Source: Candidatus Kaiserbacteria bacterium (GTDB lineage Bacteria; Patescibacteriota; Minisyncoccia; Phycocordibacterales; UBA918). Taken from it: a DNA stretch of 43,774 bases. The notes beneath the pieces were generated by a model. The model ran no database searches and had not been told where the DNA came from. It saw nothing but the letters and a program-made list of their open reading frames with translations. Positions 1 through 43,774 of the stretch are shown one piece after another; positions within the stretch are counted from its first letter, which is position 1, and every line of letters starts with the position of its first letter. The position numbers and the translations under genes are program-made. The stretch covers positions 1 through 43,774 of the forward strand of contig JAHQWD010000001.1 in assembly GCA_019634005.1 (NCBI GenBank), written 5' to 3'.

Positions 1-414
1 CTACCTTCAGTTGCCATCGGGTCAAGCCGGGGACTCTGGAGGGACTGCCTGCGCAAGCAGAGAGGAAGGCGGGGACGATGTCAGGTCATCATGGCCCTTA
101 CGCCCAGGGCGACACACGTGCTACAATGGCGCATACAGAGGGTAGCTACCTGGCAACAGGATGCCAATCTCAGAAAGTGCGTCTCAGTTCGGATTGGGGT
201 CTGCAACTCGACCCCATGAAGTCGGAATCGCTAGTAATCGTGGATCAGCAACGCCGCGGTGAATACGTTCCCGAGCCTTGTACTCACCGCCCGTCAACAC
301 AAGGGAGTCGGGAGTGCCCGAAGTCCCACCTAGAGTGGGCCGACGGTAAGCTCGATAACAAGGTGTAAGTCGTAACAAGGCACGGCTAGCGGAAGCTGGT
401 CGTGGATTAATTCC
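1..414 (+). rRNA. rrs: 16S rRNA, 3' part (starts before the window; 3' end approximate)
   Basis: Universal SSU motifs GGAATCGCTAGTAATCG, GAATACGTTCCCG, TGTACTCACCGCCCGTC (279-295), AAGTCGTAACAAGG (367-380), and a fully paired helix 45 (381-404) with a GGAA loop. Confidence 0.98.
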
Positions 415-587
415 AATTGGAAACGTACGTGCGCATGACGCACACGTGCTAATTGGTCGATTCAGTACCTCATATGAGTATTGAATAAGGCTCTGATACT
501 GATCCTTAAGTAAGTATCTAGACACTGGGAAAGACCAGCCAGGATAAGACAAAAGAGAGTATTGCTGAACTATGTAGTTTGCATAAT

Positions 588-619
588 AAAAAACACCCAC
601 CGATCGGTGGGTGTTTTTT
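588..619. terminator. Bidirectional intrinsic terminator
   Basis: Perfect 32-bp palindrome AAAAAACACCCACC-GATC-GGTGGGTGTTTTTT between the 16S gene (+) and the convergent pilin gene (-). Confidence 0.9.
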
Positions 620-914
620 ATGAATTAAGCTCTATGAAATCAGAATGGATTGGTGTTGTTCGGTCAAACCCGAGTCCCTCTACCAGTAGGTTTACAACCC
701 CCCACAGAATAACAATCAAGACGAAGGCAGCAATACTATAGAATGCAGACCGCCGAGCTTTCTCTCGGCCTTCTTTTGTCGCACCTTGCGCGATGAAGTA
801 TTGAAAGGTATTCCAGAGGAAAAATAAAAAAGCGATTGCAAGTATAAGCGGAACGAGCAGATCGTTTACAAAGACAATAAAATCAACGAGTAGAGACGAA
901 ATAGTTGTGGTCAT
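618..914 (-). CDS. VirB2/TrbC-like (T4SS-pilin family) membrane protein, 98 aa
   Basis: Two hydrophobic segments (LLVPLILAIAFLFFLW; AFYSIAAFVLIVILWGVVNLL) linked by a G..EGREKARR loop, the pattern of CPR pilins. Start moved from 1055 to ATG 914 because TAGAAT sits 7 nt upstream. Confidence 0.7.
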   Translation of the reverse strand: MTTTISSLLVDFIVFVNDLLVPLILAIAFLFFLWNTFQYFIAQGATKEGREKARRSAFYSIAAFVLIVILWGVVNLLVEGLGFDRTTPIHSDFIELNS

Positions 915-963
915 ATAAGACATTCTACCGCATCTGGACAAATATAGGGAGATATTGTGTACA

Positions 964-991
964 TTGACAATAGATTTGGTTGTGATATAAT
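964..991 (+). promoter_or_regulatory. Consensus sigma70 promoter with extended -10
   Basis: TTGACA (964-969), 16-nt spacer, TATAAT (986-991) preceded by TG-n. Confidence 0.85.
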
Positions 992-1046
992 TAAGAACAG
1001 TTAAGAGTTGTTGGGAGTTCAAACCCGTAAGAGGGGGAAGAATCCA

Positions 1047-1163
1047 ATGAATCATAAAAAGGTAGCCGCACTGCTATCAGAGAGCAGTATGCAAGTAATC
1101 AAATTTGCGGGAGGATGTCTCTTAGTGATTGTCATTTTCAATATGGCATATCACGCAATCTGA
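1047..1163 (+). CDS. Small hydrophobic protein, 38 aa (below the ORF track cutoff)
   Basis: Hand translation MNHKKVAALLSESSMQVIKFAGGCLLVIVIFNMAYHAI*. It lies between a consensus promoter and a terminator and has one TM-length segment. Confidence 0.6.
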   Translation: MNHKKVAALLSESSMQVIKFAGGCLLVIVIFNMAYHAI

Positions 1164-1182
1164 AACCGAGACTATCGTCCTC

Positions 1183-1224
1183 AAAACAAAGCGCCAGACC
1201 CTTCGGGTCGGCGCTGTTTTCTTT
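1183..1224. terminator. Intrinsic terminator
   Basis: AGCGCC-A-GACC-CTTCG-GGTC-GGCGCT stem followed by GTTTTCTTT, with an A-rich tract on the left. Confidence 0.8.
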
Positions 1225-1281
1225 AGTTGTCTTTACCCCCTATATTTGATAGTATCTTGAGACTTATATAGTGCTTTCTGT

Positions 1282-1355
1282 CCGCGCTTAGCTCAGTTGG
1301 CTAGAGCATTCGACTGATACTCGAAAGGTCCTAGGTTCAAATCCTAGAGCGCGGA
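1282..1355 (+). tRNA. tRNA-Ile (anticodon GAT), CCA not encoded
   Basis: Cloverleaf: acceptor CCGCGCT/AGCGCGG, D-arm GCTC/GAGC, anticodon stem TTCGA/TCGAA with loop CT-GAT-AC (1314-1320), T-arm CTAGG-TTCAAAT-CCTAG, discriminator A1355. Confidence 0.95.
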
Positions 1356-1368
1356 CAGAGGGTGGTAG

Positions 1369-1403
1369 AAACTAAAGGACTCCATTTTGGAGTCCTTTAG
1401 TTT
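1369..1403. terminator. Bidirectional terminator
   Basis: 16-bp perfect stem AAACTAAAGGACTCCA-TTT-TGGAGTCCTTTAGTTT between the tRNA and a convergent small ORF. Confidence 0.85.
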
Positions 1404-1570
1404 ATGGCATCAAGTGAATATTCTTCAAGATTTGCGTCGGAGTAGGTGCTTAATTCGTCAGTAACACGGTTGAGCTCCTGTGTCAGCATAAATACACCGC
1501 CAGCGAAAAGGACGATAATAAAAATCGCAATGTATGAAAACATCTTTTGTCCTTCTAACGCATGCCTCAT
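1397..1570 (-). CDS. Small single-pass membrane protein, 57 aa (below the ORF track cutoff)
   Basis: Hand translation MRHALEGQKMFSYIAIFIIVLFAGGVFMLTQELNRVTDELSTYSDANLEEYSLDAIN*. Extended -10 TG-C-TATACT lies 7 nt before the ATG. Confidence 0.7.
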   Translation of the reverse strand: MRHALEGQKMFSYIAIFIIVLFAGGVFMLTQELNRVTDELSTYSDANLEEYSLDAIN

Positions 1571-1631
1571 TACTTAAAGTATAGCAGACAGCGACTGGTG
1601 TTTTTGGGAGTTTCTCGTATGATACGTGTAT

Positions 1632-2957
1632 ATGTTAGAGCGGTGGAAAAAAGAATTTGAAGGGAGACGGGTGACGGTCATGGGACTGGGACTTTTAGGG
1701 CGTGGAGTTGGAGATGCACAGTTCTTGGCTGAGGCTGGTGCTGAGGTGCTCGTAACGGATCTAAAAACCAGAGAAGAACTACAAGAGTCTGTTGAAAGAC
1801 TTTCCCAATATCCAAATGTAACTTTTATACTTGGAGAACATCGCATGGAAGATTTTGAGAATAGAGATTTTATATTGAAGGCAGCGGGTGTGCCAAAAGA
1901 TTCTCCGTATATAGCACACGCGAGAGAGAGAAATATCCCCATTGAGATGAGTGCGTCTCTTTTTGTACGTCTTGCGGGTATTCCGATTATTGGTGTGACG
2001 GGAACAAGGGGGAAGTCGACTGTAACCCATATGGTTCACCACGTGCTTTCGCAGATGACTGAAGGAGGCTCCGTGCTTCTGGGTGGGAATGTGCGTGGTG
2101 TCTCTACACTGGCGCTTTTGAATGAAGTAAAGGAAGAATCGCTTGCTGTCCTTGAATTGGATTCTTGGCAACTACAAGGATGCGGTGAAGCAAAAATAAG
2201 TCCACAGATTGCTGTCTTCACAAACTTTATGGCAGACCATCTCAACTATTACAAAGGAGATATGGACGCATATTTTGAAGATAAAGCGCAAATCTTTCTC
2301 TATCAAGAAGAGGGGGATGTGCTGGTGACTACGCCAGAAGTATTTGAACGTATACAAGGGTTTGTAAAAGACCAGTTGGAACAACAGGTGTTGCTCACTG
2401 ATACCTCAGTACTACCCGAAGACGCACTGCTTTCTATGCCTGGAGAGCACAATCGTCTCAATGCCGCACTTGCGTATCAGGCGTTAAAGGCAACCAGTCT
2501 TTCTGACGAAGAGATCTTTGAGGGTCTTGCGTCATTTCCAGGGGTGCCAGGACGGCTGCAGTTCCTTCGAGAAATTGATGGTGTCAGAATCTATAATGAC
2601 AACAATGCAACGACACCCGCAGCAACGCTCGCTGCGCTTCGCGCGTTAGGGGAGGGTAAAAACATCATACTTGTCATGGGAGGTGCTGATAAAGATGTGC
2701 CGAGGGAGGAACTTGTAGCGGAGATTGATACGTACGCAAAGCGTGTGTTATTTATCCCAGGAACAGGAACAGATCTTATTTCCAAAGAAATTGAAGGGGT
2801 GCACGCACAAAATCTCAAAGATGCTCTGTCTCAGGCGCGGGAGGTTGCGCAGGAGGGAGATGTTATTCTCTTCAGTCCAGGGTTTGCCTCTTTTGGGGCG
2901 TATGCGAATGAGTACGAGCGCGGGGATGAGTTTGTATCGTTAGTGAATAGTCTATGA
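1632..2957 (+). CDS. murD: UDP-N-acetylmuramoyl-L-alanine--D-glutamate ligase
   Basis: N-terminal GLGLLGRG, P-loop GVTGTRGKST, ELDSWQL, YNDNNATT, GGADK, FSPGFASF..YERG motifs. Start at ATG 1632 (TATGAT 8 nt upstream) rather than GTG 1626. Confidence 0.95.
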   Translation: MLERWKKEFEGRRVTVMGLGLLGRGVGDAQFLAEAGAEVLVTDLKTREELQESVERLSQYPNVTFILGEHRMEDFENRDFILKAAGVPKDSPYIAHARERNIPIEMSASLFVRLAGIPIIGVTGTRGKSTVTHMVHHVLSQMTEGGSVLLGGNVRGVSTLALLNEVKEESLAVLELDSWQLQGCGEAKISPQIAVFTNFMADHLNYYKGDMDAYFEDKAQIFLYQEEGDVLVTTPEVFERIQGFVKDQLEQQVLLTDTSVLPEDALLSMPGEHNRLNAALAYQALKATSLSDEEIFEGLASFPGVPGRLQFLREIDGVRIYNDNNATTPAATLAALRALGEGKNIILVMGGADKDVPREELVAEIDTYAKRVLFIPGTGTDLISKEIEGVHAQNLKDALSQAREVAQEGDVILFSPGFASFGAYANEYERGDEFVSLVNSL

Positions 2958-4222
2958 GTGAGAAAAAACACATACATTTCATAGGGATTGGTGGTATCGG
3001 TATGTCTGGGCTCGCACGACTGTATCTCCATGAAGGATATGCGGTAAGTGGATCAGATCGTGCTCCGTCTGCAATTACCACAGCACTCCAAGAGGAAGGA
3101 GTCGTCTTTTTTGATACTCAAGTAAAAGAGAACATAACTGACGATATTGATATGGTGGTCTACACGGAAGCAATGCCAAAAGACCACGAGGAACTCGTCG
3201 CTGCAAAAGAAAGAGAAATACGTACCATCAGCTATTTCGAAGCACTGGGAGAAGCGGTTAATCCATATCACCTCATCGCAGTTACAGGAACGCATGGGAA
3301 GACGACAACGACAGCAATGCTTATTGATGTATTTGAGGAAGCAGGACTCGATCCAACTGCTATTGTGGGATCGCTTCGAAGTAAGACGGGAAGCAATTTT
3401 CGAGCAGGGAAGAGCAAGTATGCAATTGTCGAGGCATGTGAGTATCGCAGAGACTTCCTCACCCTAGAGCCTGATGTGCTTGTTATCACCAACCTAGAGC
3501 ATGAGCATGTCGATTACTACAAAAATCTCGCTGACGTGCAGCGTGCCTTTAGGGAACTGGCAGAAAAAGTTCCCGAAGATGGTGTCATCATTGCAAACAC
3601 AAAGGATCCCAATGTGAAGCCAGTACTCGAAGGGTTATCCTGTACGATCGTGGATTACACACAATATATAGATCCTTTTCTCACACTCTCTCAACCAGGG
3701 ATACATAATCAGATGAATGCTGCAGCAGCACTGGCGGGGGCACTCTTTGTTGGAGTTTCTAAGGATGAAGGAAAACGTGCACTCGAACAATTTGCAGGGA
3801 CGTGGCGACGTTTTGAATACAAGGGCGAGGTGAATGGCGCAAAGATCTATGATGATTACGGACATCATCCAACAGAAGTATCTGCAACAATACAAGGTGC
3901 GCGGGAACTCTACCCAGAGCGGGCAGTGACCGTAGTGTTTCAGCCCCACATGTACTCACGTCTTCAGGAGCTGTTTGAAGATTTTGTATCAGCACTCCAG
4001 AAGGCAGACCGAGTCCTTGTAGTGCCCGTCTATGATGCGCGAGCGGACGGAGGTTCTGAGGTCTCAAGTGAAAAGCTTGCACATGAAGTAGGAGAGAAAG
4101 CGTATTATGCTTCATCTTTTGATGAGGCAGTGAGCATGCTCCAAGACAGTCTGAGTGAAAAAGATGTCGTGCTGGTAATGGGGGCGGGGGATGTAACAAA
4201 AGTAACCGAGAAACTCATATGA
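2954..4222 (+). CDS. murC: UDP-N-acetylmuramate--L-alanine ligase
   Basis: HFIGIGGIGMSGLA, GTHGKTTTT, VEACEY, DDYGHHPTEV, FQPH, MGAGD motifs. Confidence 0.96.
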   Translation: MSEKKHIHFIGIGGIGMSGLARLYLHEGYAVSGSDRAPSAITTALQEEGVVFFDTQVKENITDDIDMVVYTEAMPKDHEELVAAKEREIRTISYFEALGEAVNPYHLIAVTGTHGKTTTTAMLIDVFEEAGLDPTAIVGSLRSKTGSNFRAGKSKYAIVEACEYRRDFLTLEPDVLVITNLEHEHVDYYKNLADVQRAFRELAEKVPEDGVIIANTKDPNVKPVLEGLSCTIVDYTQYIDPFLTLSQPGIHNQMNAAAALAGALFVGVSKDEGKRALEQFAGTWRRFEYKGEVNGAKIYDDYGHHPTEVSATIQGARELYPERAVTVVFQPHMYSRLQELFEDFVSALQKADRVLVVPVYDARADGGSEVSSEKLAHEVGEKAYYASSFDEAVSMLQDSLSEKDVVLVMGAGDVTKVTEKLI

Positions 4223-4890
4223 AAGGAATACTCTCAATAGTTGCAACTCCTATAGGGAATCTCGAAGACATGACACTTCGCGCGCTCCGTATACTCAAGG
4301 AGGCAGATTATGTACTCTGCGAAGATACTCGCGTGACAGGAAAGCTGCTTTCTCACTATGAGATAGATGCATCATTAGTACGATACGACGCACACGCTTC
4401 AGCACATGTGCATGAGGAGATACTCAGAGATTTAAAAGAAGGGAAGCACATTGCATTGGTGTCAGATGCAGGGACTCCTGGAGTAAGCGATCCTGGTGTA
4501 CTCTTGGTGTCGCAGGCACTGGTAGAGGATATTAAAGTGGAGACCATTCCCGGTCCGTCTGCGGTAACGGCCGCGTTCTCCATTGCGGGAGTATCAGGGA
4601 ATCAGTTTGTATTTCTCGGATTTGTACCACACAAGAAAGGACGTCAGACATTTTTTGAGCGTGTTGCTGAATATGAGATCCCCGTCATATTCTATGAGTC
4701 TACACACCGTATCATGAAGACGTTTACGTCACTCTCAGAGGTGCTCACGTCACAGACGGTGATTGTTGCGAGGGAGCTTACCAAGCTTCATGAGGAAGTG
4801 GTGAAAGGAAGCATAGAAGAGGTGGAATTGTACTTCAAAGAGCACCCAGACCATCAAAAAGGGGAGTTTGTGGTTATTGTTACTCCGTAA
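4219..4890 (+). CDS. rsmI: 16S rRNA (cytidine1402-2'-O)-methyltransferase
   Basis: VATPIGNLEDMT.RA, CEDTR, LVSDAGTPGVSDPG, IPGPSA, FYES.HR, RELTKLHEE motifs. Confidence 0.96.
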   Translation: MKGILSIVATPIGNLEDMTLRALRILKEADYVLCEDTRVTGKLLSHYEIDASLVRYDAHASAHVHEEILRDLKEGKHIALVSDAGTPGVSDPGVLLVSQALVEDIKVETIPGPSAVTAAFSIAGVSGNQFVFLGFVPHKKGRQTFFERVAEYEIPVIFYESTHRIMKTFTSLSEVLTSQTVIVARELTKLHEEVVKGSIEEVELYFKEHPDHQKGEFVVIVTP

Positions 4891-4906
4891 GGTATACTAG
4901 AGGCAT

Positions 4907-5149
4907 ATGTCACGAGAATCATTAGTATTTGTCATTGGAATTGTACTCTTTTTGATACCTTTTTTGGGAGTACCGCAGGATGTAAAGGATATTGTTATTG
5001 TAGGAATGGGCATTATCGTCATAGTGCTTGGTATAGTGCTTCGCCGCGCAGCTTTCCTCCGTTCTATCGAGAACGGTAATGGTGAAAAAGAAGGAGAGAT
5101 GTTTACTGAATCAAAGATTCCAGAAGAGACTAAAGAGACAAGGATATGA
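4907..5149 (+). CDS. Hypothetical two-TM membrane protein
   Basis: 80 aa with two N-terminal hydrophobic helices and an acidic tail. TATACT lies 8 nt upstream and the stop overlaps the next start. Confidence 0.75.
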   Translation: MSRESLVFVIGIVLFLIPFLGVPQDVKDIVIVGMGIIVIVLGIVLRRAAFLRSIENGNGEKEGEMFTESKIPEETKETRI

Positions 5150-6423
5150 TGAAATGGGGCATAGCATCGGTTGCATTTGTCGGCGCCTCGGCGTTTGTCG
5201 GTTTCGCTATGCCACAACTGGCTACTGTAGAGTATGACCGAACGGTAGCGGTTCCAGAAATAGTAAAGGAGACAGTTGAAGATGTTATCGATGCGCGAGA
5301 AGTGGTGACACATGTACCGCTTCCCGAGCAAGTGCGTGCTATTTATATGACGTCATGTGTTGCTGGAACACCAAGTTTTCGAGAAGATCTGGTGACTCTC
5401 ATGCGAGAGACAGAGGTCAATAGTGTCGTGATTGATATCAAAGACTATTCAGGCACGATCTCATTCCCACCAATGCACGAATCATGGATGCCTGCATGGA
5501 AAGAAGCTCGGTGTGGTACCAGTGATATGAAAGATCTCATCGCAGAACTTCATGAGGATGGAATCTTTGTCATTGGACGTATCACCGTTTTCCAAGACCC
5601 ATTCTATAGCGAAACACATCCAGAGCTTGCGGTTAAAAAGGCAGACAGAGTGTCTGTCTGGAGGGACTACAAAGGATTAGCATTTATTGATGTGGGGGCG
5701 CAGGCGTATTGGGACCATCTTATTGAGCTTGTTGTGGACTCCTACAACATAGGATTTGATGAGCTCAACTTTGATTACGTGCGCTATCCATCAGATGGTC
5801 CGATGTCTGATATCGCCTTCACGCACGGAGAGTATGGTGATGATAAGCAGGCAAACCTAGAAGCATTCTTTAAATATCTCAATGAAAAACTCGATGATGA
5901 AGAGTTGTTTGCCGCAGTACGTCATGAGAACACAGGTCGAGAGAAGGACACTCCGTGGACGTCAGCAGATCTTTTTGGGATGACTACAACAAACACCGAC
6001 GATCTCTCCATCGGGCAGATTATCGAACGGGCTGCACCGTATTTTGATTTCATCGCACCGATGGTCTATCCATCACACTACCCAGATAGTTTCTTGGGTC
6101 TTGGTAATCCAAATAACCATCCATATAAAGTGGTCAACTACGCAATGGAGAGTGGAGTGGAGCGTATGGTCGCAACCACAACCGTTGTTGCAGGATTTGA
6201 GCATGAACGGATTGGTACCACCACTCCTGCACGTTATACAAAGCCAGTGTGGGGGGCGGACAAGCTTCGCACGTGGATCCAAGATTTTGATTACGGTGGA
6301 GACTATGATGCAGAGGATGTGCGTGCGCAGATTCAAGCAAGCTATGACGCTGGAGTTATGTCGTGGATGATTTGGGCGCCATCAAATGTGTACACGCGTG
6401 CTGCGCTATATGACGCAGAGTAG
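5146..6423 (+). CDS. Putative glycoside hydrolase (DUF4015-like), secreted or anchored
   Basis: N-terminal hydrophobic signal, then RAIY, NSVVIDIKDYSG, GRITVFQD, FDELNFDYVRYP, PMVYPSHY, RTWIQDF and W.PSNVY motifs of this TIM-barrel family. Confidence 0.75.
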   Translation: MMKWGIASVAFVGASAFVGFAMPQLATVEYDRTVAVPEIVKETVEDVIDAREVVTHVPLPEQVRAIYMTSCVAGTPSFREDLVTLMRETEVNSVVIDIKDYSGTISFPPMHESWMPAWKEARCGTSDMKDLIAELHEDGIFVIGRITVFQDPFYSETHPELAVKKADRVSVWRDYKGLAFIDVGAQAYWDHLIELVVDSYNIGFDELNFDYVRYPSDGPMSDIAFTHGEYGDDKQANLEAFFKYLNEKLDDEELFAAVRHENTGREKDTPWTSADLFGMTTTNTDDLSIGQIIERAAPYFDFIAPMVYPSHYPDSFLGLGNPNNHPYKVVNYAMESGVERMVATTTVVAGFEHERIGTTTPARYTKPVWGADKLRTWIQDFDYGGDYDAEDVRAQIQASYDAGVMSWMIWAPSNVYTRAALYDAE

Positions 6424-6583
6424 GGAACTGACACAAGGTTATCTTAATATACGAAAGTTAAAAGGACACGACACGCTCTATCGTGTCCGTGTTGGTAGGG
6501 TGTGCATTATTTACCGTGATGAGGGAGACATCACCATCGAATATGTGGGTATGCGCAATGAAAAAACATATCGTGGCTTTTAA
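6410..6583 (+). pseudogene. Truncated RelE/ParE-family toxin remnant
   Basis: IRKLKGHDTLYRVRVGRVCIIY...YVGMRNEKTY matches the C-terminal half of RelE-like toxins. The N-terminal helices are missing and no antitoxin gene is adjacent. Confidence 0.6.
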
Positions 6584-6610
6584 ATATAAAGTGTCTGCTA
6601 TAATTCACCT

Positions 6611-8296
6611 ATGAGTTTTGATCCTGATAAGATCACGTACTTTGCGAAAACTGATGCTCGTGGTCAGCAGAAGCCTTTTGGTATCAAAGCAAAGGATAGA
6701 CAGCGTCATGTCTACGTCATTGGTAAGACAGGAATGGGTAAGTCTACCTTGCTTGAGAATATGGCGGTGCAAGATATAAAGAACGGGGAAGGACTCGCTT
6801 TTATTGACCCTCATGGTTCTACCGCAGAAACACTTCTTGATTTCATTCCAGAAGAACGCGTAAAGGACGTATTATATTTCGCTCCATTTGATATGGAACA
6901 TCCAATATCCTTCAATATTATGGAGGATGTAGGGCCAGACAAACGACACCTCGTTGTATCTGGACTGATGTCTGTGTTTGAGAAAATCTGGGTGGATGCA
7001 TGGTCTGCACGTATGGCATACATTCTCCAGAATACGCTTATGGCACTTCTGGAGTATCCAGACTCTACGCTTCTTGGGGTAAACCGTATGCTCTCAGATA
7101 AAAAATATCGAGAGAAGGTGGTAGACAATGTCAAAGATCCTGGCGTGAAGTCTTTCTGGGTAGACGAGTTTGCAAAATACAATGAGCGATACATGCAAGA
7201 AGCAGGAGACGCGATTAAGAACAAGATCGGACAGTTTACCGCCAATCCAGTGATTCGAAATATTATTGGACAACCACACTCCAGTTTTGATATCCGTGAC
7301 ATCATGGACAACAAAAAGATCCTTATTATGAATCTCTCAAAGGGCCTGATTGGAGAGACGAATGCGAACCTTCTGGGGTCGATGCTCACCACACGTATCT
7401 ACCTTGCTGCAATGAGTCGTGCAGACCTTTCACCGCAGGAAATGAAAGAGATGCCAAACTTCTATTTCTATGTAGACGAGTTCCAGTCGTTTGCGAACTC
7501 TACATTTGCCAACATTCTCTCTGAGGCGCGTAAGTATAAGTTGAACCTCACTATCGCACATCAATATGTGGAGCAAATGGAAGAAGAGGTGCGGAATGCA
7601 GTATTTGGAAACGTAGGAACGGTCATTGCATTCCGTGTTGGTCCATTTGATGCAGAAGTATTGGAGGCAATCTTTGCGCCAGAGTTTACCGCAACGGACC
7701 TGGTGAATCTGGGGTTTGCACAAATATACCTCACGCTTATGATCGACGGTATTGGGTCACGTCCATTTTCTGCGGTAACTCTACCTCCAATTGAGGCGGG
7801 GCATACGTCATGCAAAGAGATGGTTATTCGATCGAGTCAAAAGAACTTTGGTTCTGAACGTACACAGGTTGAAGAGATGGTTAATGCGTTCCACGAACAG
7901 AATCGTACACCACCAAAGCCGCCAAAAGAAAAGAAAAGGCCAACACGGAAGCCAGAAGGAGGATTCCAGCCACCACTTCGGAAGAAGGAAGAAAAGGATG
8001 TCAATGATCTTCGTAATGTGTTGAAGATCATCACAAAGACGCCTGGCGGTGGACAGCAAAAGAAAGAAGCCCCAAAGCCACCAGCAAAAAAAACAGAAGA
8101 TCTGAAAGCGGCACTTGCGGGGGTGATGAAGGAGGCCCCAAAGCCTGAGCAGAAACACACTCCGCCTGCACAAAAACAGAAGGTGCCCCGACAGCAAAAG
8201 AAGCCAATACCAAAACAGAAAGAAGAGTCTGTGTCAGCAAAGAATCTTGAACGCATGATGCGAGTGACCACACAGGATAAGCCACCGATGACATAG
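6611..8296 (+). CDS. VirD4/TraD-like type IV coupling-protein family ATPase
   Basis: RHVYVIGKTGMGKS (Walker A), FIDPHG, FYFYVDEFQSF (Walker B), ILSEARKYKLNLTIAHQY, AVFGNVGT motifs, plus a low-complexity C-terminal tail. Confidence 0.85.
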   Translation: MSFDPDKITYFAKTDARGQQKPFGIKAKDRQRHVYVIGKTGMGKSTLLENMAVQDIKNGEGLAFIDPHGSTAETLLDFIPEERVKDVLYFAPFDMEHPISFNIMEDVGPDKRHLVVSGLMSVFEKIWVDAWSARMAYILQNTLMALLEYPDSTLLGVNRMLSDKKYREKVVDNVKDPGVKSFWVDEFAKYNERYMQEAGDAIKNKIGQFTANPVIRNIIGQPHSSFDIRDIMDNKKILIMNLSKGLIGETNANLLGSMLTTRIYLAAMSRADLSPQEMKEMPNFYFYVDEFQSFANSTFANILSEARKYKLNLTIAHQYVEQMEEEVRNAVFGNVGTVIAFRVGPFDAEVLEAIFAPEFTATDLVNLGFAQIYLTLMIDGIGSRPFSAVTLPPIEAGHTSCKEMVIRSSQKNFGSERTQVEEMVNAFHEQNRTPPKPPKEKKRPTRKPEGGFQPPLRKKEEKDVNDLRNVLKIITKTPGGGQQKKEAPKPPAKKTEDLKAALAGVMKEAPKPEQKHTPPAQKQKVPRQQKKPIPKQKEESVSAKNLERMMRVTTQDKPPMT

Positions 8297-8299
8297 CCT

Positions 8300-9298
8300 A
8301 TGCGACTGGTGGTGCTCTATGTTCTTTTGTGTGTTCCATCCGTGCTCTCTGCAGAAACGTTGGTTAATATCAACACCGCGTCAGCAGAAGAACTGGAGAC
8401 ACTTCCAGGTATCGGGAGTGCCTATGCAACACGTATCATTGAGTACAGGTCCGATGCACCGTTTCAGACTATTGAAGACATACAAAATGTAAGCGGGATA
8501 GGACCTGCAACATTTGCAAAAATTGAAGACCACATTACTGTCGATGGTGAGAAAGAGTCCGACACAAAAGAGACGACGACACCTTCAAAGAGTGTCCGTG
8601 TAAAAGAGACATACAATGAGGAGATAGTCGTTGATGCACCAGCGGTAACCTTCGTACATCAAGAGGTGTCATTTGATGTGTCTACGCATATGAGTGGCAG
8701 ACTTGTTCGGTATGCATGGAACTTTGGAGACCTATCATCTGGTGAAGGAAGGGCTCCCACACACCGTTTTGAGTACCCAGGAGAATATGTGGTAATTGTG
8801 GAAGGGAGGTATCAAGGAGAAGATTTCTCGGCACGCCATGAGATAGTGGTCCTTCCAGTTGCGTTTTCTATCACGCGTTCTCCTGAGGGAGACATACAGA
8901 TACACAATGATGCGTCGGAGGAAGTGGACATAAGTCACTTTATTCTCTCAGAGGTAGATGCAGTCGTTATTCCCAAGGGGACGACACTACTTCCGCACGC
9001 GACACTGACTGTTCCAAGAGAGAAGGTTGAAACGGGAGGAACCTATGGTATACCGAGACTCTATGATGCTATTGGAACACTGGTGGCAACATATGATCCT
9101 CAGTACGTTGCTCCAGAAAGCGATATAGTTCCTGTTGATGTTGAGAGCCAGCAAGCCTCAGCCATTGAGGCGGTTGAGGAGTCGGGAAGTAATCTTGCGT
9201 ACATAGGCCTTGCATCGGTGCTTGCCATAGGCATTCTCGGTGTCTATACCAGGCGAAGAGAATCCCCATATATTGAAGATATAGAGAAAAGCGTATAG
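8300..9298 (+). CDS. ComEA-like helix-hairpin-helix DNA-binding protein with PKD domain and C-terminal membrane anchor
   Basis: Signal peptide; VNINTASAEELETLPGIG and IQNVSGIGP HhH motifs; PKD signature YAWNFGD...THRFEYPGEY; C-terminal TM followed by RRR. Confidence 0.85.
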   Translation: MRLVVLYVLLCVPSVLSAETLVNINTASAEELETLPGIGSAYATRIIEYRSDAPFQTIEDIQNVSGIGPATFAKIEDHITVDGEKESDTKETTTPSKSVRVKETYNEEIVVDAPAVTFVHQEVSFDVSTHMSGRLVRYAWNFGDLSSGEGRAPTHRFEYPGEYVVIVEGRYQGEDFSARHEIVVLPVAFSITRSPEGDIQIHNDASEEVDISHFILSEVDAVVIPKGTTLLPHATLTVPREKVETGGTYGIPRLYDAIGTLVATYDPQYVAPESDIVPVDVESQQASAIEAVEESGSNLAYIGLASVLAIGILGVYTRRRESPYIEDIEKSV

Positions 9299-9308
9299 TA
9301 TGACTGCT

Positions 9309-10184
9309 ATGGATCAAAAACTCATAGTGGTGACAGGTGGAGCCGGATTTATCGGTTCCCATTTATGTGAGCGTCTCACCAAAGAAGGACATACGGTGAT
9401 TTCTCTTGATAACTATTTCACGGGGACAGAGAAGAATCACGTAGAGGGGGTAGAGTACAGAAAGGGACATACGAAAGATATCGAAAAGCATATTCCTGAG
9501 ACACCAGACTTGGTATATCACCTTGGAGAGTATCCTCGAGTGGCACCAAGTATCAATGAGCCAGAGAAAGTGTGGGATCTCAACATTGCAGGAACGTTGG
9601 GGGTCTTGGAATTTTGGCGTAAGAAAGGTGGCAAACTTGTCTATGCTGGATCGTCTACCAAGTTTGCAGATGATCGTGAGGATGGCGTGGAGGGGAAAAA
9701 TCGCTCACCATATTCTTGGGCAAAGGCAGCGAATAGTGAATTGGTCGCTAATTATGGGAATTGGTATGATCTTGAGTATTCCATCGCATACTTCTATAAC
9801 GTCTATGGTCCTCGAGAGCGTGCAGGACAGTATGACGGTTCTTATGGAACGATCATTGAGACATTCAGACAGTGTCATCTTGGTGACAAGGCCTGTACGA
9901 TAAACGGAACAGGGGAGCAGACACGAGCATTTACACATATAGATGATACTGTGGACGGACTTGTACTTATCGGACAAAAAGGTGGACGAGACGAGTACGG
10001 TATTGGTGCGAAGGAAGTATACTCTCTTCTCGATGTTGCAAAGATGTATGGGCTAGAGATAGAGTTTGCGCCAGCCACAAAGGTGACTCGTTCTTCAGGA
10101 TCTACCGACACGACCAAACTAGAGCTTCTTGGTTGGGAACAGAAACACACATTAGAAGAATATATTAACGAGTGTAAGAAGTAG
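9309..10184 (+). CDS. NAD-dependent epimerase/dehydratase (extended SDR)
   Basis: [18 protein letters not shown], catalytic YSWAK (YxxxK), [16 protein letters not shown] motifs. Start may be 9300 or 9309. Confidence 0.9.
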
Positions 10185-10185
10185 T

Positions 10186-11334
10186 ATGAAAAAGATTCTT
10201 ATATTCTCACTTGCGTATTATCCACGGTTTACGAGCGGCGCAGAAGCTGCAATTCGAGAAATTACCGATCGTATTGAAGACATTGAGTTCCATATGATTA
10301 CCCTTCGTTTTGGTAGAGAGGATGTTGTGTACGAGAAAGTAAGTAATGTGCATGTGCATCGTGTCGGCTTCGGTTCACTCTATGTGAATAAAGTATTGTT
10401 TCCTCTACTTGCGGCATTGAAAGGAATATCACTTCATAAGAAACATAAATTTGATGCATTGTGGGCGATGATGACATACATGCTTCTTCCTGTTGCGTTA
10501 ATGAGAGTGTTTGGTACACGTGTTCCGCACGTACTGACACTTCAGGATGGTGACCCATATGACAAAGTGTTTGAGCGATGGTTTATCCGCCCTGTTGTAC
10601 CACTCCTGAATCTTGGGTTTCGAACAGCAAAGGTGATCCAGGTTATATCAACCTTCCTTGGCACATGGCCAAAGAAACGGGAGTACACTGGTCCTGTTGA
10701 GCTTATTTATAACGGGGCAAACCCGAAAGACCTACATCCTGAAGACGTTACTAAAGAGATAAAAGTACTCCACGAGAAATGGAATAAAAAAGAGGGAGAT
10801 ATTTGGTTGGTAAATACGGCTCGTCTTGTCTACCAGAAAGCGTTTGATGATGTCATTCGTGCACTCCCAGATCTCCCAGAGAATGTGAAGTTCCTTATCG
10901 TAGGGAGTGGAGAAGATAGAGAAATGCTTGAAGACCTTGCAAAAGAGCTTGGTGTAGACGAACGGGTTATGTTTACAGGACAGATCGATCGTTCGGAGGT
11001 GACACTCTACCGTCGTGCGTCAGATATTTTTGTTATGCCGAGTCGTTCAGAGGGACTGGGCAATGCTGGGCTTTCTGCAATGGCGTCACGTCTCCCTATG
11101 ATCGCAACACGAGAGGGTGGACTTGCAGAGTACGTTGTTGACGGAGAGACGGGGTGGGTGGTTAAAAAGGATTCACCAGAAGACATTGCTCGAGCAATTC
11201 AAGATGTGCTCAATAACCCAGAGAAAGTAGAAAAAATTACAGAGAGCGCCAGAAAAATGGTGCTTGAGAAATATGATTGGGATAAAGTAGCAGAACAGAT
11301 GCGGGAGCGTGTGTTTGCGAAAGTACTTGATTAG
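10186..11334 (+). CDS. Glycosyltransferase family 4
   Basis: SGAEAAI N-terminal motif; FVMPSRSEGLGNAGLSAMASRLPMIAT; DGETG; YDW C-terminus. Confidence 0.92.
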   Translation: MKKILIFSLAYYPRFTSGAEAAIREITDRIEDIEFHMITLRFGREDVVYEKVSNVHVHRVGFGSLYVNKVLFPLLAALKGISLHKKHKFDALWAMMTYMLLPVALMRVFGTRVPHVLTLQDGDPYDKVFERWFIRPVVPLLNLGFRTAKVIQVISTFLGTWPKKREYTGPVELIYNGANPKDLHPEDVTKEIKVLHEKWNKKEGDIWLVNTARLVYQKAFDDVIRALPDLPENVKFLIVGSGEDREMLEDLAKELGVDERVMFTGQIDRSEVTLYRRASDIFVMPSRSEGLGNAGLSAMASRLPMIATREGGLAEYVVDGETGWVVKKDSPEDIARAIQDVLNNPEKVEKITESARKMVLEKYDWDKVAEQMRERVFAKVLD

Positions 11335-11355
11335 GTTTGCTTTTTATTATATATT
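11327..11355 (+). promoter_or_regulatory. Sigma70-like promoter of the cupin gene
   Basis: TTGATT (11327-11332), 17-nt spacer, TATATT (11350-11355). Confidence 0.55.
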
Positions 11356-11377
11356 CCTGTCGAACGTACATTACTGA

Positions 11378-11851
11378 ATGGAGGGCATAGTGCCTAAAGA
11401 AATTTCTCTTGAAGAAGCAAAAGACCTGGGTTTTCAGGTTGGTTGCAAACGTATGGGCAATGGCGAGATTAGGGTTCGTCTGATGCGTGGTACAGAGCGC
11501 GGAAGCTCTGGCTACATTGCTACCGTTATGCCAGATGACGACTGCGGTTGGCAAAACAGCCATCACCACAAAGGTGTGCAGGAAACATACATCGTGCAGT
11601 CTGGCTGGATCGGATATGCAATCCTGATGCCGGACAATTCGGCAAAATTCTTTATTTATCGGGCAGGTCAAGTGTTCACCACGCAGGTCGGCGAAGTACA
11701 CAACGTGTATATGCCGTGCGGTGCTTTCATTCACACCGTGAAGCATGGCGACTGCTCACAACAGCATGACTGGGTCGGTTCGGAAGAACTCGACAAGCTG
11801 ACACAACATGTGGATGAGGAAGAACTCCACTTTCTTGCTTCCGAGCAATGA
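11378..11851 (+). CDS. Cupin-fold protein
   Basis: Two-motif metal-binding pattern QNSHHHKGVQETY ... GEVHNVYMP in a 157-aa beta-rich protein. Confidence 0.7.
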   Translation: MEGIVPKEISLEEAKDLGFQVGCKRMGNGEIRVRLMRGTERGSSGYIATVMPDDDCGWQNSHHHKGVQETYIVQSGWIGYAILMPDNSAKFFIYRAGQVFTTQVGEVHNVYMPCGAFIHTVKHGDCSQQHDWVGSEELDKLTQHVDEEELHFLASEQ

Positions 11852-11886
11852 AAAAAGGACGTGGCTTGCGAGCCGCGTCCATTTTT
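11851..11886. terminator. Bidirectional terminator
   Basis: AAAAAA-GGACGTGGCT-TGCG-AGCCGCGTCC-ATTTTT between convergent genes. Confidence 0.85.
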
Positions 11887-12982
11887 AATGTAATCCAATC
11901 TGTCGCTTCTTTTCGTCTGTACTTCGAAGGACATCTCGCTTTGTCATATACGTGGTGCGCACATCTTCAGGGAGTTCTTCCTTCTCCAAAGTGTGGGCCA
12001 ACACCTCTGCCCAGAAATGCACACGCGCTGTGTTGAGTTCCTTCAAATCCCCAGAGCTCTTCGGGAGTGTATTGGTGTAGTAGAGCATGAGTTCCGTAAG
12101 ACGATAAAGACGCATGAGCCAGAGCGCAGTTGACTCCTCCTCTGTTCGGTTATCTTTCACGTACTGTGTAAGAAGTTGAGCCAGTTCTGGGTTATACAGT
12201 GTCATGAAGTTAATGAATCGTGCCCAACCTTCGTATTTGTTTCCAAAACGAAGCGAAGAATGATCAAGAAGATAGACGGTGCCGTCTTTTACTCTGAAAT
12301 TATGTGGTACAAGATCCGTGTGTGTGAGGAACTGTCCATAGCGTTCAATAGTTGTCTTGTGTGAACTGAGCACCTCCGCCACTTGTTGGAGTAATGAGGT
12401 GTACTCAGGGAATGTTTTAAGAATGTCCCTTCTAAATCCATTGAAAGAGGTAAGATAGTCATCTGCATTTCTGGCCTCAAATGTTTTTTTGATAAGTCGT
12501 AAGTGACTGAACGTAGTCGCGCGAGCACCTTCCTGTGCCTTGAAAGCTGTCAGTGCTAACGTGAACTGTTCCTCAAGAGGACGTTCGATGAACATTGACG
12601 GCTGTTCAATATATTCCTGAATAAAGATGACGTACTCACTAGTCTTTTTAAAGAAGCACTCTTTAGGAGAAGCAAAGGTGCCATAGGCGAATTGTAATTC
12701 CTCAAGGACGCTGCGGCACAGTCTTTCGTGAAGTATCTCACGCATACCACCCTTGTCTCTGGTTACTTTGATCACGACACGAGTACCGCGGGTATTTTTC
12801 CCAAGGAGAATGAGTTTTGTACCACTCTCTGTAGTGACCGCGTGCATAAGATATCTCTCTCCATAGATATGCGGCTGCTCTGTATCAAGTGTGTATCCGA
12901 GTTTTTTAAGTAGGGGGGTGAAATATGCACATTCCTTCTCTCGGTATTGCTCCCAGTATGCTTTTTGTGTCACGGTGGTCAT
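11885..12982 (-). CDS. APH/choline-kinase-like phosphotransferase
   Basis: VVIK lysine, catalytic HTDLVPHN (HxDxxxxN) and YLLDH metal-binding motif. Start set at ATG 12982, which overlaps the upstream stop (ATGA). Confidence 0.75.
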   Translation of the reverse strand: MTTVTQKAYWEQYREKECAYFTPLLKKLGYTLDTEQPHIYGERYLMHAVTTESGTKLILLGKNTRGTRVVIKVTRDKGGMREILHERLCRSVLEELQFAYGTFASPKECFFKKTSEYVIFIQEYIEQPSMFIERPLEEQFTLALTAFKAQEGARATTFSHLRLIKKTFEARNADDYLTSFNGFRRDILKTFPEYTSLLQQVAEVLSSHKTTIERYGQFLTHTDLVPHNFRVKDGTVYLLDHSSLRFGNKYEGWARFINFMTLYNPELAQLLTQYVKDNRTEEESTALWLMRLYRLTELMLYYTNTLPKSSGDLKELNTARVHFWAEVLAHTLEKEELPEDVRTTYMTKRDVLRSTDEKKRQIGLH

Positions 12983-13485
12983 ACAAGTGATTCTAGATGT
13001 TTTTTCCAATCCTCCTCATACCGCTTGAATGCTTCAGCGGGGTATTCTTCAAAAGGGAGCACCTCGGGGCGAATAAGTGAGAGATTCGCGTATGAAATAT
13101 CTTTTGAAGAAGTCTGCTGCAGCGTACGGCCAAAAGAGGTGAGTGGAGCAGTGGTGTCAAATGGAAGAAAGACGTGTGGAATCCTTCGTAGTTTTGTTGC
13201 AAAGAATACAGGCACTTCCACCGAACGCCCATTTATTATATAGAGCATATCGTGTTTTCGCAGTTCCCGAAGGAGTGTTTTGAAAAAAGAGAAGAGACGC
13301 ATAACAATTGGTTTCCTCTTATCTACGCAGCAGGTTTCCACGTTCGAAAGTTCCTCGGGGAGATGGCCGTACAGTACAACGGTGACCTTGTGCTGGTCAC
13401 TAAGGCGTTTCGCAAGTTCCTTCACATATTGCGCTGTTTCTGCCGTATCTGGTGGATAGAGCGGGGTTACAATGAGTATTCGCAT
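12979..13485 (-). CDS. Glycosyltransferase GT4 N-terminal domain only, 168 aa
   Basis: MRILIVTPLYPPDTAETAQYVKELAKRL..HKVTVV resembles the N-terminus of the divergent GT at 13549; the C-terminal donor-binding domain is absent. Start at ATG 13485 with TG-C-TATACT 8 nt upstream. Confidence 0.65.
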   Translation of the reverse strand: MRILIVTPLYPPDTAETAQYVKELAKRLSDQHKVTVVLYGHLPEELSNVETCCVDKRKPIVMRLFSFFKTLLRELRKHDMLYIINGRSVEVPVFFATKLRRIPHVFLPFDTTAPLTSFGRTLQQTSSKDISYANLSLIRPEVLPFEEYPAEAFKRYEEDWKKHLESLV

Positions 13486-13548
13486 TGCTTTTGAGTATAG
13501 CACTTTGTAAGGCGGGTATACATATGAAGTTTCTGCTATCATAAACCA

Positions 13549-14670
13549 ATGCATATCCTTATAACGACGGGGATTTTTGAACCAGAATCTGGGGGTCCAG
13601 CAACATATACGCCTCGCATTGCCGAGAAGTTGGTTTCGGCGGGTCATACGGTGACAGTTGTCACGTATGCGGATAGGTCAGAATATGACTTCGATGGAGA
13701 CTATCCATTTCGCCTCATACGTGTTGTGAGAAAAAAGGGGAAGTTGCTCAATTACCTCCGCTTCCTTAAGGTAATCCTCCCCTATGTGAGAGAAGTGGAT
13801 TTTGTGTATTCATTAGACTGGCTTGCCGCAGGACTTCCGGTGGCGTTGGCAACAAAGATATATCGAAAGAAATACGTTGTTCGTGTCGGTGGGGGATATA
13901 TCTGGGAGAAATATCTTGAGGGGGGCAGTCTACCGATGTCACTCAAAGAGTTTTACCGTAGAGGACTACATCGAAAGTACCTTGTATTGTTCTCTCTGAT
14001 ACGCTTTGTGCTTCGTGGTGCGGCACATGTCATTTTTAATACAAAAGATCAGGCACGGTTGTTCGGTCCTGCGTACAAATTGAGAAAGAGTTCGGTATCA
14101 GTTATTGAAAACCCTGTGCTAGAGGTTGAGGAAGGAATTACTCGGACAGAGGCAACAAAGGAGATTATCTTTGCAGGGCGTCTCATTGTGATGAAAAATG
14201 TGGAGTCTCTCATTCTTGCATTTAAACGGGCGCAACTAAAAGGGTATACGCTGAGTATTATTGGTGACGGACCACGTAAAGAACACCTCCGCGAACTTAT
14301 TGCTAAACTTGGTCTAGAAGATGTTGTGCATCTTGAGGAGCCACTGCGGCAGAAGGATTTGTACGAACGCATAAAAAACTGTGCGTTTGTAGTGATTCCA
14401 AGTTGGACAGATATTTCACCGAATCAGGCGTATGAACTCTTGGCATATAAGATTCCGTTTGTGATTACCAAAGAAAATTACCTCAGTATCAGAGATCAGT
14501 TTCCTGTTACCATTGACCCGCACAGCGTGCAGGATATGATGCAGAAACTCCAGAAAGTGACAAAACCAGGGGCGTATAGATCATTCGTCTCTGCTTGCGC
14601 TGCTCTTCAGTATGTGCACACTTGGGACGATGTGCTTGAAGAACATCTCGCTGTTTTTGAGACACTATGA
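13549..14670 (+). CDS. Glycosyltransferase family 4
   Basis: ITTGIFEPESGGPATY, IFAGRLI..KN, IGDGP, VIPSWTDISPNQAYE motifs. Confidence 0.9.
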   Translation: MHILITTGIFEPESGGPATYTPRIAEKLVSAGHTVTVVTYADRSEYDFDGDYPFRLIRVVRKKGKLLNYLRFLKVILPYVREVDFVYSLDWLAAGLPVALATKIYRKKYVVRVGGGYIWEKYLEGGSLPMSLKEFYRRGLHRKYLVLFSLIRFVLRGAAHVIFNTKDQARLFGPAYKLRKSSVSVIENPVLEVEEGITRTEATKEIIFAGRLIVMKNVESLILAFKRAQLKGYTLSIIGDGPRKEHLRELIAKLGLEDVVHLEEPLRQKDLYERIKNCAFVVIPSWTDISPNQAYELLAYKIPFVITKENYLSIRDQFPVTIDPHSVQDMMQKLQKVTKPGAYRSFVSACAALQYVHTWDDVLEEHLAVFETL

Positions 14671-15698
14671 AATTACTCAGTATAAGTACAGACAGGAAGA
14701 TTTTTGAGGAGGAAAGCGCCGTTCGTGCACGGATGACTACATACGGTGCTTGTTTTGAAGAACTTCACGTCATTGTCTTTGCAAAGAAGCGTCTTGGATT
14801 TGAGAAGACCCAGATTGCAGAGAACGTATGGGCATACCCGACGAACTCTTCGTCTCGGTGGCTGTATATATGGGATGCAATTCGTCTCGCAAGAGATATA
14901 GAGAGTGATGTCATAACCACACAAGATCCATTTGAGACAGGATATGTTGGTATGAAGGTATCAAAAGAGAAGCACATCCCACTTCATGTGCAGGTGCATA
15001 CCGATTTCTTCTCTGCGGGATTTCAGAAACATTCTTTCCTGAATCGTATTCGTCTGGTGATTGCAGAGCGGGTAATTCGCCGTGCAGATCGTATCCGAGT
15101 GGTGTCGGAGCACATACGAAACCGTATTACACGACACTTTAAACCAAAGGCAGAGATATCGATTCTTCCCATCTTCGTTAATATTGAACGATACAGAGAT
15201 CTCGCAAAAGTGTCGCACGAGAAGTTTGAACTTCTTTTTGTCGGACGGTTAGAATCTGAGAAGCGTCCATACTGGGCACTTGCAGCGTTGGAGCATCTGA
15301 GAGAAAAAGGGGTTGATGCCCACCTTACTTTTGTAGGGGGAGGTGCATTGATGAAGGGACTGAAGAGACAAGCGGGAGAGCATGTGACATTTATAGGGTA
15401 TGACGACCCACTACCACACTATGCCAAAGCAGACATGGTACTTGTTCCGTCACTCTATGAAGGGTATGGCATGGTCATGGTTGAGGCGAGTATGACACAG
15501 ATTCCTGTGGTTGCTACGGATGTGGGGGTAGCAAAAGAGATTGGTGTCCATATTGCTCCGCATGACATTGAAGGCTTTAGTGAAACAGTCTGGCAGTGTT
15601 ACTCTGAAAAGTGTCCACCCGCATCCTTCACCTATTTCTATGAGAGTGAAGCAGACTATGTAGAGAAGTGGTGCGATGATATCAAGAAGACGCTATGA
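14667..15698 (+). CDS. Glycosyltransferase family 4
   Basis: LFVGRLESEK, LVPSLYEGYGMVMVEA..TQIPVVATDVG (ExxxxxxxE) motifs. Confidence 0.92.
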   Translation: MKLLSISTDRKIFEEESAVRARMTTYGACFEELHVIVFAKKRLGFEKTQIAENVWAYPTNSSSRWLYIWDAIRLARDIESDVITTQDPFETGYVGMKVSKEKHIPLHVQVHTDFFSAGFQKHSFLNRIRLVIAERVIRRADRIRVVSEHIRNRITRHFKPKAEISILPIFVNIERYRDLAKVSHEKFELLFVGRLESEKRPYWALAALEHLREKGVDAHLTFVGGGALMKGLKRQAGEHVTFIGYDDPLPHYAKADMVLVPSLYEGYGMVMVEASMTQIPVVATDVGVAKEIGVHIAPHDIEGFSETVWQCYSEKCPPASFTYFYESEADYVEKWCDDIKKTL

Positions 15699-16714
15699 AG
15701 TTATTCATTTTGACACAGGCAGTTGATACCAATGACCCAGTACTTGGGTTCTTTCATCGATGGATAGAAGAATTTGCAAAAAACGTAGAGCAGGTAACCG
15801 TCATTTGTCTTAAAGAAGGGTCACATAATCTTCCAGAGAATGTGAAGGTGCTCTCTTTAGGAAAGGAGCGGGGAGTATCTCGTTTGGGATATATCTATAA
15901 TTTCTATACATACATCACACGTGAGCGCGGCAATTATGATGTTGTTTTTGTGCATATGAACCAGATATACGTACTTCTCGGAGGGCTTCTATGGAGATTG
16001 TGGGGCAAGCGTGCCAGTCTCTGGTATGCACATGGGCACGTGCCATTTAGTCTTCGTGTTGCCACACTCTTTGCACACGCCATTGTTACATCGACAGAAA
16101 GTGGTTTCAGAATCCGTACGAAGAAAAAACACGTCGTGGGGCAGGGTATCGATATCAAAAAGTTTGCGCCGAGTGAAAAGAAAGATGATCACCCGTATAC
16201 GATTATCTCCGTTGGGCGTATGTCTCCTGTGAAAGACTACGAGACACTTATTCAGGCAGTTGCATCACTTCCAGACGTTCGCGTGCTTCTGGTGGGTGGC
16301 GCAGATACAAAGGAGCAGGAGGAGTATGTGAAGCGATTAGAGAAACTTGTTGCAGAACAAGGTCTTTCAGACAGAGTCTCGTTTGTCGGAAGCGTTCCAA
16401 ATCACGAAGTCCCGAGACTGCTCTCCGAAAGTGATCTTATGGTGAATACGAGCCACACAGGGAGTTTAGATAAGACTATGCTTGAAGCAATGGCTATGGA
16501 GGTTCCCGTATTCACCTGTAACGAAGCGATGCGAGAAGTGCTTGGGGAATATCAGGATATGTTTCTGTTTCCTAAAAAGGATGTCGCATCACTTGCAGAG
16601 AAGATTCGATCGTATAAAGATGGGGACGAAGACTATGGTGCGCAGATGCGTTCCATTGTGGCAGAGCACCATACGGTAGAGGGACTCATAAAAAAGATAC
16701 TGAAGTATGTCTAA
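15695..16714 (+). CDS. Glycosyltransferase family 4
   Basis: GQGID, ISVGRMSPVKDYETLI, NTSHTGSLDKTMLEAMA motifs. Confidence 0.9.
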   Translation: MKLFILTQAVDTNDPVLGFFHRWIEEFAKNVEQVTVICLKEGSHNLPENVKVLSLGKERGVSRLGYIYNFYTYITRERGNYDVVFVHMNQIYVLLGGLLWRLWGKRASLWYAHGHVPFSLRVATLFAHAIVTSTESGFRIRTKKKHVVGQGIDIKKFAPSEKKDDHPYTIISVGRMSPVKDYETLIQAVASLPDVRVLLVGGADTKEQEEYVKRLEKLVAEQGLSDRVSFVGSVPNHEVPRLLSESDLMVNTSHTGSLDKTMLEAMAMEVPVFTCNEAMREVLGEYQDMFLFPKKDVASLAEKIRSYKDGDEDYGAQMRSIVAEHHTVEGLIKKILKYV

Positions 16715-17813
16715 AGAAAAACCACATGTTGCGATTGTTATAAACGACTTCACGGTAGGTGGCGCGCAGAAACTCATTGTTGACCAGCTTCGTCATTTTG
16801 ATGATCGTTGTACGTATTCTCTTGTCACACTTTTCTCTTTTCCCGAGAAGTCAGACTTCTACAGCGATATACCCGAGGGTATATCGCTGTACACACTCTC
16901 TTTCCGTAATTTCTTTGATCTCAAAAGTTGGATGCAGTTATTAAAACTCTTCCGAGAGATCCGACCTGATGTCGTCATATCTCATCTCTTTTTTGCAAAT
17001 ACAGTGACCCGTGTTTTAAGAATACTTTGTGGCTATGCGTGTATCGCAGTGGAGCACAATACGTATATTCACAAGACAGGTCTTCAGGTTTTTGTAGACA
17101 CGGTACTCTCGTTTGTTACATTCCGTATCGTTGCTGTCTCTGAGACAGTTGCCACGTTTACGGCAAAGCAGGAACATATCTCCCCAAAGAAATTTGTGGT
17201 CATACACAACGGTATTGATATTAAAAAGATACAGGAGCAGGCAGTAGTGCTTCCAGAAAAAGAAGTGCTGAAGAAGGGGTTGGGATTTACTGATGAAGAG
17301 AAGGTGATTGTAAACGTGGGAAGACTAACGCCACAGAAGAATCAGTTACTGCTTCTCGATGGATTCGCAGATTTTGTGAAGAAACATCCAGAGTATCGGT
17401 TGGTGATTCTCGGCGAAGGTGGATATCGATCGAAGTTGGAGAAACGGATTGCGGACTTAGATCTCTCGGAAGTGGTCTCGCTTCCTGGGTATAAAGATCC
17501 GATTCCATATTATGTGGCAGGAGACTTCCTTGCCCTTACCTCAGAGATTGAGGGGTTTGCCATTGTTGGTATTGAGGCGATGGCATGTGGTATGCCTATG
17601 GTCTCCACAAAGACAGCGGGACCAGACGAGTATCTCAGAGAAGGGGAAAATGGATTTTTCATCAGAGAGAACAAAGTGTCGGAGGCATTTGAGAAGATGG
17701 TTGGGGTAGGGGACTCTTTTTCAATAGCATGTAGAGATACAGCGACGGCGTTTGATATCCGAACAAATGCAGAGAAACATACGGAACTTTTCTTAGAGAC
17801 TACGAGGAAGTAA
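16707..17813 (+). CDS. Glycosyltransferase family 4
   Basis: GGAQK, IHNGID, NVGRLTPQKNQ, TSEIEGFAIVGIEAMACGMP motifs. Confidence 0.92.
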   Translation: MSKEKPHVAIVINDFTVGGAQKLIVDQLRHFDDRCTYSLVTLFSFPEKSDFYSDIPEGISLYTLSFRNFFDLKSWMQLLKLFREIRPDVVISHLFFANTVTRVLRILCGYACIAVEHNTYIHKTGLQVFVDTVLSFVTFRIVAVSETVATFTAKQEHISPKKFVVIHNGIDIKKIQEQAVVLPEKEVLKKGLGFTDEEKVIVNVGRLTPQKNQLLLLDGFADFVKKHPEYRLVILGEGGYRSKLEKRIADLDLSEVVSLPGYKDPIPYYVAGDFLALTSEIEGFAIVGIEAMACGMPMVSTKTAGPDEYLREGENGFFIRENKVSEAFEKMVGVGDSFSIACRDTATAFDIRTNAEKHTELFLETTRK

Positions 17814-18975
17814 CATTTCCATAGACTTTTTCAATCTGTTCAGTGGTCGCTTTGCTACTGAACTTTTCTCCTGCATTCTTTTTTGCAGCTTCACCAAGAC
17901 GTGCACAGAGCACACCATCTGATGAAAGCATTTTCATGGCGTCAGTGAGTGCCGATACGTTATTAAGTTCTACCAAGATCCCGCTCTCTCCATCAGAGAC
18001 AAACTCTGGTATTCCACCAGACTGTGCCGCGATAAGTGGCATACCCAAAGACATTGCCTCAAGCACCGCACGACCAAAGGGTTCTTTTCGAGAAGGGAAG
18101 ACAAAAATGTCTGATGCGTGGAGATATTCTGTGGGGTCTTCGACATTTCCTGTGAGAATCACATTCTCTTCAAGACCATCTCCCCTTAGTATGTTCTCGA
18201 GTTTTTCGCGTTCTGGACCTTCTCCAACGATGTAGAGTTGTGCGTCAGGTCGTATGGCGAGGAACGCTTTAAAACTTTGGAGTAGCCATGAATGGTTCTT
18301 CCACTCCACCAGTCTCCCGACAGTGCAGAAGGTGAGTTTCTCTTTCTCTGGAATTGAATCGTAGTCTCTCTCTAAAGCAGGTAGAGGGTCGATACCGTTT
18401 AATACAGTGGTGCATTTATTTTGATCAAGACCGAGACCCACCCATACATCCTGTATGAAATCTGAGATGGTAATGAATTGATCGACATACGTATTTGCGA
18501 ATCTTTGTGCTGCGGGTGGGAAACTAAGCATCTTCGCACTTCTTATGTGACTCACGCAGGGAATATGTTGCTTCTTTGCAACAAAGACTCCGAAGAGATC
18601 CCGTGCGATGCTGATGTTGAGGTGTATGAGATCTATGTTGTGTTCTCTAACGAGGGTTTCAAGTGCGCGGATAGAAGAACCGTGGATGAGTCTATAGAGG
18701 GGGAGATATAAAAAGGGAATATGTGCAGAGATTTTGAGAAGGTGGAGATAGAATCTGCGAAGCGGACTCGTCTTTGTATAGACGGCATTGTGGCAGGTAA
18801 ACACAGGAACATTCATATCATGTAGTCTTTGCACATACTTTGTGTGGCTTAAATCATTCACAAAAAGCACATAGGGCTCATAGTGGGAGCGATCGAGGTG
18901 CGTGATTGCCTGAATCATGCTTTCGGAGGACCCGCCGCCATCCTCGCTTGTTTCGACATAGATAACCCGTTTCAT
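17800..18975 (-). CDS. Glycosyltransferase family 4 (inverted within the locus)
   Basis: GGGSSESM, LNGID, VGRLVEWKNH, FPSRKEPFGRAVLEAMSLGMP motifs. It has its own TG-C-TACATT -10 box 7 nt upstream. Confidence 0.92.
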   Translation of the reverse strand: MKRVIYVETSEDGGGSSESMIQAITHLDRSHYEPYVLFVNDLSHTKYVQRLHDMNVPVFTCHNAVYTKTSPLRRFYLHLLKISAHIPFLYLPLYRLIHGSSIRALETLVREHNIDLIHLNISIARDLFGVFVAKKQHIPCVSHIRSAKMLSFPPAAQRFANTYVDQFITISDFIQDVWVGLGLDQNKCTTVLNGIDPLPALERDYDSIPEKEKLTFCTVGRLVEWKNHSWLLQSFKAFLAIRPDAQLYIVGEGPEREKLENILRGDGLEENVILTGNVEDPTEYLHASDIFVFPSRKEPFGRAVLEAMSLGMPLIAAQSGGIPEFVSDGESGILVELNNVSALTDAMKMLSSDGVLCARLGEAAKKNAGEKFSSKATTEQIEKVYGNVTSS

Positions 18976-19043
18976 ACCCTACAATGTAGCACTTTTTATA
19001 CCTGTACGACTATATGTGGCTGTGCTACTGTGTTTATACGCCT

Positions 19044-20201
19044 ATGTCTACATCTATTATCACCTTCGCTAATCTTGGAGAGAAAAAGAATAACCGTACG
19101 GCAGGTACGGTGCCAGTGATTGATAAATTTGCGAAGGAGAATGACCTCATTCAGGTTATCTGCCAGATTAATAAGAACTATTGGTTTAAAAATACGGTCT
19201 CTGCGACACCGACGGTAATACGATGGTGCATTCGTATTGTTGAAGAGTTGACCCGTATTCCGCTCCGCGGGGTACACCTCAAAGCACTCGATTTCTTTGC
19301 ACAGTTTAAACTTAAAAAGGCTGACCTCTATATCTTTCATACAGGAGAGTCGATGTCGCGCACTATCAAAGCTGCACGCAAGAAAGGAGGTATTTCAATT
19401 AGTCTGGCAACAATTTCTGACCCAGTAAAAAACAAAGAGATTGAAGAGGAAGAAATGAAACTGTTGGGCATTGAGGGATTTGAAACAGAATCTGAGGATG
19501 CAGTAAGACGATGTCCAGATTACAATAAGTTTGATTACGTCATCGCGTACTCTGAGTTTGTGCGTGATACCTACATAGAGAAAGGGTACCCAGCAGACCA
19601 TATCTTTACCGCGTATTCTGATACACCCCTTCCCGCCAAAGTAGAGCGTGACTGGAATGGAACATTTAAGTTGGTCTATGTAGCGTACACCAGTCCACGA
19701 AAAGGACTCCACTATCTCCTTGATGCGTGGAAAGAATTAAACCTTCCTGACGCAGAGTTGCTTCTTGTCGGGAAGTACAATCGTACTCCCGAAGAGCTCA
19801 AGGAGCGGTATGATGCAATCATTGAAAGTGATCCAAGTATCACATGGGTCGGGCGAGTCAAAGACCCAACGCCATATTTTCATGAATCAACGGCATTTGT
19901 GCTCCCGTCACTCATTGAGGGAAATCCATATGCGGTTATGGAGGCAATGGGACATGGTCTTCCTGCCATTGTGACCCCGCCAGCGCAGAGTCTCGTGGAG
20001 GACGGAAAGAGTGGGTATGTTGTACCGATACGAGATGTCGAAGCTCTCAAAGAGAAGATTCTCTATCTATATAATAATCGGGATGTTGCCAAAGCAATGG
20101 GTGAGGAGGGTCGCAAGACTATGGAAAATAAACAGGAATATGGGGAGGTAGTATATGAGATCTGTCAGGACATCTTGAAGCGTGAAGGACGAATACAATG
20201 A
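19044..20201 (+). CDS. Glycosyltransferase family 4
   Basis: RKGLHYLLDAW, FVLPSLIEGNPYAVMEAMGHGLP, DGKSGYVVP motifs. Start taken at MSTS (19044); the track start 19014 is less likely. Confidence 0.88.
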   Translation: MSTSIITFANLGEKKNNRTAGTVPVIDKFAKENDLIQVICQINKNYWFKNTVSATPTVIRWCIRIVEELTRIPLRGVHLKALDFFAQFKLKKADLYIFHTGESMSRTIKAARKKGGISISLATISDPVKNKEIEEEEMKLLGIEGFETESEDAVRRCPDYNKFDYVIAYSEFVRDTYIEKGYPADHIFTAYSDTPLPAKVERDWNGTFKLVYVAYTSPRKGLHYLLDAWKELNLPDAELLLVGKYNRTPEELKERYDAIIESDPSITWVGRVKDPTPYFHESTAFVLPSLIEGNPYAVMEAMGHGLPAIVTPPAQSLVEDGKSGYVVPIRDVEALKEKILYLYNNRDVAKAMGEEGRKTMENKQEYGEVVYEICQDILKREGRIQ

Positions 20202-20872
20202 GTATCTACGTAGAGTTTATGGGGTTATCAGGAGCGGGGAAGACAACGCTCGTTGATACGCTGTGTACACGTCTCAAAGAGCAAGATGTTTCTGTAGTGA
20301 GCAAAGACACCTTTTTTGTAAAGCCAAAGAGAGGACTTTCTAAATTGTGGTGGACAGTGACGCATCTTCACTATCTTGATAGAGAGACATTTCGTTCGCT
20401 ACTTATGCTTGGAAAGACACGCCGTCTTGGCTTTCGGAGACTACTTGCAAGTATTCATGAGCACACCAAATTGTGGCACCAACTTGCATATCGTTCGCAA
20501 TATAAAGTAATCCTCTGGGACGGTATTTTTATTCAGCGATTTGTCCATCTTGTTCTCGATGGTGTGTTTGATGTTCAAAAGACATTCGACTTCATCGTTT
20601 CTAGACTTCCAAAGGAAACTCTGGTGGTGTACATAGATGTTCCATTAGATACGGCACTTGAACGAAGACATGAACGAGAACCACGTCTCGACAGTGTGTC
20701 TGAGGTGAAGAAAGAAAAGGAAATGAAGTTTCTCACAGAGACACAACAAGTACTCCAAGAGGCTTGTACAGAACTTGAAAAAAGAAATGTACAGGTTGTG
20801 CGAATTGATGGCACCAAAACACCAGAAGAGAATGCGGATATACTGGTTAATGAAATCACTGAACGCCTATGA
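20198..20872 (+). CDS. P-loop nucleoside-monophosphate/thymidylate-kinase-like protein
   Basis: VEFMGLSGAGKTT Walker A, ILWDG, VVYIDVPLDTALERR..RE lid, RIDGTKTPEE C-terminal motif. Confidence 0.75.
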   Translation: MSIYVEFMGLSGAGKTTLVDTLCTRLKEQDVSVVSKDTFFVKPKRGLSKLWWTVTHLHYLDRETFRSLLMLGKTRRLGFRRLLASIHEHTKLWHQLAYRSQYKVILWDGIFIQRFVHLVLDGVFDVQKTFDFIVSRLPKETLVVYIDVPLDTALERRHEREPRLDSVSEVKKEKEMKFLTETQQVLQEACTELEKRNVQVVRIDGTKTPEENADILVNEITERL

Positions 20873-21954
20873 AAATTCTCTACGCAACACACGCTCGGCT
20901 TCCGACCGAGAAAGCATATGGTGCACAGATTGTGCAGACCTGCGCGGCACTTTCTGAACATGCAGAGGTGACACTCCTTGTCCCAAACAGAAACGGTGCA
21001 ACACCAGAACGTATTCGTGATGCCTATGGAATCTCCAATACATTCTCTATCCATGTGGTAGATACTCTAGACTGGGTGCAGTTTGGGAGGATAGGTTTCC
21101 TTCTTTCAGAATGGTTCTTTGCACGAGAGGTGCGAAGGATAGTGCAGAAAGAAAAGTACGATGTTGTATATAGTCGGGATGCACTCCCACTTCTTGGACT
21201 ACCAAGTGATGTTCGTACGGTATACGAGGCGCATACGCCACGGTGGAATGTGTTTATACGACGCGTCGCACGTTCTGTTGATGTGTTTGTTTCCATAACC
21301 AAAGGACTAGCAGACTGGTATACAGAGAAAGGAGTGACAAAGGATATTGCTGTAATTCCCGATGCAGTTGACCTCGCACGCTTTGAAAACATTCCAGATA
21401 AGGAGGTGTGCCGAAGAGAACTTGATATCCCAGAAGATATATTTATGGTGAGTTACATCGGACATCTCTATCCAGAAAAGGGTGCCCATATTCTTGCTGC
21501 TGCGGTGGGGCATCTTCCTGAAGATATTACGTGTTTCTTTGTCGGGGGACTTGAGCAAAACGTGGAAGACTTCAAAAAACACTATACAAGCAAACAGATT
21601 GTATACGTGCCACATCAGCCGCATGAAAGAGTGCCATACTATATGTGTGCATCTGATGTACTCGTGGTGCCAAACAGCGGAAAGCATGAGACGTCAGCAC
21701 GCTTCACATCACCGATGAAACTCTTTGAGTACATGGCGTCAGGTCGGCCGATTGTTGCGTCAGATGTTCCTGCGCTTCGAGAGGTTCTATCTGAGGAAAT
21801 GGCAACCTTCTTTGAGGCAGATAATCCAGAGTCACTTGCAGAGGCAATCATTTCTGCAAAGAATGATGGTGTAGAGAAGGCAGAGAAAGCAAAAGAAGCA
21901 GTGCAGAACTATACGTGGCAAAAACGTGCAGAACATATTATGAAGATTCTATGA
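20869..21954 (+). CDS. Glycosyltransferase family 4
   Basis: IPDAVD, YIGHLYPEKG, FTSPMKLFEYMASGRPIVASD motifs. Confidence 0.92.
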   Translation: MKILYATHARLPTEKAYGAQIVQTCAALSEHAEVTLLVPNRNGATPERIRDAYGISNTFSIHVVDTLDWVQFGRIGFLLSEWFFAREVRRIVQKEKYDVVYSRDALPLLGLPSDVRTVYEAHTPRWNVFIRRVARSVDVFVSITKGLADWYTEKGVTKDIAVIPDAVDLARFENIPDKEVCRRELDIPEDIFMVSYIGHLYPEKGAHILAAAVGHLPEDITCFFVGGLEQNVEDFKKHYTSKQIVYVPHQPHERVPYYMCASDVLVVPNSGKHETSARFTSPMKLFEYMASGRPIVASDVPALREVLSEEMATFFEADNPESLAEAIISAKNDGVEKAEKAKEAVQNYTWQKRAEHIMKIL

Positions 21955-23744
21955 CCCAGATACAGTGTGGAGATAAAACATTTGATGTTACAGAGACAAT
22001 TGCAACGGGCATGACCGCAACGGTGTACCGAACTACATGTGGGCATGTGCTGAAGCAATTTCATAAAAGTCCTTCACGGGGACATATCGACAGGGAGTAC
22101 TTCTGGCTTACAAAACTTGCTGATGAAAACATTGCTCCGAAACCAGTCGCCTATGATGAGTCTCGAAGGGTTATTCTCATGACAGATTGTGGTAACCCTG
22201 TCATGGGAGACACTCTGCCTTCAGATTGGAGAGAGCAGATGGAGCGTATTCTTTCTGTCTTCAAAGAACATAATTGTAGTCATAACGATCTCTCAGAACG
22301 GGAGGTGCTCGTTCTTGAAGAAAAATTGTATGTCATAGATTTTGGCTTTGCGTCACTCGGTGAAGATATGTCCTGTGGTGGGAAGTTTGCGGATGATGTG
22401 AAGGGAAGACTTTTTGATGATACGCACATCATTTCACTTTTGGAATTTCTCCTTCTTCCGCAGAAACAGGGGACAGAACTTCACACATTTGTCCTGTGGG
22501 AGAAAGGAGAACAGGCCGCTGTTGAAGAGAAGATACAAGAGAAGTTTCGTGTGATTCAGGCAATCACATACAATCCAAAGACACTGAAGATGTTAGGAAG
22601 AGACCGTGTTGAGGTCTTAACAAAGTTCTATCACGGGAGAATGTCGCATCACGGGGAGAAGGGCATGAAGCCATTTGTTGTGTATGTCGTGTTGGATGAA
22701 AATCCAGTCTACGAGGAACGTACCAATGCGTTCAATGGCACAACGCAGATGGTGAATATAAACACATTCGATAACCTTCAAGAACTTCGTGCGGGGCGCA
22801 CCAGTTTCATTCACGGGTCGGATAACACACAGGAGTCATATGAGAACTTAAAGACACTCTCCCTCTACACAGAGAATATTCCTGTCTGCTACTGGGAACA
22901 CTGGCGTCCGAAGTTTACGTCGTTTGAACATTTCTTTGAAACACTAAATACAACCAACCTTTCATATGTGGTACTTCGTAACTTTGATACTTTGCCTGAG
23001 GATACAGACTACGGGAAAAAGAATGATATCGACATGCTCGTAGAGGACTACTACCTTTTTAAACGAATAACTGGTGCGCTGAGTTACAAACACAAACGGC
23101 CGAAGGCGCACAAGCGCGGTGGTCCTGCGGTGGAATATGGAGGGTATAAAGTGGCAGGAAAGGTTTCTATTGCAGGTAGAGAGGTATCAGTTGATGTACG
23201 CTTTGTCGGAGACAACTACTATCCAAGGGGGTGGGAAGAGGAGGTGCTTAAGAGTCGAAGAGCGTACAAAGGATTCTTTGTGCCAGATGAGGAACATTTC
23301 TTCTATACGCTCTTGTATCATACCTTGGTACACAAGCGGAACATGTCTGATGTGTATCGAAAACAACTGTCTCAGATGGCAAAAGAGAGAAATCTTTGTG
23401 AGGGGACCCTTTCTGGTACAGAAGCATGGACTATTCTCGATGCATTTATGGAAGAGAAAGGTTATACGTATGTACGTCCAGATGAGCTGACACTTCCGTT
23501 TACCGCGCGTGATCGGGCAGGGATTAGTATCTCAGAAGATATCCAGAAGGCACGTCAGTTTCGTGCATCAGGGCGCTTTGTAGAGGCGAGTCATCTCCTT
23601 CGACAGATTCTGAGCGATGAGCCACAGAATGTAGAAGCACGCATGCTCTTGTGTGCAGTACGCACGAGACTCTTCATCGAGGAGGAACATCGTCTGCCAC
23701 TAAAGCGATTCCTGTATCGTATTAAGGAGTTACTTCGTTTGTAA
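21951..23744 (+). CDS. Multidomain protein, 597 aa: kinase-like + NDK-like + nucleotidyltransferase-like + TPR
   Basis: Kinase motifs ATGMTATVY, VLK, HNDL, IDFG; central IHGSDN; YVVLRNF...DIDMLV; C-terminal helical repeat. Start at ATG 21951 overlaps the upstream TGA. Confidence 0.7.
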   Translation: MTQIQCGDKTFDVTETIATGMTATVYRTTCGHVLKQFHKSPSRGHIDREYFWLTKLADENIAPKPVAYDESRRVILMTDCGNPVMGDTLPSDWREQMERILSVFKEHNCSHNDLSEREVLVLEEKLYVIDFGFASLGEDMSCGGKFADDVKGRLFDDTHIISLLEFLLLPQKQGTELHTFVLWEKGEQAAVEEKIQEKFRVIQAITYNPKTLKMLGRDRVEVLTKFYHGRMSHHGEKGMKPFVVYVVLDENPVYEERTNAFNGTTQMVNINTFDNLQELRAGRTSFIHGSDNTQESYENLKTLSLYTENIPVCYWEHWRPKFTSFEHFFETLNTTNLSYVVLRNFDTLPEDTDYGKKNDIDMLVEDYYLFKRITGALSYKHKRPKAHKRGGPAVEYGGYKVAGKVSIAGREVSVDVRFVGDNYYPRGWEEEVLKSRRAYKGFFVPDEEHFFYTLLYHTLVHKRNMSDVYRKQLSQMAKERNLCEGTLSGTEAWTILDAFMEEKGYTYVRPDELTLPFTARDRAGISISEDIQKARQFRASGRFVEASHLLRQILSDEPQNVEARMLLCAVRTRLFIEEEHRLPLKRFLYRIKELLRL

Positions 23745-23745
23745 T

Positions 23746-24846
23746 ATGAAAGAACAAAAACACATTCTCTATGCAACTGCTGCACGACTTTCTCGGAGAA
23801 AGGCGCATGTGGTAAGCATTCTTAATATGTGTGACTCGCTTCACAAGCGAGGACATGTCGTCACGCTCGCAGTTCCAAAAGAAGAAGAAGTCGAGGAGGT
23901 GGTTGCACAATACGACATTTCTCCTGAGGTGAATATAGTCCAAGTGCCCACAATTGATATCTCATGGCTTTCTGCAAAGGTTCGGGAGTGGGTACGGTTG
24001 TGGTCTTTCGGAAAAGCAGTACGCATGTTGTCTGAAGAACACGACGTTGTTCTCACAAGAGACTGGGCACTTACGTTATATGTAGAGGACTACATCTTCC
24101 TTCACGGGAAGCCAGATTTCTCTCGGAGGAATTGGAAGAAGAGATTGGAGAATGCACAGGGGATTGTGGTGGTGAACAGTATCATAAAGCGAATACTTGT
24201 AGACGCGGGGATTGAGGAAGGAAAAATCCACGTAGCGCCAAACGGTGTCGATATCGCGTCCTTTTCTTTGGACATGAACGCACAAGAGATGCGGGGGGAG
24301 TTAGGACTTCCAGAAGATGCAAAGATTGTTATGTACACAGGGAGTTTCTATCTCCATGACTGGAAAGGGGTACAAGTGCTTCTTGAGGCTGCAGCACTGC
24401 TTCCAGAGTATGCCTTTGTTATGGTGGGTGGCGGAACGGCAGAAATTGAAGGAATTAAAAAAGAATACAAAGGTGACAATATTATCTTGCGAGAAAAACA
24501 GCCACACAAGGATATTCCACGATATCTACAGGCCGCCGATATTCTTGTCATTCCAAATACCGATAATGCTAAAGAGGGGAGCCACTATACGTCGCCGATT
24601 AAACTCTTCGAGTACATGGCATCAGGTCGGCCGATTGTTGCGTCCAAGCTTCCTTCGATACAGGAGATTGCAACGGAGGATATAGTGCAGTTTGTAAAGA
24701 CGGGAGATGCGGAGGATCTTGCACGTGGTATAACAGAGGTACTCAGCGACGAAAATACTGCAGCGACTTTAGCGCAAAGAGCGAGGGAAGAAGTGCAGAA
24801 CTACACATGGGACGCACGAGCAAGAGTTGTTGAAAACATACTATGA
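23746..24846 (+). CDS. Glycosyltransferase family 4 (paralogue of 20869..21954)
   Basis: APNGVD, YTGSFY..KG, YTSPIKLFEYMASGRPIVAS motifs. Confidence 0.92.
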   Translation: MKEQKHILYATAARLSRRKAHVVSILNMCDSLHKRGHVVTLAVPKEEEVEEVVAQYDISPEVNIVQVPTIDISWLSAKVREWVRLWSFGKAVRMLSEEHDVVLTRDWALTLYVEDYIFLHGKPDFSRRNWKKRLENAQGIVVVNSIIKRILVDAGIEEGKIHVAPNGVDIASFSLDMNAQEMRGELGLPEDAKIVMYTGSFYLHDWKGVQVLLEAAALLPEYAFVMVGGGTAEIEGIKKEYKGDNIILREKQPHKDIPRYLQAADILVIPNTDNAKEGSHYTSPIKLFEYMASGRPIVASKLPSIQEIATEDIVQFVKTGDAEDLARGITEVLSDENTAATLAQRAREEVQNYTWDARARVVENIL

Positions 24847-25460
24847 CACGACCGTGGGACACATTTTTTAAAGAACGCATAACACGAATCCTTAAAGAAA
24901 AGGAAACGGTTATTGATATTGGAGGAGGTCTTCGTGTCGCAAAGGATAAAAACAACCGATATGACAAAAAGAGAGCATGGGCACTGCCGCTTCTTGAGGG
25001 CGTAGATTATAAAGTGCTCGATCCTGTCCCAGACTATAACCCTGATATTGTCGGAGACATCCACAACCTTCCGTTTGAGGACGATTCTGTAGATGCGCTC
25101 CTCTGTATCGCCGTACTAGAGCATGTTGAGAATCCAATACAGGCAGCGAAAGAGATGTACCGTGTCTTAAAACCGGGGGGATATCTCTTTGTCTATGTAC
25201 CATTCTTATACTACTACCACGCGGAAAAGGGATACTATGGAGATTATTGGCGCTTCACGAAGGACACACTCGACGTGCTCTTTAGAGATTTTTCCGAGAA
25301 GGAGATAGTTTCTGTACGTGGCGCACTTGAGACATGGGTGAAGCTGGGTCCTCTCGGACGAAGTGCATTTATATGTGGTCTTGCTCATATGCTGGACAAG
25401 CTCACAGGCAAGATACAGAGTGCACAGACAAGCGGGTATAATGTCTTCTTGGTGAAATAG
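24843..25460 (+). CDS. Class I SAM-dependent methyltransferase
   Basis: VIDIGGG motif I, GDIHNLPFEDDSVD, VLEHV, RVLKPGG, DYWRFT motifs. Confidence 0.9.
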   Translation: MTRPWDTFFKERITRILKEKETVIDIGGGLRVAKDKNNRYDKKRAWALPLLEGVDYKVLDPVPDYNPDIVGDIHNLPFEDDSVDALLCIAVLEHVENPIQAAKEMYRVLKPGGYLFVYVPFLYYYHAEKGYYGDYWRFTKDTLDVLFRDFSEKEIVSVRGALETWVKLGPLGRSAFICGLAHMLDKLTGKIQSAQTSGYNVFLVK

Positions 25461-25461
25461 T

Positions 25462-26346
25462 ATGCAGAAAGAACTCCTTACAAAATTTCAAGAAGCAGAA
25501 CGACGCGCACAGTCGTGGTATGAATTTTCTGGTACGCTTGGTGCAAAACTACGCCGCATCCTTTTCTTGAAAGGAAAATACCTTGTTTTTACACTGTATC
25601 GACTTGGACTTAAAAAAGAAGGCACCGCAAAGTTGTTTTTTGGAAAGCATATGCGTCTCCCGCTTAGAGACCCGAATGCACTCCGCATGTATTTCATGGG
25701 CACGCTCGGTGCGCCGCGGGAACGTGCCCTCACTGCCTTTTTGATCCGAACTCTTAAAAAAGATGACGTCTTTTATGACATCGGTGCAAACTTTGGTTTC
25801 TATGCGTTCCTTGCGGAAACATTGGCGGGGGAAGTACACGCCTTTGAGCCAAACGAGCGTATTTACGCGTATCTAAAGAAGAATGCGGCAAAAAATATTG
25901 AGACAATACAAATGGCAGTGAGTAACGAGGTGGGTATGGTGACCTTCTTTGATTCCATAGAGGACAGTAGTTCAAGTAGTCTCATTCAGTCAGAAGATAG
26001 GGAAGCGGAAGAATATGCATCAAACGAAGTAAAAGCAACCACCCTCGACACCTACACCAAAGACCACACCCCACCAACCATCCTCAAGATAGACGTGGAA
26101 GGCGCAGAACGTCTCGTACTGGAAGGAGGAAAAGAAACCCTCACTACACACAAACCAACCATCATTCTTGAAGTCTGGGGGAAAGAACGAGGGAAGAAAC
26201 ACCACAAAGAAGCAGTCTCTCTCCTTCACACCATGGGATACGTACCGCACCACATTACCGAAGACGGAACGTTGGAGCGGTTGGGAGAGGTGGATTTTGA
26301 TGGAATTACTCGGTACGAGAATATTGTGTTTACACGGCCCTCTTAA
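25462..26346 (+). CDS. FkbM-family methyltransferase
   Basis: FYDIGANFGFY, VHAFEPN, TTLD, LKIDVEGAE motifs. Confidence 0.92.
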   Translation: MQKELLTKFQEAERRAQSWYEFSGTLGAKLRRILFLKGKYLVFTLYRLGLKKEGTAKLFFGKHMRLPLRDPNALRMYFMGTLGAPRERALTAFLIRTLKKDDVFYDIGANFGFYAFLAETLAGEVHAFEPNERIYAYLKKNAAKNIETIQMAVSNEVGMVTFFDSIEDSSSSSLIQSEDREAEEYASNEVKATTLDTYTKDHTPPTILKIDVEGAERLVLEGGKETLTTHKPTIILEVWGKERGKKHHKEAVSLLHTMGYVPHHITEDGTLERLGEVDFDGITRYENIVFTRPS

Positions 26347-27568
26347 AGAGCATTAGCGTCAGTACGGCATTGAATACGTACACACAGAAGATTGCTCCAA
26401 CAATACCCCAGATTCCATAGAGTGGGAGGAGAACTGTGATGAGAACGATGCGTGCAAGTGGTGTCGCTGTACGAAGGATGTATAGCTGTCGCTTCTTAAG
26501 ATGTGCAGTCAGTGCTTGCGGGAGTATGGAAATTGGAATAAAAAGAAGGGTGACGGCAAGTGTCTGTGAGAAATGTATAGAATCTAAATATTGCGGGAAG
26601 ATGTACTGGTAGATATATGGTGCTGCAAGTATATATGCTCCAACGAACGGTAGAAGAATAAGGAAGAGGAGAAGCATGCGCGGAGGAAGTGAATGCTTCA
26701 ATTCTGCAAGTGAACGATTACTTAATTTCGGGAAAGCAGGCGTTAAGAAGAAACTTTTCAATTTACGAAGCTCGCGTATGGGGGCAATTGCGAGTGCATA
26801 GATCGCGAGTTGTGCTGCACCAAGATAGTGAAAGAGGAGAATCTTATCAATGTTGCTCGCAAGGATTTCAAGAATGTTCATGACACTCAGATGTCTGCTA
26901 AATGCAAGTGTGTCTGGTTTTTCGGTATTAATATGTTCTTTATGTCTCGCGATGAAATAGGAAATGACCACAACAAGTGCTTGAGACACAAAATAGACTG
27001 CGATGAGAACGATCGGATTCTGTGTATAGAAGACCGTACCAATTAAGAAGAGGGGAGGAAGAAGTAGGCGGGGAAGAGAGTAAAAGGTCTCTCGTTTAAA
27101 ATCTTTACGACCCTTGAGAAGCGGAGAGTAGAGATCAAAACTATATATAAGTGGAAGTGTTGCAGCGATAATAAGGAGACTAGTACCAAGAACGGTATTT
27201 TCATTCAAGAAATAATATCCTGCTCCGCCGAGAGAGAGAAGTATCATCCCGACACTCCACCGCAAGTTTTCACGAAGTCCTTCTGAGACGGCACCTTCAA
27301 ATCCTTTGGCAACTGCCTGCATGACCGCAGTACTCATACCAGTCAGAGAAAATGCGGCGATGATGCTCGCAAGTGAGAGAACAAACTTATACACTCCAAA
27401 TTCTTCAGGTGCCAGAAGATTAGCGAGCGCGATCGAAAGGCTAATGCCTACGATGATGCCGAGGATTCGTTTGATACTTACCCAAAAACCTCCTTTTGCA
27501 AGGTAGACCATATCTGTCTTGGTATATTTCTCACTCCACCGAAGTAATCGGACTGCTCGCTCTTTCAT
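26330..27568 (-). CDS. Wzx-type polysaccharide flippase (MOP superfamily)
   Basis: Multi-TM protein with LANLLAPEEFGVY, NIDKILL..LG..QLAIY, LLPLYGIWG patterns. Start at MKER (27568) with TACTAT 7 nt upstream. Confidence 0.85.
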   Translation of the reverse strand: MKERAVRLLRWSEKYTKTDMVYLAKGGFWVSIKRILGIIVGISLSIALANLLAPEEFGVYKFVLSLASIIAAFSLTGMSTAVMQAVAKGFEGAVSEGLRENLRWSVGMILLSLGGAGYYFLNENTVLGTSLLIIAATLPLIYSFDLYSPLLKGRKDFKRETFYSLPRLLLPPLFLIGTVFYTQNPIVLIAVYFVSQALVVVISYFIARHKEHINTEKPDTLAFSRHLSVMNILEILASNIDKILLFHYLGAAQLAIYALAIAPIRELRKLKSFFLTPAFPKLSNRSLAELKHSLPPRMLLLFLILLPFVGAYILAAPYIYQYIFPQYLDSIHFSQTLAVTLLFIPISILPQALTAHLKKRQLYILRTATPLARIVLITVLLPLYGIWGIVGAIFCVYVFNAVLTLMLFKRAV

Positions 27569-27621
27569 GTATCCTATAGTACTAAAGAATAAGTAGTTTT
27601 GGTACGGTATAATGCACCGTA

Positions 27622-29004
27622 ATGGCAAAGGAACTAGACCCAACCAAACGCGCGGCAGAGGATCTCACTGAAGCGGTGGAGGAGACACTTACAGGGAGTG
27701 AAGACATTGCGATTATTGACCCGAAGTTGAAAGAGAAGTCTGCTGAGAGAGAGGCCGTGCGTGAGGCTTCAAAGCCAAAAGAGGAAAAAGTGCGTGCTGC
27801 CGATATGGAGCGTACGGCATCTCCAATTGTAAAACGAACATCGAGTCGTAACGATGCACGGCTTCTCATTATCACCCGTGATACGGGGGTGTTTACGGAG
27901 AACTCTCAATCCATCATTCATATAGCACAGTACGCGCAGATGTTCGCGGAGGTGCATGTTATTGTGTTGACCACTAGAAAAGAAGACGCGGTATATCAGA
28001 CCACGCGTGTGGGGGATGATATATACCTCTATCCCACAAACTCTCGTTGGTGGTGGAAGACGATTGGAGATGCAAAGAAAGTTGCAAAGAAACAGTTAGT
28101 CTTTGGTGAGAGTTTCCGACCAGATCTTATTATTGCCGAAGATCCGTTTGAGTCTGGCATGGCAGGAAAAGCAATCGCACGAGCATATAATCGACCACTT
28201 GAAGTGCGTGTCACGGAAAACTTCCTTGACAATGGATTTGTCGACCTTGCACCGCATAATCGGTGGCGGAGATTTATGGCACACATAGTGCTTCCCAAAG
28301 CGGTTTGTGTGCGCACAGGCTCTGAATATCTCAAGGATCTTATTACTGCAGAGTTTAAGGCAGTGAAGGATCGGATTGAAGTACTTCCTATATTCTATGA
28401 TATCGAGTCGTGGAAAACTGCTCCGCAAACCATTAACCTGAAAGAGAAGTTTCCACAGTTTAAATTGATTCTCTTGCACGTGTCTGCGATGAATGAACGC
28501 TCTCATACGGAGAGTGTTATTGATGGGCTCTACTATATTCTTAGACAGTACAAAAGTCTTGGACTAGTTATTATTGGCGAGGGTCCGAAACGTGCGGCTA
28601 TTGAAGAGCGTGTTGCAGAATATGGATTGAGCACGCAGGTAGTATTTGCCTCAAAGAGTGTGGATGTGCTCTCAAGTATGCACTCGTCAGACATGCTCAT
28701 ACACGCTTCTTCTGACCCCATCAACGATGAGGTGGTGCTCAAGGGGGCTACCGTGGGCATTCCTATGATCTGCGGGAATGTCGGTATTGCAGCTGAAGTG
28801 TTTAAAAATGAAGAGTCGGTGTTATTGTGTCCCTTGGACAGCCCACCGTGTTTTGGAGAGAAGGTAAACAGGCTGTTGAACAACAATGCGCTTCGTGAGA
28901 CATTGGAAATGAACGCTCGGACCGTCGTTGCGGAAAATATCGTACAGGATTATACGCAATATCTTCGTGTGTACCGCCAGAGCATAGAGCGCTGTTTGGT
29001 GTAG
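27622..29004 (+). CDS. Divergent GT4-like protein lacking the canonical ExxxxxxxE motif
   Basis: Shares YPTNS and DPFE with GT 14667 and has IIGEGP. The catalytic segment reads ASSDPINDEVVLKGATVGIP. It carries a ~70-aa charged N-terminal extension. Confidence 0.75.
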   Translation: MAKELDPTKRAAEDLTEAVEETLTGSEDIAIIDPKLKEKSAEREAVREASKPKEEKVRAADMERTASPIVKRTSSRNDARLLIITRDTGVFTENSQSIIHIAQYAQMFAEVHVIVLTTRKEDAVYQTTRVGDDIYLYPTNSRWWWKTIGDAKKVAKKQLVFGESFRPDLIIAEDPFESGMAGKAIARAYNRPLEVRVTENFLDNGFVDLAPHNRWRRFMAHIVLPKAVCVRTGSEYLKDLITAEFKAVKDRIEVLPIFYDIESWKTAPQTINLKEKFPQFKLILLHVSAMNERSHTESVIDGLYYILRQYKSLGLVIIGEGPKRAAIEERVAEYGLSTQVVFASKSVDVLSSMHSSDMLIHASSDPINDEVVLKGATVGIPMICGNVGIAAEVFKNEESVLLCPLDSPPCFGEKVNRLLNNNALRETLEMNARTVVAENIVQDYTQYLRVYRQSIERCLV

Positions 29005-29016
29005 AATAACTGGTAT

Positions 29017-30948
29017 ATGAAAGACCTCTCAAAATGGATTACCTACGCAGGAGTATTTGTACTCCCGTTTTTGGTACTTATTGTCGCAGACTCTCTCTTT
29101 TTCCCATATATCACGGGGAAGGGGTTCTTCTTTAGAATCGTTGTTGAAATCATAACCGCCGCATGGATTGTCTACGCGCTCTATGAGTCGCGCGTGCGCC
29201 CGAAGGTGTCATACATAGCATGGGGCTTTATTGCGCTTGTGGTCATTATGTTTTTTGCGGATCTCTTCGGACAGTACGCGCCGAAGAGTTTCTGGAGTAA
29301 TTTCGAGCGAATGGACGGCTATGTCACACTCGTGCATCTCTTCCTCTATTTTGTGGTTGTCAGCAGTGTTCTCACAACAGAGAAACTATGGTACCGATTC
29401 CTCACAATCTCTGTTGGAGTAGCATCAACACTGGCATTGTATTCTTTTGCTCAGCTTTCTGGTGAGATAGAGATTAATCAAGGTGGGTGGCGTCTGGATG
29501 GAACACTTGGGAATGCAGCATACATGGCCGTATACCAACTGTTCCATATAGCATTTGCACTCTTGTTATTCTTTAGGACACATACTAAGTGGTTGCGGTA
29601 TCTTTACGGAGGGTTGGCCGTAGTATTTACGTTCTTGCTGGTGCAGACAGCGACTCGGGGAACCATCCTTGGATTAGCAGGAGGGATACTGCTCGCCGTA
29701 CTCTACGCACTCGTTAGGGAACAAAAATATCGAAAGGTTGCAGGAGGGATTCTCTTGGGGTGGGTGATACTGGTTGCTGGATTTATCGTGTTTAAAGATG
29801 CTTCGGTTATTCAAGAGAACCAATATCTCTCTCGGGTTGCAAACATCACCCTCGACGAAGGAAGTGTCCGCTTTGCATTGTGGGATATTGCGCTTGAAGG
29901 GGTGAAGGACAGGCCACTCCTTGGATGGGGACAGGAAAACTTTAATTACGTCTTTAACACGTATTACACCGCAGAGATTTACAATGCGGAGCAGTGGTAT
30001 GACCGAGTGCATAACATTGTCTTCGACTGGCTGATCGCAGGAGGAATCCTTGGAGCACTCGCATATTTCTCTCTTCTCTTCTTCACACTGTACTATCTGT
30101 TTCGACAGAGAGACATGTTTACGCTTCCAGAACAGAGTATTCTCTTCGGTCTTCTCGGAGCCTATATGTTCCATAACCTCTTTGTATTTGATAATACGGT
30201 TAGTTACTTCCTCTACATATCAGTCATTGCGCTGGTGCATAGTCGTGTTGGGAAGCCAGTATGGCAAGAGATAAGCGTATCGCGAGAGGTCACAGGACGT
30301 GTCATTGCGCCTGCGCTACTCATCGTTACTGCTCTTGTAGTTTACAGTGTCAATGTGCCACCGATGAAGGCAGGGGCGGCGCTTATTGATTCTTTCTCAG
30401 CATCATCGAGTGAGAAACATAGAGCGATTTTTACGGAAGCACTTTCATATGAGACATTTGGAAACCAAGAGATTCGTGAACAGATGATTCAAGTATTTCC
30501 GTCAATCTACCAGTCACAGAGTATCTCCGCTGAGGAAAAAAGAGCATTTGCACTTTTCATTGATGAAGAGATTAAAAATCAGGTTATGGAGAAACCGAGT
30601 GATGCTCGTGTGCATGCACTTGCGGCACCATTCTACAGAATAACGCGTGTACCAGATCAGGCACTCCAACATCTTGCAATCGCTATAGAACTTTCACCTG
30701 AGAAACAGCAATTCTATATCGATGCAGGGCTTGCGTATCTGCAAAAAGACAATCTTGCTGAGGCACTTGCTGTAGCGAAACATGCGTATGAACTAGAGTC
30801 TAAAAATAAGACCGCTCGTTTGTATTATGGGCTGATGTTGATTCTCTCAGGAGATCGGGAGGGGTATAGAGAGATCTCCGAGGGGTATGAGGAAGTTTTT
30901 GATGAACACACTTTCATCAAAGATGCCTTGGCGACGCAGGGCTGGTAG
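29017..30948 (+). CDS. O-antigen ligase / O-oligosaccharyltransferase-like membrane protein with C-terminal TPRs
   Basis: Many TM helices, TLGN, TATRG, RPLLGWGQENF, DRVHNIVFDWL..GGILG (Wzy_C HN motif), and a helical TPR-like tail. Confidence 0.88.
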   Translation: MKDLSKWITYAGVFVLPFLVLIVADSLFFPYITGKGFFFRIVVEIITAAWIVYALYESRVRPKVSYIAWGFIALVVIMFFADLFGQYAPKSFWSNFERMDGYVTLVHLFLYFVVVSSVLTTEKLWYRFLTISVGVASTLALYSFAQLSGEIEINQGGWRLDGTLGNAAYMAVYQLFHIAFALLLFFRTHTKWLRYLYGGLAVVFTFLLVQTATRGTILGLAGGILLAVLYALVREQKYRKVAGGILLGWVILVAGFIVFKDASVIQENQYLSRVANITLDEGSVRFALWDIALEGVKDRPLLGWGQENFNYVFNTYYTAEIYNAEQWYDRVHNIVFDWLIAGGILGALAYFSLLFFTLYYLFRQRDMFTLPEQSILFGLLGAYMFHNLFVFDNTVSYFLYISVIALVHSRVGKPVWQEISVSREVTGRVIAPALLIVTALVVYSVNVPPMKAGAALIDSFSASSSEKHRAIFTEALSYETFGNQEIREQMIQVFPSIYQSQSISAEEKRAFALFIDEEIKNQVMEKPSDARVHALAAPFYRITRVPDQALQHLAIAIELSPEKQQFYIDAGLAYLQKDNLAEALAVAKHAYELESKNKTARLYYGLMLILSGDREGYREISEGYEEVFDEHTFIKDALATQGW

Positions 30949-31153
30949 TGTACACTGTGTCCGTGAGCGTCGATTCGGCGTCTCTACATGAAAGTCTAGA
31001 GTAAAGATCCCTGGGGTGGGGATTTTTGCTTTTATGGGGATGGTACAATATGAGTGCTCGTTATTCTCTACGGCTAGCGGCGGCACTCACATTTAGACTT
31101 TCATTTTTTTGGAGAACGCACCCGCTGGCCATAGAGGATTGTGAGCAGATGGT

Positions 31154-32152
31154 ATGAATATACAGACACAGGTATCACTTGCACCCTATACAACATTCGG
31201 CATTGGCGGTAATGCCGAGTTTTTTGTAGAGGTACGATCCGTAGAGGAACTCAAAGAGGCTGTCCTATGGGCAAAAGAGAAGGGAATATCGGTCACTGTC
31301 CTTGGTGGAGGGTCCAATGTGCTTGTTTCCGATCGTGGGGTTACTGGTCTCGTGATATGCAACAAAATTGAAGGAATTACCTACGAAGATGAGATGGTGC
31401 ACGTGGGAGCAGGGGTTGTCTTCGACGATCTCGTCTTAGAGACGGTAGAGAAAGGATTGTGGGGTCTAGAGAACCTTTCCGCAATTCCTGGTACCGTTGG
31501 CGCGGCACCGATACAAAATATTGGTGCGTATGGGGTAGAGGTATCGTCTGTTATTGAGTCGGTACACACATCCCATCTTACTGATGGGAGTGAACGTGTA
31601 TTCTCAAACAAGGCGTGCGCGTTTGGATATCGAGATTCTTTTTTCAAGACAGAAGAAGGAAGAAACTATATTGTAACGGGGGTAACATTTCATTTAAAGA
31701 AGGAGGGAGATCCGCACATAGAGTACAAAGATCTACAGAATTACTTTATCGACACACCAACACAGCGACAGGTACGTGATGCTGTTATAGAAATACGGAG
31801 CAAGAAGTTTCCAGACTGGCATAAAAAGGGTACAGGAGGGTCTTTCTTTAAGAACCCTATAATTTCAAAAGAGCAGTACGAGGTGTTGGAAAAGAAGTAT
31901 CCAGAATTACCAGGTTTCCCTGTAGGGGATAGAGTAAAGGTTCCTCTGGGATGGATTTTAGATAAGGTATTGCATATAAAGGGGGTGACGAATGAGCGGG
32001 GCACTGTAGGAACGTACGAGGGTCAGGCGCTCGTGATAGTGAATCATGGTGGAGCGACGGCAGAGGAGGTAGATGCGTTTGCACAAAAAATTGCAGAAGA
32101 CGTTTTTGGTATAACCGATATTCGGATCGAACGTGAAGTGCGAAGTATATAA
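31154..32152 (+). CDS. murB: UDP-N-acetylenolpyruvoylglucosamine reductase
   Basis: LAPYTTFGIGG, LGGGSNVL, GLENLSAIPGTVGAAPIQNIGAYG, FGYRDSFFK, GSFFKNP, LVIVNHG motifs. Confidence 0.96.
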   Translation: MNIQTQVSLAPYTTFGIGGNAEFFVEVRSVEELKEAVLWAKEKGISVTVLGGGSNVLVSDRGVTGLVICNKIEGITYEDEMVHVGAGVVFDDLVLETVEKGLWGLENLSAIPGTVGAAPIQNIGAYGVEVSSVIESVHTSHLTDGSERVFSNKACAFGYRDSFFKTEEGRNYIVTGVTFHLKKEGDPHIEYKDLQNYFIDTPTQRQVRDAVIEIRSKKFPDWHKKGTGGSFFKNPIISKEQYEVLEKKYPELPGFPVGDRVKVPLGWILDKVLHIKGVTNERGTVGTYEGQALVIVNHGGATAEEVDAFAQKIAEDVFGITDIRIEREVRSI

Positions 32153-32283
32153 CAAAAAACTTTTATCCACACAAAAAGTTTAAAAGAATATTGTTATAAC
32201 TTTTTTTTAAACACATAATATATACATAAGCACATGTTCTTATATAAGAGAACACATGCGGTCGATTTGTTAGTTTTGTAATC

Positions 32284-32565
32284 ATGACAACCATGCCTAC
32301 AAAGAAACGAGCAACACGTAAGCGAGCAACAAAGAAGACGACACGTCGTAAGACTGCGAAGAAAACAACTCGCCGAAAGGTTGCGAAGAAGCCAGCACGT
32401 CGTAAGGCTACAAAGAAGCGAGCAGCAAAGAAAACAACTCGCCGAAAGCCCGCTAAGAAGACAGCGCGTCGAAAGGTTGCGAAGAGAAAGACCGCAAAGA
32501 AAGCAACTCGAAAGACAACACGTCGTAAGCCTGCAAAAAAAGCGACACGACGACGTCGAAAGTAG
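32284..32565 (+). CDS. Histone H1-like basic nucleoid protein
   Basis: 93 aa, about 55% K+R by hand count, no acidic residues, repeated KKTTRRK(T/V/P)A units, own terminator. Confidence 0.8.
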   Translation: MTTMPTKKRATRKRATKKTTRRKTAKKTTRRKVAKKPARRKATKKRAAKKTTRRKPAKKTARRKVAKRKTAKKATRKTTRRKPAKKATRRRRK

Positions 32566-32595
32566 TTCGACTGAGAGTCGTCAGTATACGCTAGC

Positions 32596-32623
32596 AAAAA
32601 ACCGCTTAGATGAGCGGTTTTTT
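32596..32623. terminator. Intrinsic terminator
   Basis: AAAAAACCGCT-TAGATG-AGCGGTTTTTT. Confidence 0.85.
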
Positions 32624-32669
32624 GGTGTGACAGAGTGGTGTCATCTATGGTATGCTGTGGTACACGAAT

Positions 32670-35204
32670 ATGGCATTTCTCGATAGGTTTTTTGGACCGA
32701 CATACGAAAAAGAACTCAAACAGTTGCAACCAGTTGTTGCGGATATTAATGCGCGCGAGGAGGAGTTGCAGGCACTTTCAGATGAGGAGCTTAAGGAAAA
32801 GACTGATGCATTCAAGACTCGTATCAAAGCGGGAGAGAATCTCGATAATCTACTTCCCGAGGCATTTGCAGTAGTACGTGAGGCCTCAAAGCGTACACTG
32901 GGGCTTCGTCACTATGATGTACAACTTATTGGAGGTGCAATTCTGCACAGCGGAAAGATAACTGAGATGCGTACAGGTGAAGGAAAGACATTGGTGGGGA
33001 CACTTCCTGCATATCTTAATGCACTTACAGGAAAAGGAGTGCATGTTATTACCGTGAATGATTACCTTGCACGACGTGACAGTGTGTGGATGGGGCAGAT
33101 TTATGCGGCACTTGGCCTTACTGTCGGTGTGATTAATCATCAGGAGTCATATCTCTATGATCCAGGGCATACAGAAGTAGATGAAGAGCGGGATGAAGAG
33201 GGGTCATATAAGGTGTTCTACGAGTTCCTTCGTCCGTGTTCTCGCAAGGAGGCATATGAAGCAGACATCACGTATGGTACAAACAATGAGTTTGGTTTTG
33301 ACTATCTCCGTGACAATATTGAGTTTGATGCAACGAATCTACGACAACGAGAGCATGCATTTGCAATCATTGACGAGGTAGACTCTATTCTTATCGATGA
33401 GGCACGTACGCCACTTATTATTTCTGCGCCTGCCCAAGACTCTGAGAATCTCTACGAGCAGTTTGCACGGATTGCATCTAGATTGAAGCAAGAGGAGGAC
33501 TTTACGGTGGATGAGAAGTTGAAGAGTGCAACGCTTACAGATTCTGGTATTGAGAAAGCGGAGAAAGCACTTGGTATTGAGAATATTTATACAGACAAGG
33601 GTATTAAATATGTGCATCACTTAGAGACTGCGGTGCGTGCAAAGGCGCTCTATACGAAAGATAAAGAGTACGTGGTGCGCAACGGGGAGGTGATCATCGT
33701 TGATGAGTTCACCGGTCGTCTCCAGCCAGGACGAAGGTGGTCTGAGGGGCTGCATCAGGCTGTTGAAGCGAAGGAGGGGACGACGATCCAGAAGGAGAGT
33801 CGTACGTATGCGTCCATTACGTTCCAGAACTATTTCCGTATGTACGAAAAACTCTCTGGTATGACAGGTACCGCATTGACCTCTGAAGAGGAGTTCTATT
33901 CGGTCTATAAACTGGAGGTGATTCCAGTACCAACACATCATCCTATACAACGTATTGATCACAATGACCTCATCTTCCAGACAGAAAAAGGGAAGTACCA
34001 GGCAATTATTCGCCGTATTAAAGAAGTGCATGAGAAAGGGCAGCCGATCCTTATCGGTACTGCTTCTATAGATAAAAATGAGGAACTTTCTCAAGAACTT
34101 ACCAAAGCAAAGATCCCGCATACAGTGCTCAATGCGAAGAATCATGAGAACGAGGGAGAAATTATCGCTGATGCAGGTAAGGTGGGGCAGGTAACGCTTG
34201 CAACGAACCTTGCGGGACGTGGAGTAGATATCAAACTTGGTGGTACGCATGCAACCAAAGAAGAAGAGAAGGAAGTGCTTGAATTAGGAGGTCTCTTTGT
34301 GCTTGGTACGGAACGCCATGAGGCACGCCGTATTGATAACCAGTTGCGAGGACGTTCTGGACGACAGGGGGATCCAGGTGAGACTGCATTCTTTGTTTCT
34401 ATGGAGGATACCCTCATGCGTGTCTTTGCTGCTGATACGGTGAAAAACATGATGGGTCGACTTGGTATCCCTGAGGATCAGCCAATTGAAAATAAGATGA
34501 TCACGCGGTCGCTGGAATCTGCGCAGAAAAAGATCGAGGGGTTCCATTTTGATGCACGTAAGCATGTGCTTGCGTATGACGACGTGTTGAATAAACAGCG
34601 ACAGGTACTCTACGACAAGAGACGTACGCTTTTAGTTGGGACAGATGAAGATGTTGATGCCATTATTTCTGAAGTAGCTGCTTTTGCCCCGCAGACGGAA
34701 GAGGCCATTCTCGCAAAGAAAAATGAACTGGGAGATGATGCGTGGTATGAATTGGTGCGAAAACTCATCCTCCATATATATGACACACTCTGGGTAGAGC
34801 ATCTTGAGGTGATGCAATATACGCGTTCGAGCGTAAGTCTCCGTGCATACGGGCAACAGGACCCACTCATTGAATACCGAAAAGAAGGAACACGACTCTT
34901 TGAAGAAATGCAACACGCCGCGCTTGATCGTCTTGCGCAGGTAATTCCAAAGATCGAACGGCAGAAAGTACTTGAGGAAGATAGGAAGATGCGTGAGGAG
35001 GCGTCACATGCTCAGCGTTCGGGAGGAGCCTCAGGCACATCTACAGGAAAGACACAAAAGCAGGAGGCGTCTAAACGCCATGATTATGGACGGAATGAGA
35101 CAGTCGTTATCACAAACGGATCAGAGACAAAGGAGATGAAATATAAGAAAGCGGAACCGCTACTTGCAAAAGGGGAGTGGACTATCACTTCAAAGGATTC
35201 CTAG
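32670..35204 (+). CDS. secA: Preprotein translocase ATPase SecA
   Basis: EMRTGEGKTL, VHVITVNDYLA.RD, IIDEVDSILIDEARTPLIIS, ATNLAGRGVDI, GTERHEARRIDNQLRGRSGRQGDPG motifs. Start at MAFL (32670). Confidence 0.98.
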   Translation: MAFLDRFFGPTYEKELKQLQPVVADINAREEELQALSDEELKEKTDAFKTRIKAGENLDNLLPEAFAVVREASKRTLGLRHYDVQLIGGAILHSGKITEMRTGEGKTLVGTLPAYLNALTGKGVHVITVNDYLARRDSVWMGQIYAALGLTVGVINHQESYLYDPGHTEVDEERDEEGSYKVFYEFLRPCSRKEAYEADITYGTNNEFGFDYLRDNIEFDATNLRQREHAFAIIDEVDSILIDEARTPLIISAPAQDSENLYEQFARIASRLKQEEDFTVDEKLKSATLTDSGIEKAEKALGIENIYTDKGIKYVHHLETAVRAKALYTKDKEYVVRNGEVIIVDEFTGRLQPGRRWSEGLHQAVEAKEGTTIQKESRTYASITFQNYFRMYEKLSGMTGTALTSEEEFYSVYKLEVIPVPTHHPIQRIDHNDLIFQTEKGKYQAIIRRIKEVHEKGQPILIGTASIDKNEELSQELTKAKIPHTVLNAKNHENEGEIIADAGKVGQVTLATNLAGRGVDIKLGGTHATKEEEKEVLELGGLFVLGTERHEARRIDNQLRGRSGRQGDPGETAFFVSMEDTLMRVFAADTVKNMMGRLGIPEDQPIENKMITRSLESAQKKIEGFHFDARKHVLAYDDVLNKQRQVLYDKRRTLLVGTDEDVDAIISEVAAFAPQTEEAILAKKNELGDDAWYELVRKLILHIYDTLWVEHLEVMQYTRSSVSLRAYGQQDPLIEYRKEGTRLFEEMQHAALDRLAQVIPKIERQKVLEEDRKMREEASHAQRSGGASGTSTGKTQKQEASKRHDYGRNETVVITNGSETKEMKYKKAEPLLAKGEWTITSKDS

Positions 35205-35223
35205 GAGAGGGTACAATATACGT

Positions 35224-35562
35224 ATGACACATATTATTGCACGCGTGCTTTTGACCGCACTCACACTACTTGTTATCGAACGCTTCATTGACGGAATTAC
35301 CGTTGAGGGACTGTATTACGCAATTATCGCAGCAATTGTTATTGGGCTTTTAAATCTTGTTGTTCGACCAGTCCTCTTTGTATTATCGCTGCCAATCACT
35401 ATCTTGACCCTCGGCCTCTTCACCTTTGTGATCAATGCGCTTATCTTTTGGTTCGCTGCGTCATTCGTTGAAGGGTTCTATGTCTCAGGGTTTATGACCG
35501 CATTTGTTGGATCTCTTATCGTGACATTTGTCAGTACTATTGGAAGCAAGTTTTTGGAATAG
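35224..35562 (+). CDS. 4-TM 'phage holin' family membrane protein (YvlD-like)
   Basis: GLLNLVVRPVL..LSLPITILTLGLFTFVINA signature. Start at ATG 35224 with TACAAT 6 nt upstream. Confidence 0.85.
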   Translation: MTHIIARVLLTALTLLVIERFIDGITVEGLYYAIIAAIVIGLLNLVVRPVLFVLSLPITILTLGLFTFVINALIFWFAASFVEGFYVSGFMTAFVGSLIVTFVSTIGSKFLE

Positions 35563-35611
35563 TCGGGAGACCCTCTTTACTTTTCTTCCGTAATTCTTTA
35601 CGCTACACGCA

Positions 35612-36598
35612 ATGTTTGTCGATGAACTAATCATACATGGTATAGCAGGAAAAGGAGGCGACGGAGTCGTGCGCTGGCTTCGTATGCCACATCGTCCCAT
35701 GGGAGGTCCTGCTGGTGGGGATGGAGGTAACGGTGGCGACGTTTATATACGCGCTGTACGTGATTTAGGGCTTCTTTCAAGGTATACAGGTGATAATGTA
35801 TTCCGTGCTGGGAACGGTGAAAATGGCCATGGAAAGAGCCAAGAAGGCAAAAATGGAGAGGATATGTATATTGATTTGCCTGTAGGGTCCACTGTTACCG
35901 ATAAGAAAGGTGGACATGTGTACGTTCTCGAGGAGGCTGGGCAAGTGCATAAGATCCTCTTGGGTGGTCGTGGTGGTTACGGAAATGAACACTTTAAATC
36001 TGCAACAAATCAGAGTCCAGAACAATCTACTCGTGGAAAGAAGGGGGAAGAAGGAGAGTTCCTTGTAGAACTTTCATTGCTTGTTGATGTCGGTTTTATT
36101 GGGTTCCCAAATGCAGGTAAATCTACACTTCTCAATACGTTTACCAATGCAACTGCTGCTGTTGGTGCCTATCCGTTTACAACACTGGAACCTCACCTCG
36201 GGGAACTTTTTGGTTTTATCCTCGCCGATATTCCAGGGTTAATTGAAGGGGCGTCTGAAGGCAAGGGTCTTGGGCATAAGTTCCTTCGTCATGTACGACG
36301 CACGAAGATGCTTCTACACCTCATCTCACTCGAGAATGAAGATGTCGTGGATGCATACACAAAGATTCAGAATGAACTTCGTAACTTTGATATAGACCTC
36401 CTCGAAAAGGAGCAGTGGGTGGTACTCACAAAGTCTGATCTCGTCTCTGAGGAAGAAGTATCCTCCTCCAGGACTACTCTAGAAAACATTGTTAGTACAA
36501 AAGTCTTTGTGATTTCAGCTGAGACAGGGGAGGGGGTTAAGTTTTTACAGGATGAACTTACCACTCACCTCCGCAAAACCTCAAAAAAGGTAGGTTAA
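35612..36598 (+). CDS. obgE: GTPase ObgE/CgtA
   Basis: MFVDE, GGPAGGDGGNGGDV glycine-rich Obg fold, GFPNAGKSTLL, YPFTTLEP, ADIPGLIEGASEGKGLG, TKSD motifs. Confidence 0.96.
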   Translation: MFVDELIIHGIAGKGGDGVVRWLRMPHRPMGGPAGGDGGNGGDVYIRAVRDLGLLSRYTGDNVFRAGNGENGHGKSQEGKNGEDMYIDLPVGSTVTDKKGGHVYVLEEAGQVHKILLGGRGGYGNEHFKSATNQSPEQSTRGKKGEEGEFLVELSLLVDVGFIGFPNAGKSTLLNTFTNATAAVGAYPFTTLEPHLGELFGFILADIPGLIEGASEGKGLGHKFLRHVRRTKMLLHLISLENEDVVDAYTKIQNELRNFDIDLLEKEQWVVLTKSDLVSEEEVSSSRTTLENIVSTKVFVISAETGEGVKFLQDELTTHLRKTSKKVG

Positions 36599-36602
36599 AA
36601 CC

Positions 36603-36719
36603 ACACGAAACACAGTTTTGTCAATAAATAAAATACCCTTATAAATAAGGGTATTTTATTTATAAGGCTGTATTTTTTATTAAAATAGAAATACTCTTTG
36701 ACAAAATTGTGTTTCGTGT
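36603..36719. repeat. 117-bp nested inverted-repeat element (MITE-like)
   Basis: 22-bp terminal inverted repeats (36603-36624 and 36698-36719, 21/22 complementary) enclosing a perfect 19-bp-arm palindrome (36624-36642 / 36645-36663). Confidence 0.75.
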
Positions 36720-36766
36720 CAAAAAAACTTGCTGGAGAGGGCCTGGAAGAGTACTATTAGCAGGTT

Positions 36767-38179
36767 ATGTATACAGCAACTATTGGTCTGGAAGTTCATG
36801 CAGAACTTAAAACAAAGTCAAAAATGTTCTGTGGATCTAAAAACGATCCACACCATGGAGAACCAAACACTCATATTTGCCCTGTTTGTGTTGCGCACCC
36901 AGGAACCTTACCAGTTATTAATAAGGAAGCAGTCAAACATGTTCTTAAAGTAGGTGTTGCACTCGAAGGTAACATTGCTACTTTTACAGAATTTGATAGA
37001 AAGAATTATTTCTATCCTGATATTCCAAAAGGTTACCAAATTAGTCAGTATAAGTATCCTCTCGTAAGTGGAGGGACTCTTGCTGGAGTTGCTATCACTA
37101 GAGTTCATCTTGAAGAAGACACTGCTCGCTCTCTTCATGATCAAGGGAAGGGTAGTCTTGTGGACTACAATCGGGCAGGTGTACCTCTGATGGAATTGGT
37201 GACAGAGCCTGTCATCCATGACGCTGAAACAGCTGGGCGATTTGGCCGAGAGTTGCAACTTCTTTTGCGGACACTCAATGTCTCAGATGCAAATCTTGAA
37301 AAGGGGGAGATGCGTGTGGAGGTAAATATTTCTATTAGTAAGAACGACACACTTGGGACAAAAGTTGAGGTAAAAAATCTCAACTCTTTCCGTGCTGTCG
37401 AGAATGCAATTGCTTATGAAATTGATCGACAAAGTAAGCTTTTGGACTCTGGGGAGAGCGTTCTACAGGAGACAAGAGGTTGGGATGAGCAGAAAAGCCT
37501 TACTTTTAGCCAGAGACTGAAGGAGACCTCTGAAGAATACCGCTATTTCCCTGATCCTGATCTACCAAAATTAGATATTTCCAGCGTGCCAGAGTTCTCA
37601 CTATCTCGGATAAAAGAGGAGCTCCCAGAATTACCTGAAGAAAAACGCTTAAAATATAGGAATCTCGGAATACCGAGAGAACAGATTGAATTACTAATCT
37701 CGGATAAAATCCTAATGCCATTTTTTAACGAGATTGTTGAATCGGAACCTCTAAAAGAAGACGCACTTAAGCGTGCTGCTAACTATCTTACTTCTGATGT
37801 TCTATCTCTATGTGCAAATGGTGCTCGAGATCTCAAAATTGACGCGGTTGGAGTATTTGTTGAGCTTATGGAGATGCTTAGTGAAGGAGAGATCACTTCT
37901 CGTGTAGCCAAGGATATACTTCCTGAAGTCGTATTTAACGGCCAATCTCCTAGAGAAATTGCTACAGAGCGAGGACTTCTGCAAGAGAATGATTCTGATG
38001 CACTTAAGGAGATTGTTGGGAAGATACTAGTAGACCATCCAGATGTTGTTTCTGAATATAAGGCTGGTAAGGAACAAGTTCTCAAGTTCTTGGTTGGTCA
38101 AGGAATGAAAGCAACAAAAGGTTCAGCGAATCCTTCTGTTCTTGAGGAGGCCTTCAAGAAGGAAATAGGTGTTCTTTAG
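36767..38179 (+). CDS. gatB: Asp/Glu-tRNA amidotransferase subunit B
   Basis: IGLEVHAEL, FDRKNYFYPD.PKGYQISQY, HLEEDTA, DYNRAGVPLMELVTEP, EVKNLNSF, YRYFPDPDL, and a C-terminal Yqey domain. Confidence 0.97.
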   Translation: MYTATIGLEVHAELKTKSKMFCGSKNDPHHGEPNTHICPVCVAHPGTLPVINKEAVKHVLKVGVALEGNIATFTEFDRKNYFYPDIPKGYQISQYKYPLVSGGTLAGVAITRVHLEEDTARSLHDQGKGSLVDYNRAGVPLMELVTEPVIHDAETAGRFGRELQLLLRTLNVSDANLEKGEMRVEVNISISKNDTLGTKVEVKNLNSFRAVENAIAYEIDRQSKLLDSGESVLQETRGWDEQKSLTFSQRLKETSEEYRYFPDPDLPKLDISSVPEFSLSRIKEELPELPEEKRLKYRNLGIPREQIELLISDKILMPFFNEIVESEPLKEDALKRAANYLTSDVLSLCANGARDLKIDAVGVFVELMEMLSEGEITSRVAKDILPEVVFNGQSPREIATERGLLQENDSDALKEIVGKILVDHPDVVSEYKAGKEQVLKFLVGQGMKATKGSANPSVLEEAFKKEIGVL

Positions 38180-38265
38180 AGAAACTCGAGTTTCCGAGAT
38201 CTCCACATAATACAATGTAAAATTGAACTTTCTCGGAAGAAAGGTGTATACTGTGCTTAAGACTT

Positions 38266-39069
38266 ATGGAGGTCATTACACTCAATGGACGGGAGTATAT
38301 TAAAGCGAGTAAGGCGGCTCGTGAAGTTGGGTATACCTCGGACTATGTAGGGCAGCTTTGTCGAAGTGGAGCAATTACTGCAGAACGTGTTGGAAGGAAT
38401 TGGTATGTAGATAGAGAAGAGCTTCGAGAACATAAGACGGATAAAAAAAGAAACGCACGAAGTAAGGCTCGTGAACATGTACGGAGAATTGTAAGAGAGG
38501 AGGCTACAGCGACGGAACATGCTTCAATAGAAAAGCAAGAAGAAAAGTTTGAGCCTAGGTATCTGGCACACGCTTCAGATACTCGGTATGTCTCAGATAG
38601 GAGTCCCTTGATTCCAGAGATCAAAAAAACCCCTAAAAATAAGGATTTTTCAGTACATATTGTAAAGGATGCACCCGAAATAAAAATAAAAAAAATCACT
38701 TCCTCTGAAGCTGTGTCTTCAAAAGAAAAGCCCACAAAAGTTCCTCTAAAGATTTCTTCTGAGAGGAATACAAAGAAGAGTCCCAGCAAGATGAGAAGTG
38801 TTCGACAAGATAATTCTCCTCCATCCGTACAGGGGGAAGATCTTTCTTGGGACAAATCTCTGCATGATGTACAGGAAGGTTCTCCAACCAGCAGTCCGAT
38901 CAGAAGTGGGGTAGTCTTGCTCATAACCATGTTCATTGCATTTCTGGTTCTTGGTATGAGCTCTGAATCAAGTGTCCAAATCAGCACTTCAACAGGTTCT
39001 GTTTTAAATCAGTTTACCTCAGGCTACACTCTAGATTTTAGCTTAATCATCTCTAATATAGCGCTCTAA
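38266..39069 (+). CDS. Excisionase-type HTH protein with charged linker and C-terminal TM helix
   Basis: YIKASKAAREVGYTSDYVGQLCRSGAI.AERVGRNWYVD HTH/wing; TM GVVLLITMFIAFLVLGM; promoter TTGAAC-N18-TATACT upstream. Confidence 0.8.
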   Translation: MEVITLNGREYIKASKAAREVGYTSDYVGQLCRSGAITAERVGRNWYVDREELREHKTDKKRNARSKAREHVRRIVREEATATEHASIEKQEEKFEPRYLAHASDTRYVSDRSPLIPEIKKTPKNKDFSVHIVKDAPEIKIKKITSSEAVSSKEKPTKVPLKISSERNTKKSPSKMRSVRQDNSPPSVQGEDLSWDKSLHDVQEGSPTSSPIRSGVVLLITMFIAFLVLGMSSESSVQISTSTGSVLNQFTSGYTLDFSLIISNIAL

Positions 39070-39094
39070 ACATAGGTATAACGCGTATCTCCGA

Positions 39095-39135
39095 ATAAAA
39101 AGTACACAAAATAGCATATTTTGTGTACTTTTTAT
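39095..39135. repeat. AT-rich perfect inverted repeat (terminator, operator or cruciform)
   Basis: ATAAAAAGTACACAAAATA-GCA-TATTTTGTGTACTTTTTAT, 19-bp arms. Confidence 0.8.
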
Positions 39136-39448
39136 ATTTAAGCGCTTAAATAATAGTTATTCTGAAGTCTCTGAGAGCATAAAATAGTCTCTCAGGAGAA
39201 GGATCTCGCTAAAGCGAGTTTTTATTATTCTTGTATGACACTCAGATTTAACACAAAAACTGTACTCTTGTGTCAAGAGTGCTTTTTATACTTGAAAAAT
39301 GTTTTTCCTGATCTGCTTCCAGCTAGGTCTGAAGAGTGGATTTATAGAAATAAAAATCTACAGGAGATTGTGAGCAAAGGAAGTGTGTATAAGTTTGGCA
39401 AGAAAACCAGAAATAACTAGTAAAATATAGTTATTAAGGAAAAAATAA

Positions 39449-42400
39449 ATGTCGAGTTCCAGTAAGAAGAAGAAAACAGAAAAGACACCTCAGAATTTGA
39501 TTTCCGCTGGCGACATTGCAAAGGAGGTTGGATATACCTCAGACTACATCACTCGTCTTGCACGCGAGAAAAAGATTAAAGGAAAGAAGGTTGGAAAAAA
39601 ATGGATGGTCGATCCAGTCTCTGTTGCTGAGTTGTTGCGAAGAAAAAAAGAGGAGAAGGAACTACGAAGTCGCGCACTTCGCCGCGAACGAAAGAAGGAG
39701 CAGAATGAGACACCGAAGCAACAGGCGACGGAAAATATTAATCCTGCGAAGGGGATCTCTTCTAATATCCCTCTTGTCACTAGGGAGGTTCACGTAGAAA
39801 AAGTCTCAGAGAGGAAACTAACCAAAAGAACCTCTAAGAAATATTTTGACATTGGTCTCGCTGCTCGAGTACATGCGCTCGTGGTAACGAGTGGAGTTAT
39901 GTTTGCGGGAGTGCTTCTGGGCGTGGTCGGATACATGACGCCAACAGATTCCTCCGAAATATTTTCACGGGCGCGTGCAGTGGATACGGTTGCTTTTGTA
40001 GGAAGTATCGGAGAGGATTTTTTTGATGCAACAGGACAGGTTGCAGGAACTTTTTCTGGAGCAATGGAGTCAGTGCTCGTTGAGATCCTTCCTGAGCCGC
40101 GACAGTATGTAGCAAATGTCTTTTGGAGTGATGTCTGGTGCGGTTTCAAATCACTCTTTGGCAGAGAGTGTTTCTTTGAGACAGCGGGTGAAGAAACATA
40201 TATTGTTGAAGAAGATGTAACTGATGTCAGTGTAGTGGCACAACAACCGACTTCTGATCGTGTAGTTTCCCAGAGTACTAGTCAGACGACGGGTTCCGCT
40301 GTCGCTGTTGCAACACCAGTAACAACTGTTACCAATCCAGTCTCGGTATATGTACAGGAATTGCCTGACATATTTCCTGAGAAATGGCTTGATCAAATTA
40401 CTTCACGAGAGGTCCATGTTATACAGGTCGGGGGTACGATGCGTAGCATCGAGAGTGTAAATGAGGGTACGAGTGATCAGTTTAAGCAAATAAGTGAGTC
40501 ATTCACTACACAGTCTCTGACCGTTGATGGAGACGTAGTAATAAAGGATTCGCTCACTGTTGGTGAATTGCTTGCTACGTCAACAATTAGCACTTCGGTG
40601 TCTATCTCGTCACCGTACATCGTTGCAACCTCCTCAACAGCAACCTCAACATTTGCAGGAGGACTTGCGGTTGAAACCACGGGATTTGTATATGATTATG
40701 CTTCAAATAAGGTGGGTATCGGAACATCGGCACCTGAGACACGATTGACTCTGGTGCAGGAGTCGGATGCACTTGGCGGCGGCTTCCGTGTGAATCAGGT
40801 TGGTGATTCAGACTACTTTGAAATTATTGGTATTGCAGATCGGGTAGCACTCGGTCTTAACGGAACAGAGACATTTTCATTCCTTGAAAACGGGAGTCTT
40901 GGTATCGGAACATCATCACCAACATACAATCTTGAAGTGCTCGGCGATGCTCGGTTCACATCATCAGTTGATGCGACGTACTTTACAGCAACAAGCACAA
41001 CCGCAACTTCTACATTCGCAGGAGGCCTTGCAGTAGAGACCACCGGCTTTGTGTACGATTACGCAACAAACAAAGTTGGTATTGGTACTGCGAGTCCAGT
41101 ATTCCGCTTCGATGTCGTTGGAGATGGACGATTTACTGGTCTTGTGGATGCTTCTCGTTTTGTTGCAACAAGCACAACCGCAACTTCTACATTCGCAGGA
41201 GGACTTACGGTAGACTCTTTCGATTTCGTTGTTGATCCAGATTCAAACCGGGTTGGTATCGGTACGACAAATCTTACGTCACTTTTGACGCTTGGATACA
41301 CTACGTCAATCATTTCTACTGATTCTTCTGACGGAAGTGACTCAAAGCGTATTCAGATTGCAGGAGGAGGTACTGCAGGGACAGAGCGGGGAGCATCTAT
41401 CGAAGTGATGGGCAATGAGTATGCAGGAGAAGCGGGAGACCTATCACTCTATGCAGGTAATTCTGCTGTACTGGGGCAAGGAGCGCTTCGCTTCTTCACA
41501 GGAAATGTGCTCGAGCGCATGACCATTGATGCAAATGGAAGTGTTGGTATCGGTACGACAAGTCCTGCACAACTCCTTTCAGTTGCAGGGAATGGATACC
41601 TTACCGGAGGGCTTGGTGTTGGTGTTGCGACCACAACACCAGGGACACTCCAAACATCTGGAAATGGATGGATTGGAGGAGATTTGGTAGTAGTAGGAAA
41701 CTCTACGGTGTTTGGAGACTCTGCAACACTCGGAGAAAGTGCTGCTGACACCTTGGTGATTAATTCATCAATTGGGTCGCCACTTATTCCAACTATTAAT
41801 GCAACATACGATATCGGTAGCCCATCATTCTTCTGGGATGATGGATATTTCGATACCATTACAGCAAATAATATCTCTGCTGCATCGAGTTCTATCTCTG
41901 GAACACAGTCAGAAACGTTTACTATTAATTCCAACAACGCAACTTCTGATACGGAAAGCATGGACCTTATCTTTTACCGCGGAGCGGTAGTACCGAATGC
42001 ACTTATCTCTTGGGACGCTACACTTGATCTCTTTGATATTAACCAGCCACTCTTCATCCAGAATGACTCCTCAACGACAACTATCCGTACGCTGGATGTT
42101 TGGGGTACAGCAGGACAGACTGCAGACCTCTTCCGTGTAGCATCTTCAACAGGAACTGCATTCTTCAACGTGCTTGCAGACGGCAGTGTAGGTGTCGGAA
42201 CAACGTCACCTACAGCAAACTTTGCTGTTGCAGGGGATGCATATTTTGAAGGAACACTTACTGCATCTGGCTTTACTGCGACATCTACTATTTCTGCTCC
42301 ATACTTTGTAGCAACAGATGCGAGCGCAACCTCTACATTCGCAGGAGGACTTGCAGTAGAGACCACCGGCTTCGTGTACGATTACGCAACAAACAAAGTT

Positions 42401-43774
42401 GGTATTGGTACTGCGAGTCCGTCACATAGACTTCATGTGGTTGCAGACACAGCAGTTGACCACGTTGCAAACTTTGAGAGTACAGACTCTAGAGCATTTA
42501 TTTCTTTCAATGACGATGCGACTTCTGGAGCTAATTACGTAGCAGTTGGAGCAGTGGGTGATAGTCTTTATTTCCGTTCGAATAATGGAGACCAAATGGT
42601 ACTTGATTCCTCAGGAAATGTTGGTGTTGGTACCACGAGTCCAAGTAACAGGTTACACATTGCAGGTTCGGGTACAAATACAACTGTTGCAAATCTTGAT
42701 TCAGGCGGTCATGCAAACTACCGTGCTGATAGGGGAAGTACGTCGTATGATGCCGGGTATTTCTGGCTTACGGACGGTTCGATAGACTGGCGTTTTCAAG
42801 TTCCGTCCGCTAGTACAGATCTACGTATCCGTGATGAATCAACAGGAGTTGATATAATTACATTTGAAAACGATACTGGAAACGTCGGTATTGGTACGAC
42901 ATCACCAGATCGTAAACTCCACATCTTCGCAGGAGAATCAAACGCAACACCGTACTCACTCTCCCAACTTGTGGTAGAAAACAGTGGTCGTACAGGAATT
43001 GACATTCTTTCTGGAAGTTCAGAGCGTGGACTTTTGAATTTTGGCGATAGTGGAAATGTTCAGGCGGGTGTAGTTGAGTATGACCACAGCGCAGATTTCA
43101 TGCGATTTGTTACAAATGGAAGTGAAAAAGTTCGTATTACGTCTACTGGAGATGTGGGAGTTGGTACAACTTCACCATTTGGTAATTTTGTAGTTCATTC
43201 TTCGAATAGTAGGTACTTGAATTATCTACCAGTATCTGGAGGACTAGCAGATTTTGAGTTGGTCTCAAATAATAATTCTCAGCCAGTCTTTGCAGTTCAA
43301 GGAACTGGGACTGCTGATTTGGTGAATATCTTCGATGATGCAACTGAAATATTTACTATACAAGATGGAGGTAACGTCGGTATCGGAGACACTACTCCAG
43401 ATGCCCCACTAGATGTTGTTGGTTCAGCTGGAGCTGTTATTAGACTTGAGGGAAATACTACTTCAGGTTGGCTGCAGTTTGTTGACGGTGTTAGTAACAT
43501 GGGATATTTGGGGTATGCAGATGATGGAGGAATACTTACTGGAGCTGAAACTGATTCCATATCACTACGCGCAGAAAATGCTCTTCATTTTGGTACAAAT
43601 GGAAATGCACTACGTATGACAATTGATACATCAGGAAACGTCGGTATTGGTACTACGGATCCAGATCTAAAACTAACAGTAGACGAGCTTGAGGCAGGAA
43701 CTACATATGGAGTATTGGGTGTTAAGTCAGATAGTAACGCACATGCGCTTTATATAGAAGAGCCAAGCGGTGGA
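39449..43774 (+). CDS. Giant membrane-anchored tail-fibre-like surface protein with N-terminal HTH (partial, >1442 aa, runs off the window)
   Basis: ATG 39449 follows an in-frame TAA. The frame was open wherever I checked it by hand and gives sensible protein at the window end. It encodes N-terminal LISAGDIAKEVGYTSDYITRLAREKKI.GKKVGKKWMVD, TM VHALVVTSGVMFAGVLLGVVGYM, then Ser/Thr/Gly-rich modules with at least 12 (V/L)G(I/V)G(T/D) repeats. Confidence 0.88.
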   Translation, partial: MSSSSKKKKTEKTPQNLISAGDIAKEVGYTSDYITRLAREKKIKGKKVGKKWMVDPVSVAELLRRKKEEKELRSRALRRERKKEQNETPKQQATENINPAKGISSNIPLVTREVHVEKVSERKLTKRTSKKYFDIGLAARVHALVVTSGVMFAGVLLGVVGYMTPTDSSEIFSRARAVDTVAFVGSIGEDFFDATGQVAGTFSGAMESVLVEILPEPRQYVANVFWSDVWCGFKSLFGRECFFETAGEETYIVEEDVTDVSVVAQQPTSDRVVSQSTSQTTGSAVAVATPVTTVTNPVSVYVQELPDIFPEKWLDQITSREVHVIQVGGTMRSIESVNEGTSDQFKQISESFTTQSLTVDGDVVIKDSLTVGELLATSTISTSVSISSPYIVATSSTATSTFAGGLAVETTGFVYDYASNKVGIGTSAPETRLTLVQESDALGGGFRVNQVGDSDYFEIIGIADRVALGLNGTETFSFLENGSLGIGTSSPTYNLEVLGDARFTSSVDATYFTATSTTATSTFAGGLAVETTGFVYDYATNKVGIGTASPVFRFDVVGDGRFTGLVDASRFVATSTTATSTFAGGLTVDSFDFVVDPDSNRVGIGTTNLTSLLTLGYTTSIISTDSSDGSDSKRIQIAGGGTAGTERGASIEVMGNEYAGEAGDLSLYAGNSAVLGQGALRFFTGNVLERMTIDANGSVGIGTTSPAQLLSVAGNGYLTGGLGVGVATTTPGTLQTSGNGWIGGDLVVVGNSTVFGDSATLGESAADTLVINSSIGSPLIPTINATYDIGSPSFFWDDGYFDTITANNISAASSSISGTQSETFTINSNNATSDTESMDLIFYRGAVVPNALISWDATLDLFDINQPLFIQNDSSTTTIRTLDVWGTAGQTADLFRVASSTGTAFFNVLADGSVGVGTTSPTANFAVAGDAYFEGTLTASGFTATSTISAPYFVATDASATSTFAGGLAVETTGFVYDYATNKVGIGTASPSHRLHVVADTAVDHVANFESTDSRAFISFNDDATSGANYVAVGAVGDSLYFRSNNGDQMVLDSSGNVGVGTTSPSNRLHIAGSGTNTTVANLDSGGHANYRADRGSTSYDAGYFWLTDGSIDWRFQVPSASTDLRIRDESTGVDIITFENDTGNVGIGTTSPDRKLHIFAGESNATPYSLSQLVVENSGRTGIDILSGSSERGLLNFGDSGNVQAGVVEYDHSADFMRFVTNGSEKVRITSTGDVGVGTTSPFGNFVVHSSNSRYLNYLPVSGGLADFELVSNNNSQPVFAVQGTGTADLVNIFDDATEIFTIQDGGNVGIGDTTPDAPLDVVGSAGAVIRLEGNTTSGWLQFVDGVSNMGYLGYADDGGILTGAETDSISLRAENALHFGTNGNALRMTIDTSGNVGIGTTDPDLKLTVDELEAGTTYGVLGVKSDSNAHALYIEEPSGG
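41002..42420 (+). repeat. Intragenic 96-bp direct repeat (41002-41097 and 42325-42420), plus a 38-bp identical pair (40988-41025 and 41165-41202)
   Basis: The 96-bp copies differ at 3 positions, all synonymous third positions, and encode ATSTFAGGLAVETTGFVYDYATNKVGIGTASP. Confidence 0.9.

Follow-up and report, generated by a model that had tools for sequence, protein, structure and literature searches.

Leaderless-rich bacteria have been described by GeneMarkS-2 as 'group C' (bioRxiv 10.1101/193490) and by Zheng et al. 2011 through their 'TA-led' genes (PMC3160421), and include Mycobacterium tuberculosis (PMC3898074, PMC4633059), Deinococcus deserti (PMC4007540) and the Deinococcus-Thermus group (PMC12340547). 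A subgroup of Parcubacteria devoid of both the anti-Shine-Dalgarno (anti-SD) motif and ribosomal protein uL1 was reported by Tsurumaki et al. 2022 (RNA 28:1041; PMC9297842). Termination-reinitiation coupling has been characterized at overlapping or very close gene pairs (Huber et al. 2019, PMC6728339; PMC10666635), and SD-independent initiation at 'Kozak-like' A-rich starts is found in the Bacteroidia, as in Flavobacterium johnsoniae (PMC6847099, PMC10798248).

The window analysed here, a stretch of 43,774 nt, belongs to the 638-kb, 98.5%-complete genome of an uncultured, ultra-small bacterium of the Patescibacteria (Paceibacteria, 'Parcubacteria' of Kaiserbacteria type). Genes were called by a simple codon-usage ORF caller, which missed some small genes, such as 13485(-), and all class percentages given below are therefore approximate. 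The gene sets comprised 602 genes for the PWM scan, 596 first ATGs for the box count and 32 called genes in the window. A box was defined as a TAnnnT hexamer starting at -15 to -12 from the A of the ATG, so that 6-9 nt separate it from the start codon.

The window opens with the 3' part of the sole 16S rRNA gene (1..417, +; Rfam SSU alignment), present in one copy that is split across contig ends. Its tail at 404-417 reads GGATTAATTCCAAT instead of GGATCACCTCCTTA, and the anti-SD CCUCC is absent; as read from the gene sequence, the 16S gene ends in GGAUUAAUUCCAAU and is followed by a conserved structured trailer. This tail was identical in every same-family relative, and CCTCC was found at the aligned position in none of 30 same-family or same-order relatives. 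Within 300 nt past the 16S end, CCTCC was likewise missing from the gene itself and from most relatives, and where it did occur its position was not conserved. The mRNA side gave a concordant picture, in which SD 4-mers and 5-mers, as well as words complementary to the new 16S tail, showed flat profiles upstream of starts, and SD-like words preceded 5.6% of the 5' start candidates versus 6.9% of the internal ones. A small excess was observed only for AGGAG at canonical spacing in the 'other' gene class (24/211 genes versus a 4.6% background). Moreover, prfB is a single uninterrupted ORF without the SD-dependent frameshift site, and a PF00687 search recovered no uL1 gene from this genome, while it returned matches in 14/14 control genomes. 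Together, the missing anti-SD and the missing uL1 fit a member of the anti-SD-less, uL1-less Parcubacteria subgroup.

A preliminary description of this DNA had placed a TAnnnT hexamer 6-9 nt before 15 ATGs of the window, and all 15 were recovered, with the hexamer starting at -15 to -12. Of the 32 called genes of the window, 15 carried the box, versus 10.4% expected from shuffles (binomial p=2e-7). The enrichment against shuffled controls that this claim called for was found genome-wide, where 228 of the 596 first ATGs (38%) carried the box and dinucleotide-preserving shuffles yielded 62 +/- 7.4 (10.4%; z=22). A box preceded 5.8% of ATG triplets overall and 4.0% of those that are internal and in frame (p~1e-122). 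The share of first ATGs with a box, 38% versus 4-10% in controls, is large, as expected for group C. When hexamers beginning with a stop codon were excluded (TA[CT]nnT only), the peak persisted at 29% versus 3.4% (p~2e-107), and therefore it is no artefact of in-frame stops lying just 5' of ORF starts. At a 2% false-positive rate the PWM marked 268 of 602 genes, with ~43 expected by chance, which leaves ~225/602 after subtraction; in the marked set, the hexamer started at -12, -13, -14 and -15 in 83, 61, 57 and 67 genes, respectively. PWM matches preceded 25% of the ATG start candidates and only 2.7-3.1% of GTG and TTG candidates, about the null rate, and leaderless-type starts were exclusively ATG. 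Conversely, 65% of all TGCTATAnT sites in the genome have an ATG 6-9 nt downstream, and TGnTAnAnT-N6-9-ATG occurred 116 times versus 23 for the reversed control. Gene by gene, the box was poorly conserved: in the sister genus (G023, median protein identity of 56%) the equivalent ATG carried a box in only 28 of 83 orthologues of leaderless-type genes.

The nature of this hexamer could be read from its alignment, which gave the logo T-G-n-T-A-[T/C]-A-[A/C]-T; the -35 region was devoid of signal. The TGn extension occurred in 51% of the promoters, and TTG at -35 spacing in 15% versus 7% in the control window. In 16 of 35 tRNA genes the same box starts at exactly -15 from the mature 5' end, and in 25 of 35 within -12 to -18, as exemplified in the window by tRNA-Ile (1282-1356, +), whose TATAGT (1267-1272) lies 9 nt from the mature 5' end. 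The bases immediately 5' of the tRNAs follow Y-A-Y, and a TATAAT abuts the RNase P RNA gene. Since the box precedes tRNA and RNase P RNA genes at a short distance, it is a transcription signal and not a ribosome site, namely a true promoter element of the extended -10 type (TGnTAyAmT), accompanied by little or no -35. Such a placement should allow transcription to begin at or within ~3 nt of the ATG, and the messages of box-bearing genes would probably begin at the start codon. Where the box lies at -14 or -15, a start at canonical spacing (7-8 nt) would produce a leader of 1-3 nt rather than none. Among sequencing runs, this sequence was found in one DNA run and in no RNA run.

The listed sites illustrate this arrangement on both strands. 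At 912..927 (-), TAGAAT (922-927) lies 7 nt before ATG 914 of a 98-aa T4SS-pilin-like protein. A TGcTATACT (-10 hexamer 1578-1583) stands 7 nt before ATG 1570 of a 57-aa ORF (1568..1583, -), the divergent partner of the murD-like gene at 1632, which is preceded at 8 nt by TATGAT (1618-1623; 1618..1634, +). The latter opens a murD-murC-like operon, in which the next genes follow through ATGA overlaps at 2954 and 4219. Downstream on the plus strand, TATACT (4893-4898) lies 8 nt before ATG 4907 (4893..4909), just 16 nt from the upstream stop, and TGcTATAAT (hexamer 6599-6604) lies 6 nt before ATG 6611 of a VirD4/TrwB-like coupling protein (6596..6613). TATAGT (9294-9299) was found 9 nt before ATG 9309 of an NAD-dependent epimerase (9294..9311), although this start is ambiguous because an alternative ATG at 9300 sits 1 nt past the upstream stop. 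A divergent pair occupies 13483..13551, with TGcTATACT before ATG 13485(-) and TGcTATCAT before ATG 13549(+), the two ATGs being 63 nt apart; neither ORF 13485(-) nor ORF 1570(-) matched any family. A glycosyltransferase gene (18973..18988, -) carries TGcTACATT (hexamer 18983-18988) 7 nt before ATG 18975, and a second divergent pair (27566..27624) has 53 nt between ATG 27568(-), of a polysaccharide flippase-like protein with a TACTAT box, and ATG 27622(+), of a glycosyltransferase with TATAAT (27608-27613). In the Wzy/O-antigen-ligase-like gene (29002..29019, +), TAGAAT (29002-29007) lies 9 nt before ATG 29017, and the TAG formed by the first three bases of this box terminates the upstream gene. 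The last three sites, all on the plus strand, comprise TACAAT (35212-35217) 6 nt before ATG 35224 of a holin-family membrane protein (35212..35226), the weak TACGCT (35599-35604), scoring below the PWM threshold, 7 nt before ATG 35612 of the Obg GTPase with N-terminus MFVD (35599..35614), and TACTAT (36752-36757) 9 nt before ATG 36767 of GatB (36752..36769). Pfam N-terminal matches confirmed the starts of Obg, GatB, MurC (2954) and the holin-like protein, the last with a full-length match.

A second class of starts is defined by its distance to the upstream stop. The eight ATGA stop/start overlaps listed in the preliminary description (2954, 4219, 14667, 15695, 20198, 20869, 21951 and 24843) were all present. 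Most of them belong to two runs of tightly joined cistrons (14667..25465, +), split by a minus-strand gene at 17800-18975. Behind the leaderless-type start at 13549, the first run shows ATGA at 14667 and 15695 as well as an overlap of 8 nt at 16707; the second, behind 19014, shows ATGA at 20198, 20869, 21951 and 24843 plus gaps of 1 nt at 23746 and 25462. Genome-wide, same-strand gaps were strongly over-represented at -4 (29 genes) and at +1 to +3 (78 genes), 152 of 466 same-strand pairs fell within -30 to +5 nt, the geometry of termination-reinitiation pairs, and ~20% of genes start -8 to +5 nt from the upstream stop. The box was rare before such internal genes (10-13%). The view that most genes lacking the box overlap or abut their neighbour thus held in the window (13/32 genes) and failed genome-wide, where ~35% of genes were neither leaderless-type nor coupled. 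In the same way, the proposed division into leaderless first genes and coupled internal genes was supported by promoter placement and by the excess of overlaps and short gaps, but many leaderless-type promoters were not on first genes, lying 12-40 nt behind a co-directional gene and, in 45 cases, overlapping its 3' end.

Starts of all three classes were marked by U at -1 (UAUG), with T at this position in 59-69% of starts versus 32% of internal ATGs. Flanks were A-rich, and the mean folding energy of the start window was -3.3 to -4.2 kcal/mol versus -6.8 at internal ATGs. The ~35% of genes outside the leaderless-type (~40%) and coupled (~20%) classes appear to carry short leaders devoid of SD, in which U occupies -1 and the start region is rich in A and folds weakly.

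Based on these features, we propose, with a probability of about 0.8, that initiation is SD-independent and proceeds by three routes on a ribosome without an anti-SD. In the leaderless route, a sigma-70-type RNA polymerase would recognize the extended -10 element with little or no -35, and we infer a transcription start 6-9 nt further on, at the A of the ATG or 1-3 nt ahead of it; a ribosome loaded with initiator tRNA would then bind directly to the AUG at the 5' terminus, which matches the exclusive use of ATG at box sites. In the coupled route, a terminating ribosome would re-initiate on a gene located -8 to +5 nt from the upstream stop (ATGA, TAAnATG and similar). In the third route, a promoter 16-40 nt upstream would produce a short leader without SD, and initiation would rely on an accessible A-rich and weakly folded start region.

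One alternative accepts the promoters as real and holds that transcripts mostly carry leaders of 1-5 nt, with initiation requiring a few 5' nucleotides and thus not leaderless in the strict sense. It draws on the spread of offsets over -12 to -15, on the favoured U at -1 in all gene classes, and on the rigid 9-nt spacing and conserved A at -2 of the tRNAs, which suggest a start 8 nt past the hexamer and would give leaders of 1-2 nt for -14/-15 boxes. However, the commonest offset, -12, leaves 6 nt and makes the A of the ATG the seventh base, the canonical start position, and the ATG lies in a Y(-1)R(+1) context that agrees with selection of its A as the start site. In addition, established studies of mycobacteria and Deinococcus describe starts exactly on the start codon with the same geometry (PMC3898074, PMC4007540). 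We consider this alternative unlikely.

Considerably less probable is that TAnnnT acts on the mRNA as a non-SD ribosome binding site (cf. GeneMarkS-2 group B), the messages being leadered and the motif pairing with the altered tail of the 16S rRNA. Its distance from the start codon does resemble that of a ribosome binding site, and the perfect conservation of the tail within the family suggests function, but the TGn-extended consensus is that of a sigma-70 extended -10, the motif is not complementary to GGAUUAAUUCCAAU, words that are complementary show no enrichment, the motif is scarce before coupled genes, and it precedes the untranslated tRNA and RNase P RNA genes at a fixed, short spacing. 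The possibility that the enrichment arises from the AT-richness of intergenic DNA, from stop codons just upstream of ORF starts or from the choice of starts was rejected, with the odds in its favour being very slight. It could appeal to the abundance of TAnnnT (17,490 genome sites), to a global TAnnnT-N6-9-ATG count of 1330 close to the reversed control of 1367, and to offsets -12 and -15 being in frame with the ORF; nevertheless, the position-specific peak survived dinucleotide shuffling and the removal of TAA/TAG-initial hexamers, it was present under motif-blind start rules (longest ORF, first ATG), and the specific extended motif exceeded its reversed control.

The idea that the SD-free strategy matches the altered 16S tail stood as far as the unenriched SD and the 16S without CCUCC are concerned, yet the layout was not specific to the altered tail, as the promoter-ATG signature is widespread in the phylum and many Patescibacteria with an intact CCUCC show it strongly (median ratio 2.4; ratio above 3 in 31%). 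It is more likely that the promoter-ATG layout preceded and permitted the loss of the anti-SD. More tentatively, and at somewhat less than even odds for the whole, this genome may represent a 'zero-leader' Paceibacteria lineage that abandoned mRNA-rRNA pairing and in which the promoter does the work of the ribosome binding site. Ribosomes would enter only at a 5'-terminal AUG, by re-initiation after a stop or on short unstructured UAUG leaders, and tRNAs, with leaders of 2 nt, and RNase P RNA would likewise obey the rule that the promoter abuts the functional 5' end. This trait would go back far in the Patescibacteria and be common among them, it would have rendered the anti-SD dispensable ahead of its loss, and the residual AGGAG-led accessory genes would be recent imports from SD-using donors. 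On the practical side, SD-reliant gene callers will misplace starts in such genomes, promoters and, therefore, transcription units become readable straight from the sequence, and CPR genes may have to be given redesigned 5' ends for heterologous expression. If the proposed mechanism is correct, this bacterium would be a natural example of translation that dispenses with mRNA-rRNA pairing, which bears on ideas of ancestral leaderless initiation.

This genome can be compared with several known systems. It resembles the anti-SD-less Parcubacteria in its 16S 3' end without CCUCCU, in the uL1 gene that was not found and in its very small size. The report on that subgroup (PMC9297842) described rRNA and ribosomal-protein losses and did not address mRNA recognition, a gap that the present layout would fill by inference only, with a concrete and testable answer: leaderless messages for ~40% of genes, tight coupling for ~20% and short SD-less leaders with UAUG for the rest. 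As in termination-reinitiation pairs, -4 overlaps and very short co-directional gaps are in strong excess; here, however, gaps of +1 to +3 outnumber -4 overlaps, no SD lies inside the upstream gene, and coupling is predicted. The Bacteroidia share mRNAs without SD and A-rich, weakly structured start regions, but they retain an anti-SD sequestered on the 30S platform, whereas here the sequence itself is replaced, the leaderless class is large, and the strongest signal in the start context is U at -1. The genome also resembles the leaderless-rich bacteria, in which a Pribnow box likewise stands 6-9 nt before the start codon (25-60% of genes there, ~40% here), with little or no -35 and a transcription start that would fall on the start codon. 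Those bacteria keep the anti-SD and serve their remaining genes by SD sites, while here the anti-SD is absent, SD is unenriched and the remaining genes show no general use of SD-type sites; mycobacteria and Deinococcus also have GUG leaderless starts, whereas here only ATG is used, and, unlike in those bacteria, tRNA genes share the same promoter geometry. Thus, a promoter-start layout known from other bacteria occurs here alongside no SD enrichment and no anti-SD, as an SD-free variant of the known group C mechanism.

A TAnnnT hexamer stood at a fixed distance upstream of many first ATGs, both in the window and throughout the genome to which it belongs. The preliminary description had noted it at 15 ATGs of the window, and in all 15 cases a TAnnnT starting 12-15 nt before the ATG was recovered, leaving a spacing of 6-9 nt; the eight ATGA stop/start overlaps that it named were likewise found in the sequence. 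Genes of the whole genome (G000; Patescibacteria, class Paceibacteria, Kaiserbacteria-type; 638 kb, three contigs, 98.5% complete) were obtained with a codon-usage ORF caller, in which starts were chosen blind to the motif, as the longest ORF or the first ATG. The positional profile of TAnnnT presented a sharp maximum at -15..-12, and the box was found at 38% of first ATGs, compared with a rate of 5.8% for ATG triplets overall and of 4.0% for in-frame ATGs internal to genes (p~1e-122). The enrichment persisted against the shuffled controls proposed in the preliminary description, since dinucleotide-preserving shuffling of the upstream 60 nt left the box in 10.4% (z=22). When hexamers beginning with TAA or TAG, which are possible in-frame stops, were excluded, the figures were 29% versus 3.4%. 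In the window, whose gene content is mainly related to the cell envelope (MurD, MurC, MurB, glycosyltransferases, an epimerase, a Wzy-like protein and a flippase) and further includes SecA, Obg, GatB and type IV secretion-like proteins, 15 of 32 genes presented the box (p=2e-7). Start codons were backed by Pfam N-terminal matches for Obg at 35612 (MFVD), GatB at 36767, a holin-family protein at 35224 and MurC at 2954.

Alignment on the hexamer revealed the logo T-G-n-T-A-[T/C]-A-[A/C]-T, corresponding to an extended -10 element. The TGn extension was observed in 51% of the leaderless-type promoters, the -35 region of the logo held no information, and TTG at the -35 spacing gave a weak signal only (15% of promoters versus 7% in a control window). 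Among all TGCTATAnT sites of the genome, 65% were followed by an ATG after 6-9 nt. Such a position could also be expected of a ribosome-binding site, but this possibility was ruled out by the presence of the same box at tRNA and RNase P RNA genes, which are untranslated. Of the 35 tRNA genes, 25 had the start of the hexamer at -12..-18 relative to the mature 5′ end, and in 16 it lay precisely 15 nt upstream, as exemplified by tRNA-Ile at 1282-1356 of the window, with TATAGT at 1267-1272. Upstream of the RNase P RNA gene, TGtgTATAAT (contig C3, 51540-51560) lay directly 5′ and extended into the Rfam match by one base, so that this promoter, too, adjoins the mature RNA. Being independent of translation, these promoters constitute the strongest argument for a transcription signal, and the box shared by both kinds of RNA gene points to an element that would fix transcription starts a few nucleotides downstream. 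A conserved Y-A-Y was found directly 5′ of the tRNAs (A at -2 in 24 of 35), and the promoter spacing would imply pre-tRNA leaders of ~2 nt, despite RNase P RNA being present. This spacing was not seen among nine tRNAs of a genome of the sister genus (G023) and is therefore not a family-wide trait.

The canonical transcription start position is the seventh base after the -10 hexamer. With the box at -12, this base is the A of the ATG, whereas boxes placed at -14 and -15 would be equally compatible with a leader of 1-3 nt and with none. In the sister genus, at 56% protein identity, 28 of 83 leaderless-type genes presented a box at the equivalent ATG, and box conservation per gene was no better for them than for the other classes; this was read as promoter turnover and lends no positive support to the leaderless reading. 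A search of sequencing runs recovered the window sequence in one DNA run only (“plant metagenome”) and in no RNA run.

Neither the rRNA nor the mRNAs showed signs of an SD system. The 16S rRNA gene, single-copy in this genome, spans two contigs: one part lies at the end of C2, and the last 417 nt form the 5′ end of C1, which is the window. Its tail reads GGAUUAAUUCCAAU in place of GGAUCACCUCCUUA; it was the same in all same-family genomes read and varied within the order only as GGAAUAUUUCCAAC, GGAAUUCUUCCGAA, GGAAUAUUUCAAUU and similar, CCUCC being absent from all same-family and same-order tails read. The SD words GGAG, GAGG, AGGA, GGAGG and AGGAG presented essentially no enrichment upstream of starts, and SD-like words were not commoner there (5.6% of 5′ start candidates versus 6.9% of internal candidates). 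Pairing of mRNA with the new tail was rejected as well, with GGAA, GGAAT, TGGAA, GAATT, AATTAA, TTAATC and ATTAAT all flat upstream of starts. The prfB gene encoding RF2 (contig C3, 10473-11339) was one uninterrupted 318-aa frame, without the SD-dependent programmed +1 frameshift site and with its own leaderless-type promoter (TGTTATACT 8 nt before the ATG). This configuration fits the absence of SD signals without proving it, the prfB frameshift being missing from many bacteria. Profile positions 58-111 of this RF2 were unmatched, and the predicted protein seems to be missing part of domain 1. As for ribosomal proteins, uL1 (PF00687) was undetectable in this 98.5%-complete genome, and loss of bS1 or bS21 was uninformative as a correlate, since the genome encodes both an S1-like protein of reduced length (395 aa, scoring 168 bits where the cut-off is 577) and a weak bS21-like match (24.9 bits).

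The replaced tail, GGATTAATTCCAATTGGA, was constant across the family, and the sequence immediately 3′ of it was variable (window 395-520; loci L001-L030 of relatives). A possible small hairpin, UUCC-loop-GGAA, was recognized in the tail; in same-order relatives both of its sides are altered together, giving UUCA-loop-UGAA. Some 45-75 nt downstream, the AATTGG box recurs (GCTAATTGGTCGAT) and is accompanied by a conserved hairpin with the loop CTCAATTGAG and a covarying stem. The tail and trailer hairpins may form a 16S 3′ processing structure.

Three classes of starts were distinguished. A PWM of the extended -10, with its threshold set so that 2% of candidates would match falsely, marked 268 of 602 genes, with ~43 expected by chance. 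The matches fell on ATG; GTG and TTG candidates remained at about the null rate. A further 123 genes were classified as putatively coupled, starting -30..+5 nt from an upstream co-directional stop; same-strand gaps had a maximum at -4, the ATGA overlap, and also, which is unusual, at +1, +2 and +3 (TAGTATG, TAATATG and similar). The remaining 211 genes (35%) were neither leaderless-type nor coupled, and their -10 matches were scattered between -16 and -40, where they were 3-6 times as frequent as in the background; these genes were read as carrying putative short SD-less leaders. The observation made in the preliminary description was confirmed, and its interpretation was partly supported: it holds as regards the promoter, the lack of SD and the excess of overlaps and short gaps at which coupling would occur, but not, genome-wide, in that most other genes would be coupled; the transcription starts are predicted from sequence.

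All classes shared further start-site features. U at -1 (UAUG) was found at 59-69% of starts in each class versus 32% of internal ATGs (in the window, at 2954, 8300, 10186 and 23746, for example), and G at -1 at 3-7% versus 27%; flanks were A-rich and the start region was weakly folded (mean -3.3 to -4.2 kcal/mol versus -6.8). This strong U(-1) signal is the reason why the starts of the third class are probably mostly right. Since it also occurred in coupled and leadered genes, it is more than the Y(-1)R(+1) transcription-start rule, and a pairing of start codon and initiator tRNA that extends to this base may underlie it.

Leaderless-type promoters were often located elsewhere than at classical operon heads. 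The box was present in 61% of genes lying 12-40 nt behind a co-directional gene, and 45 promoters lay partly within the upstream ORF, at its 3′ end. At 29002-29019 of the window, the TAG stop of a glycosyltransferase gene (27622-29004) provides the first three bases of TAGAAT, and the next ATG follows at 29017. Divergent leaderless pairs presented a minimum spacing of 26-65 nt from ATG to ATG, as at 27568/27622 (53 nt) and 13485/13549 (63 nt).

In a minority of ~25-30 genes, the ATG was preceded at 7-9 nt by a good AGGAG or GGAGG box, although the ribosome lacks the anti-SD (contig C2: 19996, 20628, 122529, 131215, 133753; contig C3: 74310, 94567, 330120, 361685; and others). Five of ten examined had Pfam matches, all accessory (two RTX-repeat proteins, an S41 peptidase, an SPFH protein and a methyltransferase), and five had none. 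These genes tend to be GC-richer (mostly 0.50-0.56 versus 0.46 for the genome) and may have been acquired recently from donors that use SD. SD-led genes, some of them starting with GTG, were also seen in the sister genus.

The layout was then compared across 301 Patescibacteria genomes by counting TGNTANANT-N6-9-ATG against a reversed control. The resulting ratio was 3.1-6.4 in the order of this genome, mostly 4-6 in the class and ~1.2-1.6 in a few families; the 160 genomes with a canonical ...CCTCC tail had a median of 2.4, and 31% of them exceeded 3. Because the ratio was raised in canonical-tail genomes also, the leaderless layout is widespread in the phylum. It is most pronounced in genomes that lost the anti-SD but is not confined to them, and the proposed match between layout and altered 16S tail is not a specific one. 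Absence of a CCTCC match was discarded as a proxy for anti-SD loss, since family f39 had no match and yet presented SD in 29-58% of sampled genes; therefore, only the order of this genome, whose tails were read directly, was treated as anti-SD-less. SD usage was contrasted in 40-60 kb samples, which are noisy (G000 sampled alike gave 20% instead of 38% box) and served this contrast only. SD enrichment was present in G068, G078 and G302 and was not seen in G207, G276, G163 and G086 (2-7% versus 6-8% in control windows), despite their canonical ...CCUCC tails (loci L034-L042, L049-L050). SD disuse may thus be wider in the phylum than anti-SD loss. From the box-to-ATG ratio, a coarse statistic, we infer that SD-independent starts came first and the anti-SD then became dispensable.

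Loss of the anti-SD in a uL1-less Parcubacteria subgroup was already published by Tsurumaki et al. (2022; PMC9297842), without an account of how initiation then proceeds, and our literature search found no publication connecting “leaderless” with CPR, Patescibacteria or Parcubacteria. Each component mechanism has been described before, both for leaderless genes such as those of GeneMarkS-2 group C (PMC3160421, PMC3898074, PMC4007540, PMC12340547) and for termination-reinitiation (PMC6728339). The genome is best placed within the known leaderless-rich layout, as a variant free of SD, in a lineage for which no published description was found; its distinguishing feature is that neither its rRNA nor its mRNAs retain anything SD-like.

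Follow-up and report, generated by a model that had tools for sequence, protein, structure and literature searches.

The stretch of DNA analysed here, referred to as the window, comprises 43,774 nt of a Candidatus Kaiserbacteria genome (contig JAHQWD010000001.1). It carries a polysaccharide locus in which one gene had been predicted to fuse a kinase, a nucleoside diphosphate kinase (NDK)-like domain, a nucleotidyltransferase (NTase)-like domain and a TPR-like end. Are these four modules real, and what would a protein that joins them do in the assembly of a glycan?

Organization of the gene and its locus

The four-domain reading frame was confirmed, and its motifs were located by script. YVVLRNF and NDIDMLV had both been assigned to a position near 23022; the second was found there and the first slightly upstream. 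The features, all on the forward strand, are as follows.

20869..21954, +, upstream GT4 glycosyltransferase gene, translationally coupled
21951..23744, +, whole gene of the four-module protein, 597 aa counted from the ATG
21951..22460, +, module 1 (aa 1-170), small protein-kinase-like domain of the RIO/Bud32/WaaP type
22008-22028, +, GMTATVY, kinase module motif
22047-22055, +, VLK, with K35
22089-22097, +, DRE, with E49
22281-22304, +, HNDLSERE, with H111, D113 and E118
22335-22346, +, IDFG, with D130
22470..22916, +, module 2 (aa 174-322), NDK-fold domain
22809-22838, +, IHGSDNTQES, with H288
22812-22814, +, putative catalytic His288 in IHGSD, module 2
22917..23516, +, module 3 (aa 323-522), Pol-beta-type NTase-like domain with a helical subdomain
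22965-22985, +, YVVLRNF, NTase-like module motif
23022-23042, +, NDIDMLV, with D359 and D361
23529..23741, +, module 4 (aa 527-597), four helices: a TPR-like pair, then a basic amphipathic C-terminal helix
23746-24846, +, downstream GT4 glycosyltransferase gene, beginning 2 nt past the stop of the four-module gene
24843-25460, +, class I methyltransferase gene, same gene string
25462-26346, +, FkbM-type methyltransferase gene, same gene string

The start codon is shared, in an ATGA overlap, with the stop of the preceding GT4 gene, and the start residue of the closest homologue is the same as that of the ATG-initiated 597-aa protein. A GTG at 21915 is an alternative start that would extend the N-terminus by 12 aa. 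Twenty-two full-length homologues (41-69% identity) and one shorter fragment were found. The AlphaFold model of the 597-aa protein had a pLDDT of 92.1 and a pTM of 0.88. The four-module architecture (kinase-like, NDK-fold, NTase-like and TPR-like tail) is very probably real.

The polysaccharide locus of the window comprised about 12 GT4 genes, a Wzx-type flippase and a Wzy_C protein. Except for one epimerase, no sugar-nucleotide synthesis genes were recognisable in it. ABC-2 transporter and wzm/wzt genes were absent from the window, where the genes were of the Wzx/Wzy type.

The kinase module and its association with the core

The kinase fold proposed for the N-terminus was borne out. Foldseek matched module 1 to RIO2, RIO1, TTK, PRPK and Src (prob 1.0, 136-180 aligned columns), which indicated a bilobal kinase fold, and Pfam RIO1 (PF01163) scored just over its cut-off (E 3.6e-5, 23.9 bits against 22), covering only profile positions 52-149 of 187. 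The NCBIfam Bud32 and RIO models gave weak scores, far under their cut-offs. The beta3 Lys (K35), the alphaC Glu (E49), the catalytic-loop HxD (H111-N-D113) and the DFG Asp (D130-F-G) were all present. The catalytic-loop Asn, a metal ligand, is replaced by E118. This substitution, already noticed in the original prediction, is real and subfamily-specific: among 35 aligned partner kinases (described below), 28 read HRDxxxxN and the seven N-terminally fused ones read HNDLSExE. Three homologues carried Ala at this position. The positions of H111, D113 and D130 were conserved in 35/35 of the partner kinases and that of E49 in 33/35.

Module 1 shares with the RIO/Bud32 and WaaP/KdkA families (PF01163, PF06293) a small kinase fold that stops soon after the DFG, and with the RIO kinases a catalytic loop that reads DLSE; a related fused kinase (P0053) matched the Kdo/WaaP family. 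It differs from these families in its Glu at the Asn position and in having no association with ribosome or KEOPS genes, and it appears to lack the RIO-specific signatures.

One kinase family was the recurrent partner of modules 2 and 3, hereafter the core. It occurred as kinase-core and core-kinase fusions, as adjacent genes and as three separate genes. An HMM trained solely on stand-alone kinases next to cores also picked up the N-terminal domain of the window protein and the kinases at the C-terminal end of ~620-aa fusions; in 87 loci it found 18 fused and 17 adjacent kinases. Plain core-kinase proteins accounted for 59 of 192 core proteins (64 when those with extra regions are included) and kinase-core proteins for 23. 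The core is not strictly dependent on the kinase, because 66 of the 192 proteins (~1/3) had no fused kinase and 52 of the 87 loci had no kinase of the partner family nearby. The original prediction proposed a search for the split domains in other loci, and they were found in two Lachnospiraceae loci (L063 and L065), where NDK-like, kinase and NTase-like domains were encoded by three consecutive genes beside a flippase and a GT2.

The NDK-like module

The HGSD motif had been likened to the phospho-His motif of NDKs, and the fold agreed with this. The top 40 Foldseek matches of the core model in the PDB were all NDKs (best 5x00_A, E 2.8e-4, TM 0.66, prob 1.0), and a phage NDK-like protein in BFVD matched as well. 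His288 was aligned with the NDK catalytic His117/118 in three independent alignments. In hhalign, the NDK-like profile matched NDKs with His on His (Prob 71%, E 3.8e-5), and Y227 was paired with Tyr52 (E. coli Tyr51), R257 with Arg88 (E. coli Arg87) and G263 with Gly91. R280 could be matched to Arg105 only tentatively, with an offset of 3-4 residues; Lys12 fell outside the aligned region, and Asn115 had no equivalent in module 2. The NDK alignment (A6) comprised five NDK sequences, of which only E. coli Ndk was verified against a database record. The other conserved residues of the module were Y227, K237, D249, R257, N269, R280 and E295.

Sequence searches gave weaker signals. Pfam NDK (PF00334) was the top family for segments of the family, with 2 of 25 matching (best E 1.8e-4), and the segment of the window protein itself matched no Pfam family at E<=10. 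The NDK-like profile found nothing significant among PDB chain sequences, the sole match being the NDK domain of NME9 (E 1.1). Module 2 thus resembles Ndk/NME proteins in its fold, its HGSD-type motif, the equivalents of Tyr52, Arg88 and the Gly91 region, and an acidic residue after the His. It differs from them in its low identity (~11-17% in structural alignments), in having no equivalents of Lys12 and Asn115, and in the shortened loop preceding the His. It is also always joined to an NTase-like domain and lies in glycan loci rather than being a housekeeping gene. No housekeeping ndk gene was detected in any examined locus.

The NTase-like module and the helical tail

The DxD signature noted in module 3 is consistent with an NTase-like fold with a third Asp, an assignment of moderate strength since the fold scores were modest. 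Foldseek matched the core model to the NTase-like protein 5uvd in the PDB (prob 0.97, TM 0.37) and, among viral structures, to a poly(A) polymerase catalytic subunit (prob 0.99, 211 columns). D359-I-D361-M lies at the strand 360-364 and D415 in the strand 410-418 (DSSP), which fits [DE]h[DE]h plus a third carboxylate. In place of the usual hG[GS] before the acidic pair there is a near-invariant R343-N344 (YVVLRN). The conserved residues were Y339-VVL-R343-N344, D359-I-D361, D415, R417, D421, H457, H461 and K462; a basic loop (aa ~381-398), modelled with low confidence, is a subfamily-specific insertion.

The only NTase family with a sequence signal in module 3 was Pfam NTP_transf_5 (PF14907), which has a similar strand-loop-DIDLLV pattern and was detected weakly in 2 of 24 segments (best E 0.014, far under the family threshold). 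PF14907 itself consists of uncharacterised nucleotidyltransferases with no assigned function.

The TPR-like end held in part. Four helices were modelled (527-539, 543-556, 561-577 and 579-596), and the Pfam TPR matches were under their cut-offs and gave weak support (TPR_19, E 0.0012, 19.5 bits against 25; TPR_14, E 0.007, 17.4 bits against 23.5). Relatives carried strong TPR arrays at one end. On the whole 597-aa protein, Pfam and NCBIfam recognised the kinase and a weak TPR only.

A widespread core without a Pfam model

The NDK-like and NTase-like pair is an autonomous and widespread core that has no Pfam model. The core profile detected 2,568 clusters at 50% identity, 1,138 of them at E<=1e-30, in many architectures. 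Members occurred in bacteria and in one Nitrosopumilus (archaeal) MAG. Matches in predicted structures of giant viruses spanned both domains, and these homologues were annotated as glycosyltransferases. Across 191 diverse members, H288 and R280 were conserved in 100%, D359, D361, D415 and E295 in 99%, and H457 and K462 in 99-100%. The motifs are thus not chance four-residue matches.

The architecture had not been recognised as characterised, and our searches agreed with that. No characterised example of the four-module architecture, and no characterised relative, was found in the literature, the PDB or database names. The whole protein and each middle domain had no significant match among PDB chain sequences, the source names of core cluster members were uninformative, and no relevant paper on an NDK-like domain in glycan assembly was found.

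Glycan setting of the relatives

The homologues were located in polysaccharide loci. Two core-methyltransferase proteins, P0035 and P0029, are encoded by genes that overlap the end of wzt (with a Wzt_C domain), right after wzm-wzt. This position is the slot of the WbdD-type O-antigen chain terminators. Other core members were fused to methyltransferases, glycosyltransferases (GT2, WbsX) and TPR arrays; a 2,142-aa Ectopseudomonas protein contained, in order, the core, a methyltransferase, an unassigned region, a WbsX glycosyltransferase and a GT2.

WbdD (E. coli O9a/K. pneumoniae O3) and the methyltransferase-kinase module of K. pneumoniae O7 ORF6 terminate O-antigen chains by adding methyl phosphate. 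They resemble the window protein in having a protein-kinase-like sugar kinase in a glycan locus and several modules with helical, coiled-coil or TPR-like ends, and they resemble P0029 and P0035 in their slot after wzm-wzt(Wzt_C) and their methyltransferase. Published terminators of the methyltransferase-kinase type include cryptic kinases and TPR-like bundles (PMC11231755; PMC3482155). However, NDK-like and NTase-like modules are absent from WbdD and O7 ORF6, and the window protein differs from WbdD in having no fused methyltransferase, no long coiled coil and a Wzx/Wzy-type locus. A WbdD-type terminator combines a kinase and/or methyltransferase with a coiled coil and is encoded with wzm-wzt in an ABC-transporter-dependent locus, a combination not found in the window; P0029 and P0035 share the position. 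The role of chain terminator is not simply transferable to the window, because its locus has Wzx/Wzy-type genes and not wzm/wzt.

A cryptic kinase was considered, on the strength of a motif only ('DCIPxNL...YFDAEW'), for the ~330-aa region past the methyltransferase in P0035 and P0032; O7 ORF6 offers a precedent for one in such a terminator (PMC11231755). Pfam detected no kinase there at E<=1, and a search of P0035 against the PDB found no WbdD chain. Neither of the methyltransferases encoded downstream of the gene in the window was recognised by an HMM for the fused type, and for this reason we do not claim that they are equivalent to it.

Proposed function and alternatives

A glycan-directed role is probable for the window protein. 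The best reading, which is plausible and held tentatively, is that it is a cytoplasmic, nucleotide-using enzyme that phospho-modifies the glycan of the surrounding polysaccharide locus. The kinase domain would use ATP to phosphorylate a hydroxyl group on a sugar, either in the lipid-linked repeat unit or in the glycan, in the manner of WbdD, WaaP and KdkA, and the core would then spend a second NTP on elaborating that phosphate. The NTase-like site (D359/D361/D415) may bind Mg-NTP, and His288 may carry the phosphate or nucleotide covalently as an enzyme intermediate, following the ping-pong scheme of NDK, in which a phosphate oxygen accepts the group. This would yield a substituted phosphate such as a diphosphate or a phosphodiester-type decoration. 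The fused methyltransferase of the relatives may methylate the substituted phosphate; in the window this step might fall to one of the two methyltransferases encoded downstream. The helical tail and the basic C-terminal helix could hold the enzyme at the membrane or at an assembly complex. This specific two-step chemistry, with the kinase acting before the core, is doubtful. Several observations speak against the best reading: WbdD and O7 ORF6 produce methyl phosphate although neither has a core of this kind; many cores have no kinase; the locus is of the Wzx/Wzy type; module 2 has no Lys12 and Asn115 equivalents, and the window protein reaches no Pfam NDK score; and the NTase assignment relies on modest fold scores, with RN in place of the usual G[GS].

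HldE, like FKP, is a kinase-nucleotidyltransferase fusion of NDP-sugar metabolism. The original prediction inferred an assembly line that phosphorylates a small substrate, regenerates NTP and activates the substrate or transfers it onto the glycan. In such a line the kinase would make a sugar- or alcohol-phosphate from a free small molecule, the NTase-like module and NTP would turn it into an NDP-donor for the neighbouring glycosyltransferases, and the NDK-like module would re-phosphorylate the NDP. Kinase-nucleotidyltransferase fusions are an established NDP-sugar salvage route (FKP, fucokinase/GDP-fucose pyrophosphorylase; PMC11982464), all three modules are nucleotide-handling folds, and salvage could help a reduced-genome organism whose locus encodes one epimerase as its only recognisable sugar-nucleotide synthesis gene. 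We nevertheless consider precursor activation unlikely. FKP and HldE, although single chains like the window protein, use a GHMP or ribokinase-type kinase and a Rossmann-like NTase and have no NDK-like module and no GT or TPR fusion, and known sugar-1-phosphate nucleotidyltransferases use PF00483/cytidylyltransferase folds and not Pol-beta. The Lys12 and Asn115 that module 2 lacks are both important for NDP kinase activity, and local NTP regeneration has no known precedent in such fusions. The assembly line was also not supported by the family as a whole: the fusions to GT2, WbsX, methyltransferase and TPR regions, the two relatives in the slot after wzm-wzt and the many kinase-less cores point to the glycan itself as the target rather than to precursor activation.

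A glycan could also be decorated as by LicD, fukutin (FKTN)/FKRP and CpsC, CDP-alcohol phosphotransferases that share with module 3 a DxD-type acidic motif and probably their Pol-beta-like NTase fold. The NTase-like module would then take a phospho-alcohol from a CDP-type donor and attach it to the glycan, with the kinase acting on its own and a non-catalytic NDK-fold domain serving only nucleotide binding or oligomerisation. Phosphodiester decoration by NTase folds is established (PMC6965139; PMC11666461), and in loci L042, L060 and L061 the NTase-like domain was its own gene and no NDK-like gene was detectable. The invariance of H288 and R280, with E295 close behind, is hard to square with an inert scaffold, and the motif YVVLRN...DIDhLV is not that of LicD: none of 24 diverse segments matched Pfam LicD (PF04991) at E<=10. 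Degenerate NDK domains do exist, in the eukaryotic NME7-9. On balance this mode of action seems quite improbable. A role outside glycan chemistry, as a regulatory Ser/Thr protein kinase or as a protein of phage defence or conflict, is very improbable indeed. The homologues are labelled 'predicted Ser/Thr protein kinase' or 'RIO1 family regulatory kinase/ATPase' in source databases and module 1 matches RIO and eukaryotic protein kinases, but these labels cover the kinase part only, and the genomic setting was consistently polysaccharide assembly. PADLOC returned a trivial kinase-type match only, and tblastn with a stand-alone core had no match in collections of plasmids and phages.

It is conceivable, although on the unlikely side, that the core represents a new glycan-modifying class that acts through a phospho- or nucleotidyl-His and, with its dedicated kinase, installs on surface polysaccharides a phosphate decoration that so far has no assigned enzyme, in bacteria (including CPR), archaea and giant viruses. 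Candidate decorations would be, for example, a sugar diphosphate, a nucleotide-activated and then substituted phosphate, or a cyclic phosphate. Culturable carriers of homologues exist, among them Paenibacillus contaminans, Cohnella soli, Ectopseudomonas chengduensis DSM 26382, Caldimonas manganoxidans ATCC BAA-369 and Oerskovia turbata, which makes the idea of glycan modification directly testable.

Implications

Phosphate-bearing end caps and side groups of surface glycans determine how long the chains grow, whether they are recognised for export, and what charge and antigenicity they have. To our knowledge their makers are few: WbdD-type kinases, LicD/FKRP-type transferases and TagF-type transferases. 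The family defined here is large (~2,570 clusters), lies outside Pfam and places an NDK fold with an invariant His beside an NTase-like site. If active, the core would be the first case of an NDK-fold enzyme at work in the assembly of glycans, and a function would be given to thousands of proteins annotated as "hypothetical" or "Ser/Thr kinase", including those of CPR bacteria and giant viruses.

Organization of the Window Protein and Its Kinase Module

The window protein, the 597-aa product of one ORF in the glycan locus, was shown to comprise four modules (kinase, NDK-like, NTase-like and a TPR-like tail), and the catalytic-type residues of its three enzymatic modules were strongly conserved. 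All motifs of the original prediction were recovered in the ORF where it had placed them, YVVLRNF slightly upstream of the ~23022 given for it. An alternative GTG start at 21915 was possible; the ATG was preferred because it forms an ATGA overlap with the stop codon of the upstream glycosyltransferase (GT) gene and because it coincides with the first residue of the closest homologue.

Features of the window protein gene
21951–23744, + strand, window protein gene (597 aa)
22281–22304, + strand, HNDLSERE motif, kinase module
22335–22346, + strand, IDFG motif, kinase module
22809–22838, + strand, IHGSDNTQES motif, NDK-like module
22965–22985, + strand, YVVLRNF motif, NTase-like module
23022–23042, + strand, NDIDMLV motif, NTase-like module

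The AlphaFold2 model, built from a 36-sequence alignment, had a mean pLDDT of 92.1 and a pTM of 0.88. In the PDB comparison, its initial ~140–180 residues matched the kinases RIO2, RIO1, TTK and PRPK (Bud32), in agreement with a Pfam RIO1 score of 23.9 bits (cut-off 22), and the predicted N-terminal kinase fold was borne out; the NCBIfam Bud32 signals were weak. An HMM trained solely on small stand-alone kinases encoded beside cores (the core being the NDK-like and NTase-like pair of domains) also recognised this N-terminal domain, as well as the domain at the C-terminus of ~620-aa fusions. Across 87 loci, it found 35 kinases, of which 18 were fused to the core (7 at the N-terminus, 11 at the C-terminus) and 17 were encoded adjacent to it. 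Fusion or adjacency of the core with one kinase family is a recurrent arrangement. The catalytic loop of the partner kinases was mostly canonical HRDxxxxN, and the Asn-to-Glu replacement noticed earlier (HNDLSExE) occurred solely in the N-terminally fused subfamily.

The NDK-Like Domain

The core model (aa 168–534, pLDDT 88) had nucleoside diphosphate kinases as all of its best 40 PDB matches, headed by 5x00_A (E 2.8e-4, TM 0.66 on target, probability 1.0), and a phage NDK-like protein was among its matches in viral predicted structures. When 25 diverse NDK-like segments were combined into a profile, its single match among PDB sequences was to the NDK domain of NME9, with an E-value of 1.1 and His on His. 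With hhalign, the domain aligned with E. coli Ndk (NC_000913; Prob 58%, E 1e-4) and, over 114 columns, with a five-sequence NDK alignment in which one sequence, E. coli Ndk, was verified against a record (Prob 71%, E 3.8e-5). When the 25 segments were scanned singly against Pfam, NDK was the top family, but it matched only 2 of them (best E 1.8e-4), and the segment of the window protein was not one of the two. These four lines agreed on a probable NDK homology and on the alignment of the His.

In E. coli numbering, H288 corresponded to His117, Y227 to Tyr51, R257 to Arg87 and G263 to Gly91; Lys12 fell outside the aligned region, no equivalent of Asn115 was found in this mapping, and the register around R280/Arg105 was uncertain. 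The domain is therefore a divergent member of the NDK superfamily that retains the nucleophile and lies outside the canonical family. The HGSD motif, likened in the original prediction to the phospho-His motif of NDKs, had its His aligned with their catalytic His.

The NTase-Like Domain

The third module was likely, but not proven, to have an NTase fold. The NTase-like protein 5uvd ranked 41st among the PDB matches of the core model, and the matches in viral predicted structures included the catalytic subunit of a poly(A) polymerase, which has a Pol-beta NTase fold (probability 0.99). In the model, the strand YVVLRN was followed by a ~15-residue loop and by D359-I-D361 opening the next strand; a strand further on bears the third Asp, D415, which is near-invariant. 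The DxD signature of the original prediction was supported to this extent; sequence methods were nearly silent (no match in a sequence search against the PDB, Pfam NTP_transf_5 in 2 of 24 members at E ≥ 0.014, Pfam LicD in 0 of 24), and the classical G[GS] was replaced by a near-invariant R343-N344. A basic loop (KHKRPKAHKRGGPAVEYGG; 23091–23144, aa ~381–398) was inserted in this domain; it was kept in the kinase-first subfamily, missing from all other core proteins, and in the model of the core alone its confidence was low (pLDDT <50).

Conservation and Architectures of the Core Family

A word-indexed search with the window protein returned 22 full-length homologues (41–69% identity) and one shorter fragment, together with ~12 further proteins sharing just aa ~170–520, either alone (357–446 aa) or followed by methyltransferases. 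The core profile detected 2,568 clusters at 50% identity; for 1,138, the match had E ≤ 1e-30. Among 191 diverse core members, R280, H288, Y339, Y423, H457 and K462 were 100% conserved, and W183, Y227, E295, R343, N344, D359, D361, D415 and D421 were 99% conserved. Carriers among species genomes included Patescibacteria, Firmicutes, Actinobacteria, Proteobacteria, Bacteroidota and a Nitrosopumilus MAG. Nearest of all was a Candidatus Paceibacterota MAG (62% identity), which makes this lineage the probable origin of the window.

Architectures among the 192 family proteins were the core alone (66), plain core-kinase (59, or 64 if those with extra regions are included), kinase-core (23) and core-methyltransferase with further extensions (~35). 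In two Lachnospiraceae MAG loci (L063 6629–8639 and L065 6647–8645), the split domains that the original prediction had suggested looking for were present: an NDK-like gene (157 aa), a kinase gene (269 aa; Pfam Pkinase E 1e-8) and an NTase-like gene (222 aa) directly followed one another, adjoining flippase, GT2, sulfatase-family and sugar-nucleotide genes. The NTase-like domain was also encoded alone (206–240 aa) in five loci of Bacteroidales, Lachnospiraceae and Bacilli MAGs. In two of these (L069, L071), the gene followed wzm-wzt, and the NDK-like signal of a 506-aa ORF 1.9 kb downstream was only weak (E 6e-5); in the other three (L042, L060, L061), no NDK-like partner was detected.

Genomic Context

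The window protein gene was translationally coupled between two GT4 genes within a ~21-kb locus. Besides ~12 GT4s and an epimerase, this locus encodes two methyltransferases, a P-loop kinase-like protein, a flippase of the Wzx type and a Wzy_C/TPR protein. Its flanks carry Mur ligase genes of the MurD and MurC types, murB, secA, obg and gatB. Homologues were also located in polysaccharide loci, and the recurrent neighbours over core loci were GT2s, epimerases, the kinase, flippases and ABC-2 transporter components. The setting of core genes is consistently glycan assembly.

The P-loop kinase-like gene (20198–20872, +; 224 aa; weak Thymidylate_kin, AAA_33 and dNK matches) lay inside the GT string, one gene upstream of the window protein gene, and could encode a second nucleotide-handling enzyme of the same modification pathway. 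The 643-aa Wzy_C (O-antigen ligase/polymerase-type) membrane protein (29017–30948, +) had a weak TPR-like C-terminal end (one Pfam TPR-domain match, E 9.5e-4, below cut-off), which echoes the tail of the window protein. Three ORFs at 11378–13647 (157 aa, +; 374 aa, −; 222 aa, −), without Pfam match, broke up the GT locus on the opposite strand. Upstream of the locus, 5146–9298 encoded a DUF4015 putative glycosyl hydrolase, a weak TraG/VirD4-like coupling ATPase and a ComEA-like HHH protein with a PKD domain, and a tRNA-Ile(GAT) gene was located at 1282–1356. The consecutive ORFs 38266–39069 (+; no Pfam match) and 39449–43774 (+; at least 1,442 aa, continuing past the window end) had a common N-terminal EVGYTSDY(I/V)..L.R motif; G+C fell to 0.40–0.42 over ~36–40 kb.

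Two core-methyltransferase proteins began at the stop codon of a wzt carrying a Wzt_C cap-binding module; chain terminators of the WbdD type occupy this same slot. In the locus of one relative (P0035), an MNT/HEPN-type (NTP_transf_2 plus HepT-like) toxin-antitoxin pair lay between wzm and wzt (L002 1232–1859). A 2,142-aa protein of Ectopseudomonas chengduensis, ordered as core, methyltransferase, unassigned region, WbsX GT and GT2, resembled the K. pneumoniae O7 terminator-polymerase proteins, in which a methyltransferase is followed by a kinase missed by sequence searches (PMC11231755).

Proposed Function and Alternatives

The window protein is best read as a putative glycan-modifying enzyme of the multi-module, kinase-containing kind. 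WbdD and O7-ORF6 terminators, NDK, LicD/FKRP/CpsC, RIO/Bud32/WaaP kinases, FKP/HldE and PF14907 each had just part of its picture in common, and the defining features of several of the closest known systems, when tested, were not found in it. No characterised member of the core family was found, in keeping with the original impression of an uncharacterised architecture; Pfam and NCBIfam yielded no model for the core, and the literature search no account of an NDK-fold module that takes part in assembling glycans.

In NDK chemistry, a phosphate oxygen is the acceptor from the His intermediate. We proposed that the kinase module would phosphorylate a sugar hydroxyl of a nascent lipid-linked glycan and that the core would elaborate this phosphate with a second NTP, its acidic triad binding Mg-NTP and His288 serving as the covalent intermediate. 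Such a reaction would yield a substituted phosphate or diphosphate; in relatives, methylation of this product may follow. The target would more likely be the repeat unit than the chain end, because the window carries Wzx/Wzy-type genes. This exact chemistry was a guess, rather unlikely to hold in full.

The single-chain precursor-activation line of the original prediction gains some support from the scarcity of sugar-nucleotide genes in the window locus, but it seems unlikely given the GT, methyltransferase and TPR fusions of the core and the existence of cores without a kinase. An inert NDK-like scaffold next to a LicD-like transferase is more doubtful still, since the His, Arg and Glu are invariant. 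Both the genomic context and the PADLOC result speak against a regulatory protein kinase or defence protein, which is very improbable.

There is a real, though less than even, chance that a new class of enzyme is represented by the core. Giant-virus proteins in BFVD, A0A481Z0W0 (Mimivirus LCMiAC01), A0A1V0SAX2 (Catovirus) and A0A5K0UAL1 (Yasminevirus), matched the core model over 428–458 aligned columns. Because these matches span both middle domains and two of them (Catovirus and Yasminevirus) are annotated 'glycosyltransferase', the core family may reach into viral glycosylation machinery.
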